64,000 bases of DNA, taken from NCBI GenBank assembly GCA_965178125.1, contig OZ237743.1, positions 744,001-808,000 of the forward strand, given 5' to 3'. Positions 1 through 64,000 of the stretch are shown piece after piece. Position 1 is the first letter of the stretch; every line of letters begins with the position of its first letter. The DNA is from Bilabrum cf. latius. Lineage: Eukaryota. The notes beneath the pieces are model-generated. The model did no database searches. It was given only the letters and a program-made list of their open reading frames with translations, and was not told where the DNA came from. A program made the position numbers and the translations under genes.

Positions 1-3000
1 CGCATTTCCCGGTCAGCCCTTCGCTGCTTGCGACGCTCAATTGAAATCAGCTAGGAGCTTGCCGTAGCTGACCCAAGCCGTACCATCGCAGTCGCTGACT
101 GCATGTCATTGACAGTCGTCCGTGGTCTTGGTTTCGCCGTCTCGGCTGTCCGGAATTCCGGCCTACCACCTTCAATAGAGGCCGATGCATTGAGCCTGTC
201 GACACTCCTTACGGACAAACCTGTCGTCTGCAAAGCGGTTGTGATCTGAGAGACCCCAGAGGACTGCGCCTGGCTGACAATGTCCTAGAACGCAGGAAGG
301 TTGAGGCGCTGCAGTACAGACGCTCCAGTCCAACCACCCGTCTCGGCATCTGCAGCACCAGACGAGGCTGCTGGAGCGCTTGGAATTGGCCAAAGCAGCC
401 TCTCACTTGAGTCACTAGGTACCGCACCGCGGCTCCTTTGCTACTGAGAATCCGGACTAGCATCGCGCCCCAGTTGCAGGCGTGCTTCGGTGGAGTCCTC
501 CAACGCCTGCACCCACGCCGCTGCTGGACTAAGCGATCGACCGACGGCACACGTCACCAATTGAGCCACTGACCGCACCAGCCTGTACCGAGCAGGATCT
601 ACCTGCATGGCAATACGCAGCAGCGAGGCAGACAGCAGGACCGCCTCTTGCACGAGTGCTGGTGATTGAAGCACCGGTGTCTCCCATGACGGTGGAGGCT
701 GCGAGACCTTCGAGGGCAAAGAAACAGGCCTCTAGGTTGGAGCAGCCGCCTTGTCGCCTGATGGCGCGTCCGATTTTCGAGCAGAGCCTATACTTGACTT
801 CTTCATGTCGTGCGCTGCTACGTGCCTCGTATTCGGGAGTGGTGCGAGGCCGAATCGCATGCCCGTCGCTGTCGAAACGTCTCGAGGTTTTGCTCCCGGC
901 CCGATGGTCCAGACATGCATAAATTGGCCCGCCCCGTGGCCACTCTAAGTCGAGGCACCGCTGGCCGCTGCAGCAGCATCCTCAGCAGCTTCCTTCTGTC
1001 TTTTCTGCATGGCGGCCGCAACAGGCATAATTGCGGTCGGCCGGTCATTTCCCTCCTCGTCAATACCGTCCTGCTCTAACGCATCCGCGTCATCGCCTGC
1101 ATATCCTCGATCCCCGTGTCTGTACGTGGGTCTGCACAACGTAGCGATGCACAGGGCTGCTTCCAGGCACATGCGCAGCCAGCTCGGATACCCGCTGCTA
1201 CGAACCTAAGATCTGAGCTGCTGGATAGACCGGGCTATATCATCGTTCTTGCTGGAATTCAGGGATTGTGCCAAGGATTCCGCGGTCATTCTGAACACGC
1301 CGGGCATTGTTTGCGGTCCAACGACTTGATGCTCAGGTGCGGCAAGCCGGCTCGCACCTTCAACGACCGCACCAACTAGCAAAGGCCAGAGCTCCTCTCG
1401 CGCCCTGGAGTGGAGGAAATCTCCGCCGGCTGCCTCATTGCATAGGCTGTCTGCCAAACAGTTTAGCGCGCGAATTCGAAGCTCAACATGCGCGCTGCGC
1501 TGGGCGGATGATGCAATCAGGGGCCAGGATTGTGCAAGCTGCGGTAGAAGCACAACAGGGGAGCCCCGTAGCACAATCAACGACTGTCTCAATACTTGCA
1601 GCGCAGCCGCTGCCACCCTCAGCGATGAGCTTTTGGCGCATGGTGTCGCTGAACGTATGCAAGCCAGTGCGAGGCGTCTCTCTGCCCGCTTGGCGGCAGG
1701 CAGACTGGCAGGTGAAGGCGATTCTCGCCAAACCGTGGCTGCTCGTGCAACAAACCAGTCGTGCTGCATGCACAGCCTCTGCATTGATTCATCGTCGAGC
1801 TCATACTCGTCGTCTGAATCTGGGCCACTGGGCGCCCAAGCAAGCCCAGTGGGAGCGGCAGCCAATGCAACCTGCCACGCATTCTGAATCATATCCTGGT
1901 CTGCGCACCTTGCCGGAGCAGGAGGTGGTGGCTACTTGCCATCTGATCCGGGCATCTGACTCGCAAACTCAGCTCCAGCGACCACGACTCCAAGCATCAT
2001 AGCAATAGTTCGATGCCGAAGCCCAGGAAAAGTCGACCCGGAGGTGCACCTTTGAATGCCCACAGATGCGTCGTCTACTATGGCTTTCACCAGGACAGCT
2101 GGAGCAGTGTTCGATTTTCCTTTGTGCTCGCGCATGCTACGAACGACGAATGCTGCGACTGTGCTTGCTGTTCCTGCGGCCTGGATTCGCACGTGAATTG
2201 GCGACCTCTGAGCAGACTCGCGAGGAGTCGGTTCCAAGGATTGGACGTCTACCAGCCCTCCACTAATCTACTCTTCGCCATAACGCAGCCATATTCCTTT
2301 CTATGCACCTGCTCCTCCCTACCATGCCTCTGTTTGTTCCCGCGAATCAAGCCGCAACGCCGCCCCGAGAGTGTCCAGTAGGACCTAGGCGTTCTCAACA
2401 AGAGCGTTCTGCAGTGCACTATCGTGATCACCCGATTGTTGCTTTGATTCCTGTGCGATGGCACGCTTAGCTCCCAAAAGCAGAGGTGCATCGAGCCCCT
2501 GAGTCCCTGCTGCGACTCCGAGCAGCTGTGGAAACCACACCGGTCGAAACAGCTCTTTGCTTCGCTCTGTCAAGTGCGCATGAGCCTAACGCCAAGCCGA
2601 TATACATTCTTGAACAAACTTGCTGCCAGCGTCGGCAACAAGAGGGGGTGTCACCTCAGCAACTTCCTCTTCACGCAGCGACCATTGTCTGGCCAGGTGC
2701 TGAACAGCAGTCCAGGCCCCTGACCCGCACCAACAAGCAAGAAAGGTGCAAGCCTTTTGCAACTACTCAGATTGGGGCGGCCGAACCGGGGGTTTGAACG
2801 GAGCACCCATTCGAACGATTCGCTCCAGAAGAGATGCGGCACAATCTTGACCCTCGCCCGAGCTGCAGCTGAGGCTTGTCGGTTGCACACCCGACACTGC
2901 GTGGCGAGAAACCGCCATCCACGCGCTAGCACGATCTACCATAGCAACAATTCGAGGCAAGCTCGTGGATCGCTCGCCAGACTCACGAACAGCAAATCGA

Positions 3001-5546
3001 ATTGCGCTGGAAGCCTGCCGCAGCGCGTACCCAATGGCACCCTGAAGTGCCCTGCTTTCGCCACAAGAGGCACACTATAATCCTATCGTTCGTGCAATGC
3101 TGCCCACAAGCCCTTCGATGCTCTCGTCATGTAGTGAAATCCAGGAGTCACCGCCAACGACCGGAGGTGTCTGCCCTAAGGGATTACCAGAGGTAGCGGC
3201 CTCCAGCAGACCCGCAACATGCCCACTTCCAAGCGCAACTCCTCCGCCGTTACCCCCAAACCCACTCAGTTTCTCCCGCTTCTGATGCATACAGGCCATA
3301 AGCAACTCGGAGCACATTGAAAGTACTGTCGCAACCCCCCGTGGCACCTCTTGTTCACGGGACTGGCCAGCAGAGAGCACTGTGGCGGCTTTGCCAGGCT
3401 AAGCTAGTTGGCAGACGGCAAGAAAGAGCCGCAGCTCAGCCACAATGGCGGAGTCAGTGTGGTTTGCTGCTAATGCGCTTCGCACACTGGCAGCACGAGA
3501 CGCCAGTAGGTCCAGTAGAGACGACTGGGTCAGCTGGAACACATCGTTCAGCTCTTGTGCAGCTGGTGGAGCCAGCCGGGCGATCGTATGCTTCAAAGAT
3601 CGGGCTATCTATACAGCCCCTCTCGCTACAAGCGAGTCGGCAGAGTCTGAGCCACCATATTGAGATTTTGAAGCAAGAGCTGCCATGGTCTCCAGCACCG
3701 CAAGAAGGGCGTTAACTCGTTTGCCTTTTGGCGAGGCCACCAGAGCTGAGGTGTGGGCACTACCCGAAAGCTATGGGCCAGAGGTACAGGACTTGCTTGT
3801 GCCTGCACCCTTGACAGCAGTAGCTGCGGCTGCGTCAGCACAGCCATCCATGGATTCATCGATTAATCCAATGCCAAGCAGCTGACCCATGCACCTGGTC
3901 GTGACCAATTCGAGGAGCGGCAGCGCAGCAGCCACCAACCGGGGCGTGCGTGCTTGCGAGAGCTGCACCAGAGCCCGCAAAATGGGACCTAGTAGGTTGC
4001 TGCGAGCTTGCTCTCGGAGGAGGAAAAGTGAATTGACGCCATCATCTCCCAGAGTAACGCTTTTGACGTTCAAGTCTCCGAGCGAACATGCGCACAGCGC
4101 TGCAAGTGCGCCAGCAGCCTCCTCGCCGATGGCACCCTCCATACCGCCGGTGCCTTGGAGCCGAGATTCCGCGAGATCCCCAGCGCCAGTGCCTCCTGAT
4201 TTAGCCCTGCTTGACACCCTCCGCCGCCCCGAGACCACTGAATCCAGCACGCCAATCAAGGCCGATGCGAGGCCAGGCACAAAGGGCCACACTCGCCGGG
4301 GATGCGGTGCAAGGAGTGCTGCCATACGTCTGCTCCCGGCAGGAAGTTCGGCTGGAGCTTCCCTGTAACCTGCAAGCGCTGCTACAACTGCATGTACGAA
4401 GGATATTGCAAGCCGCGTGTCCCCTGCCGTGCTGTCGTCTGCAGGACCAGATCCTTTCGACCCTTGCGATTCTCCACTGCCGCCATTGGCAGCAACCTCC
4501 TGACCGGCGCAATGGATGGCATCCATCGCATAGGCCAGGGCAGGCCCGAGCAGGGAGTTGTCAAGGAGACACTTCGGTAGGGGGAGCGGTGCATTGCATG
4601 GTGGTGGCATCCACCAGCAGCTGGCTGGCATTGGTTCAGCTGCTCGGTCCTACTTCGGGATGCCTTGCTGCTGGCTGGAGGTTGCTGCTGGTGTGTCAGC
4701 CACAGAATCGGCGCAATTGTGGCCAAGTGTCCAGCAGCGAGTTGGAACTCGAGCGAGAGGGGCTCCAGCTGCTCGGCACCATGCCGTCCATGGCTCGGAG
4801 CCCGGCCTGCTTCCCTTGCGGTCACGCCCAGGGGTCACTGGCGTGGGTGCTGTGCCGCCTGATACGCCAGAAGGAGGATCACGGAGTCCCGCCTTCGACA
4901 TGGCAGCGGATAGCTGCAGCAGCATGTATGTTGCCAGCTGAAACGCCGCCCGGCGGGTCTCCAGCTCATCGAGCGACAATGCGTTCTTCCCAGTTTCGGT
5001 CCGATGGGGCGGCCGAGCGAGGGCGACAAGGGCGACGAGCAGAAAGTCTGAAGCCGTGCTGCTCCGAAGCCAAGGATTTACTCCTGAAACCTACAACAAC
5101 GTGCAACAGCACCGCAGGATCGCCTCTTCTGCGCGAAAGCTCTTGCCGACAAGTGCACGCATGCCGATACCTGCCCTCGCAGTCGCCCAAGAGCGAGCTC
5201 GCCAGAGTGGCGAGATAGTAGCCGCTTGTCTTTCTGCCACTGCATCGCTGCTAGTAGCCTGTGACCCAGGACCTCGACCGATAGCAAGAAGCAGAGGCAA
5301 AGCAGTGTAGTCCAATATCTTGTCTTCCCCCGGGATGCCAGAATTATTCACCGTAGTGAGGCCATCCTCCAGGCGATCTATAGCCTATAAGAAGCCGTCA
5401 AAGCACAATCGGATAGTTTGAGCTAATTGCGTACTCATGTCTCCTGGGGGAATGGATGGCAGCTGTTCTGCTGTTCTCATTATGTTGGCCGCTGATCCCA
5501 TGGCTGCCACGCAGTGCGGCTTAAGGAATACAAAAGCAGATACCAT
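1..5546 (-). CDS. TTI1: TELO2-interacting protein 1 (TTT complex, PIKK assembly); 3' end runs off the window; needs TAG=Gln
   Basis: 14 minus-strand ORF-track fragments (51..5621) share one frame and each ends in TAG (plus-strand cta at 51, 441, 732, 945, 1206, 1932, 2385, 2763, 3075, 3399, 3771, 4650, 5091, 5385). Motifs match TTI1: N-terminal MVSAFVFLKPHCV, internal VWPFVPGLASAL, C-terminal LLPQLAQSWPLI...AGGDFLHSRAREELWP. Confidence 0.8.
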
Positions 5547-5891
5547 AATGCAAAGAATATATATGCATAAATAGTATACTCGGACGATTTGGACGCTGCT
5601 CTGCTGTAGGAGCGGTCGCAACCGATTTCAAGGACGCATCCGTTGCTCCCCTCTCACAAAGCTTCCATGGAGCTTCCCAATGTTTAGCAGGGATCAAGCA
5701 ATGTGCAGAATATAGGTAGAACGCTGTCCCAATCCGAGCGCAGTTTCCATAGCTCTGTTCGGTAGCTGCTGCTTGAAGCTGCCCGGTCAGAAGACGCAGC
5801 TTCAACTACTAGCGACCGGCCCATTTCAGGGAAACCTCGGTCTAAGAAGGGCAGCAGAACTGATTTATCCGACAAACTACAATAGTATGGT

Positions 5892-7412
5892 ATGCTCCAA
5901 AGGCCACTGAGCCCCCTCAGATCGGGTCCAAGTGGCGAGACCAGCTCGGCCGTATATACCCCAATGCGTACTGGAACAGATATTGCCCGAAAACGAAGAA
6001 AGCTAAAAACAAAATCTTCGAAAAGATTAGGCATGGATCATAGCTTGGTAATAGTACGCAGGCTAGCTCAGAAGAGCAGCATATGCGTAGCTGCGGTGGA
6101 GCCTCAATGCGTACGCAGGCCGCCCACGGTGGCCAGACTGCAAGACAGGTTACGCACGACCCTATGCACTTGTGAAGTAGTCAAACATCCGTCACATTGT
6201 AAGGATTGCGACAGAATCCGCGCCGAGGCTAGTCTGCAGCGCGCTCAGCTGCAGAGAGCTGCTCTTGAGAACCGAGTTTTTCGCAAGAAGGCTGACAGAT
6301 AGCTGGCTGCAGTCAGAGAAGAGCTTCGACAGTACAAGAAATCGTTGCAAACTGCTAGTGACTTGCAATCTATGGCGAGTGAAAAGCTAGCAGCGCTTCG
6401 CGCAGAGCTGTCAGAGGCCAAGCAGGCCCACACGCAGGCGGAGGGAGTAGCCAAAGCGATGAAACTGTCGCTTGCAGGCCAGCAGAAATCGAACGCAAGC
6501 CTGTAGAAAACAAACGAATCACTGAGAAGCTCGGTACAGGAGAAAGATGGATGGATACAGTCTCTTCAATAGGAACTTGCGAGCACCAAGGCGAGCATCT
6601 AGTCGCGCGAGGCAGCAGCACAGCAGGCCGACCGTTCCAAGCAATTGCTTACAGGAGAGCTAGACATTGCCAAGAAGGCCGCATAGCAGGCGCGCAGTCG
6701 CAACGGAGCACTTCAAACTGAAGTCAATGAGCTCAAGCGCAAACTGGAGCGAACGCAGAGCGAGGTGGATAGCTTGCGCGAAGAAGCCAGCGATCAAGCG
6801 GAGCTACAAGCCAGCCTGGACGACTGGAAGGACAGAGCCTGCCAAGCGGAGTCCCGCGAGTAGTTTTTAAAGTCAAAGCTGGGTGAATTGATTGAGAAGC
6901 GCAAGCAGGATCGCGTCCAGATGGAACGGACTGCCGCAGCTTCGGCGGTCAGCCTCCACGTCACCTCCCCCACGGTGATTGTGAGGGTCACCAACGAACG
7001 CAACGAGACCGCTGATGAGCAGTGCGTGCTCCCTGTGCTTCCGAGAGCAGAGATTCGAGAAGCATTGATCGGCATTCTCTGCAGCCGAACGAGGATTGTG
7101 GCGAGAAAGGGCGGTACCGGCGGTAGCGACCCCAGAGGCTAGACCAAGGCAGGACAGTCGCACGAGGCAGAAGGCCCGTTGCACGGGGCCAGGCGAGAAA
7201 TAGGCAGAGAGGCGGAGACGAGAGATGAAGCTTGGGCAACACAAGTATCGGAAGAGATGCAGGGAGGAATTCTCGAGGCGCTGGAGCCTCTATTTGAGAA
7301 GACTGGGGCGATGCTGCGAACTGAGGCTGCAGGCGAATCTGGTAGATCTGATGGGGCGCGTGGCAGACCTTCGGCAGCAGGTGCCAGGGCTGGGCGGGAG
7401 ACCGCGACTTGA
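5892..7412 (+). CDS. Long coiled-coil protein, unknown function (~506 aa with TAG=Gln; start uncertain)
   Basis: ORFs 5892..6302, 6888..7142 and 7179..7412 are co-frame. The gap translates as heptad-like sequence broken only by TAG (e.g. IQSLQ*ELAST, KKAA*QARSR). Ends in TGA at 7410-7412. Confidence 0.7.
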
Positions 7413-7508
7413 CAGGCTTTCCGATTCCGCATGGCAGTATAGCAAGCGAAATTTCGAAGCAGCATGCAGGCAGCAGCCCATCACTGAGGGCAAAATAACA
7501 TCCATCAT

Positions 7509-7688
7509 ATGGCAGAATACCCTGCCACTGCCCCTGATCCCTCACATGGCAGAATACCCTGCCACTGCCCCTGATCCCTCACATGGCAGAATACCCTGCC
7601 ACTGCCCCTGATCCCTCACATGGCAGAATACCCTGCCACTGCCCCTAATCCCTCACATGGCAGAATACCCTGCCACTGCCCCTGATCC
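7509..7688. repeat. 37-bp tandem repeat, ~4.9 copies (ATGGCAGAATACCCTGCCACTGCCCCTGATCCCTCAC)
   Basis: Units start at 7509, 7546, 7583, 7620 and 7657. One G>A variant in unit 4. No spacers. Confidence 0.95.
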
Positions 7689-8471
7689 GGCCGCTGCTGT
7701 CGAGGCCCACGCCGTGATGAACTCTCGGCATATCGCCTTCAGGTAGAACGCATCCACCTCTGTGAACGCGCCCACCTCTTCGCCATCAATGTCAAGGACT
7801 GCGCAGAGACGCTCCCCTTCTTTCCACTCTTGCTCCCCGCTGGTCTCCTCCCCGGCAGCCGCCGATGCCACGTCGCCTCCACCGGTGGCAGAGCCTTTCG
7901 CCGCCCCAGCGCCATCCGACCCGCTTGATGCCGCAGGAAGAAAAACTGGAACCACAATCTCACTTCTGGTCTCCTCGTCGCAAGCAATGTAGTTCTCGAG
8001 TGCCTTTACATCCTTGATAACCTGTGTTTTCCTATCAGAAGCAGCCGTCCCACACACGCCCTTACCCATGCTGATGAAACCACATGCCAGCACAGTCCCC
8101 TGATACGGACCAACAACAAGTGCCCATTTGCTAGCATTCGGCGCCGACGCAGCCACTGGGAGCCCAGCGCTGTCGCTTGCGGTCGCCACGACAGTGTAGA
8201 AGCCAACGAACCACATCTTGCTGGGAAAGACCGTCTTCAGCACACTAGATATCGTGCTCATGCGCCCAACAAGATCCATATGCTTGCCATACTTTGCAAA
8301 AAAATCTCGAAGGTGCGTGATTGCATTCTGGTAGCCCCTGGCACTCTTCTCATCCTGTCCAAGGCCCACAGCAAGCGGGTCCTTATCGATGTCTGTTGGG
8401 GCACGTCCACAGACTTTGTCCTCACCACCTTTTGCAGAATCTGAAACAATGTCAAACTTGGACCCAAGCAT
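7653..8471 (-). CDS. GAF-domain protein, free methionine-(R)-sulfoxide reductase (fRMsr/MsrC-like)
   Basis: Motifs WFVGFY, GPYQGTVLAC..I.MGKGVCG.AA, YIACD..TRSEIVVPV and VLDID...GAF...D are typical of fRMsr. Ends in TGA; no internal TAG; start ATG uncertain. Confidence 0.8.
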   Translation of the reverse strand: MLGSKFDIVSDSAKGGEDKVCGRAPTDIDKDPLAVGLGQDEKSARGYQNAITHLRDFFAKYGKHMDLVGRMSTISSVLKTVFPSKMWFVGFYTVVATASDSAGLPVAASAPNASKWALVVGPYQGTVLACGFISMGKGVCGTAASDRKTQVIKDVKALENYIACDEETRSEIVVPVFLPAASSGSDGAGAAKGSATGGGDVASAAAGEETSGEQEWKEGERLCAVLDIDGEEVGAFTEVDAFYLKAICREFITAWASTAAAGSGAVAGYSAM

Positions 8472-8575
8472 TTGCGGTGGTTCCTGGTTTCTGGGGACGG
8501 GCGACCAGCCACACAAGTTGTTCCGGGTCCATGCCTATACTATTGCCAAATTCAATATTTCAAGCTTCAAAAATC

Positions 8576-11500
8576 ATGCGAGCAAGCAGGAAACGTAAGC
8601 GCCAAGATGATCAAGCGAAAGACAAGCGAAGGCGGCTCGCAAAAATCCAGCTCTAGATGCCAAGCGACGCATTGCCGTCTCCAGTACTTGCTGCTTGGGC
8701 TTCAAATGAGTCTTGGTTCTTGGGAAGGAATGCATTCAAGCAGCTTTCCAATGGATTAGCTACCGAAATATAGTCACTTGATTACCTCGGACGGGTAAAC
8801 TACGTGAACGATCTGTTGTCTAATTGGGAATCATCCGGCATAGCACCAGTTGCAGTTGTTGCCTGCGCAAGCCTGCTGAACGTTTGTGCTTAGTATGCTG
8901 GTTTGAGGCACCAAGCAGGCGGATATCAACTCACAAGACCTCAAATGTCTCTATTGAGGCTTTCAGCAGGAAGTGCTATTCTTCGATTCGTGAATGCAAT
9001 TGCAGACCACGCCAGGAAAGGCAAGGCAAAGGCTTCAATGGCTTCCTCGCTTGCCATAAGTGCCGAGCGCTCTGGAATTCCAAGGTATTTGGTTGATCTG
9101 AGACATCAAGCAGCGCACGGCTCGTTGCCCTCTTGGACCTCACTCGCTGAGGGACTGCAGCAGGCGCTGCGTTGGGTCGAGCAAAAATATTGGATGCGTC
9201 AGGAGAACTCGTTCAGGTCGAGTCGGGCCAGACGAGAGCAGCTGGTCTCGCTCGCTCTCAACGGACTTATTCGAAGGAGCAACAGGCTACAAGCGAGGCT
9301 AATCGAAGCAGGCCTAGCCTCCACTCACACCGACAGCGCCAGGTGCACCCGAGCCCCTCAGCCGTGGTGGGCGAGCAGCCGCACAGCTCCCATCCTTCTG
9401 ACGGGATCCGTTCTTAAAACCCAATCGGAAGGGAACGCACACGCTGCATGGAGCCCAGATGACTCGGCTAGGCTTGCCGCCAGCCAGGCGGGGGCACCAC
9501 CGACCACAGCTGCCGCAGGTAGAGCGTCTGCCGGCCGCAACCCGTCGCAGTATCTGCATGTGCCTCCCATCGTCGATCCCAGCGCTGGTCAATGGGCATG
9601 CTGGTACACTGCCTGGGCAAGGAGTCATGCAAGGCCTAAACCGACGTCGAGCTCTTCGTCTTCCTTTCGAATTCCCCTCGGGGACATAGAAAAAGGCGGT
9701 GCTGTCGTTGCGCAAGTGCGCACGCTGTGTACCGTGTGCAAGGGTAGACCCACACTCGTTGCAGAGCAAGTTGTGCCTGTCTTGCTTGGAATATCAAGAG
9801 ACAATGGTCCTTTGGGGTCGGGGATGCAGCCCGAGTCGCTCGAATGCTAGACAAGCTTTGAGTCCAGCCAAGGTAGAGCACCCGAACCGACAGGTGCATC
9901 CGATGACGAGAGTCACAAAGCTAGTGCGGCATCGCGAGCAGCGGATGAATGGTGCAGCTACTTCTATTCTGGGTGCACCTCAAACCTGATGGATGCTGCT
10001 CGCTCTTTCGGCGTGAAGGTGGGCTGGCTGCTTGCGCTGGCAAAGTACTCAGACGCAGCGGTGCTGCCAACTTCGCCGCACGACGCGTTCGTTGCGCATG
10101 CGACCGCTGAGCTTTTGAAGGGACTGAGCGATAGTGCTCCATTGCTCGGAATTCGTCCTGTTGCTGCGCCTGCTGAAAGCAGTGGCACAGGCCTGCGTCC
10201 GGTTTTATCCTCTGTGGAGCTTGACTCGGCAGACACCAGCGAATTCATCGCGTGGTAGAGATGGATGCCTGTACTGGTTTGCATCCAGAGAGTTGAGCCA
10301 AGCCTTTGGTCATCGCTGGTGCGCACATGCTGCTATACAGTCGCTTCGGCGAGCGCTCCGCTGCTCCAGGCCGAGCTGGCTCTCAGGCACCTTGCCAACT
10401 CGTGGGGCAGCCTCCCTGCGAATCAAGTTAAAGATGCACTGGTTGTGTCGCACTGTGTGCTTGCAAGGCTGCACCTACGGGTGAGTCGAGCTAGACGATT
10501 GGTTGAGAGGCTGGTCAGTGTTGAATCCTGCGCTGTATTTGGCTTGTGCCCAATGGTGCACCCAACACCCGGCGGTGGGGCCGACGTGACACAGAAAGGG
10601 CAAGAAGAAAGCTTGACTGAGCACCGTCAGAGCCGCACGGCATCCTTTCTTTCCGAGGCAGACAAGCTCGTTAGCCTAATGGAGCGCGCTGAAGCACAGG
10701 CAGCCGCGCAGGAGAGATTGGCTGAAGAGGCCGCTGCAAGCGAGAGCAAGGCGGCAGCTGCGGCAGCTGCCGCCAAGCAAGCAGAGGAGCAAGCAGCCAC
10801 TGCATAGGAAATTCCAGGTTCCAGTGAGGGCTCCATATTTTCTCCACTCAAAAAGACATCGAACCCGCGCGGAAAGGGCAGGAAGGGGAAGAAGAAGCAG
10901 CCAAAGACGCCCAAGCTAGACGTGAAGGAAGAGGGGAGCCCACTAGCGAAGCAACCAGTAAACCCTAAGGCTACGCTTGAAGCCGGGCCGAGCGCATCTA
11001 TACCAGCATAGCCCGTTGAGAAAATGCCTCACCAGTACGAGACTTCTGACACGCCTGCCATAGTCCATTTGGTATCTAGGAGGGCAGGGACAGTTGCGGT
11101 ACCTGGCTCGACCGCCTTGACTGCAGGCGGTCTGGAATTTTCTACTATTGCCGGCCAGTGTTCTGCCATGACATTTCTACCAGACACCTCGAAGCCACAA
11201 GATTCCGGTGGGGCGGCACAGGTGCAAATGGCTGATCGGGGTGAAGGCTTGGCTAGTGCAGATGGCAGCGATGACGACGAAGACGTCGGTGGTGACGTGC
11301 TGGAGCCTGCAGACTCTGGCAGTGACCGAGACAGCGTCTTGCTGGAAGGAGACGAAGACAGTGATGACGACAAGGATATGGGTCAGCATCAGGTCGAAGC
11401 AGCGATATCAGGTGAAGCTGGCGCATCCGAGTCTGCGGTCGCGGATGTGAGCGACGGGGAGGACGATGATGGCGAGGACGAGGACACTGACGACGAGTAC

Positions 11501-12421
11501 TCGATTGTTCAAAGCAACGACAATGACGACGGTGAAGGAGAGAGCGAAGCAGCAGGCACGGCCACGACCAGCCATTCCTCTGCAGAGAAGCTGACCTACG
11601 GTGCGGTGGAAGGTTGCTACAGGCGGGATCTGGTCAAACCAATGAAGCTACCTGTGCTCGAGTGCGCAAGAGTAGTACTGCAGATGCTGCCTAGGTAGGC
11701 ATCGATGGGTCTTGCTAGCTCGAGTGTGCTGGATGACGATGCTCTCAGTCTGGTTGCTCTCCTTGAGAAAGTAGCGCAGCGCGCAGTCCCGCGCGATGAC
11801 CTCCTCCCGCAGCTGTGGCACGGTCCTAGCGATGCAATCGCAGTGGAAAATGCCAGGTAGCTCCTGGAAACCAAAGCTTATCATCCAAGTACCGGCATGA
11901 TTTCGCTTAGCGTTGGAGGCGCATCAGCCGGTCTCGTATCCCGAACTGCTTCTTCCGATGCAAGTGCGAGTTCCAGACCTGCAGCCCCCCAAACCCCGAG
12001 ACTTTCCGAGCTTGAGATGCTGGAGCAAGCGCTGGCAGGTGCAATTCCTGGAGGGCAGGTTGCAATGGAGTCTGGTGAGGGAGCAGCACCAAGCAACGAG
12101 GGAGAGGGTCAGGGGAAGTCTTCGTTGTCTCTATCCTCGTCCTCGTCCTCGTCCTCGTCCTCGGCCATGCAGGGAACAAGTCCTAGCATGGCACCGTGGC
12201 CGGCCCATTGCCCAGTGATTCGGGTCAAGTAGCACCCTTCGCAGGTTCTAGCAGCTGCTCGCCACGAGGCCGAAGCCCAACTCGTTGCAGCAGGAGGCAG
12301 CCAAGACGACAGTGGAGGGGCTGAATGGGGGATTGTGGACCCTGGTTCTGCAGCTTGGTGTTCTCCAGGAATGAATGCCGCAGGCAGCAACTAGATGGAG
12401 GATCTTGATCTCTTGGGATGA
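8576..12421 (+). CDS. LAS1: Ribosome biogenesis endoribonuclease LAS1-like (~1,281 aa with TAG=Gln)
   Basis: LAS1 core motif AILRFVNAIAD...GIPRYLVDLRHQAAHGSLPS...ALRWVEQKYW. Co-frame fragments (8321, 8903, 9989, 10265, 11024, 11897) are separated only by TAG. TGA at 12419-12421. Confidence 0.8.
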
Positions 12422-12578
12422 TCCTGTGCAATCGGGGGATCCGGATTGTTGATGTTTGTTTCCGGTCAAGATCTGGTCTGACGACAGAAAAGCAGAGTTG
12501 CACACCGCATCCTAAATCGTAGGCAGTATCCATCACATGGATTCCAAATTCATTCAAGACAACAATCAAGCTGGCGCC

Positions 12579-15500
12579 TCAGCTCACGATGCAGCCATCC
12601 TGGTCTCCAACGTTCCCTTCCTCAGCCAGCTCATCTCCATCCTCGTTTTCTTCCTCTTCAGAGTCAGCTAGCTCGTCCTCCGCGCCCCCCGGATCAGCGC
12701 TATTCGCCGCCAGCCTGTGGCCATCGTCGCCCACCTGCACATCACCGGTTGCATTGGCAAGCATGGGCATGCCACCATCCTGCCTTTCGATCTTCTACGC
12801 TGCCTACCTGGGAGACGGTGGAGGCGGGTTGTCGAACACCTTCACTGCTTCGTACAGCGACTCTGCCGCGTCAGAAGGACACGACTCCCGCACGATGTCC
12901 CATGTCGCCTGCCATGCCTCCTGCTCCATGCTGCCTTCCCCGGCCTCATCGTCTTGGCTATGCCCACTGGCAGCCCCTCCGGAAGCAGCTGTTTCTCCTT
13001 GCTCATTGTGGTGCCTCTCCTCCTTTTCTGTCTCCTCTGTTTCCATCCTGAGCCAGCGAGACGCCCTGGCGACCAGCAGGAGGTTCTGCAGGTTTTGCGC
13101 AGCTGCCACGAAGCCATCCGTGCCCTCGAGTGATGATACAGAAGAAATATCCGAGTGCCGGCTGCCTGCCCTGGCCCTAGAGCCGTCACTACGTCCGCGT
13201 GCTCTGCTAGCTTCTGCTGCAGATACGTCCCCTCCGCCCTCAGATTCTTCGATCCCCAGCTTACCGAGCACATCGGCGGTGCTGCCTCGCTGGGACGGCG
13301 GGGCTGGCAGGCTATCGCCGCGCCTCTCTCTTCCCGCAGCGTCACTATCATCACCCGCACTGCCAGCGGACGCCGCCACCCCCTTTCGGCTGCCGCCACC
13401 CACGTCTGCGTCGCGGGGTCCCCACCTTGCAATGTCTTCGCTCATGGCACGCACGAACTCGATCCAGTACCCAAAGAACCACTCAGGAGCAGCGTCCCTG
13501 AGGTGGGGCGCGGCATTGGCAAGCACGCGCGTGGCAAGGGAGGTTGACTCCGAAGCCACCTCTGCACCACCTGGCAGCATACCCAGACTGCCGGGAATCG
13601 AGGGAGACAGTTCCTTCAGTGCAGGTGACCCCGCAAATCGACTCGACAGGGGTGCATCTCTAGCACCGGCCAACGGCAGCACCACGGCCTGCATGGTCCA
13701 CAACAGGATCTCAAGCGGGAGGCGCACCAGGTCTGTACCCTCCTCCAGCTGTGAAGACATATCCGACCGATTGGGATCATCGTCAGCGTCCGCAGCTTCA
13801 GAATGACGCCCAGGCTCTTGCCGGTTTGCGACTTCACTGGCATCCAGGGCAGTCTTCGGAGGTGTCAGGAGCAGAGTGCCGATGGCGTGAAGACATTCAT
13901 GCGCAACACTTGCGCGCAGTTTCTGGTTGCCCTCGTCCTCACTCGCCTCTTCATCGCCAATCCCGGTGCTGCCATCACCGTCGGAATCGACGGGTGCATA
14001 CGTCACTACGCCGCGCTTTCCATCGCTTGATACCCTCATGTACTTCATTGCCGTGGCCGCGCCTCCAATCGCGCATTCTCGCAGCAGTGCCACCAGGCCG
14101 CGAAGCGAAAGTTGCCACACCCGCCACGACTCATGGCCCGGGTCCACACACCCTGCTGCAGAACTGCTAATCGCCTGCTCGGACACGGCAGGAAGCCTCT
14201 CCAGCTACCCAATGACAGCCAAGCTGGCAACACGCCTAAGCTCCACGAGAGGCAGTCCCACAACCGCGCCGGCCACCGTGTGGTAGTACACGTCCGTGCT
14301 GTCCTCGCCGCTCTGCATGCGCAAGCCAAGGCTACTAGCCGCAGCCACGCGAGCGTGCAGCTCCAGTCTTCGCCTCGAGTCTTCTTCGTCCTCGGGCCCG
14401 CCCTCTTCGCCTTCGGGCTGCGCTTGGAGCCTCTGGCGGGCAAGCGCCACTGCCGCACTGGCATGCGCTCTAGCTGCCTCCAGCTCCTGCCCAAAGACGA
14501 CTTTGCAAGCCGCCTATGCTGCGCGCCTCGCCGCGATCGTAGCAGCCGGCAAGTCTCGCTCGTCCATCCCGCCAAACAGATTGACATCGCAACTACCATC
14601 GTTGCCGCTCCCACTGCTCGCAAAGCTGTTATTGGCCCCAACACCCCCAAGTGCCCTTGATGCCGCCAGACGAGCTTGCAGCAGAGCATGCTACCGCTGC
14701 TCGAGGACAAGCGCAGCTGTCAGACCAACAGCTGCTTCGTCCTCGACCGGACTGACCATGGGCACCCCGGGCACGTCGTGGAGGTCACCGACTGCCTCCT
14801 CGTCGAGCAGGAAGTCCAGCTGCGTGTCATACTGACTCGCATCCGGGAGCCGCTCCTCGTCGGCAAGGGCGGCTTGATGGCTCCGGTACCCCGCCCATCC
14901 GGATAGCGGCGGGCATGCAAGTGGCAAGATAGTGCGGATGATGTCGGCGCACACACTCGGCCGCGCCAGCTCGGGTGAAACCGATCGACGCAGCGCCTCC
15001 CACACCAGAGGAGCCGCGTAAAAGTTCCGAGTGCAACCCTTGAGCGTGTCGAACACAAGCCTCCAGAAGACCAGGCTGTCTGTGCTGCCTGCCGCAACGC
15101 TACCCAGTAGACCACTACCGGCGGCTATGCGAGGCGCAAGAATGTCAGCCACTGGCTTTGCCAGCACCTGAAGCAAGCACAAAAACGGCACGACGTGGTG
15201 GTCGATGTCCGGCTTCTGGGCATCGACAGAGGCAGTCGCATCACCATAGCTGCAATCTGCCCCAGGCATCTCGGATGCCGCTCCAGAGGCAGAAGCAGCA
15301 GCATCGCTGTTAGCTCCCATGCTTGCCACCCCTTCAAATGCCGCACTAGGAACCGGCTGCATGGCAGCGAATAGGGCAGGGTTCATTTTGGGAGACATGG
15401 CAGGACCCGATGGCTCATGGCCGGCCATGGTGCTGGAAGTTCCAGCAGCTGGCAGGCACATGCCTGCCCGTCGGGCAGCATTCTGAGCCGAGTGCCTGTC

Positions 15501-18500
15501 GCACGCCTCCGTGGCTCGCGTGCTGAATCGCATGGCAGCAACCGCGGCTCGCTCCACCAGGTGAGCCCTCTCCATCCTCGCCTCCTCATCGAGCCACACG
15601 CGCATCTGCTGCCCCACCAAATCCTCGTCGTCGTCTTCCTTTCGTTGAGCGGTGCCACCCGAACCATCAGCACCGCTGCCTATACCACCCTGGGTGCCAA
15701 GGGGAGCAGCCGTGCCCGGCCACACAAGTCCATCGGTTGCGACGAAGCCTACCGGCCCGATCATATCACGAACAGATCTCAAGCGCTGCTGCAGCCAAGC
15801 AGGGCGGTTCGTTCGCAGAGCCCATTCGACCTGGGGCTCCGTGAGATCGTCGCCGGAAGGCTAGCCGCTCGGCGCTCCGCTTCCAGACGATGCACGCTGC
15901 GCAGCAGGCTCACCGCTGGGCAGCATCCGTTCCTCCATCGTGATGCTGGGCTCCTCGCCAGGCACAAAGCTGCACGGGTGGAGGAACAAGCCCCTTCGGA
16001 CGGCATCAAAGACGAATGGAGCCACTAGAGAGCCGCGCCACACGTTGCGAAGGGCAACAGCAACGCCTAGTTCCAGGCAAAGTACGGCCTGCGCTGCATC
16101 ATCAGCCGCAGCTACCGTCTAGGGGTATCCTTCGGACAGAGCAGCCATGAGACTCAGCAGAGCATCTCGAGGGAGCTTCGAGACGGTGCCTCCAAAGATC
16201 TCTTGCAGACCGTGTCCCTGCCTGCTGGCTTCGGCTGCCAATGACCCCGCCACAACAGTGTGCTTCTCGGCCTCTTCGTCGTCAGTGTCTTGCTGCAGAC
16301 CAAACAGCGAGCGAATCCCGGTGAAGAGCCAGCCGCCGCCCTCTTTGGAAGTCGCCTAAGCAGAACTAGAGGCCGCTCCGTTCGCACCGTGGGGCGGGCC
16401 TTGATGCCTCGGTGGTCGGTGGGCCGTGCTAATCTCGCCCGTGTGAGTGCCGACAGAGCCGCCGACCGAGACACTGCCATCTCTAGACGTCCTGCGCGGA
16501 CGCGAATGCCCCGGTCGTCTCGGCTGGGCGCGCTACCCGTCCCTCCTGCGTCGTCGACTGAGCACGGACCGGGCACTGGTGACCAGCTCCGACGTGTCAG
16601 CATCGTCTATGCCACCACCCTCGCCGACCGAGCTAACGTCACCACCGAAGGAGCTGCGCCCAACCGACGAGCCATCGAGGTCCTCAGAATCCTCTGCGCG
16701 CGAGTCGCCGTCGCTGTCGTCGTCTGCCCCGCGCACTGCCGCGTATCTGGTGTCCGTGAATCTGGCAGATGGCAGAGGGTCGCCCCCGGGCGTCGTGAAG
16801 TCGTCCTCATCCACCAACGCGCCAGGAAGGCAGTCTTGCCTCTACATATGCAGCACCAACGCAACGACCGCCTTCCAGCTCTGTCGCAGCCCACCGCAAT
16901 GAGTCGCAGTGAGACTGAGGGCTGCCCTCAAGAGAAGGAGCGCACGCCGCAGAAGGTACATAGCGGGTGTCCTGCCAGGGGGACAGATCGGCAGGCCGGT
17001 CTCACTGTCGACACCGCTGTGCACGTGCGGGGTGTCAGGCATCGACAGCAGGGCACGCGCTTCTGCTCGGAGCTTGCGATGGGCCTCGTCCTACGATTCC
17101 TTCGAATCACCACTCTGCTACTCGCCCGGTCCGGTTACAGGACCAGCATGTTTTCGATCAGGTGAAGGCATGGCAGCTGAGGGTTCGCCAGGTGCCACAG
17201 CTTGGGCATCGATCACAGGTGGGACACCGGACAGCTCAGGAGAGCCTAGTCCAGAGTCTGCTGCTGTCTCTGTGCCACCAGCTGCATCTAGCACGTCTGG
17301 AGACTGCCCGTCCGACATCTTGAACGCTGCTGCCCCAGCCCCGAACGGGTCCGGTGAAACTCTCCCCGCACTGAGCGGCAGCGCAACCGGCCCTGCAGGG
17401 AGAATGCAGGCATTCGCAGGGACAACAAGAATCTGCAGCATGGCAGTGCGAGCCACGTAGATCGTCGAGGCCACGATGTCATCCAAGGCCTGGGTGCACA
17501 CGAAGTAAGCGGCGCACGCCGCCAGGTGCCTGAGGCCCTGCGTGCACTTGACGAGCGTGGCCTCATCCTGGGTGGCAGATGCAACTGCCTGAATAGCAGC
17601 AATGGCAGGCTTCACCAAAATCTGGAACATATCGCGTTCATGCTCGCCCGCCGGCAGCAGCAGCGATCCGCCGTTCGCGGTAGCGGCTGCAGTGTCCGTG
17701 TACGCGCTCGCAACGCCCTGCCGCCTCAAGACGCCGTCCCAGTGCTTGCCGATGGCAGGAGCTGCCTGACTGCTTGCATCTGCGCTGGGACCCGACCCAT
17801 CGTCGCTCTTGTTTTCTTCGTCAGCAGCACTTCCGTCGGCTGCGCCCTTCTTCTTCGAGTCCGCGTCTCGCCCCGCCACGGCAGTTGGACCCTGGGGCAT
17901 AGCGATCTCGCGGCTTCGAATGGACTCGTATATCTGAGTCAGGTACTCCTGTGGAAGGTCTTGCCCATCGTCGATGCCGCTGTTGTTCCTGAGGAAACCC
18001 TTTAGGGTCATTTTCTTCTCTTCCGGGATGCTCTAATTGTGCGCGTCCGTGTTGAGCATGACGATGGAGAACGCCAGGATGAAAGCGGTGTCCTGCTTCC
18101 TGAGAGGGTCCCTGGATTGCTCGAAGAATCGCGTCGCAAATGCCTCCATCATTCGATCGATAGTCTGCGCCTCGCCTGGAAGCCTAAAGGTAGACAGGTA
18201 GTGTCTCAGGGCCTCGTCGATGCGAAGGGACGCAAAGTCGAACTGCTTCGTGAACGCAGTCCGCACCTTGGCCTGAAAGGCATACTTGGCATCATCTGGC
18301 TTGGCGAGGTATTCGCCCACCCACTTCTTGTCCATCCCGTGGCATTTGAGGAGCAGCTCGGCCACGTCCTCGGGTGTGGGCTCCTTCGGGAGCAGGCCCA
18401 GGTCGGTGGCGAACGGGACCCAGTCCCTGTGCTTGCCCTCCACTTCGTTGAACCGCAAGGCCAGCTGACCCATCCTCCGCTTGACCTGCTTGTTTCTCCG

Positions 18501-20251
18501 GAGGTCCTCCAGCCTGGCACTTAGCTGCGCCAGGACTGCCTTCTAGTCCGCCGTGGAGCCTCCCACGCGGGTGGCAGCGCTCGTCGCCACGTCCACGGCG
18601 GCAGCAGCCGCGGCCGCAGCCGCTTCCGCCTCCTCAGCCTCGACTCTACCCAGACCACTGGCACGCATCATTCCAGCAGCACCGCCGGTACCCATGCTGG
18701 GCGCGCGCCTGCCACCCCTTGACGCTGCGGTTGCCCCGACCGCCACATCAGGGGAGCAGCGCCTGGCCAAGCCCTCGGCGATCGACAAAATCCCTTCTAC
18801 CGAGAGCACGTGAAGGTTCGTCAACCGCGCTGAGGGCCTCGGAACAGCGTTCCTTCCAAGGCAGACGCATAGCGCCTCGAAAAGATTGGTGCAGGCGACA
18901 TCGCAGTCGTAGTTGACATACATGTCCAGCATCATGCCGGGCTCCCTGGCGAACTCCAGGAGAGATTCGATGGCCAGCTCCCTCTGCTCTGCGCTGGCCG
19001 TCCGGCTGTTGGCGAGCATCAGGTGCACAGAGGTGAAGAAGACCTCTAGCGGCACCTTGAGGTGCGCCTTCAGCGAAACGAAGAGGTTAAAGACAACGCG
19101 CAGGGTGGCCGATAGAACGCCTACCTCCTCCGATCTGCTGTTCTGGACGAGCATTCTGCACAGCTCCGCTTGGCACACCTTCACGAGCGCCGGGAAGCGA
19201 CCCATCGACTGCCCGCTGCATTCGAGAACCATGGACACCAAGCGCAGGCCTTTGAGCCGCTTCGGGGCGGCGTGCTTGGTGGGATCCAAGAGACCGGCAA
19301 GCCAAGACAAGATCTTTGCCAGATCCGCCGCACTGTGCGGGATCGCTGTTGATCTCGTAGATCCGATCTGGAGGCTAGGCGGAGGCGGCAGCGCGCTGCC
19401 AGCCACTCCCTTCGCACCTCCGGCAGCCTACTCCCGTGAGGCCGCACTCGAGACGGCAGCTTCTGCACCTGGTGCGCCCCTCTCTGCTGCCACGGAGAGT
19501 GGCGCTGCTTGCGCGACAGGCTGGAGTGGGACGCTCTAGCGCAATGCCATGGTGGGGAGCCTCGTGAACAGGGTGAGGATCACGTGCGAGAGCGCCGAAT
19601 CGGCTGTGGCTCGCAGCAGGTGGCTGGCGCGAGGCATGTCGCTGATGCGGTAGCACGTCTCGCATGCCTGCCAAACGGACGTTCCGGTGAGCATGCGCCC
19701 AGCAGAGCACCGAACCACGTTTTCAACGAGCTCCAGGAGCTACATCAGGGTCGTCTCGTCGTCGCTGCTGCTCGAGGACTCGAACTTGCAGCGCGAAGCA
19801 GCCGATGCAACCGCGTTTACAGCACCATGGCCGCCGATCGTCTCTTCTTGGATCAAGCCATACAATATGAACTTGTTGATTGCCTGGAGGGCAATACCAG
19901 TTATTGGCCCCGAGGCATCCGCCGACCGCATCACGTCGAGGAATGGCCTCAAGTACGTGAGAGCATCAACGTCAGAGAGATCATCGACCGCCTACAGGTG
20001 ATCATGCAAGGTCTTGAATGAACGTAGCAGTGGTGTCTCTTGCTGCGGACGATGACTGGGAGACAAAATTGCTAAAGATAAACTGAACCGGCAACGTTGC
20101 CTTGCAAGTGCGGCATCGGTGGACGCAGACTCACTTGAATTGGCATTTCTCGCTCGAATCTAGCCTAGCTTGCCCATCGACTATTCAACCGCATTACAGA
20201 GACTACATTATGGATTTCAGATTTGACGATGTGCACGCTGGATGACTGCAT
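12579..20251 (-). CDS. GBF1: Large Sec7-domain ARF guanine-nucleotide exchange factor, GBF1/GNOM family (~2,526 aa; exons 20251-20135 and 20042-12579)
   Basis: N-terminus IVKSEIHNVVSVMRLNSRW; DCB motif LRPFLDVMRS...GPITGIALQAINKFI; HUS box YVNYDCD; Sec7 motifs FRLPGEAQTIDRMMEAF and MLNTDAHN*SIPEEKKMT. Co-frame fragments are joined by TAG (e.g. 20165, 19992, 19740, 19536, 19428, 18543, 18033). Ends in TGA at 12579. Confidence 0.92.
20043..20134 (-). other. Spliceosomal intron (92 bp, GTGAGT...CCGCAG) in GBF1
   Basis: Removal joins ...EREMPIQ to QETPLLRSF... and restores the frame of the conserved GBF1 N-terminus. Confidence 0.8.
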
Positions 20252-20492
20252 CGCTCCTTCAGGCAGCACTACGCAGCTCGTGCTGACACGCGTCGGCTAT
20301 CTGTATGCCTGTCTCCTGTAAAAGTTGGCGGGAATTTCGAATAGTATCGCTGCTTGCCCGGAAAATGAAGGGACCGCGACAAATTGGCTGGGACGAACGC
20401 GCCGTAGCCTTCCTGTCCCCAAGAGGTGAAACCGGAAGTAATACGAAGAATCCCGAAATGATTTCAAACCGCTTCCAATGCTGATCCAACGC

Positions 20493-22433
20493 TCAAAGCA
20501 AACCTAACTCTCTCATCACAGCTCTCCCTTCTTCATTCCATTCGAGTCCGGCGCCCTCCGCAAGTTTCCTTGCCTCCTGTTCGCCAACCGAACAAGAAGT
20601 TCCCGAATTGACGCGGCCCTTCCCCTCCCCCCGTGCTTCAGCCCCGCCGCCCGAACCGCCCAAATCATCAACACTGCCACGTTCCGGTTCGCTCGGGCCA
20701 GAAGCGACTCCACCTGATGCACCGGCACCTTCCCTGTCAAGCAGTCCACCGCCTGCCTGCCCTCCCTCCGGAGCACCACCCCCGGCCCGCCCAACGCGAT
20801 CCATATGCCCTGCCAGTGCAGCCCCGTCTGACCCATTGCGCTCAGCTGCATCTTGTCTCGATGCATCATCTCGTGCTTGTATTAAACTATGACAGCACCC
20901 GCACTCACACCATGTGGAGCAGGCGAGCGCCAGCCCAGCGGCGGCTGCAGCCACAGTTGCAGCTAGAGTCACCGGGTCTCTTGCAGCAACCCGAGTATAT
21001 GTACCATACAGTGTAACCAGAATGAAACTGCCCCAACCGGCCGAGTCTCTGGGGCTGCGGTTGGTCTGGTCCGCCGATCTAGGCTCCTGACCCCTGGATT
21101 CGCTCGAGCTACCGACAACGGGAGGCCGACCTATTGGCGCCTCTACATCTCTAAACGATGCATTTGCTGATTCTGTCGCTGCAATGGTTTCGCGATTCCC
21201 TAGATCACCCCGCTAACTAGTTGATTGATTCGGAGCCACTCCATCCGAAACATCGACAGCTTCTGTGCCTGTACCCGCGCTTCCATTCCGCATAGACGGC
21301 TGTGTCTCCTTTGGCAGGCTTGCAGCGGGCTCAGCTGCAGCAATGGCGCGAAACTGACTGGCATTGGCAGGCACGCGGCCATCGTCATCGTCTTGCCCCC
21401 CTAGAGGCAGCGGCGGCTGCCCGGCGGTCGATGCCTGGCTTGCATGAACCCTGCCAGTCTGAACAGGAGCAGCGGGCACGGTGGGACCTTCTCTCTCCTT
21501 CTCGTAGTTCGCAATGGTCCGCTCTGGAATGCTGCCGCGATCAATCTGCTCAAGCTCGTCCATAGGAGAAGAAGTCCGGCTTGGGACGTCCATGGTTGAG
21601 CCGGTGGCATCGTCTCCGTGCGGGCCTGCCGCGCCTGCAACTCTCCCAGGAGAAGAGTCTTCCAACATGCTCAGGCGTTTTTGTGCGTCACTGCGCTCGG
21701 GTGCTGTGCTTGAATCCTGCCTAGTAGCTCCATCGGTTGATGCACCCGGCGAGTGCGGTGGAACACCCTCTCTCCCAACAGCAGCTTGCGGTAACTTTGT
21801 TGCTTCCTAGACATAGTCGCTGCTCGTGGACGCGGATGCAGCCCATGAATCTGCAGGGCAGGCAACCGTACAACCTACTGCTCTAACGATATCTACACCA
21901 GTCGCGACCACTCGACCTGTCAGCGAGTGGGATACGATGCCGTGGAACCCGTAGCATTCGGCGCATAGTCCCCGAAGCAGGTCGCAGCCCGTGCACATAG
22001 ATGAACATGAAAGTGTTGGCACATTTTGACCACTACACGGTGCTCTATTGGGAGGTGGCGGCGCATATGTCGCAAACAGCGTTTCAAGCAGCGCGAACCC
22101 AAGCACCACAAAAAATAGCCGCACGGCGAAGCCTTCGGTACCGACAGCAGCTGAAACATGTGGCAGACTCCTGTATTTTCTCAAGATTGCCAACCTAGCA
22201 GCTCCTACGCTAATGCAGCTACAGGTAGCCACCAACAGTGCAATCACCACGGGGAATAAAAACAGGAGGGTCCGCAGAAATGACAACGCTATCATAGAAC
22301 TGTACTCGAGAACTGTGCTACCAAAAGCAACACAAACCAGAATAATGATCGAGAACAAGCACAACGATGCCCACACGACCTCTCCGTGAGATGAGGCTCG
22401 CAAGAAGTGTTGTCGGCCGCTCGTCCTCGCCAT
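20493..22433 (-). CDS. Hypothetical multi-pass membrane protein with Cys-rich segment and long low-complexity region (~646 aa)
   Basis: ORFs 21807..22433, 21213..21668 and 20493..20972 are co-frame, joined by TAG at 21807 and 21213. Three hydrophobic segments near the N-terminus. Ends in TGA. Confidence 0.6.
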
Positions 22434-23126
22434 TGCTGCCGTACCTGTTCTAATTGAAATAGAGCCAGAAGACTAGCTTCAATCAGGTACATATACACAT
22501 CGTATTACACCCATGTGTGTCTGTTTTGATCAACCTACTCGTGAGAATAGTGCTGTAGTTGCACTTTGTCGGGTTGCGACCAGAAATCACCAGCGGAACC
22601 AGACGCGCGGCGCCGCTACGCGGCGACAAAATCGTGGCGTCGAGGGTGATCGGTCCAGAAGCGACTGTACCGTCCAACGGGCGGGAGAAAGTGTAGTGAG
22701 GCCTTGAAAAGCTTCAAAAATGCTCAAATTGCCGCTTTCGGAACCCCATGAACGAGTATGGGGGCCTGGTGCAACTGAATGGAAATGTATAGCGAAGTGA
22801 CGGGGCGAGCCGTTCCTGTTTGTGTCTGCCTCCAGAAGCTACAAATGCTGTTTGTGCTCAGGCAATTTTTGGTTTACATTGTATTGGTTTGTTGTGGATT
22901 GCCATAAATTGAACCGAGAGCGTCTGCGTGCGACTGATAATTGGATCGTGATCGATGTTGCTTTCAATCCCGTGTGTTCCAAGCGTGTTCTCGCCCCATT
23001 TATGCTTCCTGCTAGTACACAAAGCCTATTTTAGGACTACCGGTATCCGTTTTAGCAGGCAACTGTCAGCAAACAGTACTACTGTTGCGTGGTAAAGGCT
23101 CACAGCGCATTTCTGAGTCATCTGCA

Positions 23127-26100
23127 ATGATTTTGGCGTATATTGCCCTGTTGTCGTCGCTTGCGAGCGGAGCAAGGAACTCAGTCGAACAAGATGACTT
23201 CGGGGTGTACTACCCGCGAGGTCACAACCGTATTGGTGAGAAGTATCGGCCGCTTGTATGTAAACATGAGAAAGTGAGCCACGACAGCGCCTCAAAACTC
23301 GGACCGCGTGCCCTCTGCTGCTGCAGGCGAATACAGGGTCCTTGACGTTGGAACAGCAAATCTGGCAGAGAATTGGAGGCAAACAAACAACTACATCGAA
23401 CAGGTAAGATGAAAGTTGCCGCCGCCCCGCGAGTCCGAAGAGTGCGTCACTGTCGGTCTTGCGGCTGACCAGACGTGTAGTGCCTGCCAGCCTGAAAATC
23501 TTGTGCAATGCACATACCGGTACCCATGTAGCCATCTTGGATCGTTCGTGGTATTTTCGCAGACGCTCAATACAGCGGCTCGCCGCTACACCGAGGTAGC
23601 GACGTCAGGGTGCTAGGCCAATTGCCGGTAGTCCTAGGGTTCCATCATGGGAACCGCACTCATGGGAGACGGAGTGTTCGGCCTGTTCGAGAGCGGAGAG
23701 GCGCAGGTGAGTATTCGCAGCAACGACAACGACGCCCTTGGGATCATTTGGGCCCAGGACCGGGACAACTTCTACCTCTTCCAGTACGTGGAGGAGGAGA
23801 GCGCGTGCAGCATCGTCAAGGTCAAAGGAGGCACCAAGTCCAACATCGCGGGATACCTGCGGCAGAACTGCCCCAGCGGCCTTCGCCGTGGTTCTTTTGA
23901 CCAGGTACGGTTCCGTCTGGACCGGATTAGCAGCACCCAAGTCAGGCTCCAGGGCCGGTTGAGGGGCAATTTGGTCCTAAACCTCCTGGACACGTCTGCC
24001 ATCGAGGGCGCCTTTGTGCCCGGCATGTACAACAGCTGGCACTTTGGGCCCAGATACGACAATTTCCGCGTGTGGGAGACCGGTGCCTCGTGCTCGAACG
24101 GCGTCCTCGATGGCGACGAGCGCTTCATCGACTGCGGGGGCCCTTGCAGCCCATGCAACAGCACCACCACCATGCAGCTCGACTTCACCAGCGCCAAAGA
24201 CATTCGCGGGTGGTCGTCGACTGACCGCACCACAAATGGGGGTGTCGCCAACTGGCACATCAACTCTGGTCAGCTGCGTCAGAACGGCAACGTGGGAGGC
24301 AGCAACTACGGCACGTCTTCGTCCTCAGTCACCGCACGGTGCCGAGCTCGCGGTTTCTCCACGGTCGCCGTGTACGAGGGCTGGGGCAGGAACTTCTACC
24401 CCGATTTCGACTACGAGGCCAGGATGTACAACGGAGACGACGACCGTATCATGATGGTCTTCAACTACGTCGACTTGAACAACTTTTACTGGCTGGAGCT
24501 GCAGCAGCAGAGCCGTTGCGTGGTCATTAGGAAGAGGCGCAGGGGGGGCACCGCTGACCTCGCCGACCTCGCCGCATCTGCAAGCCAGACGTACGCCCTC
24601 CGCACGTGGCACGTCTGGAAGATAGAGAGCCGGTACGACTACGACAGGGACAGGCGTACCATCAAGGTGTTCCGTGATGGAGTAGAGGTGCTTGAGGGTA
24701 CCGATTCGTAGCCCCTAGGTCCAGGCGCCTTCGGCTTCGCCACCGATTGGAACAGCGACCTGCGGATTGACTGGGCCCGGTTCACCACCTACAAGCCATC
24801 CACGGAGCTGCAGTGCGCCTCCTCGGAGCTCCCTGTCACCAGAGACCTCACGCTGCACCTAGACGCTGCCGGCAATCTTGTGCGCAACACCCAGCTGATT
24901 GACCAGACCGCTGACAGGCGCAACACTAACTTCTTCGGAGGCCCCAGCATCCGCCGCAACTCGTGGCGAAATTCTCTCGATTCATTCTTCATGGATGACA
25001 GCAACGACCACGGCCAGATCTGGAAGGACCTGATGGTGACGCCTCGTTGGCAGGGGCTGACTGCCACCATTGTGGTGCAACCGAGCGATGGCCGTGACGC
25101 ATGCTACTTGTGCCAAGGCTTCGTAACCGACACTCGCATTGGGTGGGGCATCCGTTCAGAGAGCGGTGTGGTGCGTGCAGGTGCGATCACTATGTTTGGT
25201 GGTGGCCGTCAGGGCGGCCTCCACAGGCTCTCCGGTTCCGACTTCACGCAGCCCTCTATCTACACCATTCGGCTCACCCCAAGCTCGTCTAGTCCGTACG
25301 GAAACTTCAACAGTCTATCTTGGGACTTGAGCGCGTACAGGAATGGCCAATCCATGACCATTAGCGGGCTTGCAGGGAACGGCGGCAGCCTGAATCGTTT
25401 CGCGGAGGGTTTCTTGAAGGACCGGCTGAGGATCGGACACGCGTCATGGGGTAGTAACAGGCTACGTGGGCATTTCTTTGAGACGGCTGTGTATCCACGT
25501 CCTCTAAGTGACGGCGAGATAGAGGCAACCCACCTGTACCTCCGGGACCGCTACGGCGTGGGTTCCTGCGAGGACCTGAGCCCGCCCACCAACGCAGCGT
25601 ACATCAACGGGACGTGCTCGTCGGCCGGCAACGGGGACGTTTGCAGGCACGAGTGCAGCAGCGGCTTCGTGCGTGTCACTGGTGACTACCAGCGAAGGTG
25701 CGACGGTGGCGGATTCTGGTCCGGTGCGGCCCTAGTGTGCGAGCCCGCATGCGAGTGGGACCCCGCCCCAGACACGCCAGCAGACGACGACTTTGCACTC
25801 CGTGGAGGGTGCAGGAGAGATCTATTTGCACTTGACTTTGCGACTGATGCGAGCCGCACAGGCAGGACACTTCAGGAGTCTTCCACGACTGGATTCCGCG
25901 GACTTGTTGCATACCCTGTCTTCCAGGCGTTCAGGTGGGGCGTCACTGCATCCATGGACGACGCTCTCGTGTTCAACGCGGACGGTGCCAACGACTGTGG
26001 AGACGCAAGGCAGCATTCCGTGGCGCTCGTGGGCTCATCTCCTTGGCAGAACAGCCGAGATGGCCTAATCGTGAACGCCCGTGTGATGATCCCCGCAGGC

Positions 26101-29100
26101 GAGTTGGCCGGTGTGGTCACTCGCGCAGGCGACGGAGGGCAAGGCTACTACATTTTCGCGGTGAGTGCGGATATGGGCACCGCCGCGATCTACACGGTCA
26201 CCAACGGGGTATGGAGCAACTAGACGCTCTGCTCCAGCGCAGACCCTGTGCCATCAAGCGCAGGTGGAGCTGGCGGCGTGGGCGAGGCCTCTCTGACCGG
26301 CCTGTCTGCCAACAGCTGGGTCATGCTGTCGCTGGAGGTCACCGAGGACGGCATGCTGATGGGTAGCTTCAACGACAGGGTCGTGTGCACCGCCAAGGAC
26401 TCCCGCTACAGGTTCGGTTCCGCCGGCATGTGGGTTTCTGGAGCTGTCCCCGCGGCCGCATTCCGCGATTTCTCGGTGAGCCGCGTGGACCCGAACTGCG
26501 GCGGCACCAAGGACAGGGTCTGCTACGACCTCACCGAGGGGAGGTCCTGCTGGTTGTAGTGCGATGCAGGGTACTACTCCACTGGAAGCACGAAGCGAAC
26601 CTGCGAGCGGACAGGCGCTAGCTCCATCGCCTTCAATGGGACCAGCATCGGGTGCATGCTCAAGGCTCCCGAGTTCCCCGCCGGTGTGATCGAGCTAGAT
26701 GCCCCTGAAAACCTGCAGAGGGGCGATGCCGTCGGTAGCACGCTCAATGCCACTGTGGATGAAGGCAGCGGACTGACCATCATCTATGAGATCCTCGCGG
26801 GCAATGACCTGGGCATCTTCGAGATCGACGGGTGCTCCGGACAGCTCTTGCTGGTGGAGGAAGCGCTCGATTTCGAGAACCCGCAGCGCAACTACTTTAC
26901 GCTGCTCATCAACGCCTACATCGTGGGCAGCCCGCAGCAGGCCAACTCCACGAAGACCGTGTACGTCAACGTGCTTGACTCGAACGACCCTCCCATCGCT
27001 GGGGATGCCCAGATGACCGTGCCCGAGAACTCTGTTGCCAACACGCTCGTCGGCCGGTTGGTGGCCCAGGACCCCGAGGACGACGAGCTTACCTACTCGA
27101 TGCAGTTCGGGGACAGCAGGAGGTTCAAGATCGACCCCGATGGGTCAGTGCGTGTCATCGAGGATGCGCTGGCACTGGACTTCGAAAGTCCAGAGAACAG
27201 CTTCAACATCCTGTACCGCGCCGAAGATTCGGACGATCCCACCGTGTACGGCGAAGGGTTCCTGACCATCCTGATCACAAATGTGAACGAGCCCCCAGTC
27301 CTTGTGTCGGACGACACTTACATCGTCGATGAGACTCTGTACGACTTCAACATCACGCTGGGGGACGATGTGAGGGTGGCCGACCCGGATGCAGGCGACT
27401 CTGCAACCTTTACTGTGGGTTCTGGCGGATCTGCCAGCGGGCTGTTCAGCGTGGATGCCAGCGGTCGCGTGTTCGCGGCATCTTCCGCGTCTGCTGAGCG
27501 GTTCATCGACATCCTTGCCTTCGAGCAGGACGGCAGGCAGATCAAGGCCAAGGACACGCTGACAATCACTGCAAGGGACCAGGGCGGGCGGACTGCAGTG
27601 CAAGAGCTGACTCTCTATGTGACCGCCAACATCACAACGGCTGACCCGATCATCTCCGGTGTCGTCCTCGACGACGGGACTGGTGGTGCCACTGGCGGCG
27701 GTGAGGGCGAGGAGGAGGTTGGCGGTCTGTTTGACGACTTCAGGCTCGACACGACCGGCGGGCAGGTCGTTTTCTTCTATGGCAGCAACATCCTTGTCAA
27801 AGAAGCGGACCCTTGGGCCGTGGTCACCGCGCGAGCACTGGATGGTGCTGGCGTGTCCTCTGGTCTGGAGTACACCGTGGAATGCAGGTTCCAAGGCGTG
27901 AACGAGTCCCAGCTGTACGGCATCGAGGATTCTGGCCCACCTGATGGCGAAGACACCAGCAGCGGCGGCGGCGGCGACAGCGGCGGTCTGGGCGGCGAGG
28001 GCAATTCTACGGAGCCAATTGAGCCTGTTGGTCGAGTGATCGATCAAAACGTGCCTTACATCGCATGCTTGACGCCTGCGGGTGCAGGCACTGGGTGGCG
28101 CTGGAACCTGTGGATCCGCTTCAGCCCAACGACCGTGCGCAATGCGTCTTCCAACATCCCACTGATCCACACGTACGAAGCGCCATCGCCTATTTCGGTG
28201 GCCGACGAGAATGCGCAGCGTGTGATGAACACGATCGGAGATGACACCTTTTTCCTCTCTGGCCAGAACTTCGGACCCCCCGTGTATGCAACCATCGCTG
28301 GCGCGGTGCGTGTGACATACGGCCCTGTGGGAGGAGAGAACAAGTACGTGGCGCAGGTGGTCAGCGTTGACCAGGACGTGATCGAGGTGCGCACAGCGCC
28401 TGGATCCGGCGGGTGGCACTCGTGGATGGTGGAGGTGGCCGGTCAGTCCGGAGTGATTCAGGGTGCCCCGGAGGACGACGGAACGAGGTACTTGTCGCCT
28501 AACCCGACCGACCTCACTCTCTTCATCGCATCTGCTGAGAACGGGCCTGACGAGCTGTTGACTCGTGGCGGGCAGACTGTGGTAGTTGACGGTGACCAGT
28601 TCGGGCCTGCTGGGTCTCCCCTTGACGTGCAGTTCCGGCTGCGCTCCAGCTCTGTGGAATGGGCGAACCAGACGTTCGATCGGCTGATCACGCTGCAGTT
28701 TACCAGCTGCTAGCATAACCCTTTGAACCCGCACACGCAGCTCATCTGCACGACCCCGGCGGGGTCAGGTTCAGGGTTCTCTCTTTGGGTCTCTGTCGAT
28801 GGGTAGGCTGATGTGCTGTCGTAGCCCCAGTCAGGGCTACCCTTCGGCTACGCCAAGCCCATCGTAACGGCCGTTGGCGGTGCCGGCGCCGTTGACGCGA
28901 ACACTGAAGGTGGCTAGGTCATCCGCATTGACGGTGTGTCCTTCGGACCAGCGCAGCTGCCCCCTGCCAGCCAGTACCCTACCCCTGTGCGAGTGTACTA
29001 CGGTGGTGCCGATGCCGACGAGTACGAGGCAGTTGGGTGCCGTATGGTGGCAGCAGGTACCTCCGGAGCGGCGCTGCTTGAGACGCACATCACCTGCGAG

Positions 29101-32100
29101 ACTGCCCCGGGCACAGGCCGTGGCCATGCCCTCGTCGTGGAGGTGTCGGGCCAGAGGAGCGAGGTGCCGTACCTGCGACCAACGGAGGGCATCACGTACG
29201 GCCCGCCCGTGCTCGCCTCTTTCCAAGCTAGTCCCAGCGCACCAACTGGGTCTGATGTTGTGGGTGCTGCCGATACGGCCGGATCTGAGGAGATCATGAT
29301 CAACGGCAGGAACTTTGGCAGGTGGACTGATCGCTTGATGGTGGCGTACTACAAGGAAATAGAGACGCCGCTTAACGACGATGGGTCGAGTGGAGCAGGA
29401 GAGCTGGCCGGTGGACCCAACGAGGACGTTATCCGTTTCGAGCCGGCGGTGGGCTCCTGCGTGGTGCTCGTACCTGACAGGCAGATCAGGTGCACGACCG
29501 GCGCCGGGGCGGGTGCCTCTCTCAATTGGATCATTACCGTGGACGGACAGAACAGCAGTAACCCAGTGACTGCGTACGCAGCTCCGGTGCTCACCTCGGT
29601 GCACGCGCAAGGGCAGCTGTCGACGTCCATCCCGCCGCCCGGCCTGTCTACTGACGGCGGCGAGCGTCTCTCAATCGTGGGCATGCACTTCGGACCCAGT
29701 GGAGACGACTTCAACGGGGACACAGGCCTCGTGCAGCGGGTCGCTTACGGGATCGGTGGCGTGGCCTTGAGCGGTATCACCGGCAAGCAGCCCGGAAACG
29801 CGTCCTCCTCCTCCCAGCCTCAGTCCGGTACCGTGTACGAGCCGATCGACTACGAGGTAGTTTCCCATACCCGCGTGGATGTTGTGTTGCCCCCCAGCAT
29901 CGGAGAGGGTCACTGCTTCGGCATGCTCGTTGCGGACCAGGAGACTGTGGCAGACCCCACTTCGTCCCCCGCGAGGTACTGCTTCGACTTCGCGCCTCCT
30001 CAGGTAACATCTCTGACCCCGAGGCGCTCCGGTAGCAACCCAGACGGCGCGACCATGACGATCCGGGGCACGAACCTGGGACTGAGGGACCCCACGGCTG
30101 ACGTGCTCGTGATCATGGGCGTGGGAGAGGCGGGCCCTGGCGTGAGTGTGCTGGCTCCCTCCGCCCGGACCCCGAGCATCGACCAGGTGCAGGCGGCCGT
30201 GAGCACTGGCAGCCCCACGTGGTACAACAACCTGCCTGCAGCAGCCGCCCAGTCCATCACCGTGCCCATACCCGCTGGCGTGGGCAAGGACATCCCAGTG
30301 AGGGTCATGACCTACACACCGCCGTCACAGTCGACCGGACGAAGGTCCCAGGATGTGGCTCTGTCACGGTTCAGCTACGATGCACCTGTGGTCGACTTCG
30401 TGCTGCTTCGCAGGGTGGATCCTTCCGACCCCCAGGAGGTGTTCGCTGCTCGTCGCGCTCTCGGTAATTCAGTCGTGGATGGGGCCCCGACTGGCCCTAA
30501 TGGCACGACCTCTGCAAGTAACAGCGTGCTGGATCAGCTCCGCATCGTTGAGGTGATCGGCCAGAACTTTGGGCCCTCCATGCTGGGCAGCGCTGTTGAG
30601 ACTACCGAGGTTGGCGGTGCTGGCATCACTGTGACCACTGATGCCGCCGCGGAGCTGCCTTTGTTCGTGGCAGTGGCTCGCAATATGACCACGGACCAAC
30701 CTTTCTGGAGGCACGATCGCATCGAGCTGATCACCTCTGTGTCGCAGGGCAACTTGCGGGTGGTGACGAGACCGACTCGGTCCACACCGGCAGTCAACTG
30801 GCAGGCCAGCAACACCGCCGAGTACCGTCAGGAGAGCCCCCGTGTGTTTGGTCTGGTGGGGAAGCAGGACGGTTTCCTCACCCAGGGTGGGGAGATCCTG
30901 CACGTCAGGATCGGGAACCTGCAGGCAGCCGAGACCTTGCGCATCGAGGTGGGGCTACAGGGGGGCATCTGCCCCATCACCGACTCAAACGGCAACGCCA
31001 GGACACCAGCGCAGGTAGCCACCGACATCCAGTCGCAGACTGACAACGCCCCTGACGCCAACAACGTTCTGTTCGACATATACTGCCGATTGCCCGAGGG
31101 CCAGGGCACCGACAATCCGCTTGTGGTCTACCGAGGTGAGACGCCCGGCCAGTCGGACTCCATCCGCGTGGCGTATGCCGCCCCCACGATCACTTCCATC
31201 TCCATGCGAGCGACTTCGTCCGACGGATGGACGGTGGTCTCCTCTGGCGCCAACCTTGACTCGAGCCCCGTGCGCATCCCCTCCCGCGGTGGACAGATCC
31301 GCATCCGCGGCGAAAACCTCGGGATCGCTCCTCAACTGGTGCACGGTCGCAACGGCGCCGAGGCCTCGTGGGTTCTGCTTGGCAACATGACCAGCATCCG
31401 CCAGTCGGGTGGTGCCACGGCAATCAGTCGCAGCCACACTGAGATTGTGATCGGGCTGGGCGAAGGCGTGGGCAACGGCGTGGCCGAGACCGGGTCTGCC
31501 GACGGGTACGTCCTTGACATCATGGTTGGCGACCAGCCCACGGCCGTCTCGCCTCGCGTCTGGTACCGCATCCCGTCCGTGTCGTCGTTCCAGGCTGCTG
31601 ACCGTCCCACCCTCGGAGGCAACTTGGTGATCATCGATGGCAACGATTTCGGCACTCTGCTTGAGTCAGAGGTGCCAGTCGTGCGCATCGGAGGCAGGGT
31701 GTGCACCAACACCGCCCGTGTCGCTTCCCACTCGAGACTGTCATGCGACGCACCTGCGGGCACTGGGCTCGAGCTGGACATCGAAGTGGAGATCGGCGGG
31801 CAGATCGGCACGGGAGCTCGGCTCTATTCGTACAACCCTCCGACCATCTCTGCGGCCGTGGTCTCAGAGACGCCCTCGTTCCAGGGCCCCAGGCCGGAAG
31901 GCAGCTTCGACTTTGGCGGCCCCTCGTTGGGAGGCTTCAACATCACGCTCACTGGTACCGACTTCGGCGATCCATCCATTGCTGGTGCCGCCGGGACTGA
32001 GCGCGGTCTCTGCGTCTTTTTGCCTGCACTGTCTGACGCGCAGCTTGCGTGCGATGGACGTTTGAATAACCCGTGGGAGGGGGAGGTGTGGAGCGGCCAC

Positions 32101-35100
32101 ATCCGGGTGCATTCCCATGGGCGCTTGGTGGTGGAGATGCCCCCAGGCATGGGCAACCGGCGCTTCGTGCTGTACATTGGCGGGCACACCGTGACCATGC
32201 AGGCAAGCACTCTCGGTAACAACAACGTGGGCGAGCCTCGCGCGATGGAAGCTGCCGATGGAGCCGCGCTGATGTCCTACGACGCGCCCGTCGTGACTGC
32301 GATGACTCCTCAGACCGGCAGTACCGCGGGACGGGTTGAGGTCACGCTCACCGGATACGGGTTCGGCTGGGGCTCAACGGTCGCTGCCAACGGGGAAAGA
32401 AACACGAGCGAGGTGCTACCGTCTCGCCGCCTTCAGGGTTTCAGCCCGTACGGTAACGGAGGCGCGCCCCTGCCGCTTCCCTCCGTTCCTTTGACCGCCG
32501 ACCCCGAGGAGTCGGCTCTGGCGAAGGACTTCCCGCCTCCGTACATGGTCCGGGTAGACTTTGCTCAGGGGTGCGTGTCGAGTGCTGTGACCCCAATCAG
32601 CGCACAAATTCCTGGGAATATCGGCGAGCTGTCCAGCTGCGAGCGGGAGCAGGACGGCTTTGGCGTGGTGGGCCACGGTGACTTGGAGCTGAAGTTCATG
32701 TCTCTGCCCGGCATCGGTGTCGAGAAGGAGGTGCGCATCGTGGTGATCGGTCCTGATGGCACCATCGTGTCGAGGAGCAACCCCGTCCGCTGGAGCTTCG
32801 ACCCCCCCGTCATCACCGACATCCGGCCGAACATCCTGCGGATGAAGCGCCACCCGTGGCTGGACGATGACACAGCTACCATCGTGCCACCACCTGGCGT
32901 GGACCCAGAGTTGGCAGCCGAGGACGCGGAGGACCTGCGAACTCGCAGCTCTATCTTGACGATCGTTGGCAGGAACTTTGGCCCACTTGATACGCGCGGA
33001 TGGACGGACCAAGAGCGTGTGCTGCAGGTGTGGGTGGACGGCCGCCCCTGCCGCAATCCCATCCGCTCGCTGGACACGCGCGGGTCGCTGCTCGACAACG
33101 CCGGCACACCCGAGGAGCAGCAGATCGTCACTTGTTCCCTGGAGTGGCTCGAGGTCGGATACAAGCCCATCAACATCACCGTGGCGGGACAGACATCGGC
33201 AGCCACGCCCGGGTTCGCATTTGAGACGGTGTGCGCGGCGGGTTACTACGGCCAGCCTGGGGAACACTGTATCTCCTGCCCGCTGGGGGCACAGTGCGAC
33301 GGGTACAACGACGGGTTCATCGGGTTCACCAACTTCACAGTTCCACTCATGTACCAGGACGGGCAGCCCAACCCCGAGCTGGCTGCCTAGCGCACCGGCT
33401 GCCTCGCGTGCCAGTCCGAGCCCCGCTCCATCCCCGGGTACTTCAACCTTCTCGGCCTCGAGGATCCCGACGGCCGCAGCGAGAGCTTCTGTAATGACGC
33501 CCGTGTGCCCACTCGCGACCCCCCCAACTGCAACACGATGGCGCCCTGCGAGCCCCCGGAGGCCTGTCTGGGCAACAACGAGTGCGCCGTGGGGTACAGC
33601 GCCGAGCGGTGGCCCTTCCGCTGCTCGCAGTGCGCCGAGGGGTACTACAAGAGGTCTGGGCTGTGCGTGGAATGCCCCGACAACCCGGAGGTGTTCATCG
33701 TGCTGTTCATCATCGCTGCCATGGTGGGTGCGTTCGCCGCGTTCGCGCTCAACCGGGCCCAGGTGAACATCGCCTTCATCTCGATCGGCACTGACTACTT
33801 CCAGGTGGTGGCCACTCTGGCTTCGAGCCGGGTGCGCTGGCCGGAGATGCTAGAGGAGCTCTTCCACGTGCTGTCTGCCTTCAACCTGAACATCGAGCTG
33901 ACGGCGCCTGAGTGCATCGTGCCTGACGTGGACTTTGTCGAGAAATGGACTGCTTTCGTGCTGCTGATCCCAGCCATCTTCATGATGCTGCTGGCCGTCA
34001 ACTATGGCTACTCAGCGTACAAGGTGTTCTGCAGGGGCTCCGACAAGCACAAGGCATTCTCGCACACTGGACAGCTCGTGCAGATGTCCCTTCTGCTGCT
34101 GTACTTCTCGTTCTACCCGATGGTCCGGATTGTATTCGACGCACTGAACTGCAGCGCCAGCGGCAATCCCGTGGAAAGGGACCGGAACGGCGACCCGATC
34201 ATGTACCTGCAGGCCGTGCACGAGCCCTGCGATCTCAAGGGCGGAGTGCACCAGACCCTGCTGCCGTGGGCCATTGTGGCCATGATTGCTTACGCCGTGA
34301 TCTACCCTGGCTTCATGGCCTACGCGCACTACTACAACCGGAGGCTGTTCATGATCGACCAGCTGCTGCGCGCCATGGGCCGCGGCGAGACCAGGGAGGA
34401 GAACCGCCTTGCCTTCGACGTGCGCAAGATGTACTCGCGGACCTATTACCAGCTGAGGCCCGACTACGTGCATTGGATCTTCGTGCTGCTGGCCCGCAAG
34501 TTCGTGCTGGCCATCACCTCGCTGCTGTACGTGCGCACGCCCTCCCTGCAGATGGCCTCAGCACTCCTCGTGGTCTTCTTCGCGTACACCATGCAGGTCA
34601 TCTACAACCCGTTCATGTCTCCCGCTCGCTTCCCCAACGAGCTCAAGGAGCACGAGAGGCTAGCCAAGGAGGGTCACCCGGTGCACCAGAAGCTGCGCGA
34701 CGACATCCGAGGCATGATGCGGCACTGGCGCAAGTCCGGGCACAGCAACACGATGGTGGCTGGGGCGCCCAAGGAGCTGACGCTGGAGCGGGCCGGCGAG
34801 ATGCTGGTGCAGGGTGCTTTCGACTACAACACGCTTGAGGCGACTCTGCTTGCGTGTGCCCTGCTGGTGATGCTGTCCGGCGTGATGTTTGAGGCGCTCG
34901 CCGAGGAGGACAGCAGGGAGACGGAGAGGGAGGGGCTGGCCATCCTGGTGGTGGTGATCATCGCGTCCAGCATCATCTACTTCTTCTTTGTCGTGTGCGC
35001 GGAGGTGTACAACATCATCTCCGTGAGGAATGCCAAGGAGGCCGCGCTAGAGGGCAAGAAGGATGCGTTCAAGAAGAGGCCCAGCGTCAGCAGTGGCATC

Positions 35101-35697
35101 GGCGACGCGCCCAAGATCCGCGATGCTGCGGGAGAGTACGCTGACGTGCCCCAAGTGAACGCCAACGACCAGCAGATGAACCCCATGTTCCTCAAGATGC
35201 AGAAGAAGAAGAAGAAGGACGGAGAGGGGGGCGAGTCTATCGACCCCGAGGCAGGTGGCGTCGATGATGGCACCGTCCGGGCCATGCTCGAGGCACCCGA
35301 CCAGGGCGTCTGGATGGTGCTTCGGGAGCAGTACCTTGCCATGTCCGACCAGGTCAAGGAGCTGCGCGTCAGGGTGCGTGATGCAGAGATGGACGCCGCT
35401 GCGGGCGCTGCCGACCCCTCGTCCAGCACCAGGATGGCTGCCGCAGCAACCCAGGGCCGAAGGAAGGTGAGGATGGGCGGTCGCCGCCGAGCCTTCGGGC
35501 AGCAGGCCGCGGGGACCGGAAGGGAGAGCGGTGCCGTGTCTACCACTGGAACTGGGGCTCGCGAACGCTCGCCGAGCATTGCCTCTGGTGGAAGCGGTGG
35601 CAGCGGCGGGATGACCCTGAACGCGATGCGCGCCGGCATGAAGGGCCGCCGCGGGTCTGGCCGGAAGCTCCTCGACGGTGGAGGTGACGGCAAGTGA
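23127..35697 (+). CDS. Giant cell-surface adhesion/receptor-like protein (~4,106 aa): signal peptide, ConA/LamG-like lectin domains, DCGGPC motif, Sushi domains, cadherin repeats, many IPT/TIG domains, Cys-rich region, multi-TM C-terminal domain; exons 23127-23235, 23327-23403, 23563-35697
   Basis: Signal-like MILAYIALLSSLASG; cadherin motifs LDFE, DSNDPP, NVNEPP, DPDAGD; Sushi C..CSSGF...G...RRC..GG.WSG..LVC; repeated IPT motifs (T.GG..I.G.NFG, CxTPAGxG, VxGQ); 7 or more hydrophobic helices after ~33690. Eleven in-frame TAGs in exon 3; ends in TGA at 35695-35697. Confidence 0.85.
23236..23326 (+). other. Spliceosomal intron (91 bp, GTGAGA...CTGCAG)
   Basis: Removal joins the signal-peptide exon in frame to GEYRVLDVGT... 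Confidence 0.6.
23404..23562 (+). other. Spliceosomal intron (159 bp, GTAAGA...TCGCAG)
   Basis: Canonical ends, phase 0. Joins ...NWRQTNNYIEQ to TLNTAARR... Confidence 0.6.
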
Positions 35698-36215
35698 GCA
35701 GGCACGGAGTTACGCAATTCTCCGCGCTTGCTATGTGACAGAAGGGTGCTGATGACATGCCGGGGCGGGCATGTGTCATCATCACGTGCCTGGTTTGATG
35801 GTTTTTAGGTGGGGAGAGAGGACTGGCTGCCGAGTCTGCCCTTTGGCAGGATCTGGCTGACGTTGCTGTCAGTCAGTCCCTTGTCGCAGAAAGTGGCGGC
35901 CTGCACTCCTGGGGATGGTTAGTAAATACTTTTGCTTTTGCTAGTTCAATGAACGTTTGCGATCTTGATCGGTGACGCTTGTCGCCACCCTTTGTGATGT
36001 TCGCTGCGCCTTCAGCATTCCGCGTTATCCCGGTCTTGTCACTTGGTTTTCTACATGTGGTGATTCTGGGGTTGGATTGACTGATTGTAACAGCGTTTAT
36101 AGTGCGATAACTCTCCAATTCATGCAGAAACAAGAATGTTTTCTCCGAATCCATTCCTGATGAAAGTGCACCCAAGCAACGGTGGACGACGGCGTCCACC
36201 CTCACATTGTGAAGC

Positions 36216-39200
36216 TCACACAGTCCTGGCCACCTTGACCCCTTCCCACATCTAGGGATCCACGTCGACACAAACACGCCCACGGATCGGGTCGACATCA
36301 CCACACGCCTTCTGGCCCGTGTACAGAGACGCAGCGGCTCCCGCTGAAGTGACTGTGACGTCGCAGGACGTGCTGCCCAACCAGGGTACGCACACGCGAG
36401 CCATCGTGCTGGGAGGGAAAGAGGCCCTCACCTCAACAGAGCCGCCCGTGCCATCCGAGCAGCCGCTTCCGGTGCAGTTGAACCCCACGGCCACCGGGCC
36501 ACGGACCGTTGGAATGGCGCCTTCCGCCCACGGCAGGCCGGCGGGCTGCGGCGCGACTTCGACCTTGGAGAAACCGGGCGCTGCTGCCCTCACGCCCAGG
36601 ATGATGTTCATGGCCAGCGACACAGGGGCGGTAGCCCACGGATGGGACCAAGAAAGGTTGGGCTTCTCAGTCACGGTCCATGCCTCCCTGGTCATCGTGG
36701 CACCGACCGAGAGCATGTGAGCGAACGAGTGCTGCCCCTCCGCACTGGTGTTGAAGACGGCCTGCAAGGCGGTGGTTCCCTGCCCCGCACCAGGGGTGCC
36801 CCCAGCTGCACCAAGGCCATTGATCCACATGAAGGCGCCGTACACGCTCACGTGGCCCATGCCGGCGCTCTTGATACCCGAAGTGAGTCCTGCGATGCCC
36901 TTGGCACTCCCGGCCTCGGTGCCATTCGCCAAGGCACCGTAGATCAGCGGGAACATCTTTGAGTGCACCGCGCTGTGGCTGTTTGCGGAGCACACCGTAT
37001 CGCAGAAAGTTGCCTGCGTGGAGTCCCACATGTGCTTTGCCATGCCCAGGCGCACCCCCGCCGCCTGTGACTGGATGCGCTGGGCGAACGTGGCGTTGCC
37101 CATATCGGCCGCAATACTGGAAAGGGCATCTCCAGCCGCGCTGGCATGGGCCTGGATGACCAGACTGACGTCAGAGAACACGTAGCCGTCCCTATCTCCC
37201 TGTGGCCAGTCGATGATGTCCCGCGTGCCAGGCACCCTCGCTTTGCCTGTGAAGTTCACCAGGCCCGTCAATGGGTCCAAGTAGTCCTGCAGCATGGAGA
37301 ACTGGTACAGCCTATCGAAGAACTTCTTGCCGAGAGTAGAAGTGCCGGCATTCATGCGCTCCTGGCCCGCGACAATGCTCATGATCTGGAGGTACTCGGT
37401 CGGCCACGTGTGGTACAGCAGCACGTTCTCGGCGCTGTGCCTGCCCCACATGCTCTCTCGCTGCAGCGAATTGCGGTGCGCGAGGTTGACCAGCATGTCG
37501 CCCTCGTATGGCCTGCGCTCCCGCGTGTTCGAGTCGGTCACCGTGTCACCACTAGTGGCCCGCAGCGTCCGCTTGCACACTTCGAACAGGCTCGCCAGTC
37601 CGTCGTGCGGGGAGGAGAACCAGCCCTGGAAATCGGCGCTCGTGAGTTCTCCGAAAGCTGCACGAGCGCTCCTGGACACGCCGGAGGTACCGACCGGTGA
37701 TTCCCATTGCCCGGAGGGCGCGGGAGGCGACGGGCCCTCCTCCTCGTCCCAGGGGTACTGCAGTGTCCAGAGCTCCGCAGTGAACGGGACAGCCGCATCA
37801 AACTTCTGGTCGCCCGCACGCGCGCCGCGGATGGAGGATGAGGATGCCTCGCCGAGTTGGGTCGCCTGCTGCTCCACCGCGACTTCAAGAAACCTGAATT
37901 CCCAGTACTCCTGCAGGCCCATCACGGCGGGCGCGTTGCTGCTCCCCGATCCGATCACTAGGCAGCCTTCGCTGTCGACAGGGAACGTGAAGTGAGACTC
38001 GTAGGCGTTGTCGGTCCGCATGGGATACAGGATGTTCGTATCGCTCGGATCGGAGTCGTTGCCGTGGCTCAGCTCCTCGGAGGCTCGCACGCGAAGGGTC
38101 ACGAAGCCAGAGGCCGCCCGCCCCGCAGCGGAACCGGAGCAATGCGCGGCGCCGATCCACCCGATCCTCGGCAACGCCATCGCCTCCGCCCCAAAGTCCA
38201 CCAGCCACGTGGATTCGGAGCCGGAAACGGACACGATCCTGACGGGGCTGACCCCGGTCCCGACCCGCACCGCACGGCCCCTCTGGGTCTGCATGGGGGC
38301 GAAGAACCAGGAGGCTTCCTGCACCGGGCCCCACTGCAGGCCACTGGCCTTGTGCGCGGGATCCGCGTTGTACCCCGTCTCGCTGAAAGCAGCGCTCTCG
38401 AAGCTCACGGGGAACAAGCTTGCGTTGTACTTCTCCTGCACCATGCCGTACTACGGACCCACGTCCCCGCCCGCGTTGGTGACCGTCTCGAGGTCGAGTC
38501 CGGACCAGGCCGCGCAGGTGATCCCGTCGGGTGCAGCCCATTGCGGCGCGCACGTGCCGACGACCGCGTCGGCCGTTCCGCCGAGCCCGTGCGACAACTC
38601 GGAATCGGAGGTGGCACCAGCCCAAAGGTGCAGCTCCATCCAAGCTGCCGAAGCGTCGAGGCCGAGCGCCAGCGGAACCAGGCTCTGGTTCGCGGCGCCG
38701 CGCACCTGCTCGGTAACGTCAATGGCGTCCACTGGCTGGAGGAAGCCCCCCGCCGTGCCGGGGCCTCCTGGTGAGGCACTATTGTTGATCGGAGCAGACC
38801 CCCACCCGGTGTCTCCACGCCCCGGGCCCTGGGCCAGCGGCTGGCCGTCCACAAACAGCGTGTAGGCGCCGAGCAGTTGTCCTGGTCGTCTCGATGCTCT
38901 GTTCTGAGCCGTGATGAACGCCACTGCGCGGGACAGGGCGCGCCCGTCGAGCAGAGATTTCACGTCGATCGTGGATCGAAGCAGGCCGAATCGAGCAGAG
39001 TCTGTATCGATCGAGCCGGCTGGCTTGGGCGCAATGGGGCTGGCCAGTGAGGTCGATTGATTCATACCAGTCACGCTCGGGGTGCTCTCTGTGGACCAAC
39101 CAGAGCATGCTGAAGTGCCGTCCGGGAACTTGCCACACACTCGCACCTCCACGAATACGAGAGACGCGGCTGGAAGCCACGCCGCCCCGTCAAATTCGAT

Positions 39201-39515
39201 GACACTACGATCTGTTTGGACTACACCGCTATCGAACAGCAATTGCGTGCCGTCTGTGTCCCCAAAAATGCGAACCTAGCTCGAATTGAAGCTGGCCGTT
39301 GGGCCAACGCTCTGCATCGCGCTGCTTTGCCGCACAGCTGGTTGCGCCCAAGAAATGCTGGACGGATTTAGAGGAAAAGCAGAGGTAGGCAACGAGAGCC
39401 CGTCCACCTGGACTGAGAATGGTACGCTTGGATACGCCTGTCCAGGTGACAGATTCAATGAAACGCACAGCCCAGCCATCAACGCCGCAATAGCTCGGTG
39501 CTTAAAGTACTACAT
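36216..39515 (-). CDS. Secreted alpha-L-rhamnosidase-like glycoside hydrolase, GH78 family (~1,099 aa)
   Basis: GH78-type motifs WLVDFG.E, TDSNTRERRPYEGD, IIDWPQGDRDGY, GATMTREAW, NLSWSHPWATAP, IPTVRGPV. TAG at 39510 (codon 2), 39276, 38451 and 36252; readthrough gives the signal-like start MQYFKHRAIAALMAGLCVSL. Ends in TGA at 36216. Confidence 0.85.
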
Positions 39516-39628
39516 AATAGCGGCTTTATGTAGATGCTGTATTCAAGGCGTAGTTCTGCGCCCCACGCTGGTAGATCGTGGATCCACCAGGGCATAATTC
39601 CGTATTACTATGCAATTGTTACGTGCGA

Positions 39629-40144
39629 ATGTCGCTTCAGGATTAGGCTACAGAAGAACCCCGTCCATGTTGGTACAGTCGTCCTCTCCATGTTGCATTG
39701 AGCTGCAAGGCGGTCTATGGCGATGAACAAGATCCCTTGGACGGGCCATGGGCGTGGAGGGTGCGGTGCATTCGACTCAGCCAGCCTGAGGTGACGAGAG
39801 ATGACCTGCCGGTGGAGGCCCCCGCGGAGCGGAGCAGCGCAGCCTCCGGAGGCAACAGGCAGCACCGCCAGCCAGGGGGTCCCATCGCCTCGTTGCCAGG
39901 CAGTCGTGGGTTGGTTCTACTGCCATACGTAGCCGTGGGGCAGTCGATCAGCTGGCGTTGGGTGGGCTCGTAGGGGAGGTGGGTAGGCCATGGGGCACTG
40001 GAGTGCCTTGTAGCCAGCAGCTGCTTCAAGAACCCCCAAGGTATGAGAGACAGGCTCTTCGAAGCCTGTTTTCGCCTGATTCGGGCGAAGGTTCGTTCTA
40101 GCCGAGATGCGTTTGGTCGCGGTCGCTTCACTTCACACCCCTAA
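39629..40144 (+). CDS. Possible small hypothetical protein (171 aa with two TAG=Gln)
   Basis: ATG at 39629, open except for TAG, ends in TAA at 40142. No recognisable motif, and a competing minus-strand ORF exists. Confidence 0.2.
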
Positions 40145-40157
40145 GGCGCGCCTGCCA

Positions 40158-42128
40158 ATGCGAAGAGCAGCAGCGCTGGCCGTGGCTTTCGCTACATTCG
40201 CAGTAGCTTCTAGACCTGACATCGAGCATGTTGTTGTGTGAGCTTGCCAAGAATCATGGGTCAGGATTCGCTGCTGCACCTTGGATTGGCCTCAGGCACC
40301 GCTGCGGGATCATATCCATTCAATGCGTTCCCACATGACAACACAATATTATATTTCGTTCAACTAGTAGACAAGGGAGCGACTTGTGTGTTCTGCTGCC
40401 TGCTTTCTATGGTCGCAGCATAATGCTTGAGAATCGGGCGTTCGACCACTACTTGGGGTGGATGCAGAAGAAGAATCCGAGTATTCATGGGCTGTCTGGT
40501 AACGAGAGCAATCCAGTCTCACCTGCGGATCCTTCCAAGGGAGCTTAGAGAGTGCTGCCGGGCTCCAACTACAGCAGCTGGGACCCAAACCACTCGGTGG
40601 GTGGGACGCGGCAGCAGATTTTCGGATTGACGAGCGAGCCATCGCCGGGTTCCGGGCATGCCAGCATGGATGGTTTCGTGGCAAACGCTATCGCGTCGGG
40701 CGGGACCGGCCCGGACGTGATGCAGGCGTTCGAGCCCGAGCAGGTCCCGGTTCTGAGCACACTGGCTTCTGAGTTTGCCGTGTTCGACAGGTTTTACGCC
40801 GGCATCCCCGGGCCCACTATGCCAAACCGGATGATGTTTCACAGCGCCACCGCTCACGGTCTTTGCGACGACAGCGTGCCGGATCTGCTGGAAGGCCTGC
40901 CCCAGCGCACGCTGTACGACAGCTTCGACGAGGCGAGCATCTCGTGGTCGCACTACTTTGAGGAAATCCCCGATGTGCTCGCACTGGACCGCATGCGGAC
41001 GCCCGAGAACCTCCAGAAGCTCCACTGGATGGGCGATTTCTCCAAGCACGTGCAGCAGGGAAACCTCACCCAGTACAGCTTCATCAACCCCGCCTTCGCC
41101 GGACTCCCGGACTTCCCCGCCCAGGACCAGCACCCGGCGCACGACGTCAGAGAGGGCGAGAAGCTCGTGAAGCAGGTGTATGAGACGCTGCGGGCGTCTC
41201 CTCTCTGGAATCGCTCCGCGCTCATCATCACGTGTGAGTCATTTTTTTGTGGAGGCGGTGATGCCAGGCTGGTCTGCTCCATCGAGAGCTTGGGGCGGAT
41301 GGACAGATCGATCGATGGATCGATGGACAGATCGATGGATCGGCGACTGCGCATAAGTAATACCCTCGGGAGACTCTTGCACATCGATGGAGCTTTTTTT
41401 TAAAACGTGCAGGAGATGGTGCATGGTGCCACGTTCCCACAGCTGCCATTTGCTCGGAATTTCACCTCCCACTTTTCTCCCCGTCACACAACGCAGACGA
41501 CGAGCACGGCGGATTCTTCGACGCGGCGCCCACACCCCTGACCGGCGTGCCCTCCCCGGACGGAATCAGGTGCTCCAACGGGGAGGACTTCGGCTTCGAC
41601 CGGCTCGGTGTCAGGATCCCGCTCATCGTGGCGAGCCCCTGGGTCAACAAGGGGACGGTGGAGCACGAGCCCCCGGCCGCGGCGAAGCCCGCGCACTCGT
41701 CACAGTATGACCTGACCTCCGTGGGCTCCACGGTCCGCAACCACTTCGGTGCCCCCGGTCGCAACCTCACGCAGAGGGACGCGTGGTCCGCCACGTTCAA
41801 CCACGTCTGGTCGCAGCGGTCCACACCCCGGACCGACTGCCCCAGCACGCTGCCCAGCCCGCCCTCCGACGACAGCGAGCACGCGCACGGCTTGTTCCCT
41901 GGATCCAGGGCACAGGATGGGTCGGCCCCTGCGACCGACCTGCAGCGCGCGCTGTACCAGCTGGCGGGTGCACTGCACGCTGACACCAAGGGCCTGCAGG
42001 CGAGCAGCGGCGCCACGGAGGCAGAGGCGAGTATGTTCATCCGCGGGCAGGTCGCAAGGCTGCTCGGCTGGGATGCAAGGAGTAAACCGGAGCATCCGCT
42101 CCACGGGACGGAGTTCCAGCAGGGCTGA
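40158..42128 (+). CDS. Non-specific phospholipase C / phosphoesterase family protein, secreted (~508 aa; exons 40158-40237, 40419-41233, 41497-42128)
   Basis: Signal peptide [17 protein letters not shown]; motifs [65 protein letters not shown]. One TAG at 40546; ends in TGA. Confidence 0.92.
40238..40418 (+). other. Spliceosomal intron (181 bp, GTGAGC...TCGCAG)
   Basis: Removal rebuilds the conserved HVVV-IMLENR motif. Confidence 0.88.
41234..41496 (+). other. Spliceosomal intron (263 bp, GTGAGT...ACGCAG) containing short GATCGATGGA-type repeats
   Basis: Removal rebuilds the conserved [12 protein letters not shown] motif. Confidence 0.92.
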
Positions 42129-42313
42129 GCACTGCATTGCACGGCTAGGCCCTGGTGCCGGTGCCGGGCTCCCACCCCGAGATCGCGGCAGCGCATTGAT
42201 CGCGCGGTAGACTCTGCCAGAGCTGCAAAGCTCTTGCAAATCAGCCCAACCGCGCGCAGTAAGGCTTGATTGATTCGGTTGCAGAGCAGCCATGCAGCTT
42301 TTTTTGGCCAGGC

Positions 42314-42339
42314 CAGAAATACAGAAATACAGAAATACA
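42314..42339. repeat. (CAGAAATA)x3 short tandem repeat
   Basis: Directly visible; reads (TATTTCTG)n on the minus strand, downstream of ORF 42549..43166. Confidence 0.85.
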
Positions 42340-42548
42340 TTGTTGGGTAAAGATTCCGTAAGCACCCAGATGCACCGTCGCCCCCGAGGGGGTTTGGGTG
42401 ATCACCTAGATCCAGAGGAGCCCTAAAACAAAGGACTACAAGACCCCCGACCCTTTCAGGCCAAAGGCCCCCCGTTCTCAGCCTATGCCGCCGAGTTCCC
42501 ATTCTTCGCCATCAGTGTGGTCCCCCACAGGCCCCCAGCCTGTTGCCT

Positions 42549-43166
42549 TCACAAGGAGAAAGCATACAGGTGCGGAGCGTGTGCCCGGCACAAGGCGCGG
42601 TCCAGTCCCACATCGGGGTCCCCGGTCGAGACCCACCATTTCCTCCTCCATGACCGTCTCTGCGTCTCACGATCCTTCAGAGAGGCGAGCATGCACGCGC
42701 TCATGCCTTTGGCCCATTGCCTCTCTATATCCTTTAGCAGGCCGTGGGGCTTGAAAAGCCGTCGCTGTAGTCGGGCGTTCGCATTGGTTGCCGCTATCAG
42801 CTCCTGCGTGGCCGTGGCGGCTAAGGCAGCCGCCGCATCACCACGCATCCACTGCCTGCATGTCAGCTGCTCCTGCTGGCGCAGCTGGTTTCTGAGCACC
42901 TGCACCACTCGGTTGGCCAGCACCTTGGCAGCTGTACGTTCCGAGGACCGTGCAATCGTGCGCTCTATCCGAATGAGCGCGCCTTCGACGATTGGCTTGG
43001 CCCTGTTGGTGTGCTCCAGCTTCTCGTCCCAGGGATCCAGGGCGAGAGCTGTCTTCGCCCATGCCTTCCGAAGAGAGGCGGGCGACCTCCCTCTATTCTG
43101 ATCCCCGGCATCAGGTTGCCACGGCTTCGTTTCCAGCGCAGCCGTGTAGTAAGGAGTACTTTTCAT
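42549..43166 (-). CDS. Hypothetical basic protein (205 aa), possibly a retroelement remnant
   Basis: ATG-to-TGA ORF filling the gap between the PLC and S28 genes; no motif recognised. Confidence 0.35.
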   Translation of the reverse strand: MKSTPYYTAALETKPWQPDAGDQNRGRSPASLRKAWAKTALALDPWDEKLEHTNRAKPIVEGALIRIERTIARSSERTAAKVLANRVVQVLRNQLRQQEQLTCRQWMRGDAAAALAATATQELIAATNANARLQRRLFKPHGLLKDIERQWAKGMSACMLASLKDRETQRRSWRRKWWVSTGDPDVGLDRALCRAHAPHLYAFSL

Positions 43167-43236
43167 TGGATTCTGACTTATCTCTTGCGACGGCAGACTG
43201 CAAGAAAACTAAACCTTAAGGTCTATTCTCGGCCTC

Positions 43237-44706
43237 ATGAGGCTAGTAGATATTTGCACGCTATCTTGTTTGGCGGCGGTATCTTTGGGAGCGCCGTGGC
43301 GAATGGAGGGAGTGGATCACCGGGCTGCGAAAGCCGAAGTGCTTGGTTCGTCGACTACCGGGAGCCTTTCGGACGATCCGTGGAAGAATTACACGCAGAC
43401 CGTCGGGGATTACGACCAGCTCTTGGATCATTTTGACCCTACCGCGTATACGGTGTTTAAGCAGCGATATTTTGCGATTAACGACTTCTTCAAGGCTCCT
43501 GCCAAGGGCCAAAAGGCCCGCATTCTGCTTCACGTGTGCGGGGAGTACACGTGCGAAGGCATCTTCCCCTTCCGTCTGGCTCCTATGAAAGATGCGTACG
43601 ACCTCGGGGCTGCTGTCGTCTCGCTGGAGCACAGGTTCTTCGGCGAGAGCTAGCCCTTCGAGCAGCTCACTACCGAGAACCTTCGGTACCAGTCCGTGCT
43701 GCAGGCGCTTGCCGACCTCGCGCAGTTCCAGCAGTGGTACCAGGGCCATCTCGTTTCCGAGCTGGGTCTCCCTGCCGACACCGAGTTCAGCGTCGTGGTG
43801 GTGGGAGGCTCGTACCCAGGCGCCCTAGCATCGTGGTACAGGGTCATGTACCCCTGGCTGACCGTGGGCTCGCATTCCGCCTCTGGCGTCGTGGAAGCGA
43901 TCCGCGACTTCACGGCTTTCGACGAGCAGGTGGCGACGAGCGCGGGGCCCGAGTGCGCCGCGGCCCTCAGGCAGGCAACGATGGAGGTCACCGCTGCCAT
44001 GCCGGGCGTCAAGGCCAGGTTCAACGCGCAGGACCTGGAGATCGACGGCGATTTCTGGTACTTTCTCGCGGATGCTGCCGCTGAGCTCGTGCAGTACGCC
44101 CACACCCCCGTGCTGTGCAAGGCGATGCTTCCTCCGTACAGAGCGGGCAAGCCGGTGCTCGACGCTTGGGTCGACCTGGTCAACGGATACTTCGTGAAGA
44201 CGCTGGGCAACAGCCCCGGTGACTACGACCAGAAGGGCCTCGCTAAAACCGGAACCGGACCGGGGACCAACTTCAACGGCCGGTCCTGGTGGTGGATGAA
44301 GTGCACGCAAGTGGCATTCTGGCAAGTGGCACCCAGCACTGCTCCGATTCGATCCCGGGAGCTCAACGACACGTACCACCGCGAGCTGTGCAAGAGCGTG
44401 TTCGGGCTGGATTCTCCCCCGAACGTGACAAGGATCAACACGCTGCTAGGCGGCAACAGCACAGGCGTCGCACCGACGATTTGGACCAACGGGGGTGCCG
44501 ACCCCTGGCAGCACGCTGGAGTGGTGCGGAGCCTTGGGCCCGACAAGCAAGCCGTCGTGGTGAGCTGCGAGGACGAGGTGTGCGCGCACTGCCAGACCCT
44601 GTACACTCCTGAGGCGGATGATCCGCAGCCGCTCGTCGAGGCGAGGGCGCTGGTCTCCAGCTCCATCAAGAAGTGGTACGAGGACGCCGATGCTCGGTCG
44701 CACTGA
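43237..44706 (+). CDS. Serine carboxypeptidase family S28 (lysosomal Pro-X carboxypeptidase/PRSS16-like), ~489 aa
   Basis: Signal peptide; motifs QLLDHFD, FKQRY, LEHRFFGES*PF...TENLRY.SV.QALADLA, catalytic GGSYPG, RSWWWMKC, TNGGADPW, AHC. Single TAG at 43651 inside a conserved block; ends in TGA. Confidence 0.93.
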
Positions 44707-44889
44707 GTGTGCGGCAGCGGCTGCAAAGATAGGATTACTGCCACGAGAAAGAGAGCGAGCAGGCAAGCAACATATTTTGGGGGGATCGGACTGTGATGAC
44801 GATCGCATTGGCTGCGCATGGTCCATATGCCATTTCGTATCGTTCGTACCACAAAGAAAGCAACTGTTGCGCTCCTACTCTTCGCAAGC

Positions 44890-47508
44890 ATGTCATCAAG
44901 CTCGAATCCAACAGCTGGAACATCGTTGCCCTCGTTGCCCAGGGCGCTGCCGCCGGCATCGACCGCTGGCGCCAAGACGTCCCGCCCCAGGCTGAAACGG
45001 CTGAAAAGACCAGCCGACGGCTCCAAGCGACAAGATGTTCAGGTACGATTGCTAGGGGCGCGGAAAGCTGGTGATCACGTTGACTATGAGCTGGAGATAA
45101 CGTGGCGGGGGTGGTTGCAGTGGAGGATTGGCCGGCGATACAGCGAGTTTGTGGATCTTGACAAGCAACTCCGGCTTGAGCTCGATCAATCACCGCACCT
45201 GATGCAATAGCTGCAGCTAGCTGCGCGACCCAGGTCTACACGCGACGCGACTGCTGGAGCAGAGGCGAAATCGAAAGGCCCGCTACCGCCGCTGCCCAGC
45301 AAGACTTTGCTTACGAGCAAATTCTCAGAAGACTTGCTGCGCAAACGGGAGGCTATGCTATCGTAGTATGTATCTGCGATAGAGTCGGTTGCATCTGCTT
45401 CAATTCAGGTGGACATCTTCTTGGAGCTCTCGGCGCGCACGCTGCCCGTCCATCTGCACAAGCTGCAGAGGAGCGAGGATCTTCGCGCCGTGGTCGACGC
45501 TGCGATGAGTGCTCTAGGTTTGGGCGATTTCGCGGCTCCATCAGGGAATACTGACCCTAGCGGGACGCGATGGGGGCCTGCGGGAGCAGGCTCGCCGGCT
45601 GGGCAGGCGTTCGCGTCGTCGGCTGACGCTCCGTTCGCATCTGACGGTTCCTCGGGGGCGGGCAGCGGTTCCGCTGCCGGAGGGGCGGGTAGATCCTTTG
45701 CCTCGCCCCCGGTCGCCAGATCGGTCACGTCAGGATCCGGCTCTCAAGGCAGCCCGACTGCGAGGGCGGGCGACCTCTCGTGGCGCGACTACGCGCCGGA
45801 ATAGCGCACCCGAGCACTTCCAGGGCTTCGAAAGGCAATTGAGGCCGTCAGAAGCGGGTAGAAATCGGGTTCTTCCCCCGGGAGTGTCGGCATTGATCGC
45901 GAGGAGCGCGCCGGGGAAGCTGCCCGGGTGCTTGAGGCGATCTGTGCTCGCCTCGAAGCAACTGTTCGCTCTATCGAAGAGGAGGCGCAAGTGCTCGAGC
46001 AGAGGGCGAGCACGGACCAGGGCATTTTCGAGCAGCTGCGCGAGGGCGTGGAGAAGGCGAAGGAGAGAAGGAGGACGCGGGAGGAGAGGAGGAGGCTGGC
46101 CATTCAGAGGAAACGGCGGGAGGTCGTAGCTCGTGAGGCACAGCTCCGATCGCTCGAGGGTGAGCAGCAGACGCTGCTGCGGCACATCCGGTCTCTCATC
46201 GCTCGCCACGATGCGTGCGTGCAGCGCACTGCGGCGCACGAGGAGCAGTTCGCTGGGCTGCTCAAGCAGCTGGCTGCGTCCAAGAAGCAGCAGGCGGACT
46301 GGATGGGGCAGGGCAAGAGCGCGAGCCAGAGCAATAGCACGAGTCACCGTGTTGGATCTGGTAGGGCCAGGCAGGGCACAGGGGACAGCGCAGATTGCTC
46401 TGATGGCGGCGCCGCTGAGGGGTAGCACAGGCACGTGTCGAGCGGGTCACTGCGGCGGCGTGGCACATTTGGCAGGAGGGAGCAGGTCGGTATGGGCGCG
46501 TCTGCAAGCAGAGGGGAGAAGGGCAATAGCAGCAGCAGGAGCGGTGACGTGACAGCCATTGCTGCTGCTACTGCTGCTCCTGATGGCGATGAAGCCGACG
46601 ATCAGGTCGGCTCGGTGCAGAGCGATTTGCCGAGCCTCGGGCCGGGGTCAGATGCCGAGGACGGCGGCGGTGCATCTGAGTCGTCGAAAGCGACCGACAG
46701 GCAACCCACCGGCCATAGGGCGGCGCCTTCAAATGTAGTGCAAGGTCGCGGAGTTGGAGTTCCTCCCCATTCAGGCAGGCAGTCCCTCGAAGAGGCCCAG
46801 GTCATCGCACAGCAGCTCGGGTATGGCTATCAGGGCCACGGGCAGGCCCTCTTTACCGCGGTCAGGCAGTCGGAGGAGGTATACCAGCTACTGTGCGACG
46901 CAAAATCCAAATGGATTGCTAGCAGGGTTGAAGATACCGATGGAAACGATACGGAAGCGGTTGACTTGTAGTCCGCAGGCGGTGCAGGTGCTGGTGCTGC
47001 TGGTGCCGGTGCAGGTGCCGGTGCTGCTAGTGCCGGTGCAGGTGCAGCTTCATCATCCAGTGATTGCGACGCAGCAAGCTGGCACCCCTCCGTGGATGTG
47101 CCGCAAGTGGCAGTGCTGTAGGGCCACGAAGCCGAGGAAGCAAGGCAAGAGCTGCGCGTGATCGAGGCCAAGGCAAGGGAGATCGGCATGGCTCTGTGCA
47201 CGGGTGCATCCGGCGAGGTTGTCCACCTCCTCGAGCGGTGCGCCTTGGATAACCTGACGGCTCTGTCCACTGTACTGCTGGGATCTTCTTCTTCTTCTTC
47301 TGCTGCTGCTGCTTCTTCATCTACAGCATCTTTGTCCAAGGCGACCGCCCCGGCTGCAAGTGACCCGACATCATCGAGTGCAGCGGAGTTGGGTCGCAAG
47401 GGGAAGTCCTCCCTGAAGCGCAGCGAGCCACGGGCGGGCGGCAGCATTGGCAACGGTGACAGGGCAAAGCACGCAGCGTCAGGGTCTGGATCCACTTTCA
47501 GTTCATGA
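44890..47508 (+). CDS. PX-domain protein with coiled-coil region (~872 aa; 3' end somewhat uncertain)
   Basis: PX motifs HVDYELEI...W.IGRRYSEF.DLDKQL, LPPLPSK, LLRKREAMLS*YV, IFLEL. Co-frame fragments joined by TAG at 45208, 45364, 45802, 46423, 46969; TGA at 47506. Confidence 0.8.
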
Positions 47509-47655
47509 GTGGCTAGCGATATTGCTGGGTTGATCAGGTGTGGATAAATGCCGTCAACAGTGAGTAGTGACAACGCCCAACGGCACGCGAGCTAGCGTGC
47601 TCAGCATGATTGTGTCCCACAACTTAAGTTTTTTGGTAAATGCAATGCTCCCACA

Positions 47656-48936
47656 TTATCGGGAATCCTTCAACGAATGGAGGGGGCTGTCTGCCCCTTC
47701 ACCGCTGGCTGCCGATGGATCCCCCGGGCCACCCAGTCCTCGTGGTAGCGCTAGCACCGATGCATCTACACCGCTTCCCTTGCAGCCTGCGTCCCCACCG
47801 GCCTCACAGGATTCTGCTTTGCAGCCTGCGTCCCCATCAGCCTCACAGAGTCCTGGTCCAGCCACTGGTTCATCTGCTCGTTCACAAGACGGGGCACTGC
47901 CTATCGCGCTATCTGCATCGTGACCCGCCCTTTCCGCACCAGCCGGAGCCTTTGAAGAGTCCTGAGGCCTGGGGCGAGCGGCGCCGCCGGATGCACCACT
48001 GCTTCCGCTACTACTAGCACCTGCAGCTTCCGCGCCCACAGCAAGATGCGCCCCCGCACTGCCAGACCCGACCTAGGACGCGACATGCGGCAAGACGAGT
48101 GGCTCATCGGGCTGCCTGGGCCACCCGACTGGGGTCCAGCTCGGTAGCGCGCCCGGTCGAGGCGGCATCGACATGGCCTCGTGCACCCATTTCGCGGTGG
48201 CTGGTAGCAACAGTTTGTCGATACGCTCTTTGACAGCATCTTCCCCACTGACCCATTCAATTTTTGCTGCAGTCCGCGGATCAATAAAAGGTTTCAGGGC
48301 TCCATACAGCATCCCAAATACCGTAGGTGCGTCCAGCAGGATCACCCTTCCGAGCCTCTCAGGATAAATTTCCGAGAACGTGGAGACGATCGTGGTTCCC
48401 AGAGATGGGTTCATGCAGTCTTTGAACCCAAAACCGTTGAAGTCGACCAGAAAAACAAACTAAGATGCGGCCCCAGGCAAGCCAAAACCTGTTTCAAGAT
48501 TGTGTATCACGTGGTCGACAGATTCTTTCGTAGAAAGATTTGTGGCCCTTGGAGAATTGCCAAAAATGACCGGTCTGCCTTCTCGGTCCAAACCAAGCAG
48601 TTTCAGGCAGTGCGAGGTGGCATCTTCTGCACAGTTTGCACACGTCATGCCATCGAACACCCGCTCCGCCCTCCAGGATAGAGCAAAGCTTAATTTCTTG
48701 CGGCAGGCTTCAGTTGACCCCTTAGTTGCGATCAAGAACCGACGTATGCACGCTTCATCGGCATGTTGCCGCAAACTTGCCAGATCAGAAGAAGCCCCAA
48801 CGTCAGGCAAGTCACTGGGCCTCTCACTGCCCTTTCCACCGCACTCAATGAAACTCCAGCACCGCTCCAACCATTCCCTAACTATTTTCACTTTCGCTTT
48901 AGGGGAATACTCGCTGCCATCGGAAACTCCGGCCAT
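47656..48936 (-). CDS. CRAL-TRIO/Sec14-like lipid-binding protein (~426 aa)
   Basis: Motifs IRRFLIAT.G, ALSWR, GLDREGRPVI, *FVFLVDFNGF, YPERLG.VILLDAP.VF..LY...KPFIDPRTAAKI. TAG at 48460 and 48073; ends in TAA at 47656. Confidence 0.88.
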
Positions 48937-49016
48937 ACAGGGAGGCAATTTTGATTGCGAGGAGACGGCGCCGAGGCAACTGCAGATGATGACGAGTGTC
49001 TCTGCAGTTTGCCCAT

Positions 49017-49819
49017 TCACTGCCTTGCATGGACAAGAGCACCCGCGCTTGGCGCGGAGTCGCGGCTAGCCTCTGATTTCTTAACCCGCACAAACAGCGC
49101 CTTGCCCTCTGTGAGCACCTGCTCCACCGGCTGGTCCTCGCCCGCACCATCGTGCACCCGGATGATCTGTCCCTGCAGCCACACCTTCCTGCCTTCCTCG
49201 CTCAATACCTTCGCCTGCGGTGCGTAATACAGTGTAAGTCCATCATAAAAATGCAGTGAGCATGGTGCATGGGACAAGATCATGGATGCGGGGCCAAGAT
49301 GCGGCCTCGAGCTGGATCTACATGACCACGTCTCACTCTGAACACCAAATCCGTGTCGATGGGAACGGGGGCGCGGTAGTCCACGTCCAGGTGGGCTGTG
49401 AAGCCCGGAGTACCTCCGCAGCATGCGTAAAACAAGCAACCGAACCCGTCATCGAGAACGCTGGCAACGCAACCGCCGTGTGCAATGCCCTTATGGGACT
49501 GCACTCCTTGTCCGACTCGAAAGGCTATCTCAACCTCTTTCGAGTCCAAGCTCGTAAAAATATCATAGCGTTGAATCTTGTCGCTTTTGGGGTCGAGAAG
49601 TGCACGATAAATGAAATGGTGCGGGTGCTTAAACTTTTTTGTCACGTCGACGGCCGTCATGTCCGCTTTCGCAACTGTAAGCTGCATGGGATGTGCAGCA
49701 GCCCTGCCCTTGCTCCTAGTAGCCGGTTTCCCTTCGGCTGACACGCGTAGCTACCAGCAATGCGCAGATACAGCAAGGATTGGTGCGCTTGAAGCAATTG
49801 CCAGGCGTGATTGCCGCAT
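49017..49819 (-). CDS. Hotdog-fold acyl-CoA thioesterase (PaaI/THEM4-like), ~226 aa; exons 49819-49337 and 49214-49017
   Basis: Motifs HKGIAHGGCVASVLDD, GFTAHLDVDYRAPVP, EGRKVWL.G, EGKALFV. TAG at 49751 within an Arg/Ser-rich, presequence-like N-terminus; ends in TGA. Confidence 0.85.
49215..49336 (-). other. Spliceosomal intron (122 bp, GTGAGA...CCGCAG)
   Basis: Removal joins DLVFR to AKVLSEEGRK and completes the hotdog fold. Confidence 0.8.
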
Positions 49820-50054
49820 ATCAAGTATCTAATCTACTTGTTCTTCGTGCTCCTATCTAACAATGAACTTAAAGTATGCTTTTACTGAGTACAATTGGGG
49901 CTGCTTATTGAGGAAAGCTGCAAAACTGCGGGAAACAATGTTCAGGTTCCCCAATATGATGAACGAACGTTCATCATTTGATGCATTGCACTGTAGGTGG
50001 TCGGATTGCCTCGAAGTCAACTTGAAAGCTTATTGTGGCAATTATGGATACCCC

Positions 50055-50762
50055 ATGAGCATTTTGGCAACCAAAATTAGTGATGTATGTTCTTGCATTG
50101 AGCAAGGTCGGCTCAGCAGGTCCTCGATCGAGGTAAGGATGAAGAATTGCATTGGTAGTGTCCGCCTGCTTCCTTGGCTTCTGCTATCCTTGTTGCATGC
50201 TCCAGTCATGTACCCGATGTATCGCAGGAGACTAAAACATGGGCAAGGCAGCACCCGGTTGATGCCGTATCTTTTTTGAAGAGCTTGGCATCTGCAACGC
50301 ATGACTTACGTTAGAGGCACAAAGACGCGCCGCTTGTAACGTAGCAACCGAGTGCGCATCGTGGGAGTCGAATAGGCTCAAAAACACAGCACGAAACGTC
50401 GTTTGGATCCTCCCGGAACAGAATTTCCTCGCCAGCATCGGCCAGGGCTGGAGAATCCAGACCTGGTGCGCAGGAGCGTGGAAGCTCCTTCAGTCGCGTT
50501 GCACCGCCCCGGCTACCCGTGGATGACGAGGAAAAGAGTGCTATATCGAAACACAAATCGTCTTAGGATAGATTAGACGAAAACCCACCAAATGATCCCG
50601 ATAGCATCAGCAGAGGCAGGCTGCCTTCGCCGAGTCCGTCCGGCAGCGGGTCCTCCACGAGGCAGCACAGCCCATCGGCTGCATCATCCTCAGGAACCGC
50701 ATCATCTATAGCTTCTGCTACTGGACCCCGCGTGTCAAAACGCAGGGCGGGCGATCCGGCGG

Positions 50763-50793
<31 letters not shown>

Positions 50794-53700
50794 CAGTGGC
50801 AGTGGTGGTGGTGGTGGTCCTGCCGCCAGGCACAGGGGTACGGGAACGAAGGGAGTGGTCGCTGGTGATGCCGGTGGAAGCGACCGCCGGGGACATGTCC
50901 ACGATGTAAGAGAGGGCGAGATAGGTGCATTCACATAGCCATCGGCTCCTCCGAATGTTCGCCGCTGGAGGTTCACTGACAAGATGAGGCTGGTCCTATT
51001 CGCTCACATCCGAAGCGTGCTGGCAGGGTTGGAGGTGCTGCAGTCGCGCTCGTCACACCGGAACCGAGAGAACAGCGGAGGCCACGGGAGGCTCCCGCGG
51101 GATCGCCAAGCAGACGGCAGCTCTGGCAGCCGCTCTCCACGAGAGGGCTTGGGAGACGACGTGTCTGTGATCGCAGCGGCCACAGCTGGCGTGCTGCGAG
51201 CAGGCGCCGACACCCCCGGCCTGCGCGAGGCCGTGGAACCCTTCCAAATGCTGGCCCTGTCAAGCTTGTACACCCGCCGGATGGTGCTGCAGCGCGTACT
51301 GGTTGATGTGATACCGGCCCTCATGACGCTAGACCCAGAGTATGCAGAAGCCGCGCTGCTGCTGCACTGCGCCTCTGTGGACGAAAACGGTGACGTCGAT
51401 GACGCGTTTAACATGGTAACGCGCTAGATTGGCCGAGCGGGGGGCACAGTAAATAGAGGTAGAGAATCAATGAGCCCGTCGGCAACTGCTGCTGCTGCTG
51501 CTGCTGGCAGTGGCAATGGCGGCGTGCATGCACCCAACAGCGTCTTTGCAGCCGCGGATGCTGTCGGCGCTAGCTTCGGCACATCCGGCGGTGACGATCC
51601 CCATAGTAGCCGCAGCAGCACCCCTGGTTCGACCCACCCGGCAAGGGCTAGCGAGGTGCGACGGGCCCTTGCGGCCGGCAAGGTCGCGACGCGCCGAGCC
51701 ATGTTGCACTCGCCCAACGCTCCTGCGCTGTTCACCTACATCATGCGAAAGTATCTTGCCATGCGGCCTGCCGCTGGGCTGGAGCTTCTGAGGTCATGCA
51801 CTCGCAAGCAGCACCTTTTGGTGCCAGTCCTGTCGCTCGTGCTTCGGCTGGTGTCATTGCAGGACGCCAGCATGAACTGCCAGATCGCCGAGGCCCTCAT
51901 CCTCGCCATTGCTCACTCGGGGGTAGACGCCTGTGCCGCCGCTCGAGACTCCAGCAGCCATGGCCATGATGGACGACCGCACCACGCTGGAGGTACCAGT
52001 AGCAGTGGTAGTGGGCATAGCTCGCCCGTGTCGACCCGGCTTCGCGTGGACACCAGTAGCAAGACCTCATCAAGACGGGGCAGCGTGCGCGCGGACAGAC
52101 AGGTGGCAGCCGACGCTGACGAAACCGTTTCTACTGCAGACGCCCTTCAACTCGCGCGAAGGGCTGCGCCTAGCTCTACGGTGCTGCCCGTGCTCGCCGC
52201 GAGCGCTTTGCTGCCATTCTGCGTACCTGCCCTGCACCTACGGGGCACTCGGCTGCGGCTGCTGGCACTCGTCGAGCAGGCAGCCGGCGTGGCGGTGCAC
52301 CAACAACGTGTGTGGAAGTCTTGGCTCCTACGGGCTGCAGACAGGTCTAGTCAAGGGTTGACAGAGCTGGCGATTCGCGCGACCGCACACGGAGCAACAG
52401 GCGGCGGGGCCGCAGGCCTGTGGGGCCCCAACGACCACCCGGGCACCCCCGGACTGCTGTCGCCGGCTGCAAGCACCCTGCCAAGGCCAGACTCTCCGGC
52501 GGCGCCGTCAAGGGGTAGCCCCACCGGCCCCATCCCCGACGCGTCTGCTCCACCTACTCACTAGGGTAAGTCTACGCATTCAAAAACACCTCCTGCTCAC
52601 GGTCGCAGCCTGCAAGGGGCAGCCCTTGCGTCTGCGCTGCGCCGCACGAGCAGCAGCACGATGCGCCGTGCAAGTGGAAGCATGCGCAGCAGGGCAACTG
52701 TTCGACTCCGCTCGCAGCTGTCATCTTCTTCATTGCACCGCACCGCCGCGGAGCAAACGACCCGGGCAAGCCCGTCAGACCGACAGAACGCCAGCCAGTC
52801 TCCTCCAGTCGGCGCGCAGGTCCCACCCAGTGACGCGAGTGGCACGCCTCGGCGGCATTCCAGCCATGCAGTGGGACAGCCTTCCTAGGGACAGGCACGC
52901 TCTGCCAAACGTACCCCGGGGGCGTCACGGCTGCGACGAACTGCCAGTGGCGAGCCATCCCATCGCGCGAGCACCCCACAGCAAGTGACTGCAGAGGTGC
53001 TGCAACCAGCTAGTGCAGGGGGGGTGGCCCGCGATATGCTGATAGACGCATTTCTACGGAGAGAAAGCAGCTGTGAGTCGCCGTTTTCTGCTATGAGTGG
53101 GGTGGGTCACAGAACCTCGAGTTCCTTGGGCCGGGGAGGCCTGGACCAAGATACCGTGCCTGGTAGCGTGCACCATGCTGCTGCAGCCTTGCGGCCTCCC
53201 TTCCTAGCTTCCTCCCTTCTGGACGCACTGGGCCTCTTGGTATAGATGGTCGGCGTCATGTTTCCGGAAGAGACTACCGCGGCAGTGCGCTAGGCCGCCC
53301 AGCGCTCCCGCGAGTCCGCTGCAATGCTCGCCTGGATGCTGCAGCCGGTCGCGGGCGCAGTGCTCGCTGGCGACCTGCTTGGGCAGCTGCAAGGGCCACA
53401 TCTGAGGCCTCGAGATATGTCTGACCGTGATCTGTCCTTCGACTAGAGGTCGTAGCTATCTCGGACCGGGTCTGGGTCAAGGCTGCGACGCGCTGTCTCG
53501 AGCAGTGAGGATGACGCGATTCCGCATCCCAGCACTCTCTTTGGCGCAGCAGCAATTGCCATGGAAGTGGCAGGAATCGGCGCGAGGGAGGCACAAGCCG
53601 CTGCAGACCAAGCTGCAGAGGATGACACAGCGGCCAGCGTCTCCTCTGGAGCGACGGGTCGGCGTCCCGCAAGGCTGTTCCCGGGCCCGATTGGGTACGA

Positions 53701-54832
53701 TCCGCAGAGGATTGCAGCCGCCAGGCAGCTAGTGCATCTGCAAGGTGAGGTTCTGGAGGCACAGGAGGAAGTCTCTGGCGGGAGTAATCGGGCTGAAGCT
53801 AAGGAGCTGTCGCATCGAGGCTGGATGGCGGCAGTCATACAGCACTCCAGTGCCGCCAGGCGAACGATTGCCGCGCGTTTGCTGGCCCCAGTGGCCCCTC
53901 TGTTGGCCGCAGGCCAAGCAGCGCGGCAATCCATGGCGCTGCATTCTGAACCACGAAAGGGTGCTCAGTCGCAAGGGACGGGCTCCACGAGTTCTTCTTC
54001 CGCGCCGTCCCCATCGAGCACCCAATAGTCTCGCGGTGCTCTGGCAGAGTCGGCTGAGTCCAGTGCGGGCATTAGCCTACCTAGAACCGAGGCTGGTATC
54101 GAGGCTGGTATCGAGGCTGGAGCAACAGCTGACGACCAAGCAACCGGATACGAGGCGAGGGTAGTCCTCCCGGTAGGCCCTCACCAAGTCGAGGTGCTGT
54201 TCCAGAGACACTTGAGGCAGATGGAGGCTTGGCGCAACCGGCAGCTGCGAGCCACAGCAGCATCAGCTGCATCCGCACAATCAGACAAGCGTGCTGCCCT
54301 TGAACTACTGAAACGAGAGCGAGTCCAGGCCAGGGCACAGGCAGAAGCCCTCGCCAGTGCCAAGGCATCACTGATGGAGGCGCAGAAAGAAGCGAGGGAC
54401 TGGCACGTGGCTCTAGAGGGCAAGATCGGGCGACTGCAGGCCGAGCGGCAGATGCTGGGTGCCAGCGCAGTGGCTCGCGCGGAAGAGCTCACAGAGGCGA
54501 GAGAGCGCGCAGAGGCTTCCCAAAGGGGCGAGGAGGCGGCGCAGGAGGCGTCTGTTGTTGCAATTGGGCGGGCAGAAGCCGCGGAGAGTCGTGCGCGGGC
54601 CGCTGAGGCAGCGGCAGAGTCGATGAGAGAACAACTCGCGAGGGCCAAAGCCGCGCTGAGGGAGATGGCAAAGGCATAGGCGCAGGGGCAGGGGCTGGTG
54701 CGCGAAGAAAGGTTGGTGGAAATCGATTAGCGAGGTGATCGAGCAATCACAGGCTCAGATGCGGTGGCCGGCGCTGGTTCAGGTGCAGATGTGGGGACTG
54801 GGACTCATCGCACTGGGGGTGTGGATCGTTGA
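50055..54832 (+). CDS. Large protein with C-terminal coiled coil, possibly hamartin/TSC1-like (~1,560 aa; putative exons 50055-50132 and 50228-54832)
   Basis: Co-frame fragments 50732..54679 are joined only by TAG; TGA at 54830. VLFQRHLRQMEAWRNRQL before the coiled coil resembles the hamartin LLYERFKRQQHALRNRRL motif. The gene is well supported; the identity is tentative. Confidence 0.55.
50133..50227 (+). other. Putative spliceosomal intron (95 bp, GTAAGG...TCGCAG)
   Basis: Canonical ends; supplies an ATG-bearing exon in frame with the long downstream ORF. Confidence 0.55.
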
Positions 54833-54984
54833 AAATGCGTGGTGCTTCGACAATCGCTACTGCTCTGTTTGTACCCAGCGAGATTAACACACAGCAAGAC
54901 GCCGAAGGTCTATCGACTTAAGGTCGGACATATTTACCGCCCTAGCCGAATACCTGTTTTCTTTGAGCCAATTCAAGTCTTAGG

Positions 54985-57900
54985 TCACGCAATCGAACCG
55001 AGCAGCGAGTTGTTGTCCTGCACCAGAAGGGTGACCACAGACAAAGTCGCGCCTGAGATAAGCCCCACGATGCCTCGAAGCAGCGCAAAATCGATCACGA
55101 CACCGCCAAACAGCCTCGTGTACATGCCACCCAGCGCGATTTCTACCGAGCGCGCCTCGACTAGATCCACCGAGGACCTGAGCATCTGCTGCAAAGCAGC
55201 CTTCTCCTGGTGTATACTGTCCATGCGACGCTAATGCTTGCTCCGTAAAGGCAAAGATGTGGCCGATGGTGCTGATGGGGCGCTCGCCAATGATCCCTAA
55301 TGAGCGTGCGCTGCAAACTGGACGCTGTGTCCAAGCATGGGCCCGTGACCTTTCGATTGCCGCTAGCCATTGGAAGGAACGCCGATGGGAGGAACTCGCG
55401 TGCCAGTCGGGAACTCCTGCCCCGCGTCGCTTCCGTCTGCTTCTTCTAGACCAGCGAAGTCACGGAGTGCCTACACCATCGTCCTCTGCTGCCCACTGCC
55501 AGCGCTGGATCGCGTCTGTTCACTCCGAGCATGCCCACCGTGCTGAGATTCATCTGGCTTGCTGGAGATAGCCGACCCGCTCGAAGATCCGCTGCGATCG
55601 ACTCTGACAGACCCACCGGTGGATGATCCCCCGCTTGGAGTGCCACCAGAGGACATGTCCGACTTGTCGTGCAGCGCATCGCCAGCGCTCACGATTCGCA
55701 CCCTCCGACGCGGACCGGGATTCTGCAAATCGCGCGCCTCGCTTGTGCTGGAGCTACGGACGGCCCCTGGCGCGCCCGATGCACTGCCTGCAGCACCGAC
55801 GCTATTCGCCATCGCGGGAGGCTGACGGCTCCCTCCTGGTGTCCTTGGCTGGGAGCCGGACTATACAGAATCGTTGCTTTGCTGCTTGCCATCACTGGCC
55901 CCTGCAAACCCCGTCGCGAGTCCTAGCTGATGCTGGCTGCCATTGGCGTCGCTTCCCCACGCCTGTCTGCCGTCACCAGGCACTAGCACGCCCACAGTCT
56001 GTTGCGTTGCGTCAGACGACCTTGGCAAGGAGCCAACAGACTGCCTTCCTGCACTTTGATGCGCGACAGACTCCACCTCGACGGAGTACTGGCCCTGAGT
56101 GGCCCCACTCTGCTACCTGATCACGTAGACCTCGTGGCCTGGAGCAGGTGCCGGCACCGGTAAGCCCAGGGAGTGCATAGATCCGGCGCTTCCCGAGGCA
56201 AGCGAGACAGGCGCGCCCACCGGAACTTCGTATGAGGATGACGTTGCAAAGGTGGGGCTGGAATCGCTTGTGATGCTGTCATCGCCGTAGCCCCTCATCC
56301 TGCCGTAGGTTGCAGTACAGCTGACGAGATCCGCCTGCATCAACGACCTGAGCTTGGCCAGCTTCTGCGAGACCTTGAGCAGCCTAAAATTTGTACCAGC
56401 CTCTATTGCAAGAGTAGTGATGGAACCTCCTGCGGACAGAATCAGATACGCAACCATCACCACGAATGTCGATAGCTCCACCTGGACCACTCCAGCAGCC
56501 ACCAGCACGCAGGCGATCGTCAGCACGAACATCAGCACGGTCGACTGGCCCAAGAATGCACTCATCGGAGCTGCCGCATTCACCGAGTCGTATCTGTCGT
56601 AGTTGTGCAGCACGTCCAACATTGCCGCCCAGGATCGCACGTTGCGGGGCAGCCTCACGTCGACAAACGGGAGACGCGCATCCAGCGCGTCACCATAGTC
56701 GAGCATGCTGGCTACTGAGTTGACTAGCTCTCGCTTTCGCCTTGCCCTGGCAACCATGCGGATCAGAAATCGAAAGTTAACGTAGTTCAGGTTGTACACT
56801 CCGGCACACGCAACTATGAAGATGAGAATGCGCTGCCATAGCAGCACACCATCCTTGAACTGCTCTGTACCACCAGGCAGCGCGTAAGAAATTCCGGGTA
56901 GCAGGAGCACCACTATAGCCGTGATCTTCGTGAAGAGCAGGTCAGTCTCCGAGATTGACGCCCCTGTCGACGCCCGTTGGATGATCTCCTCCACTGCCAC
57001 GCGGGACGGCAGCACCCAAGCGAAGGCTGCTGTCTTCTCCTTCCACACTGCGACATCCTCCTCATTGCGTTGAAATGCGTTATCAATCATCCCGCTAGAG
57101 TCATGAGAGCCGTCGGAGTCATCGCCCGACGACACGTCATCAATAGACTGTGGCAATGAGGCCTCCTCCACGGCGGTGGGAGCAGGGGGCGGGGCTAGCA
57201 TCTTGCCGACGGTGGAGGCTCCCACACTCACGGCACCAGACATGGTGCGTCGGCTCATCAGCAATTTCTGCCTGCGTTTCGCCAGCTTCTTCTTCTTTTT
57301 TCTCACGCGGGCGTCAAGTGCCGCTTGCGCCTCTGACTGCAGGCAGCGAACGTACGCCCTGAAAGTGTACCTTAAGAATGCAGTCGCCTTCGTGCCTCCT
57401 CCCACGACCAGATTCCTACCTCGAATGGCACCCTCGTCCTCATCCAACAGATCATCCTCGTCGTCGTGCGCTCCTGCCTGCGACCCTACCGAGCTGCTCT
57501 CGCTATCGCTGCGTGACCGACCGCTCGTCTCCGATGCTTCGCTGTCGTCAGCTTGCCTAACCATCGCTGTCGCCTCCGTGCCAGTACGCGTGAGGTGCTT
57601 GAACCTGCGTTCCACTCCTACAGCGCTGCTGCCGCCGCTGCCCTTGCTCCCACTCGGCCCCTGCCTGTGGCACCCGACCCTGCTGTCTAGCATCTGGCGG
57701 ATCATTGACTTCCTGCGCATGGGGGCCCGTGGGACCCCACCACCATACGATGCACCCACAGTGTGGTGTTGCCCATGCTTGTCATTGCCTGCAGGGCCGG
57801 AGGTTTTGCTCTCGTTCTTCCAAGCATCCACTGATGGTGGCACACTGTGGCTGCTGCCAGTGGAGGCGTGCGCGAGGAGGTTGGACCTGCTGCTCGTGCG

Positions 57901-58851
57901 CCGCCTGCTCTTCGCCCCTGCGCCTCCCGGTGACTCGCCGCTGTGACTTTGATTACGGCTGCGCGAACCTTCGGTTTCAGCGCCCGCCGAACCCTCACGG
58001 ATTGGCTCCGGCACGTCACATCCCGCCGGAGGGCATGGCTTGGCCCCGCTTGCTGTGCCGCGCGGGTGGGCGGTAGACCTCTGGCGATTTGCTTGGTTCT
58101 TGCTGTCGCCCGTTTGGCGGTACGACAGGTTCGCCTTGTCCTCACCGGGCCTGCTCCTGGGTGAGAGCCTCACCACCGGGCTGGATTCATACTTAGCAAT
58201 GTCTTGCTCCTCTCTCTCGATCTCCAGGAGCTCCGACTCGACTTCTTCGTGCTCCCGCACTACGGCGGCCATCTCATCGCGCTCGTACAGTGTTGTTAGT
58301 AGATCGGGCGTCAGCTCGAGGAGCTCGTGATCGTCGAGGTGCACGCCGGCTGTCAGTTCCGCAACAGTGATTGGGTCCTTGTCCGCTGCTCGCTTCGTTG
58401 CCAGCTAGGTTACGCTCCAGAAGGTCAAAAAGCGATGCCTTTGCTTTCTAGATAGGTGTCCAACGCTAATTGACATGGCAATGCTAGTGTAAAGGTGCAC
58501 GGCTAGCAGCGTTAGGATCTCGGTGGGCACGTAATGGAGAATCAGGGCAGCAGCAGCTCCCACCATGAGCGCAACGAACGCATACCCGGGCGCAAACGTC
58601 GAAAGAAATCTACCATACCAGTAAATATTCCAGCCCTCTTGGTAAATGTACCACGGGGCCACCAGAAGCTGGAAGAAGCACGCCATGAAGTAGCTGCATG
58701 CGTTGCCGAAGTGCAGGTGCCCTGTATGCTTCCGAAGAATCTACTCCCGAGGAGGAACCCACTCTCTACTGTTAACCAGTGAAGTGTGAACTCTTCTAGA
58801 GAAAGGGACCTGCGAAGGCTCGATAGAGTCTGGGTTCGCCTTGCTTCGCAT
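54985..58851 (-). CDS. Multi-pass membrane protein with long hydrophilic loop, possibly PHTF/7TMIC-like (~1,288 aa; start uncertain)
   Basis: ORFs 58405, 56113, 55861, 55471 and 54985 are co-frame; gaps read (55231, 58741) contain TAG. N-terminal TM helices, long loop, four TM helices, terminal TM hairpin; TGA at 54985. Confidence 0.6.
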
Positions 58852-59880
58852 CCCTTGTAGATCACTTCCCTTTCGAGGCAGATTCCGAAATATTAGAACT
58901 CAATGACTCGGCTTAGAGACGTGCAACCTGCGAGTGAAAACACTTTTATTCAGAAAGCCTCTGTCTTGAGCGCGTGGTTTTGCGAACAAGAGCCAGTTGC
59001 AGTAGTTGGTCTATGGGTCCGTCACCGCGAACCGCCGGCGACAGCCTTGCCTTGGCACAGTTCCGGTTTCAGAAATCAGAGGACACCATGCAGATTCTCA
59101 GTGCTCCCTCCAGCGGTGGTGGAAGGACTATACATCAATTTTCCGCTCAAAGGGTATGGGCAAAGCGCACATGCACAACTGAGGTGTAGGTCACATCAGC
59201 GGCTGCCGATGCCGTGGCCTTGGCTCGCGGTTGGAGCTGACTGCCTTGGCGTGTAGTCTCCCGTGCGGGTCAGACTATCCGTGAAATGCACGGCGACCGA
59301 CGATTCATGCGCAAGAATTTGGTTAAAGTCTCGGGTCGCTATCGCCAGCAGTCGATTCAAAAGAAACATCCTCATACCCTGATGTTTCACGAAGACTGCA
59401 GCAGCCCGCTACAGAAAGTCCGTCGGTGTGTTCTACTGCACGGCTATACTCACGGGCGACAAAGCAGTTCGTCATAGGGTTTGTGCTTCGTGGGCTTCGA
59501 TGCTCCGACAGGCAATATAACAGAGTCAACTTGGGCTTCACGAGTATGGGGCGGCGACCGCAACCTCCTTGTGGTGATCGCAGCTACAAGTGTGGTCGCA
59601 TCAATCGAATCAGGTGGTGCCCACAGCCCTGCATGCCAACTTAAACCGGTGAAATGTCACGCGGATTGTCTCTTAACTTTTTTTTGGGATTACCTGTTGA
59701 TGCTTGTTCGCTTGCCCTGTCGAGATCATTTCAACTGATTTCTTCCGGTTTTCGCGTATCGCCGAGTGAGGATTCAATGTATCACTTCCAAACAGGATAG
59801 AGTCCGTATTATGCAGAAACTGTCGCAGATAAATCCAAGTACGTTACATGCTATGACTACTGACTCATCAAGCCTTGTAG

Positions 59881-62800
59881 TGGCAGCTGGCATCTAACCT
59901 TGTTGCCATTCAATGTCGATCCCTGCGGACTCTTTTGCGCACTCCTAGCTTCCATGATTTACATCACGCAGGAATCATCCATTCTCTAGCTGCATTCCTA
60001 GAGCTTGATAGCTGGAATGACCTACGCATGACCTGCAAGGACCTGCATTCCGCCGGTTCTCAGGTTGACATGCAGCCAATGCTCCGCGAAGCACTTGCCT
60101 AGCGATGCATTCGGCGCATCCATGAAGCGCAGTTGGACCCTTTGAAGTACTCCAATGGTATCTCCCGGATTCTTGGTAGTTGGCTAGCGCTGACAGAGTC
60201 CAGTATGCGGAGTGCAACAGCTCTGCGACATCCGAATGTGCTGGAGCTGAAGCGACTGAGCACCGTGGATCGATCGGATGATGTTGTTGAGCAAGAGCAA
60301 TAGCTGCTCCACAAGGCGATGTACAGCATCTATGCATCTCACGGCCGGCCTGTCTTGGAGGACTACATCAGTCCTGTGCCGCAGGAGATGATCGCGGCCT
60401 TCGAGGAGGAATCTGGTCGCTCCTCAAGAGCCGCTCTTCTAGACGAGGCTGCCATCTGTCCGGATTCTGCGGCCACTCGAGATATCCTTCCAGAGGCGTG
60501 GGCCTGTCTCATTGCCCGCGCAGGCCAGCTGTAGATGCAGGCTTACGTCGGTGAATGCATCCGCAGAGCGAATGTGCTTGCGCCGCCCGTCAGCGAAGAA
60601 GAGTCCGTGAGTCCGGGATACGGCAACTGCACAGCACATGAGATTCGAGCCACATCTGCAAAACCAGCAGAGCCCAAGCCATCATACACAGCGGAGGAGC
60701 TGGGACAGCCGGTGGCAATGCCGCTGTTCCATGCGGCGCTTCTCGTGCTGCTCACAGAAGGCACGGCAGCTGCCACGTCTGCCACGGGCGATGTGCCATT
60801 GCTGAGACCAGAAGCAGAACAGCAGCCCATGGCTCTGACGACATCGGCTGTATACAGCAAGCGCAATCGATACCGGCAGCAGAGAAACAATCGTCCATCA
60901 ACCAGTCGACGAGGGGGCGTGGGGGTAGCCTTAAAAGCAGCCTAGCGGTTGCCTTGCACAACTATGGAGTTCTAGCGTTGGGGTGACGATCCGATATTTT
61001 TCAGACCGGAAGCCCGTTACCTCTTCTCACTGCGTGGTGGGTCTACTTCCAGCAAGTGGCGGCAGCTACAGGCAGACCCAGATCGCCTGGCTGACCTCAC
61101 GCATGCGCTCATGGGACACAGCGAGCACATTCGGCTGGACCCGCTGGGCATACACGACACTCCGCTCCTGGCACAAGAGGAGTACGTTGATTGCGCATGC
61201 AATAAGCCTGCAGAGTACCCTCCAAACTGTCGCCTTGGATCCTACCCAGCCCGAGTGTTCCGATACGCGCACCAGAACTGGCAGGATGCAATAGAAGCTG
61301 ACAGGGAGGCGACATCATTCCGATCCGACTACGCAACTGAAATTCAAATGAGGGACGGCGATTGGGAATCCTACACATGGAGATCCTAGTTGATTTGCGC
61401 TCGCCAGGTTCTGATCCTGCTGCTTTTTGCCTGTGCTACATCGGTGGCTCTGTGGTCACTTGAAGCCAGCAGTGCGTCATCTGGACCCAGGAGGTACTAC
61501 ATGCAGAAGAAGTACATGTGGGACCCAGATCTGGCATCCAATATAAGCGTTAATGCCATGATAGGTGGCGATATCGGTAGTGTTGATGCAATAGATGAGA
61601 AGTTGTCAGTGAGAGGTCAGTACGCGGCGAGATGCCTGCAGCATCTGGTGTTTTCTCAAAGCGATGCTAGGGCGGGTGCCATTCATATGCCGAGGCATAG
61701 CCTTGACCAAACTATTTTGTCTGGGACGCACGTTGCAAGAAGCATGACGAAGACTTCAAAAAGCTCCTTGTCCCTTCAAGGCAGGTGCAGTGGCAGTATC
61801 GAGCACCAGCTCGCTGACCTGCGGTCCATTCGGTAGAGTTACAACCCCATAGGCACGCCTCTAGCAGTGCGAGGCACCGCAATGATCCTCTTGGCATGTA
61901 CGTTTGTCGTGTACACTTTTCATGCTGCTCTGAATGCTGCCGTGGAGTGCCTCGTTGGGAACCAATAGCGCGGAGCACGCGAGCCTCACATTGCGTGCGA
62001 GGCCATCACTCGAAGCGTATGCATCCTGCCGAGGCCAGTCAGAGACTTCGCTGCAACGCACAGCTGGCCCTACTTGCATTATGTGAGCTATGATGCCATG
62101 GGCGAACTGTACGCACTGGTCCCGTTTGCAGTGTTGATCGCTGCATCGAGCTGCCTATCTCTCGTGTTGACGGACGACCCCCTGAGTCGATTCGCGCCCC
62201 CAGTCTGGTGCGACCACCTGTCTGTCATGCCGTACATCGCATGCATACTACCAGTGCTGGGCCATGTCATCGTGGCGCGACCATGGGACTGGATGCTGAG
62301 TCAGCTGGTGGACGACCGCGGCTGCGTGCTGAACTTTGGGGATGAGAGGTCGAGCGTAGTAGCGTACATGGCAGGCGGCGAGTGGTTGTCAGTGAAGTCT
62401 CGATGGCTATACACGGGCGAAGTGGAGCAAGGGCACAATGACGGTGTGCCTCGTGTGTACTCGCGCTTCGGGGAGTCTGCTCGGACCGGCTTGATCGCAG
62501 TCGCCTGCCTCATTTTAGTTTCGCTTTTTGACATCCTCTTTGTCCTGGCCGATCAGTATGGATGCTTTGACGTGGAAACACTGTAGAGTATCACAAGCAT
62601 GCAATACAAGGTGGTGAGCAAGTTTACAGTCGCTGTTGTATTCTGCGTGTTTTTGTAGAGGCGCGTCGGCAAGACTCTCTAGGTTCGTCTCTACGACATA
62701 CCCCTAGCCAATGCGAGCTCGCGCAGTGCTGATGTTTGGCGCTGGTGCGAGCGGTAGGTCTCAATCGTGTATGCATTCGGTACGGACATTTTGACTCAGG

Positions 62801-64000
62801 GACACTTTGCCGCCGGTTTATTGGAACTGCCCATTTAGGCTTGCTTTTTAGAAACGAATGCAAATACGGTCATGCAGACCGTTTTCATGTGGTTGATTGT
62901 CTACTATGTCCTCGTGCTGTGCTCTGCTTGGATGCACCCGATTAATCTCTCCCCCAAGAGAACAAGTAGGCCTCCAATAGGACTCATATCAGGTAGTTGG
63001 GCTCATCAAGAGGCGAGACAGATTGTGGACAAGGCTGCAGCAGGCTCTCACAGCATAAACGGAGTCCATTGCCAACGTAAAACACGGTTTACATGCCAGC
63101 GCCCCGACAACGACATATACCTTGTCTAGCAGGGTGTTGCTGCGTCTATCGGGCGCATGCAGTTGCTGCGAGCCACCCGGCTCTAGGCGATGGTGGCAAG
63201 TGCTGGCCGGGCTCTGGTGCAGGCCGCAAGCGCAGCGGCAGTGCCTCTTTCCGACATATCGAACGCTGCAAACTTGGCGTTCAATTCTGTTGGTGCGAGC
63301 CAATCGGACGTTTGCTCGTTGAGTCGGCAGTTTGAGCTGTCGTTGTTTTGGCAAGCAGAGCACCGGAGACTCTCCAGATAGGCCGCTAGTTCCGATCGAC
63401 CGCTGACAGCGGACGAGAGGGACATTTTGCGCACCTGCGACCGTCCAATGTCCGACAAACTCATTTCCTATAGAGCGATACAGACGCAGCGTGCAGTATA
63501 CTGGCTGTGGGACCATTGCAGGGGTCACGAATAGGCACCCTATCTTGGCAGTGCTGGAGAGGCGTCGAGCGAAGACATGGTCGACCGAGCTGCTGATCTC
63601 TTGCTCGGCATGGTGACTTTGCTTGATTGCGAAATCAGGCGGAGGGCACCCACACGCGTGTATGCAGGTGCTTTGACAAGCGAGGCATCAGCGCAGGCCC
63701 TGTCCAGTCCAAGCGGAGACAACAGTGTGACGCAGCGTGCCGCTCGGAAGCGCGCCGCGCTGGCCCACGCCTTGCGCTGCATCCCTCGATCGAAGCTCCT
63801 CCTGCTCGAGGCTGTGGACAACCAGGACAGCCTGAGCAGCATGCTGCAGCTGTGGACCCGGACTGTATCTGACAAGGAGATCGGGCCTCTCGGGCTACGA
63901 GACGTCGAGGTGGCGAGCCCGCAGGTGCATGTGCTCCGTAAGCTGTACAGCAGGGCAGTGAGCGCTGCTTGCTAGAGGATTACGCGCGAAGGTGATGAAA
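59881..64000 (+). CDS. Hypothetical multi-pass membrane protein with N-terminal F-box-like motif (partial; start unresolved, runs off the window)
   Basis: One frame is open from ~59881 to the window end except for many TAGs (e.g. 60532, 60943, 61387, 61834, 62584, 63127, 63379, 63973). SFHDLHHAGIIHSLAAFLELDSWNDLRMTCKDL is F-box-like; several hydrophobic helices. Confidence 0.6.

Follow-up and report, generated by a model that had tools for sequence, protein, structure and literature searches.

The window analyzed here, 64,000 nt of nuclear DNA of Bilabrum cf. latius (all positions are counted along this stretch), very probably derives from a GC-rich (about 60%), intron-poor stramenopile related to bicosoecids that reads UAG as an ordinary glutamine codon and terminates translation mainly at UGA and also at UAA. 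Glutamine at UAG with UAA and UGA as stops is NCBI genetic code table 15, and this known code appears here in a new lineage, a stramenopile relative of Cafeteria.

Reading frames and gene content

With the standard stops, the longest stop-to-stop open reading frames (ORFs) of the window are 1490, 768, and 763 aa. Reading through TAG produces ORFs of 4094, 2542, 1875, 1576, 1381, 1366, 1304, 1108, and 902 aa, each with 4 to 20 TAGs, and the number of ORFs of at least 900 aa rises from one to nine, while it stays at one with either TAA or TGA as the sense codon. None of the 15 longest ORFs was lengthened by reading through TAA. ORFs of at least 300 aa add up to 30,126 aa with TAG as sense and to more, 37,855 aa, with TGA as sense; of the three stop triplets TGA is the most frequent in the window (1672 TGA, 976 TAG, and 329 TAA on both strands), and its removal opens many medium-sized frames in all six frames but joins none to gene size. 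The genes and features of the window are as follows, where L001 denotes a metagenome contig of a relative.

3..5546 (-): TTI1-like HEAT-repeat ORF, 20 in-frame TAG, 3' end off the window; Pfam TPR_TTI1_C E 1.5e-5, below cut-off
5667..7412 (+): coiled-coil ORF, 10 in-frame TAG, ends TGA; only a weak DUF745 match
8531..12421 (+): Las1-domain protein, 11 in-frame TAG, ends TGA; Pfam Las1 3.7e-23
12579..20177 (-): GBF1-like ARF-GEF of 2532 aa, 19 in-frame TAG, ends TGA; Pfam Sec7 2.1e-59, HUS 4.8e-29
20493..22433 (-): ORF without known family, 2 in-frame TAG, ends TGA; conserved C-terminus ends TAA in L001
23647..35697 (+): membrane protein of 4016 aa with IPT/TIG and cadherin repeats, 8 in-frame TAG, ends TGA; Pfam TIG 8.2e-34, Cadherin 3.9e-14
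36216..39515 (-): rhamnosidase-like glycoside hydrolase, 4 in-frame TAG, ends TGA; Pfam Bac_rhamnosid6H 5.9e-11, Bac_rhamnosid_C 4.6e-8
40423..42128 (+): Phosphoesterase-family gene, exons 40423-41233 and 41497-42128, 1 TAG in exon 1, ends TGA
41234..41496 (+): 263-nt spliceosomal intron with canonical GT..AG ends, whose removal joins both Pfam Phosphoesterase halves in frame
43237..44706 (+): S28 serine carboxypeptidase, 1 in-frame TAG (43651), ends TGA; Pfam Peptidase_S28 7.8e-56
44818..47508 (+): PX-domain protein, 7 in-frame TAG, ends TGA; Pfam PX 2.2e-6
47656..48936 (-): CRAL/TRIO-domain protein, 2 in-frame TAG; Pfam CRAL_TRIO 7.5e-20; the sole TAA-ending ORF among the 13 counted below
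50984..54832 (+): ORF without Pfam family, 10 in-frame TAG, ends TGA
54985..58851 (-): membrane-protein ORF without Pfam family, 8 in-frame TAG, ends TGA
60028..63999 (+): membrane-protein ORF without Pfam family, 18 in-frame TAG from the first ATG, runs off the window

A first-pass annotation of the same DNA had named TTI1, LAS1, and GBF1 among these genes. The Las1 and GBF1-like assignments (the latter by Sec7 and HUS together) held up, with 57 near-length homologues found for the GBF1-like protein, and the TTI1 name stays weak at 25.3 bits against a cut-off of 27. The two halves of the phosphoesterase gene match Pfam Phosphoesterase at 1e-47 (profile positions 8-286) and 1.2e-15 (positions 288-354), and the canonical intron between them shows normal eukaryotic nuclear gene structure. 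When its whole frame (60025-63999) is counted, the last ORF of the list holds 19 TAG; it had no matches among 8000 candidates searched for homologues. tRNA scans found no tRNA genes in the window or in L001, no Rfam family matched the window, and no eRF1 gene is present among its ORFs. Some antisense frames are also long (43216-44892 (-), for instance, holds 5 TAG); they were set aside as by-products of GC-rich coding DNA.

Codon census and termination

The codon census covers 13 ORFs from their first ATG, 17,734 codons in all; the two-exon phosphoesterase gene lies outside these 13. In-frame TAG occurs 120 times and is present in all genes of any size, and internal TAA, internal TGA, and frameshifts are each at zero. 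The other two frames of the same ORFs contain 135/139 TAG, 37/53 TAA, and 313/379 TGA, so that in-frame TAG is about as common as off-frame TAG and is not avoided. If TAA and TAG shared the CAA/CAG ratio of 0.40, these ORFs should hold about 47 in-frame TAA; they hold none. Eleven of the ORFs end inside the window, ten at TGA and one at TAA; the phosphoesterase gene also ends at TGA, and neither it nor any of the 11 needs TAG as its stop. The first-pass annotation had read UAG as sense and UAA and UGA as remaining stops, with TAGs that were not linked to frameshifts, and had named internal TAA or TGA at TAG-like frequency as a sign against its reading. The counts bear it out on all of these points, as do the in-frame TAGs of related species and the conserved C-terminus of the 20493..22433 gene, whose stop is TGA in the window and TAA in L001.

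Two wider codes were considered and rejected. A code in which both UAA and UAG specify glutamine (table 6 type) was dismissed for the lack of internal TAA and for the TAA that ends the CRAL/TRIO gene and the neighboring L001 gene, and one in which all three stops are sense (Condylostoma and Blastocrithidia types) for the lack of both internal TGA and internal TAA.

Codon usage was scored along the same genes. Among 103 inter-TAG segments of at least 30 codons, the reading frame scored best in 91 and positive in 97. Past the 11 terminal stops, stretches of 60 codons scored between -0.19 and +0.03; coding signal thus runs on across TAGs and is lost at TGA or TAA.

UAG might be ambiguous or context-dependent, read as glutamine inside genes but as a stop in some genes or near 3' ends, an incomplete reassignment that can be likened to ciliates with dual-use stop codons. 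Several observations fit such a state. TAG makes up 15% of glutamine codons overall, but this share is uneven: the TIG/cadherin gene has 5%, the TTI1-like gene and the 60028..63999 ORF have 20-26%; the majority of TAGs lie in weakly conserved stretches; and in 5/11 genes an in-frame TAG falls within 60 codons beyond the terminal stop. However, every one of the 11 window-ending ORFs, and the phosphoesterase gene, stops at TGA or TAA and none at TAG, the last inter-TAG segment has a positive frame-0 score in 13/13 genes (frame 0 is also the top frame in all but Las1, CRAL/TRIO, and 50984..54832), and the near-equal in-frame and off-frame TAG counts leave no sign of avoidance. We therefore regard ambiguous UAG as unlikely. 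With UAG as an ordinary glutamine codon, the uneven TAG share suggests gene-specific selection against TAG.

The same DNA in other assemblies

Stop triplets inside genes could also be base-calling or assembly errors, or mark pseudogenes. Nothing beyond the mere presence of these triplets speaks for artefact or decay, and we consider its probability negligible. Long contigs from two other studies contain the window DNA, TAGs included, with 0 differing letters, so the same letters are found in three studies; systematic base-call error, which the first-pass annotation had raised against its own reading, is not borne out by these assembled contigs. Runs X5 and X6, from studies other than that of X1, cover for example 12626-18001, 1-3901, 12572-14240, 14240-16953, and 16941-18652. 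The only discrepancies reported across 20 kb are a substitution in X7 and a 1-base deletion in X6, both confined to single contigs of low depth. All four runs compared are contigs, and no run listed with this DNA is recorded as RNA. The absence of internal TAA, TGA, and frameshifts from 17,734 codons also counts against decay, as does a second species that carries TAGs elsewhere in the same gene.

Related sequences with in-frame TAG

That second species is represented by L001, which shares ~72% nucleotide identity and 74% amino-acid identity with the window. It contains an open frame of 789 codons that holds 5 TAG and neither TAA nor TGA, and it has TAGs at positions of the GBF1-like gene where the window has none; its neighboring conserved gene is the homologue of 20493..22433. 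Related proteins in public databases are fragments only. Besides the window organism, the group would take in no fewer than three sequence types, at GBF1 amino-acid identities of about 97%, 78-84%, and 75-79%, from several public metagenome and run assemblies. For the two fragments with DNA to inspect, TAG directly follows the fragment end in both; of the fragments P0060, P0063, P0157, P0163, P0142, and P0179, the four other than these two are presumed to end at TAG as well. In-frame TAG is shared by L001 and at least two further relatives, the latter judged by protein fragmentation.

Comparison of close relatives shows three TAG/CAG-type differences and one shared site in ~610 aligned residues (96-98% identity), and turnover between TAG and CAG among close relatives would seem to be rapid and ongoing. 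Identical exchanges between species would also arise under the standard code if TAG were edited to CAG in mRNA by site-specific U-to-C conversion. Such a system would, however, have to edit ~0.7% of all codons exactly, in every gene and at TAG alone, and we know of no nuclear U-to-C editing of this kind in protists. TAG is also conserved between species at two sites, which is easier to understand if TAG is a plain codon. We judge editing highly improbable.

The amino acid at TAG sites

The first-pass annotation had assumed glutamine at UAG; here the assignment is drawn from sites where the window and its relatives exchange TAG and CAG. Five individual codons compare with relatives as follows.

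18033..18035 (-): TAG in the Sec7 domain of the GBF1-like gene, residue 715; Q in a 96.6%-identical relative, G in L001
19740..19742 (-): TAG, residue 146 of the same gene; CAG in L001 and Q in fragment P0142, with flanks identical in both
19992..19994 (-): TAG, residue 62; TAG in L001 too, Q in P0142, and Q in 23/28 well-aligned distant homologues
18543..18545 (-): TAG, residue 545; CAG in L001, with fragment P0063 of the closest relative ending just before
26557..26559 (+): TAG in the TIG/cadherin gene; Q in fragment P0243 of a relative (62% identity)

The first of these had already been located within the Sec7 domain by the first-pass annotation, and it does lie inside the Pfam Sec7 match. 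At well-aligned TAG sites of the window, relatives have Q in 6/7 comparisons and G in one, and one more comparison sets TAG against TAG. The log-likelihood at these sites, measured against a background Q of 2.8% and with the window's own Q codons staying Q in 72% of comparisons, is -7.7 for Q, followed by E (-23.7), H (-24.1), W (-26.5), and K (-28.2). Opposite six fragment ends of relatives, the window has CAG three times and CAA, GAG, and TAG once each. The ends of P0243 (opposite window TAC) and P0274 (one residue off the alignment), either of which may be a contig end, were left out of these six. The amino-acid inference draws on ~10 independent sites in two genes. Two poorly aligned TAG sites have R, and S/T, in relatives, and the TAGs of L001 that stand opposite AGC, ATC, ACG, and GCG in the window lie in gapped low-complexity stretches outside the well-aligned count.

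Distant homologues are less uniform. The residue 146 column is K in 27/34 and Q in 3, and the residue 715 column (n=56) has P in 24, D in 19, and K in 5. Columns of the TIG region have Q in 3/4, and Q 6, E 5, and T 3 of 21. The TAG of the S28 peptidase (43651) falls in an S28 peptidase motif, where five PDB chains have S, S, L, L, and L, an uninformative column. Conservation is low around most TAGs: 3/19 GBF1 TAG sites have at least 28 well-aligned distant homologues (MAFFT and BLAST columns), and 12/19 have at most 12 aligned. The distant GBF1 columns are too mixed to fix the amino acid by themselves. A different amino acid at UAG, for example Glu, Lys, Leu, or Tyr, would have parallels in other reassignments and would find some encouragement in those distant columns that favor K, D/P, or L. 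The log-likelihoods from well-aligned close relatives and the CAG or CAA opposite relatives' stops in 4/6 cases nonetheless argue for glutamine and make any other amino acid very unlikely.

Phylogenetic placement

The best named matches are Cafeteria (42% identity) and oomycetes (38-40%), and the stramenopile affinity put forward in the first-pass annotation is matched by the GBF1 tree. In this single-gene tree (HUS and Sec7, 31 rows, with long branches of 0.76 and 0.71), a stramenopile clade is recovered at 99/98, a 13-row clade with the window at 100/98, and the window as sister to Cafeteria plus one other sequence at 97/92. A clade of the window with oomycetes was rejected by the AU test (p 8e-5). 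The organism would accordingly be placed, by this one gene, as a stramenopile sister to Cafeteria.

Proposed mechanism and origin

We propose that a tRNA-Gln with anticodon CUA, one mutation from CUG, would decode UAG, and that eRF1 may no longer release at UAG while still doing so at UAA and UGA. New TAG codons would then come from C-to-T transitions in CAG, a change that would no longer alter the protein. That some genes seem to avoid TAG hints that the release factor may still be in competition at this codon.

A full-text search of largely open-access main texts found no nuclear UAG code in stramenopiles. We lean slightly toward the view that a bicosoecid-related stramenopile clade, unrecognised before, acquired UAG=Gln independently of the known cases and represents the first nuclear code change in stramenopiles. 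If true, a supergroup without cases in the literature searched would gain an independent origin, and this in a GC-rich genome with TGA rather than TAA as the main terminator. The relatives at graded distances provide what is needed for dating the change and for comparisons of eRF1 and tRNA-Gln between lineages on either side of it. Standard gene-calling programs break these genes into pieces, and genomes or metagenome bins of such organisms will therefore look incomplete or pseudogenised unless re-annotated with TAG as glutamine.

Comparison with known codes

Nuclear stop-codon reassignments are rare. Changes of UAG with UAA kept as a stop are rarer again and comprise, in the literature searched, an uncultured rhizarian, Iotanema, Scotinosphaera, Protocruzia, and some phyllopharyngean ciliates.

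One close parallel is Iotanema spirale (Fornicata), whose nuclear UAG is glutamine with UAA kept as a stop, according to Panek et al. 2017 (PMC5304391). As in the window, UAG has moved to glutamine, UAA and UGA terminate, and UAG and UAA have parted in meaning. Iotanema, however, belongs to Metamonada, an unrelated supergroup, and its primary terminator is UAA according to that paper, whereas TGA ends 11/12 genes here. This preference for TGA fits the 60% GC of the window. The Iotanema code was shown from transcriptomes, the window code from DNA.

Among ciliates, McGowan et al. 2024 (PMC11687900) give UAG-only reassignment to glutamine in Protocruzia tuzeti and two phyllopharyngean lineages. 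The same codon has taken the same new meaning there as in the window, and the origins described are repeated and independent. These ciliates are alveolates, and the macronuclear genomes of UAG-only ciliates are AT-rich, unlike the window lineage, which is a GC-rich stramenopile.

UAG is leucine in an uncultured sainouroid rhizarian and serine in Scotinosphaera. Both resemble the window in that no stop other than UAG has been reassigned, with UAA and UGA still terminating, but the amino acid differs, and leucine and serine fall outside the eight best-scoring amino acids at window TAGs.

The ciliate, dasycladacean, and hexamitid code, in which UAA and UAG are both glutamine, is NCBI table 6. It shares UAG=Gln with the window, which differs in that TAA is not sense, as the expected in-frame TAA codons are missing.

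Cafeteria roenbergensis, a bicosoecid stramenopile with a GC-rich, intron-poor genome, stands closest to the window among the named organisms of the GBF1 tree, at no more than 42% identity. The annotation gives its GBF1-like protein P0059 as a single product of 803 aa without interruption, as the standard code predicts.

Gene content of the window

The window has a G+C content of 60% (0.55–0.63 per 4-kb bin). The following frames with TAG read as sense carry recognizable domains or family matches (Pfam values in brackets).

12579–20177 (-): GBF1-like ARF-GEF, 2532 aa, with Sec7 (2.1e-59) and HUS (4.8e-29)
23647–35697: IPT/TIG and cadherin frame, 4016 aa, with IPT/TIG (8.2e-34) plus cadherin
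40423–41233 and 41497–42128: phosphoesterase gene in two exons, with Phosphoesterase (1e-47 and 1.2e-15)
Las1-domain frame (Las1, 3.7e-23)
S28 peptidase frame (Peptidase_S28, 7.8e-56)
CRAL_TRIO frame (CRAL_TRIO, 7.5e-20)
PX frame (PX, 2.2e-6)
Rhamnosidase-like frame (rhamnosidase-like domains)
TTI1-like frame (TTI1 C-terminal match, sub-threshold, 1.5e-5)

The GBF1 and Las1 assignments of the first-pass annotation hold; its TTI1 call stays below threshold. Three large frames of ~1280–1320 aa each (50984–54832, 54985–58851, and 60028–63999) matched no Pfam family, and no short relatives of the last were found in a large protein collection; these may be membrane or low-complexity proteins confined to this lineage. 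The frame at 50984–54832 stays open for 294 codons 5' of its first ATG (50102–50983), with five further TAGs, and translation may in fact begin further 5' or beyond an intron.

The sole intron recognized in the window lies in the phosphoesterase gene (41234–41496, 263 nt, canonical GT..AG). Its excision fuses both Pfam halves in frame; the other 13 frames read as single-exon. A tRNA scan of the 64 kb and an Rfam search returned no matches. The window is ordinary intron-poor eukaryotic nuclear DNA. Two long frames are open antisense to real genes, at 27145–28764 (-) (539 aa without any stop) and 43216–44892 (-) (558 aa, five TAGs). Such frames are typical of GC-rich coding DNA and are a trap for gene callers.

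TAG is a sense codon

With standard stops, the longest stop-to-stop frames measure 1490, 768, and 763 aa. Reading through TAG alone gives nine frames between 902 and 4094 aa long, with 4 to 20 TAGs apiece; reading through TAA alone leaves the 15 longest frames unaltered, and reading through TGA alone leaves the longest at 1490 aa and the second at 871 aa. Frames of at least 900 aa number nine with TAG as sense and one under each of the other three schemes. Contrary to the TAG reading, frames of at least 300 aa add up to a greater length when TGA is taken as sense (37,855 aa, versus 30,126 aa for TAG). This is because TGA is far the commonest stop triplet on the two strands (TGA 1672, TAG 976, TAA 329), so that its removal opens many medium frames in all six frames; it does not join pieces into gene-sized ones.

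Codons were counted in 13 frames, each from its first ATG (17,734 codons in total). These contain 120 in-frame TAGs and no internal TAA or TGA, bearing out the first-pass proposal that TAG is sense and TAA and TGA are stops; internal TAA or TGA at a frequency like that of TAG is not seen. The two alternative frames of this DNA contain 135 and 139 TAG, 37 and 53 TAA, and 313 and 379 TGA. TAG is thus equally common in and out of frame, and TAA and TGA are fully excluded. Of the 11 frames ending within the window, ten stop at TGA and one at TAA; the phosphoesterase gene, additional to these, also stops at TGA. A codon-usage score trained on the other genes ranked the reading frame first in 91 of 103 inter-TAG segments of at least 30 codons and was positive in 97, and it dropped to -0.19 to +0.03 on the 3' side of each of the 11 terminal stops.

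Independent assemblies

The stretch is present in seven public runs from three studies, none recorded as RNA. Four runs were compared with window positions 1–20000, all as Logan contigs. Contigs from X5 (e.g., 12626–18001 and 1–3901) and X6 (e.g., 12572–14240, 14240–16953, and 16941–18652), runs from two other studies, had no differing letters and span long parts of this region without mismatch. Reported differences were limited to a G>A in one contig of run X7, at depth 4.6, and the loss of one base in one X6 contig, at depth 3.5.

A short low-complexity stretch towards the 3' end of Las1 (12126–12170) attracts unrelated contigs in large numbers in each of the four runs, with many loose ends and a summed depth of 417–1886 versus ~10–40 elsewhere; it resembles a widespread acidic-tract repeat rather than a feature of the locus. 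Sequence letter-identical to window positions 1–20000 occurs in runs of three studies under three different organism labels, which suggests that the organism is an associate or co-occurring microbe met repeatedly rather than the labelled subject of each run.

Glutamine as the probable meaning of TAG

A metagenome scan with the GBF1 N-terminus returned one locus, the contig L001 (3675 bp, 59% G+C). It represents a second species. Its GBF1 frame stays open for 789 codons until the contig ends, with five TAGs and no TAA or TGA, and is 74% identical to the window in protein and ~72% in DNA. Residue 62 is TAG in both. Window TAGs at residues 146 and 545 correspond to CAG in L001 with otherwise identical flanks, and that at residue 715, in Sec7, is GGC. 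Two further window TAGs and four of L001 fall in gapped, low-complexity stretches. The gene adjoining GBF1 is syntenic; its conserved C-terminus is followed by TGA in the window copy and by TAA in that of L001. TAG is shown to behave as a glutamine codon under selection that exchanges with CAG, with TGA and TAA terminating genes.

Searches for shorter proteins recovered relatives as fragments only. Three (P0060, P0063, and P0157) come from one 8232-bp contig 96–98% identical to the window, and two (P0142 and P0163) from one 5934-bp contig 78–84% identical. P0058 and P0106 are exact pieces of the L001 frame, with a TAG directly after each. Residue 715 is Q in P0060, and residues 62 and 146 are Q in P0142. 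The window codons at GBF1 fragment ends are CAG (19209, 18984, and 17589), GAG (19659, Q in L001), and TAG (18543). In the TIG/cadherin gene, the TAG at 26557 is Q in fragment P0243 (62% identity), and P0179 (66% identity) stops just before the CAA at 27892. The code appears common to at least three relatives. Four other proteins (P0164, P0166, P0167, and P0168) match only GBF1 residues 336–407 (72 residues, 74–75% identity) between unrelated flanks; these resemble individual exons whose translation continues into adjoining introns, in another, intron-bearing relative.

In well-aligned columns (at least 60% identity over 12 flanking positions, no gaps), five window TAG sites provided eight comparisons, of which six read Q, one G, and one TAG. 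Among the relatives' residues Q accounts for 2.8%, and window CAG and CAA codons are conserved as Q in 72% of comparisons. With substitution frequencies from the same 1796 aligned pairs, Gln had the highest log-likelihood (-7.7), ahead of Glu (-23.7), His (-24.1), Trp (-26.5), and Lys (-28.2), in agreement with the glutamine originally proposed. By residue, distant homologues weakly support glutamine: Q in 23 of 28 at residue 62, K in 27 and Q in 3 of 34 at residue 146, P 24, D 19, and K 5 (n=56) at residue 715, and, in the TIG repeats, Q in 3 of 4 at one site and Q 6, E 5, and T 3 of 21 at another. The S28 TAG site reads S, S, L, L, and L in five PDB chains.

TAA is not glutamine as well. At the CAA/CAG ratio of the counted frames (195/493 = 0.40), ~47 in-frame TAAs would be expected beside 120 TAGs and none was observed, and TAA terminates one gene of the window as well as the conserved gene next to GBF1 in L001, ruling this out.

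TAG accounts for 15% of glutamine codons overall (120/808), ranging from 5% in the TIG/cadherin gene (8 TAG versus 141 CAG+CAA) to 20% in the TTI1-like frame (20 versus 82) and 26% in the 60028–63999 frame (18 versus 51). This unevenness is compatible with either avoidance linked to expression or residual eRF1 competition. UAG would be decoded by a tRNA-Gln(CUA), whose anticodon differs from CUG by a single change, alongside an eRF1 that would no longer recognize UAG; both are established in other reassignments.

Placement and comparison with known codes

The best named GBF1 matches were Cafeteria roenbergensis (42%), Chrysoparadoxa (40%), oomycetes (38–40%), and Ectocarpus (36%); the best long unnamed matches reached 45–48% identity. 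In a single-gene tree of the HUS and Sec7 region (31 rows, 456 columns, IQ-TREE, LG+C20+F+G4), the window and L001 formed a clade (100/100) sister to Cafeteria plus one other sequence (97/92). The 13-row clade containing them (100/98) stood beside a clade of ochrophytes and oomycetes (94/91), all inside the clade of stramenopiles (99/98), and a quick tree of 35 rows agreed. The two sister branches are long, at 0.76 and 0.71. Grouping the window lineage with oomycetes was rejected (AU test, p 8e-5). On this one gene, the organism can safely be taken for a stramenopile, as first suspected; kinship with bicosoecids is only a lead.

Full-text searches, mostly of open-access literature, turned up no nuclear UAG reassignment in stramenopiles, and an earlier description may exist; on stramenopile codes, only a paper on labyrinthulean mitochondria surfaced, as a reference-list entry. 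McGowan et al. 2024 (PMC11687900) and Panek et al. 2017 (PMC5304391) describe UAG-only reassignment to Leu in a sainouroid rhizarian, to Gln in Iotanema spirale and Protocruzia tuzeti, to Ser in Scotinosphaera, and to Leu and Gln in phyllopharyngean ciliates. The first observation is confirmed and its interpretation supported: UAG = Gln is a code of an already known kind, in a lineage that appears new for it.

What the first reader, a model, noticed from the sequence alone, without database searches (positions are those of the whole stretch)
28711..28917. The protein's own internal repeats identify the amino acid as glutamine
In the giant surface protein, the IPT repeat with four TAGs reads WVSVDG*AD (28804) and NTEGG*VIRIDG (28915). 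Sister repeats in the same ORF have ITVDGQNS, VEVAGQSG, VEVSGQRS, VEIGGQIG, ITVAGQTS, and TTGGQVV, TRGGQTVVVDG, SRGGQIRIRG (two others have E at this second site). TAG therefore sits at the repeat's Gln positions. This needs no external database.
Basis: seen in the sequence. Interest (0 to 1): 0.88.

Follow-up and report, generated by a model that had tools for sequence, protein, structure and literature searches.

The report
TAG codes for glutamine here

Summary
Four in-frame TAGs lie at 28711, 28804, 28822 and 28915, in IPT/TIG repeats 3 and 4 of a 4106-aa secreted multi-pass membrane protein (11 TAGs in all).

Formal alignments put the TAG at 28804 on the most Gln-rich repeat column: 7 of 13 sister repeats, and 959 of 1461 repeats family-wide. 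The TAG at 28915 sits on the second most Gln-rich column (Q 240, E 305 of 1348). The other two fall on unconserved positions.

The internal repeats alone give Gln only 0.28-0.64 posterior, so "needs no external database" is overstated. Independent evidence settles it:
- **Close relative.** A metagenome contig (L001, 76% identical Sec7/GBF1-type protein) also carries in-frame TAGs. At the window's TAGs in conserved blocks it has TAG, CAG, CAG and GGC.
- **Strain variant.** One run reads TAG as CAG at 33388, among 29 synonymous and 7 non-synonymous codon changes.
- **Homologue columns.** Ten columns give Gln 0.97.

Across 14 ORFs (18,553 codons) there are 128 in-frame TAGs and no in-frame TAA or TGA. 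Genes end in TGA or TAA.

The organism groups with stramenopiles. No stramenopile with this code turned up in five literature searches. The tRNA and release factor could not be examined.

The parts
23127..35697 (+). Gene for a 4106-aa secreted, multi-pass membrane protein. Exon 1 is 23127-23235, exon 2 is 23327-23403, exon 3 is 23563-35697, with the TGA stop at 35695. It has 11 in-frame TAGs.
   Evidence: ORF under TAG-sense. GT..AG joints in contigs of runs X1 and X3. The spliced frame opens with a signal-peptide-like start. Pfam finds TIG, Cadherin, Sushi and DUF7630.
23236..23326 (+). Intron 1 (91 nt, GT..AG)
   Evidence: Joint seen in contigs of X1 and X3 but not of X2 or X6. Ends checked.
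23404..23562 (+). Intron 2 (159 nt, GT..AG)
   Evidence: Joint seen in contigs of X1 and X3. Ends checked.
27643..33237 (+). Array of 14 IPT/TIG repeats (aa 1410-3274 of P0001)
   Evidence: Hand-cut repeats aligned. The iterated HMM finds 14 domains with E from 3e-25 to 2e-12. Pfam TIG E = 1.2e-33.
28498..28866 (+). IPT repeat 3, holding the TAGs at 28711, 28804 and 28822
28858..29214 (+). IPT repeat 4, holding the TAG at 28915
28711..28713 (+). TAG codon (P0001 residue 1766) on a variable repeat column
   Evidence: Family-wide column: S 206, G 153, N 144, A 135 of 1329; Q 32. The ortholog fragment P0140 has V here.
28804..28806 (+). TAG codon (residue 1797) on the conserved Gln of the last strand of the repeat
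   Evidence: Q in 7 of 13 sister repeats and in 959 of 1461 repeats family-wide, the top Gln column of 122. Colinear homologues show Q, Q, Q and a gap. P0140 has Q.
28822..28824 (+). TAG codon (residue 1803) in an insert region, not informative
   Evidence: Insert state in the HMM alignments. P0140 has M.
28915..28917 (+). TAG codon (residue 1834) at the position after the GG of the first strand. This column is a mix of Gln and Glu.
   Evidence: Family-wide: E 305, Q 240, D 210, T 201 of 1348, the second Gln column of 122. Colinear homologues show T, Q, Q, T. The relative's ORF fragment P0140 ends exactly one residue before this site, on contigs of up to 12,129 nt.
33388..33390 (+). TAG codon (residue 3325) read as CAG in a contig of run X2
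   Evidence: T>C at 33388 at depth 25.2 of 25.2. Of 37 changed codons shown, 29 are synonymous, 7 are non-synonymous and 1 is this one.
12579..20177 (-). Sec7/GBF1-type ARF-GEF gene (2532 aa, 19 TAGs), used as an independent test of the codon's meaning
   Evidence: Pfam Sec7 E = 2.1e-59. 120 homologues listed of 191 found. TAG columns. Relative L001.
19992..19994 (-). Sec7 codon 62, TAG; TAG in L001 as well
   Evidence: Column has Q in 54 of 100 homologues. L001 has TAG with identical flanks.
19740..19742 (-). Sec7 codon 146, TAG; CAG in L001
   Evidence: L001 has CAG with 10 of 10 flanking residues identical. Family column: K 93, Q 11, R 5 of 112.
18543..18545 (-). Sec7 codon 545, TAG; CAG in L001
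   Evidence: Family column: Q 27, K 14, N 10 of 96.
18033..18035 (-). Sec7 codon 715, TAG; GGC in L001 (variable site of the Sec7 domain)
   Evidence: Family column: D 51, P 41, H 14, K 7, Q 2 of 120.

Best explanation
The window is nuclear DNA of a GC-rich (about 0.60), intron-poor eukaryote that groups with stramenopiles. In it, TAG (UAG) is an ordinary sense codon for glutamine, while TGA and TAA still end genes. This is the same code as NCBI table 15.

The four TAGs of the finding are four Gln codons in IPT/TIG repeats 3 and 4 of a 4106-aa surface protein. One sits on the conserved Gln of the repeat's last strand.

Shown here:
- TAG is in frame in every long gene.
- TAA and TGA are excluded from reading frames.
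- TAG aligns with Gln in paralogous repeats, in homologues and in a close relative, and it interchanges with CAG.

Inferred from other organisms with this code, not seen here: a tRNA-Gln with anticodon CUA reads UAG, and eRF1 has lost UAG recognition while keeping UAA and UGA.
For: **Sense codon**
- 14 ORFs (18,553 codons) hold 128 in-frame TAGs, no TAA and no TGA. Their two other frames hold 321 and 392 TGA, 40 and 56 TAA, and 141 and 144 TAG.
- Every ORF of 500 or more codons under a TGA-only stop rule that I take as a gene carries 3-20 TAGs.
- Terminal codons are TGA ten times and TAA twice.

**Gln from repeats**
- The column of the TAG at 28804 has Q in 7 of 13 sister repeats and in 959 of 1461 repeats family-wide.
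- The column of the TAG at 28915 has Q in 240 of 1348. These are the top two Gln columns of 122.

**Gln from Sec7 homologues**
- X62 has Q in 54 of 100 and X545 has Q as the top residue at 27 of 96.
- Ten columns together give Gln 0.97, then Ser 0.023, Glu 0.0025 and Lys 0.0020.

**Close relative L001** (76% identity over 749 aligned residues)
- Its 789-codon frame holds 5 TAGs.
- In conserved blocks the window's 4 TAGs pair with TAG, CAG, CAG and GGC.
- Window Gln codons pair with Gln in 10 of 14 cases. Lys pairs with Gln in 1 of 18, Glu in 2 of 32, Leu in 0 of 66 and Tyr in 0 of 8.
- The empirical posterior for Gln is 0.98.

**Strain variant**
- TAG reads CAG at 33388 in run X2, among 29 synonymous and 7 non-synonymous codon changes.

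**The TAGs are real**
- Contigs of four runs from three studies cover 27546-29052 or more. X1, X2 and X6 show no differing letters there (table 8).
Against: - Two of the four TAGs of the finding (28711, 28822) lie on unconserved positions.
- The column at 28915 has slightly more Glu than Gln, 305 against 240.
- Sec7 X146 lies on a Lys-dominated column (K 93 of 112). The seven Sec7 columns alone favour Lys (0.68) over Gln (0.21) under one weighting, and give 0.75 against 0.10 under HMMER defaults.
- X715 pairs with Gly in L001 and with D or P in the family.
- Distant solved homologues show other residues. For the S28 peptidase TAG these are L, S, S, L. For the phosphoesterase TAG it is L. For the CRAL-TRIO TAG it is S. 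All are variable positions.
- No tRNA gene lies in the window and no genome is held, so the decoding tRNA and eRF1 are unseen.
- There is no protein-level evidence.
Confidence: 0.93

Rival explanations
1. TAG is a sense codon for another amino acid. Lys and Glu are the only ones with any support; Leu, Tyr and Ser are the other reassignments known elsewhere.
For: - Sec7 X146 column: K 93 of 112.
- Sec7 columns alone favour Lys under two of three weightings.
- The column at 28915 has E 305 against Q 240.
- Distant solved homologues show L or S at three TAG sites.
Against: - At X146 the 76%-identical relative has CAG with identical flanks, and likewise at X545.
- In conserved blocks Lys pairs with Gln in only 1 of 18 cases and Glu in 2 of 32. 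Leu (0 of 66) and Tyr (0 of 8) never do.
- The column at 28804 has K 16, E 14, L 85, Y 5 and S 38 against Q 959 of 1461.
- X62 has no K, no Y, 1 L and 6 S among 100 homologues.
- The strain variant reads CAG, not AAG or GAG.
- The combined posterior is Ser 0.023, Glu 0.0025 and Lys 0.0020.
Confidence: 0.03
2. TAG has a dual, context-dependent meaning: Gln inside genes but also a terminator at some gene ends, as in some ciliates.
For: This cannot be excluded from about 12 gene ends. Such codes exist (recalled; abstracts of PMC4967479 and 10.1101/2022.04.12.488043 were seen in the listing).
Against: - None of the 12 terminal codons counted is TAG: ten are TGA and two are TAA, one of them the false end of phosphoesterase exon 1.
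- The gene upstream of Sec7 in L001 ends in TAA after a conserved C-terminus.
- In-frame TAG is about as frequent as in the other two frames, 128 against 141 and 144. That shows no avoidance.
Confidence: 0.03
3. The TAGs are not translated as such. Either they are nonsense mutations (CAG to TAG) in decaying genes, or the mRNA is edited U-to-C back to CAG, or they lie in unrecognised introns.
For: C-to-T change of CAG would also put TAG on Gln positions. The RNA status of runs X1 and X3 is only a guess.
Against: - There are 128 TAGs but no in-frame TGA or TAA and no frameshift over 18,553 codons. Decay would also create TGA from CGA and TGG.
- Strain differences are mostly synonymous, 29 of 36. 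That indicates purifying selection.
- The relative L001 keeps a TAG at the same codon.
- Runs X1 and X3 hold contigs spliced at two GT..AG introns. They also hold contigs identical to the DNA across three or all four of the finding's TAGs; the fourth in X3 lies in a record with 23 differing letters whose places I did not see.
- The TAGs sit inside repeat columns that align without gaps.
Confidence: 0.01

Closest known systems
Nuclear codes with UAG reassigned to Gln while UAA stays a stop: Iotanema spirale, Protocruzia tuzeti and two phyllopharyngean ciliate lineages (NCBI table 15 type)
   Same: UAG alone is a Gln codon, and UAA and UGA terminate. The named cases come from passages of PMC11687900 read.
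   Different: The host lineage differs: the window groups with stramenopiles. The genome is GC-rich and prefers TGA as its stop (10 of 12 terminal codons), whereas the phyllopharyngeans are reported to prefer UAA. No tRNA or eRF1 data are available here.
Ciliate/hexamitid/ulvophyte code (NCBI table 6): UAA and UAG both Gln
   Same: UAG is read as Gln.
   Different: TAA is not a sense codon here. There are no in-frame TAAs in 18,553 codons, although the other two frames hold 40 and 56. TAA ends the CRAL-TRIO gene and the gene upstream of Sec7 in L001.
UAG reassigned to Leu (uncultured rhizarian, one ciliate lineage), to Ser (Scotinosphaera) or to Glu (a ciliate with UAA = Lys)
   Same: Only UAG is reassigned, or UAG and UAA are uncoupled (passages of PMC11687900).
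   Different: The residue differs. Leu, Ser and Glu are each disfavoured here.
TAG = Gln recoding in crAss-like and other gut phages (code 15)
   Same: The same codon takes the same residue (abstract of PMC9523058, seen in the listing).
   Different: Those are phage genomes. This window carries eukaryotic genes (Sec7/GBF1, Las1, TTI1-like, PX, CRAL-TRIO) and spliceosomal-type GT..AG introns.
IPT/TIG-repeat surface proteins with cadherin repeats and a C-terminal multi-pass membrane region (unnamed homologues P0002-P0005 and 149 others)
   Same: The architecture is shared, as is the conserved Gln in the last strand of the repeat.
   Different: Identity is only 28-38% to full-length homologues. 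Closer relatives are seen only as ORF fragments (P0133 79%, P0145 78%, P0129 53-57%, P0140 45%).

Membership tests
UAG-to-Gln nuclear code with UAA and UGA as stops (NCBI table 15 type) | TAG occurs in frame in conserved protein-coding genes | tested here: met
   128 in-frame TAGs in 14 ORFs, inside Pfam-matched domains such as TIG, Sec7, PX and Peptidase_S28.
UAG-to-Gln nuclear code with UAA and UGA as stops (NCBI table 15 type) | TAG positions align with Gln in homologues | tested here: met
   Ten homologue columns give a Gln posterior of 0.97. The close relative shows CAG, CAG, TAG and GGC at four sites. Individual columns are mixed: X146 favours K and X715 favours D or P.
UAG-to-Gln nuclear code with UAA and UGA as stops (NCBI table 15 type) | TAA and TGA are retained as terminators and absent from reading frames | tested here: met
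   No in-frame TAA or TGA, against 40-56 TAA and 321-392 TGA in the other frames. Terminal codons are TGA ten times and TAA twice.
UAG-to-Gln nuclear code with UAA and UGA as stops (NCBI table 15 type) | TAG is not used as a terminator | tested here: inconclusive
   None of the 12 terminal codons counted in the window is TAG. The sample is too small to exclude a dual meaning.
UAG-to-Gln nuclear code with UAA and UGA as stops (NCBI table 15 type) | A tRNA-Gln with anticodon CUA | not testable with these tools
   No tRNA gene lies in the window and no genome is held.
UAG-to-Gln nuclear code with UAA and UGA as stops (NCBI table 15 type) | An eRF1 altered in stop-codon recognition | not testable with these tools
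   eRF1 is not encoded in the window (Pfam scans of the ORFs).
NCBI table 6 (UAA and UAG = Gln) | TAA is also in frame as a sense codon | tested here: not met
   No in-frame TAA in 18,553 codons. Letting TAA be sense does not lengthen any of the major ORFs meaningfully.
IPT/TIG domain (PF01833) repeat protein | Significant match to the TIG profile, in repeated units | tested here: met
   Pfam TIG E = 1.2e-33. A family HMM finds 14 units.

The most novel reading that the evidence does not exclude
A whole clade of unnamed, GC-rich, stramenopile-affiliated protists uses UAG as a Gln codon with UGA and UAA as stops. Its members would include the window's organism, the 76%-identical metagenome relative L001, and more distant relatives whose giant-protein gene is cut into ORF pieces under the standard code. 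This would be the first nuclear stop-codon reassignment in stramenopiles. It would also have arisen in a GC-rich genome, where loss of the codon under AT pressure cannot be the cause.
Probability: 0.45. Interest if true: 0.78.

Novelty: new member of a known kind. Interest (0 to 1): 0.62.

Why it matters
Nuclear genetic-code changes are rare. Cases where UAG and UAA are uncoupled are rarer still: passages of PMC11687900 name only a handful.

If this lineage is unreported, it adds an independent origin of UAG = Gln in a new supergroup branch and in a GC-rich genome. That bears on how such codes arise, by suppressor tRNA(CUA) capture or by codon disappearance.

The practical point is immediate. 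Standard-code gene calling breaks this organism's genes apart. The giant gene splits into pieces of 354, 447, 685, 1484 and 730 aa. Its relatives' genes are stored as fragments in public protein sets. Annotation of this genome and its relatives should use table 15.

Tried and rejected
- **No genome.** None is held for the window, so the tRNA(CUA) and eRF1 could not be sought.
- **Atlas search.** I did not send that ORF anywhere else, so its 19 TAGs stay unused.
- **TTI1-like protein** (20 TAGs): a homologue search found nothing at E <= 1e-5.
- **Single-repeat seed.** A phmmer search within the protein gave only weak hits. I replaced it with hand-cut repeats and an iterated HMM.
- **Sequencing runs.** No RNA holder is listed. 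X1 and X3 are only guessed to be RNA.
- **Low-depth joints.** Those with non-GT..AG ends (for example 27930 to 28984, skipping 1053 nt) I take to be patchy matches of paralogues at the 90% likeness I set, not deletions.
- **First tree script.** It got no answer. A lighter one ran.
- **Unalignable TAG pairings.** Those of L001 with the window in low-complexity stretches (Sec7 214, 250, 256, 271, 274, 770; upstream gene 373, 407) were dropped before counting.
- **Literature.** Five searches and passages of a 2024 stramenopile overview (PMC11412368) showed no stramenopile nuclear reassignment. A search for an accession prefix found nothing.
Full report
**The observation**

They lie in the frame of an ORF that runs from 23416 to 35697 once TAG is read through (4093 codons, 11 TAGs, no TAA or TGA). 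Under the standard code the gene falls into pieces of 354, 447, 685, 1484 and 730 aa.

**The surroundings**

The window is eukaryotic nuclear DNA with GC about 0.60. Pfam finds these families:
- Sec7 with the HUS domain
- Las1
- a TTI1-like TPR region
- PX
- CRAL-TRIO
- a phosphoesterase (phospholipase C type) split by an intron
- an S28 serine carboxypeptidase
- a rhamnosidase-like glycosidase

Across 14 ORFs (18,553 codons) there are 128 in-frame TAGs and no in-frame TAA or TGA. The other two frames of the same stretches hold 321 and 392 TGA, 40 and 56 TAA, and 141 and 144 TAG. So TAG is as frequent in frame as out of frame, while the other two stops are strictly excluded. Terminal codons are TGA ten times and TAA twice. 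TAG makes up 128 of 850 putative Gln codons (CAG 516, CAA 206). No tRNA gene lies in the window, and no genome is held.

**The gene**

Contigs in two runs of two studies (X1, X3) join across 23236-23326 and 23404-23562 with GT..AG ends. Runs X2 and X6 do not show these joints. The spliced frame starts at an ATG at 23127 with a hydrophobic, signal-peptide-like N-terminus. It runs for 4106 codons to the TGA at 35695, with 11 TAGs.

The domain order is:
- three jelly-roll-like modules (by eye; no Pfam hit)
- a Sushi repeat and cadherin repeats
- 14 IPT/TIG repeats at aa 1410-3274 of P0001
- a Cys-rich stalk (DUF7630, below Pfam's cut-off)
- a multi-pass membrane region that is conserved in the homologues

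I aligned the 14 repeats with MAFFT. I also built an iterated HMM alignment that adds 55 repeats from four homologues.

| TAG | Own sister repeats | Four homologues |
|---|---|---|
| 28804 | Q 7 of 13 | Q 25 of 54 |
| 28915 | Q 2-3, E 3 | Q 10, T 9, E 7 of 44 |
| 28711 | variable column | variable column |
| 28822 | insert region | insert region |

An exhaustive search with this part of the protein gave 1029 hits, of which 150 were listed. Realigning 1478 repeats from 149 of them gives:
- Column of 28804: Q 959 of 1461, then L 85, V 67, R 57. It is the top Gln column of 122.
- Column of 28915: E 305, Q 240, D 210, T 201 of 1348. It is the second Gln column.

How far this identifies the residue depends on the data used. 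With the protein's own repeats alone, profile emissions give Gln 0.28-0.64. Family-wide and weighted per protein, three columns give 0.74 and the two informative ones give 0.88.

**Independent tests**

*Sec7 protein columns.* The search found 191 homologues, of which 120 were listed and used.
- X62: Q 54 of 100
- X545: Q 27 of 96 (top residue)
- X146: K 93, Q 11 of 112
- X715: D 51, P 41 of 120
- Three further columns are unconserved.

These seven columns alone lean to Lys under two of three weightings. Together with the repeat columns they give Gln 0.97, Ser 0.023, Glu 0.0025 and Lys 0.0020.

*A close relative.* A scan of metagenome contigs found L001 (3675 nt, GC 0.59). Its Sec7-protein frame is 76% identical over 749 aligned residues and itself holds 5 in-frame TAGs in 789 codons.

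I defined conserved blocks as positions with at least 8 of 10 flanking residues identical. There are 505 such positions. In them the window's four TAGs pair with TAG (codon 62), CAG (146), CAG (545) and GGC (715).

| Window residue | Pairs with Gln in L001 |
|---|---|
| Gln | 10 of 14 |
| Lys | 1 of 18 |
| Glu | 2 of 32 |
| Leu | 0 of 66 |
| Tyr | 0 of 8 |

An empirical likelihood from the same alignment gives Gln 0.98. This resolves the Lys-leaning column X146. The gene upstream in L001 is syntenic and ends in TAA.

*A strain variant.* Four runs from three studies were laid on the gene.
- X1, X2 and X6 show no differing letters across the four TAGs.
- X2 differs elsewhere, and 40 of its 121 differences were shown.
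- These change 37 codons: 29 synonymously, 7 non-synonymously, and one from TAG to CAG at 33388.

*Relatives' fragments.* P0133, P0145 and P0261 (60-79% identical) share contigs of up to 4894 nt. P0140 and P0129 (45-57%) share contigs of 12,129 and 11,516 nt. The orthologous gene of these relatives is therefore also cut into ORF pieces under the standard code. P0140 has V, Q and M at the first three TAG sites of the finding. It ends one residue before the fourth.

**Results that do not point to Gln**

- Distant solved homologues have L, S, S, L at the S28 TAG.
- They have L at the phosphoesterase TAG.
- They have S at the CRAL-TRIO TAG.
- All are variable positions at about 25-30% identity.

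**Who it is**

- The closest named Sec7-protein homologues are oomycetes (36-40% identity) and labyrinthulomycetes (34-35%). Brown algae and diatoms follow, and then animals.
- In a single-gene FastTree, the window and L001 are sisters (support 100).
- They sit inside a clade of ten rows, all of them unnamed (99).
- That clade lies next to labyrinthulomycetes plus oomycetes plus ochrophytes (90).
- This is weak placement: one gene and no bootstrap.

**Mechanism**

By analogy with other UAG-only reassignments (passages of PMC11687900), a tRNA-Gln(CUA) would read UAG without touching UAA. eRF1 would need to have lost UAG recognition. Neither could be examined here.

**Novelty**

UAG = Gln with UAA kept as a stop is known in Iotanema, Protocruzia and phyllopharyngean ciliates. 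Five literature searches and one stramenopile overview showed no stramenopile case. Supplements were closed, and the library lacks most subscription journals.

I file this as a new member of a known kind. The wider claim of a clade-level code change in stramenopiles stays open.

Noticed in passing
23127-23562: The giant gene has two short GT..AG introns (91 and 159 nt) near its 5' end, and its start codon lies in an upstream exon that encodes a signal-peptide-like N-terminus. The three TAGs at 23614, 23629 and 23635 are therefore coding.
   Followed up: yes
23614-23637 and 28711-28917: TAGs in the giant gene are clustered. Three fall within 8 codons (P about 0.001) and four within 69 codons (P about 0.005), by simulation of 11 TAGs over 4106 codons. 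I have no explanation.
   Followed up: partly
40384-42128 (+): The phosphoesterase (non-specific phospholipase C type) gene is split. Exon 1 matches profile positions 7-286 and a second ORF at 41361-42128 matches positions 288-354. An intron therefore lies near 41240-41490. The TAA that 'ends' exon 1's ORF is intronic.
   Followed up: partly
43237-44706 (+): An S28 serine carboxypeptidase gene (Pfam E = 7.8e-56) carries a TAG in the conserved EHR..G.S-x-P motif. The long antisense ORF 43216-44826 (-) is probably not a gene.
   Followed up: partly
27930-28984 and other joints in 25823-34357: Low-depth contigs in X1, X2 and X6 match the gene in patches that skip 69-1053 nt without GT..AG ends. 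They are probably paralogous IPT-repeat genes. The 1053-nt skip would remove exactly three repeat units, including all four TAGs of the finding.
   Followed up: no
window 26000-32000: Seven runs from three studies, filed under three different coded organism labels (A, B, C), each hold 90-99% of the sampled words of this stretch. Four of them were laid and confirmed.
   Followed up: partly
29121-34383: Run X2 (and in part X6 and X3) carries a diverged allele or strain of the giant gene. Of the 36 codon changes shown that do not involve TAG, 29 are synonymous.
   Followed up: yes
L001:2-887: In the relative, the gene upstream of Sec7 is syntenic with window 20493-22433 (-). It is conserved only at its C-terminus and ends in TAA where the window has TGA.
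   Followed up: partly
27145-28734 (-) and other antisense ORFs: Long stop-free antisense frames (for example 529 aa without any TAG) overlap the giant gene. This is expected in GC-rich coding DNA and they have no family match; I did not take them as genes.
   Followed up: no
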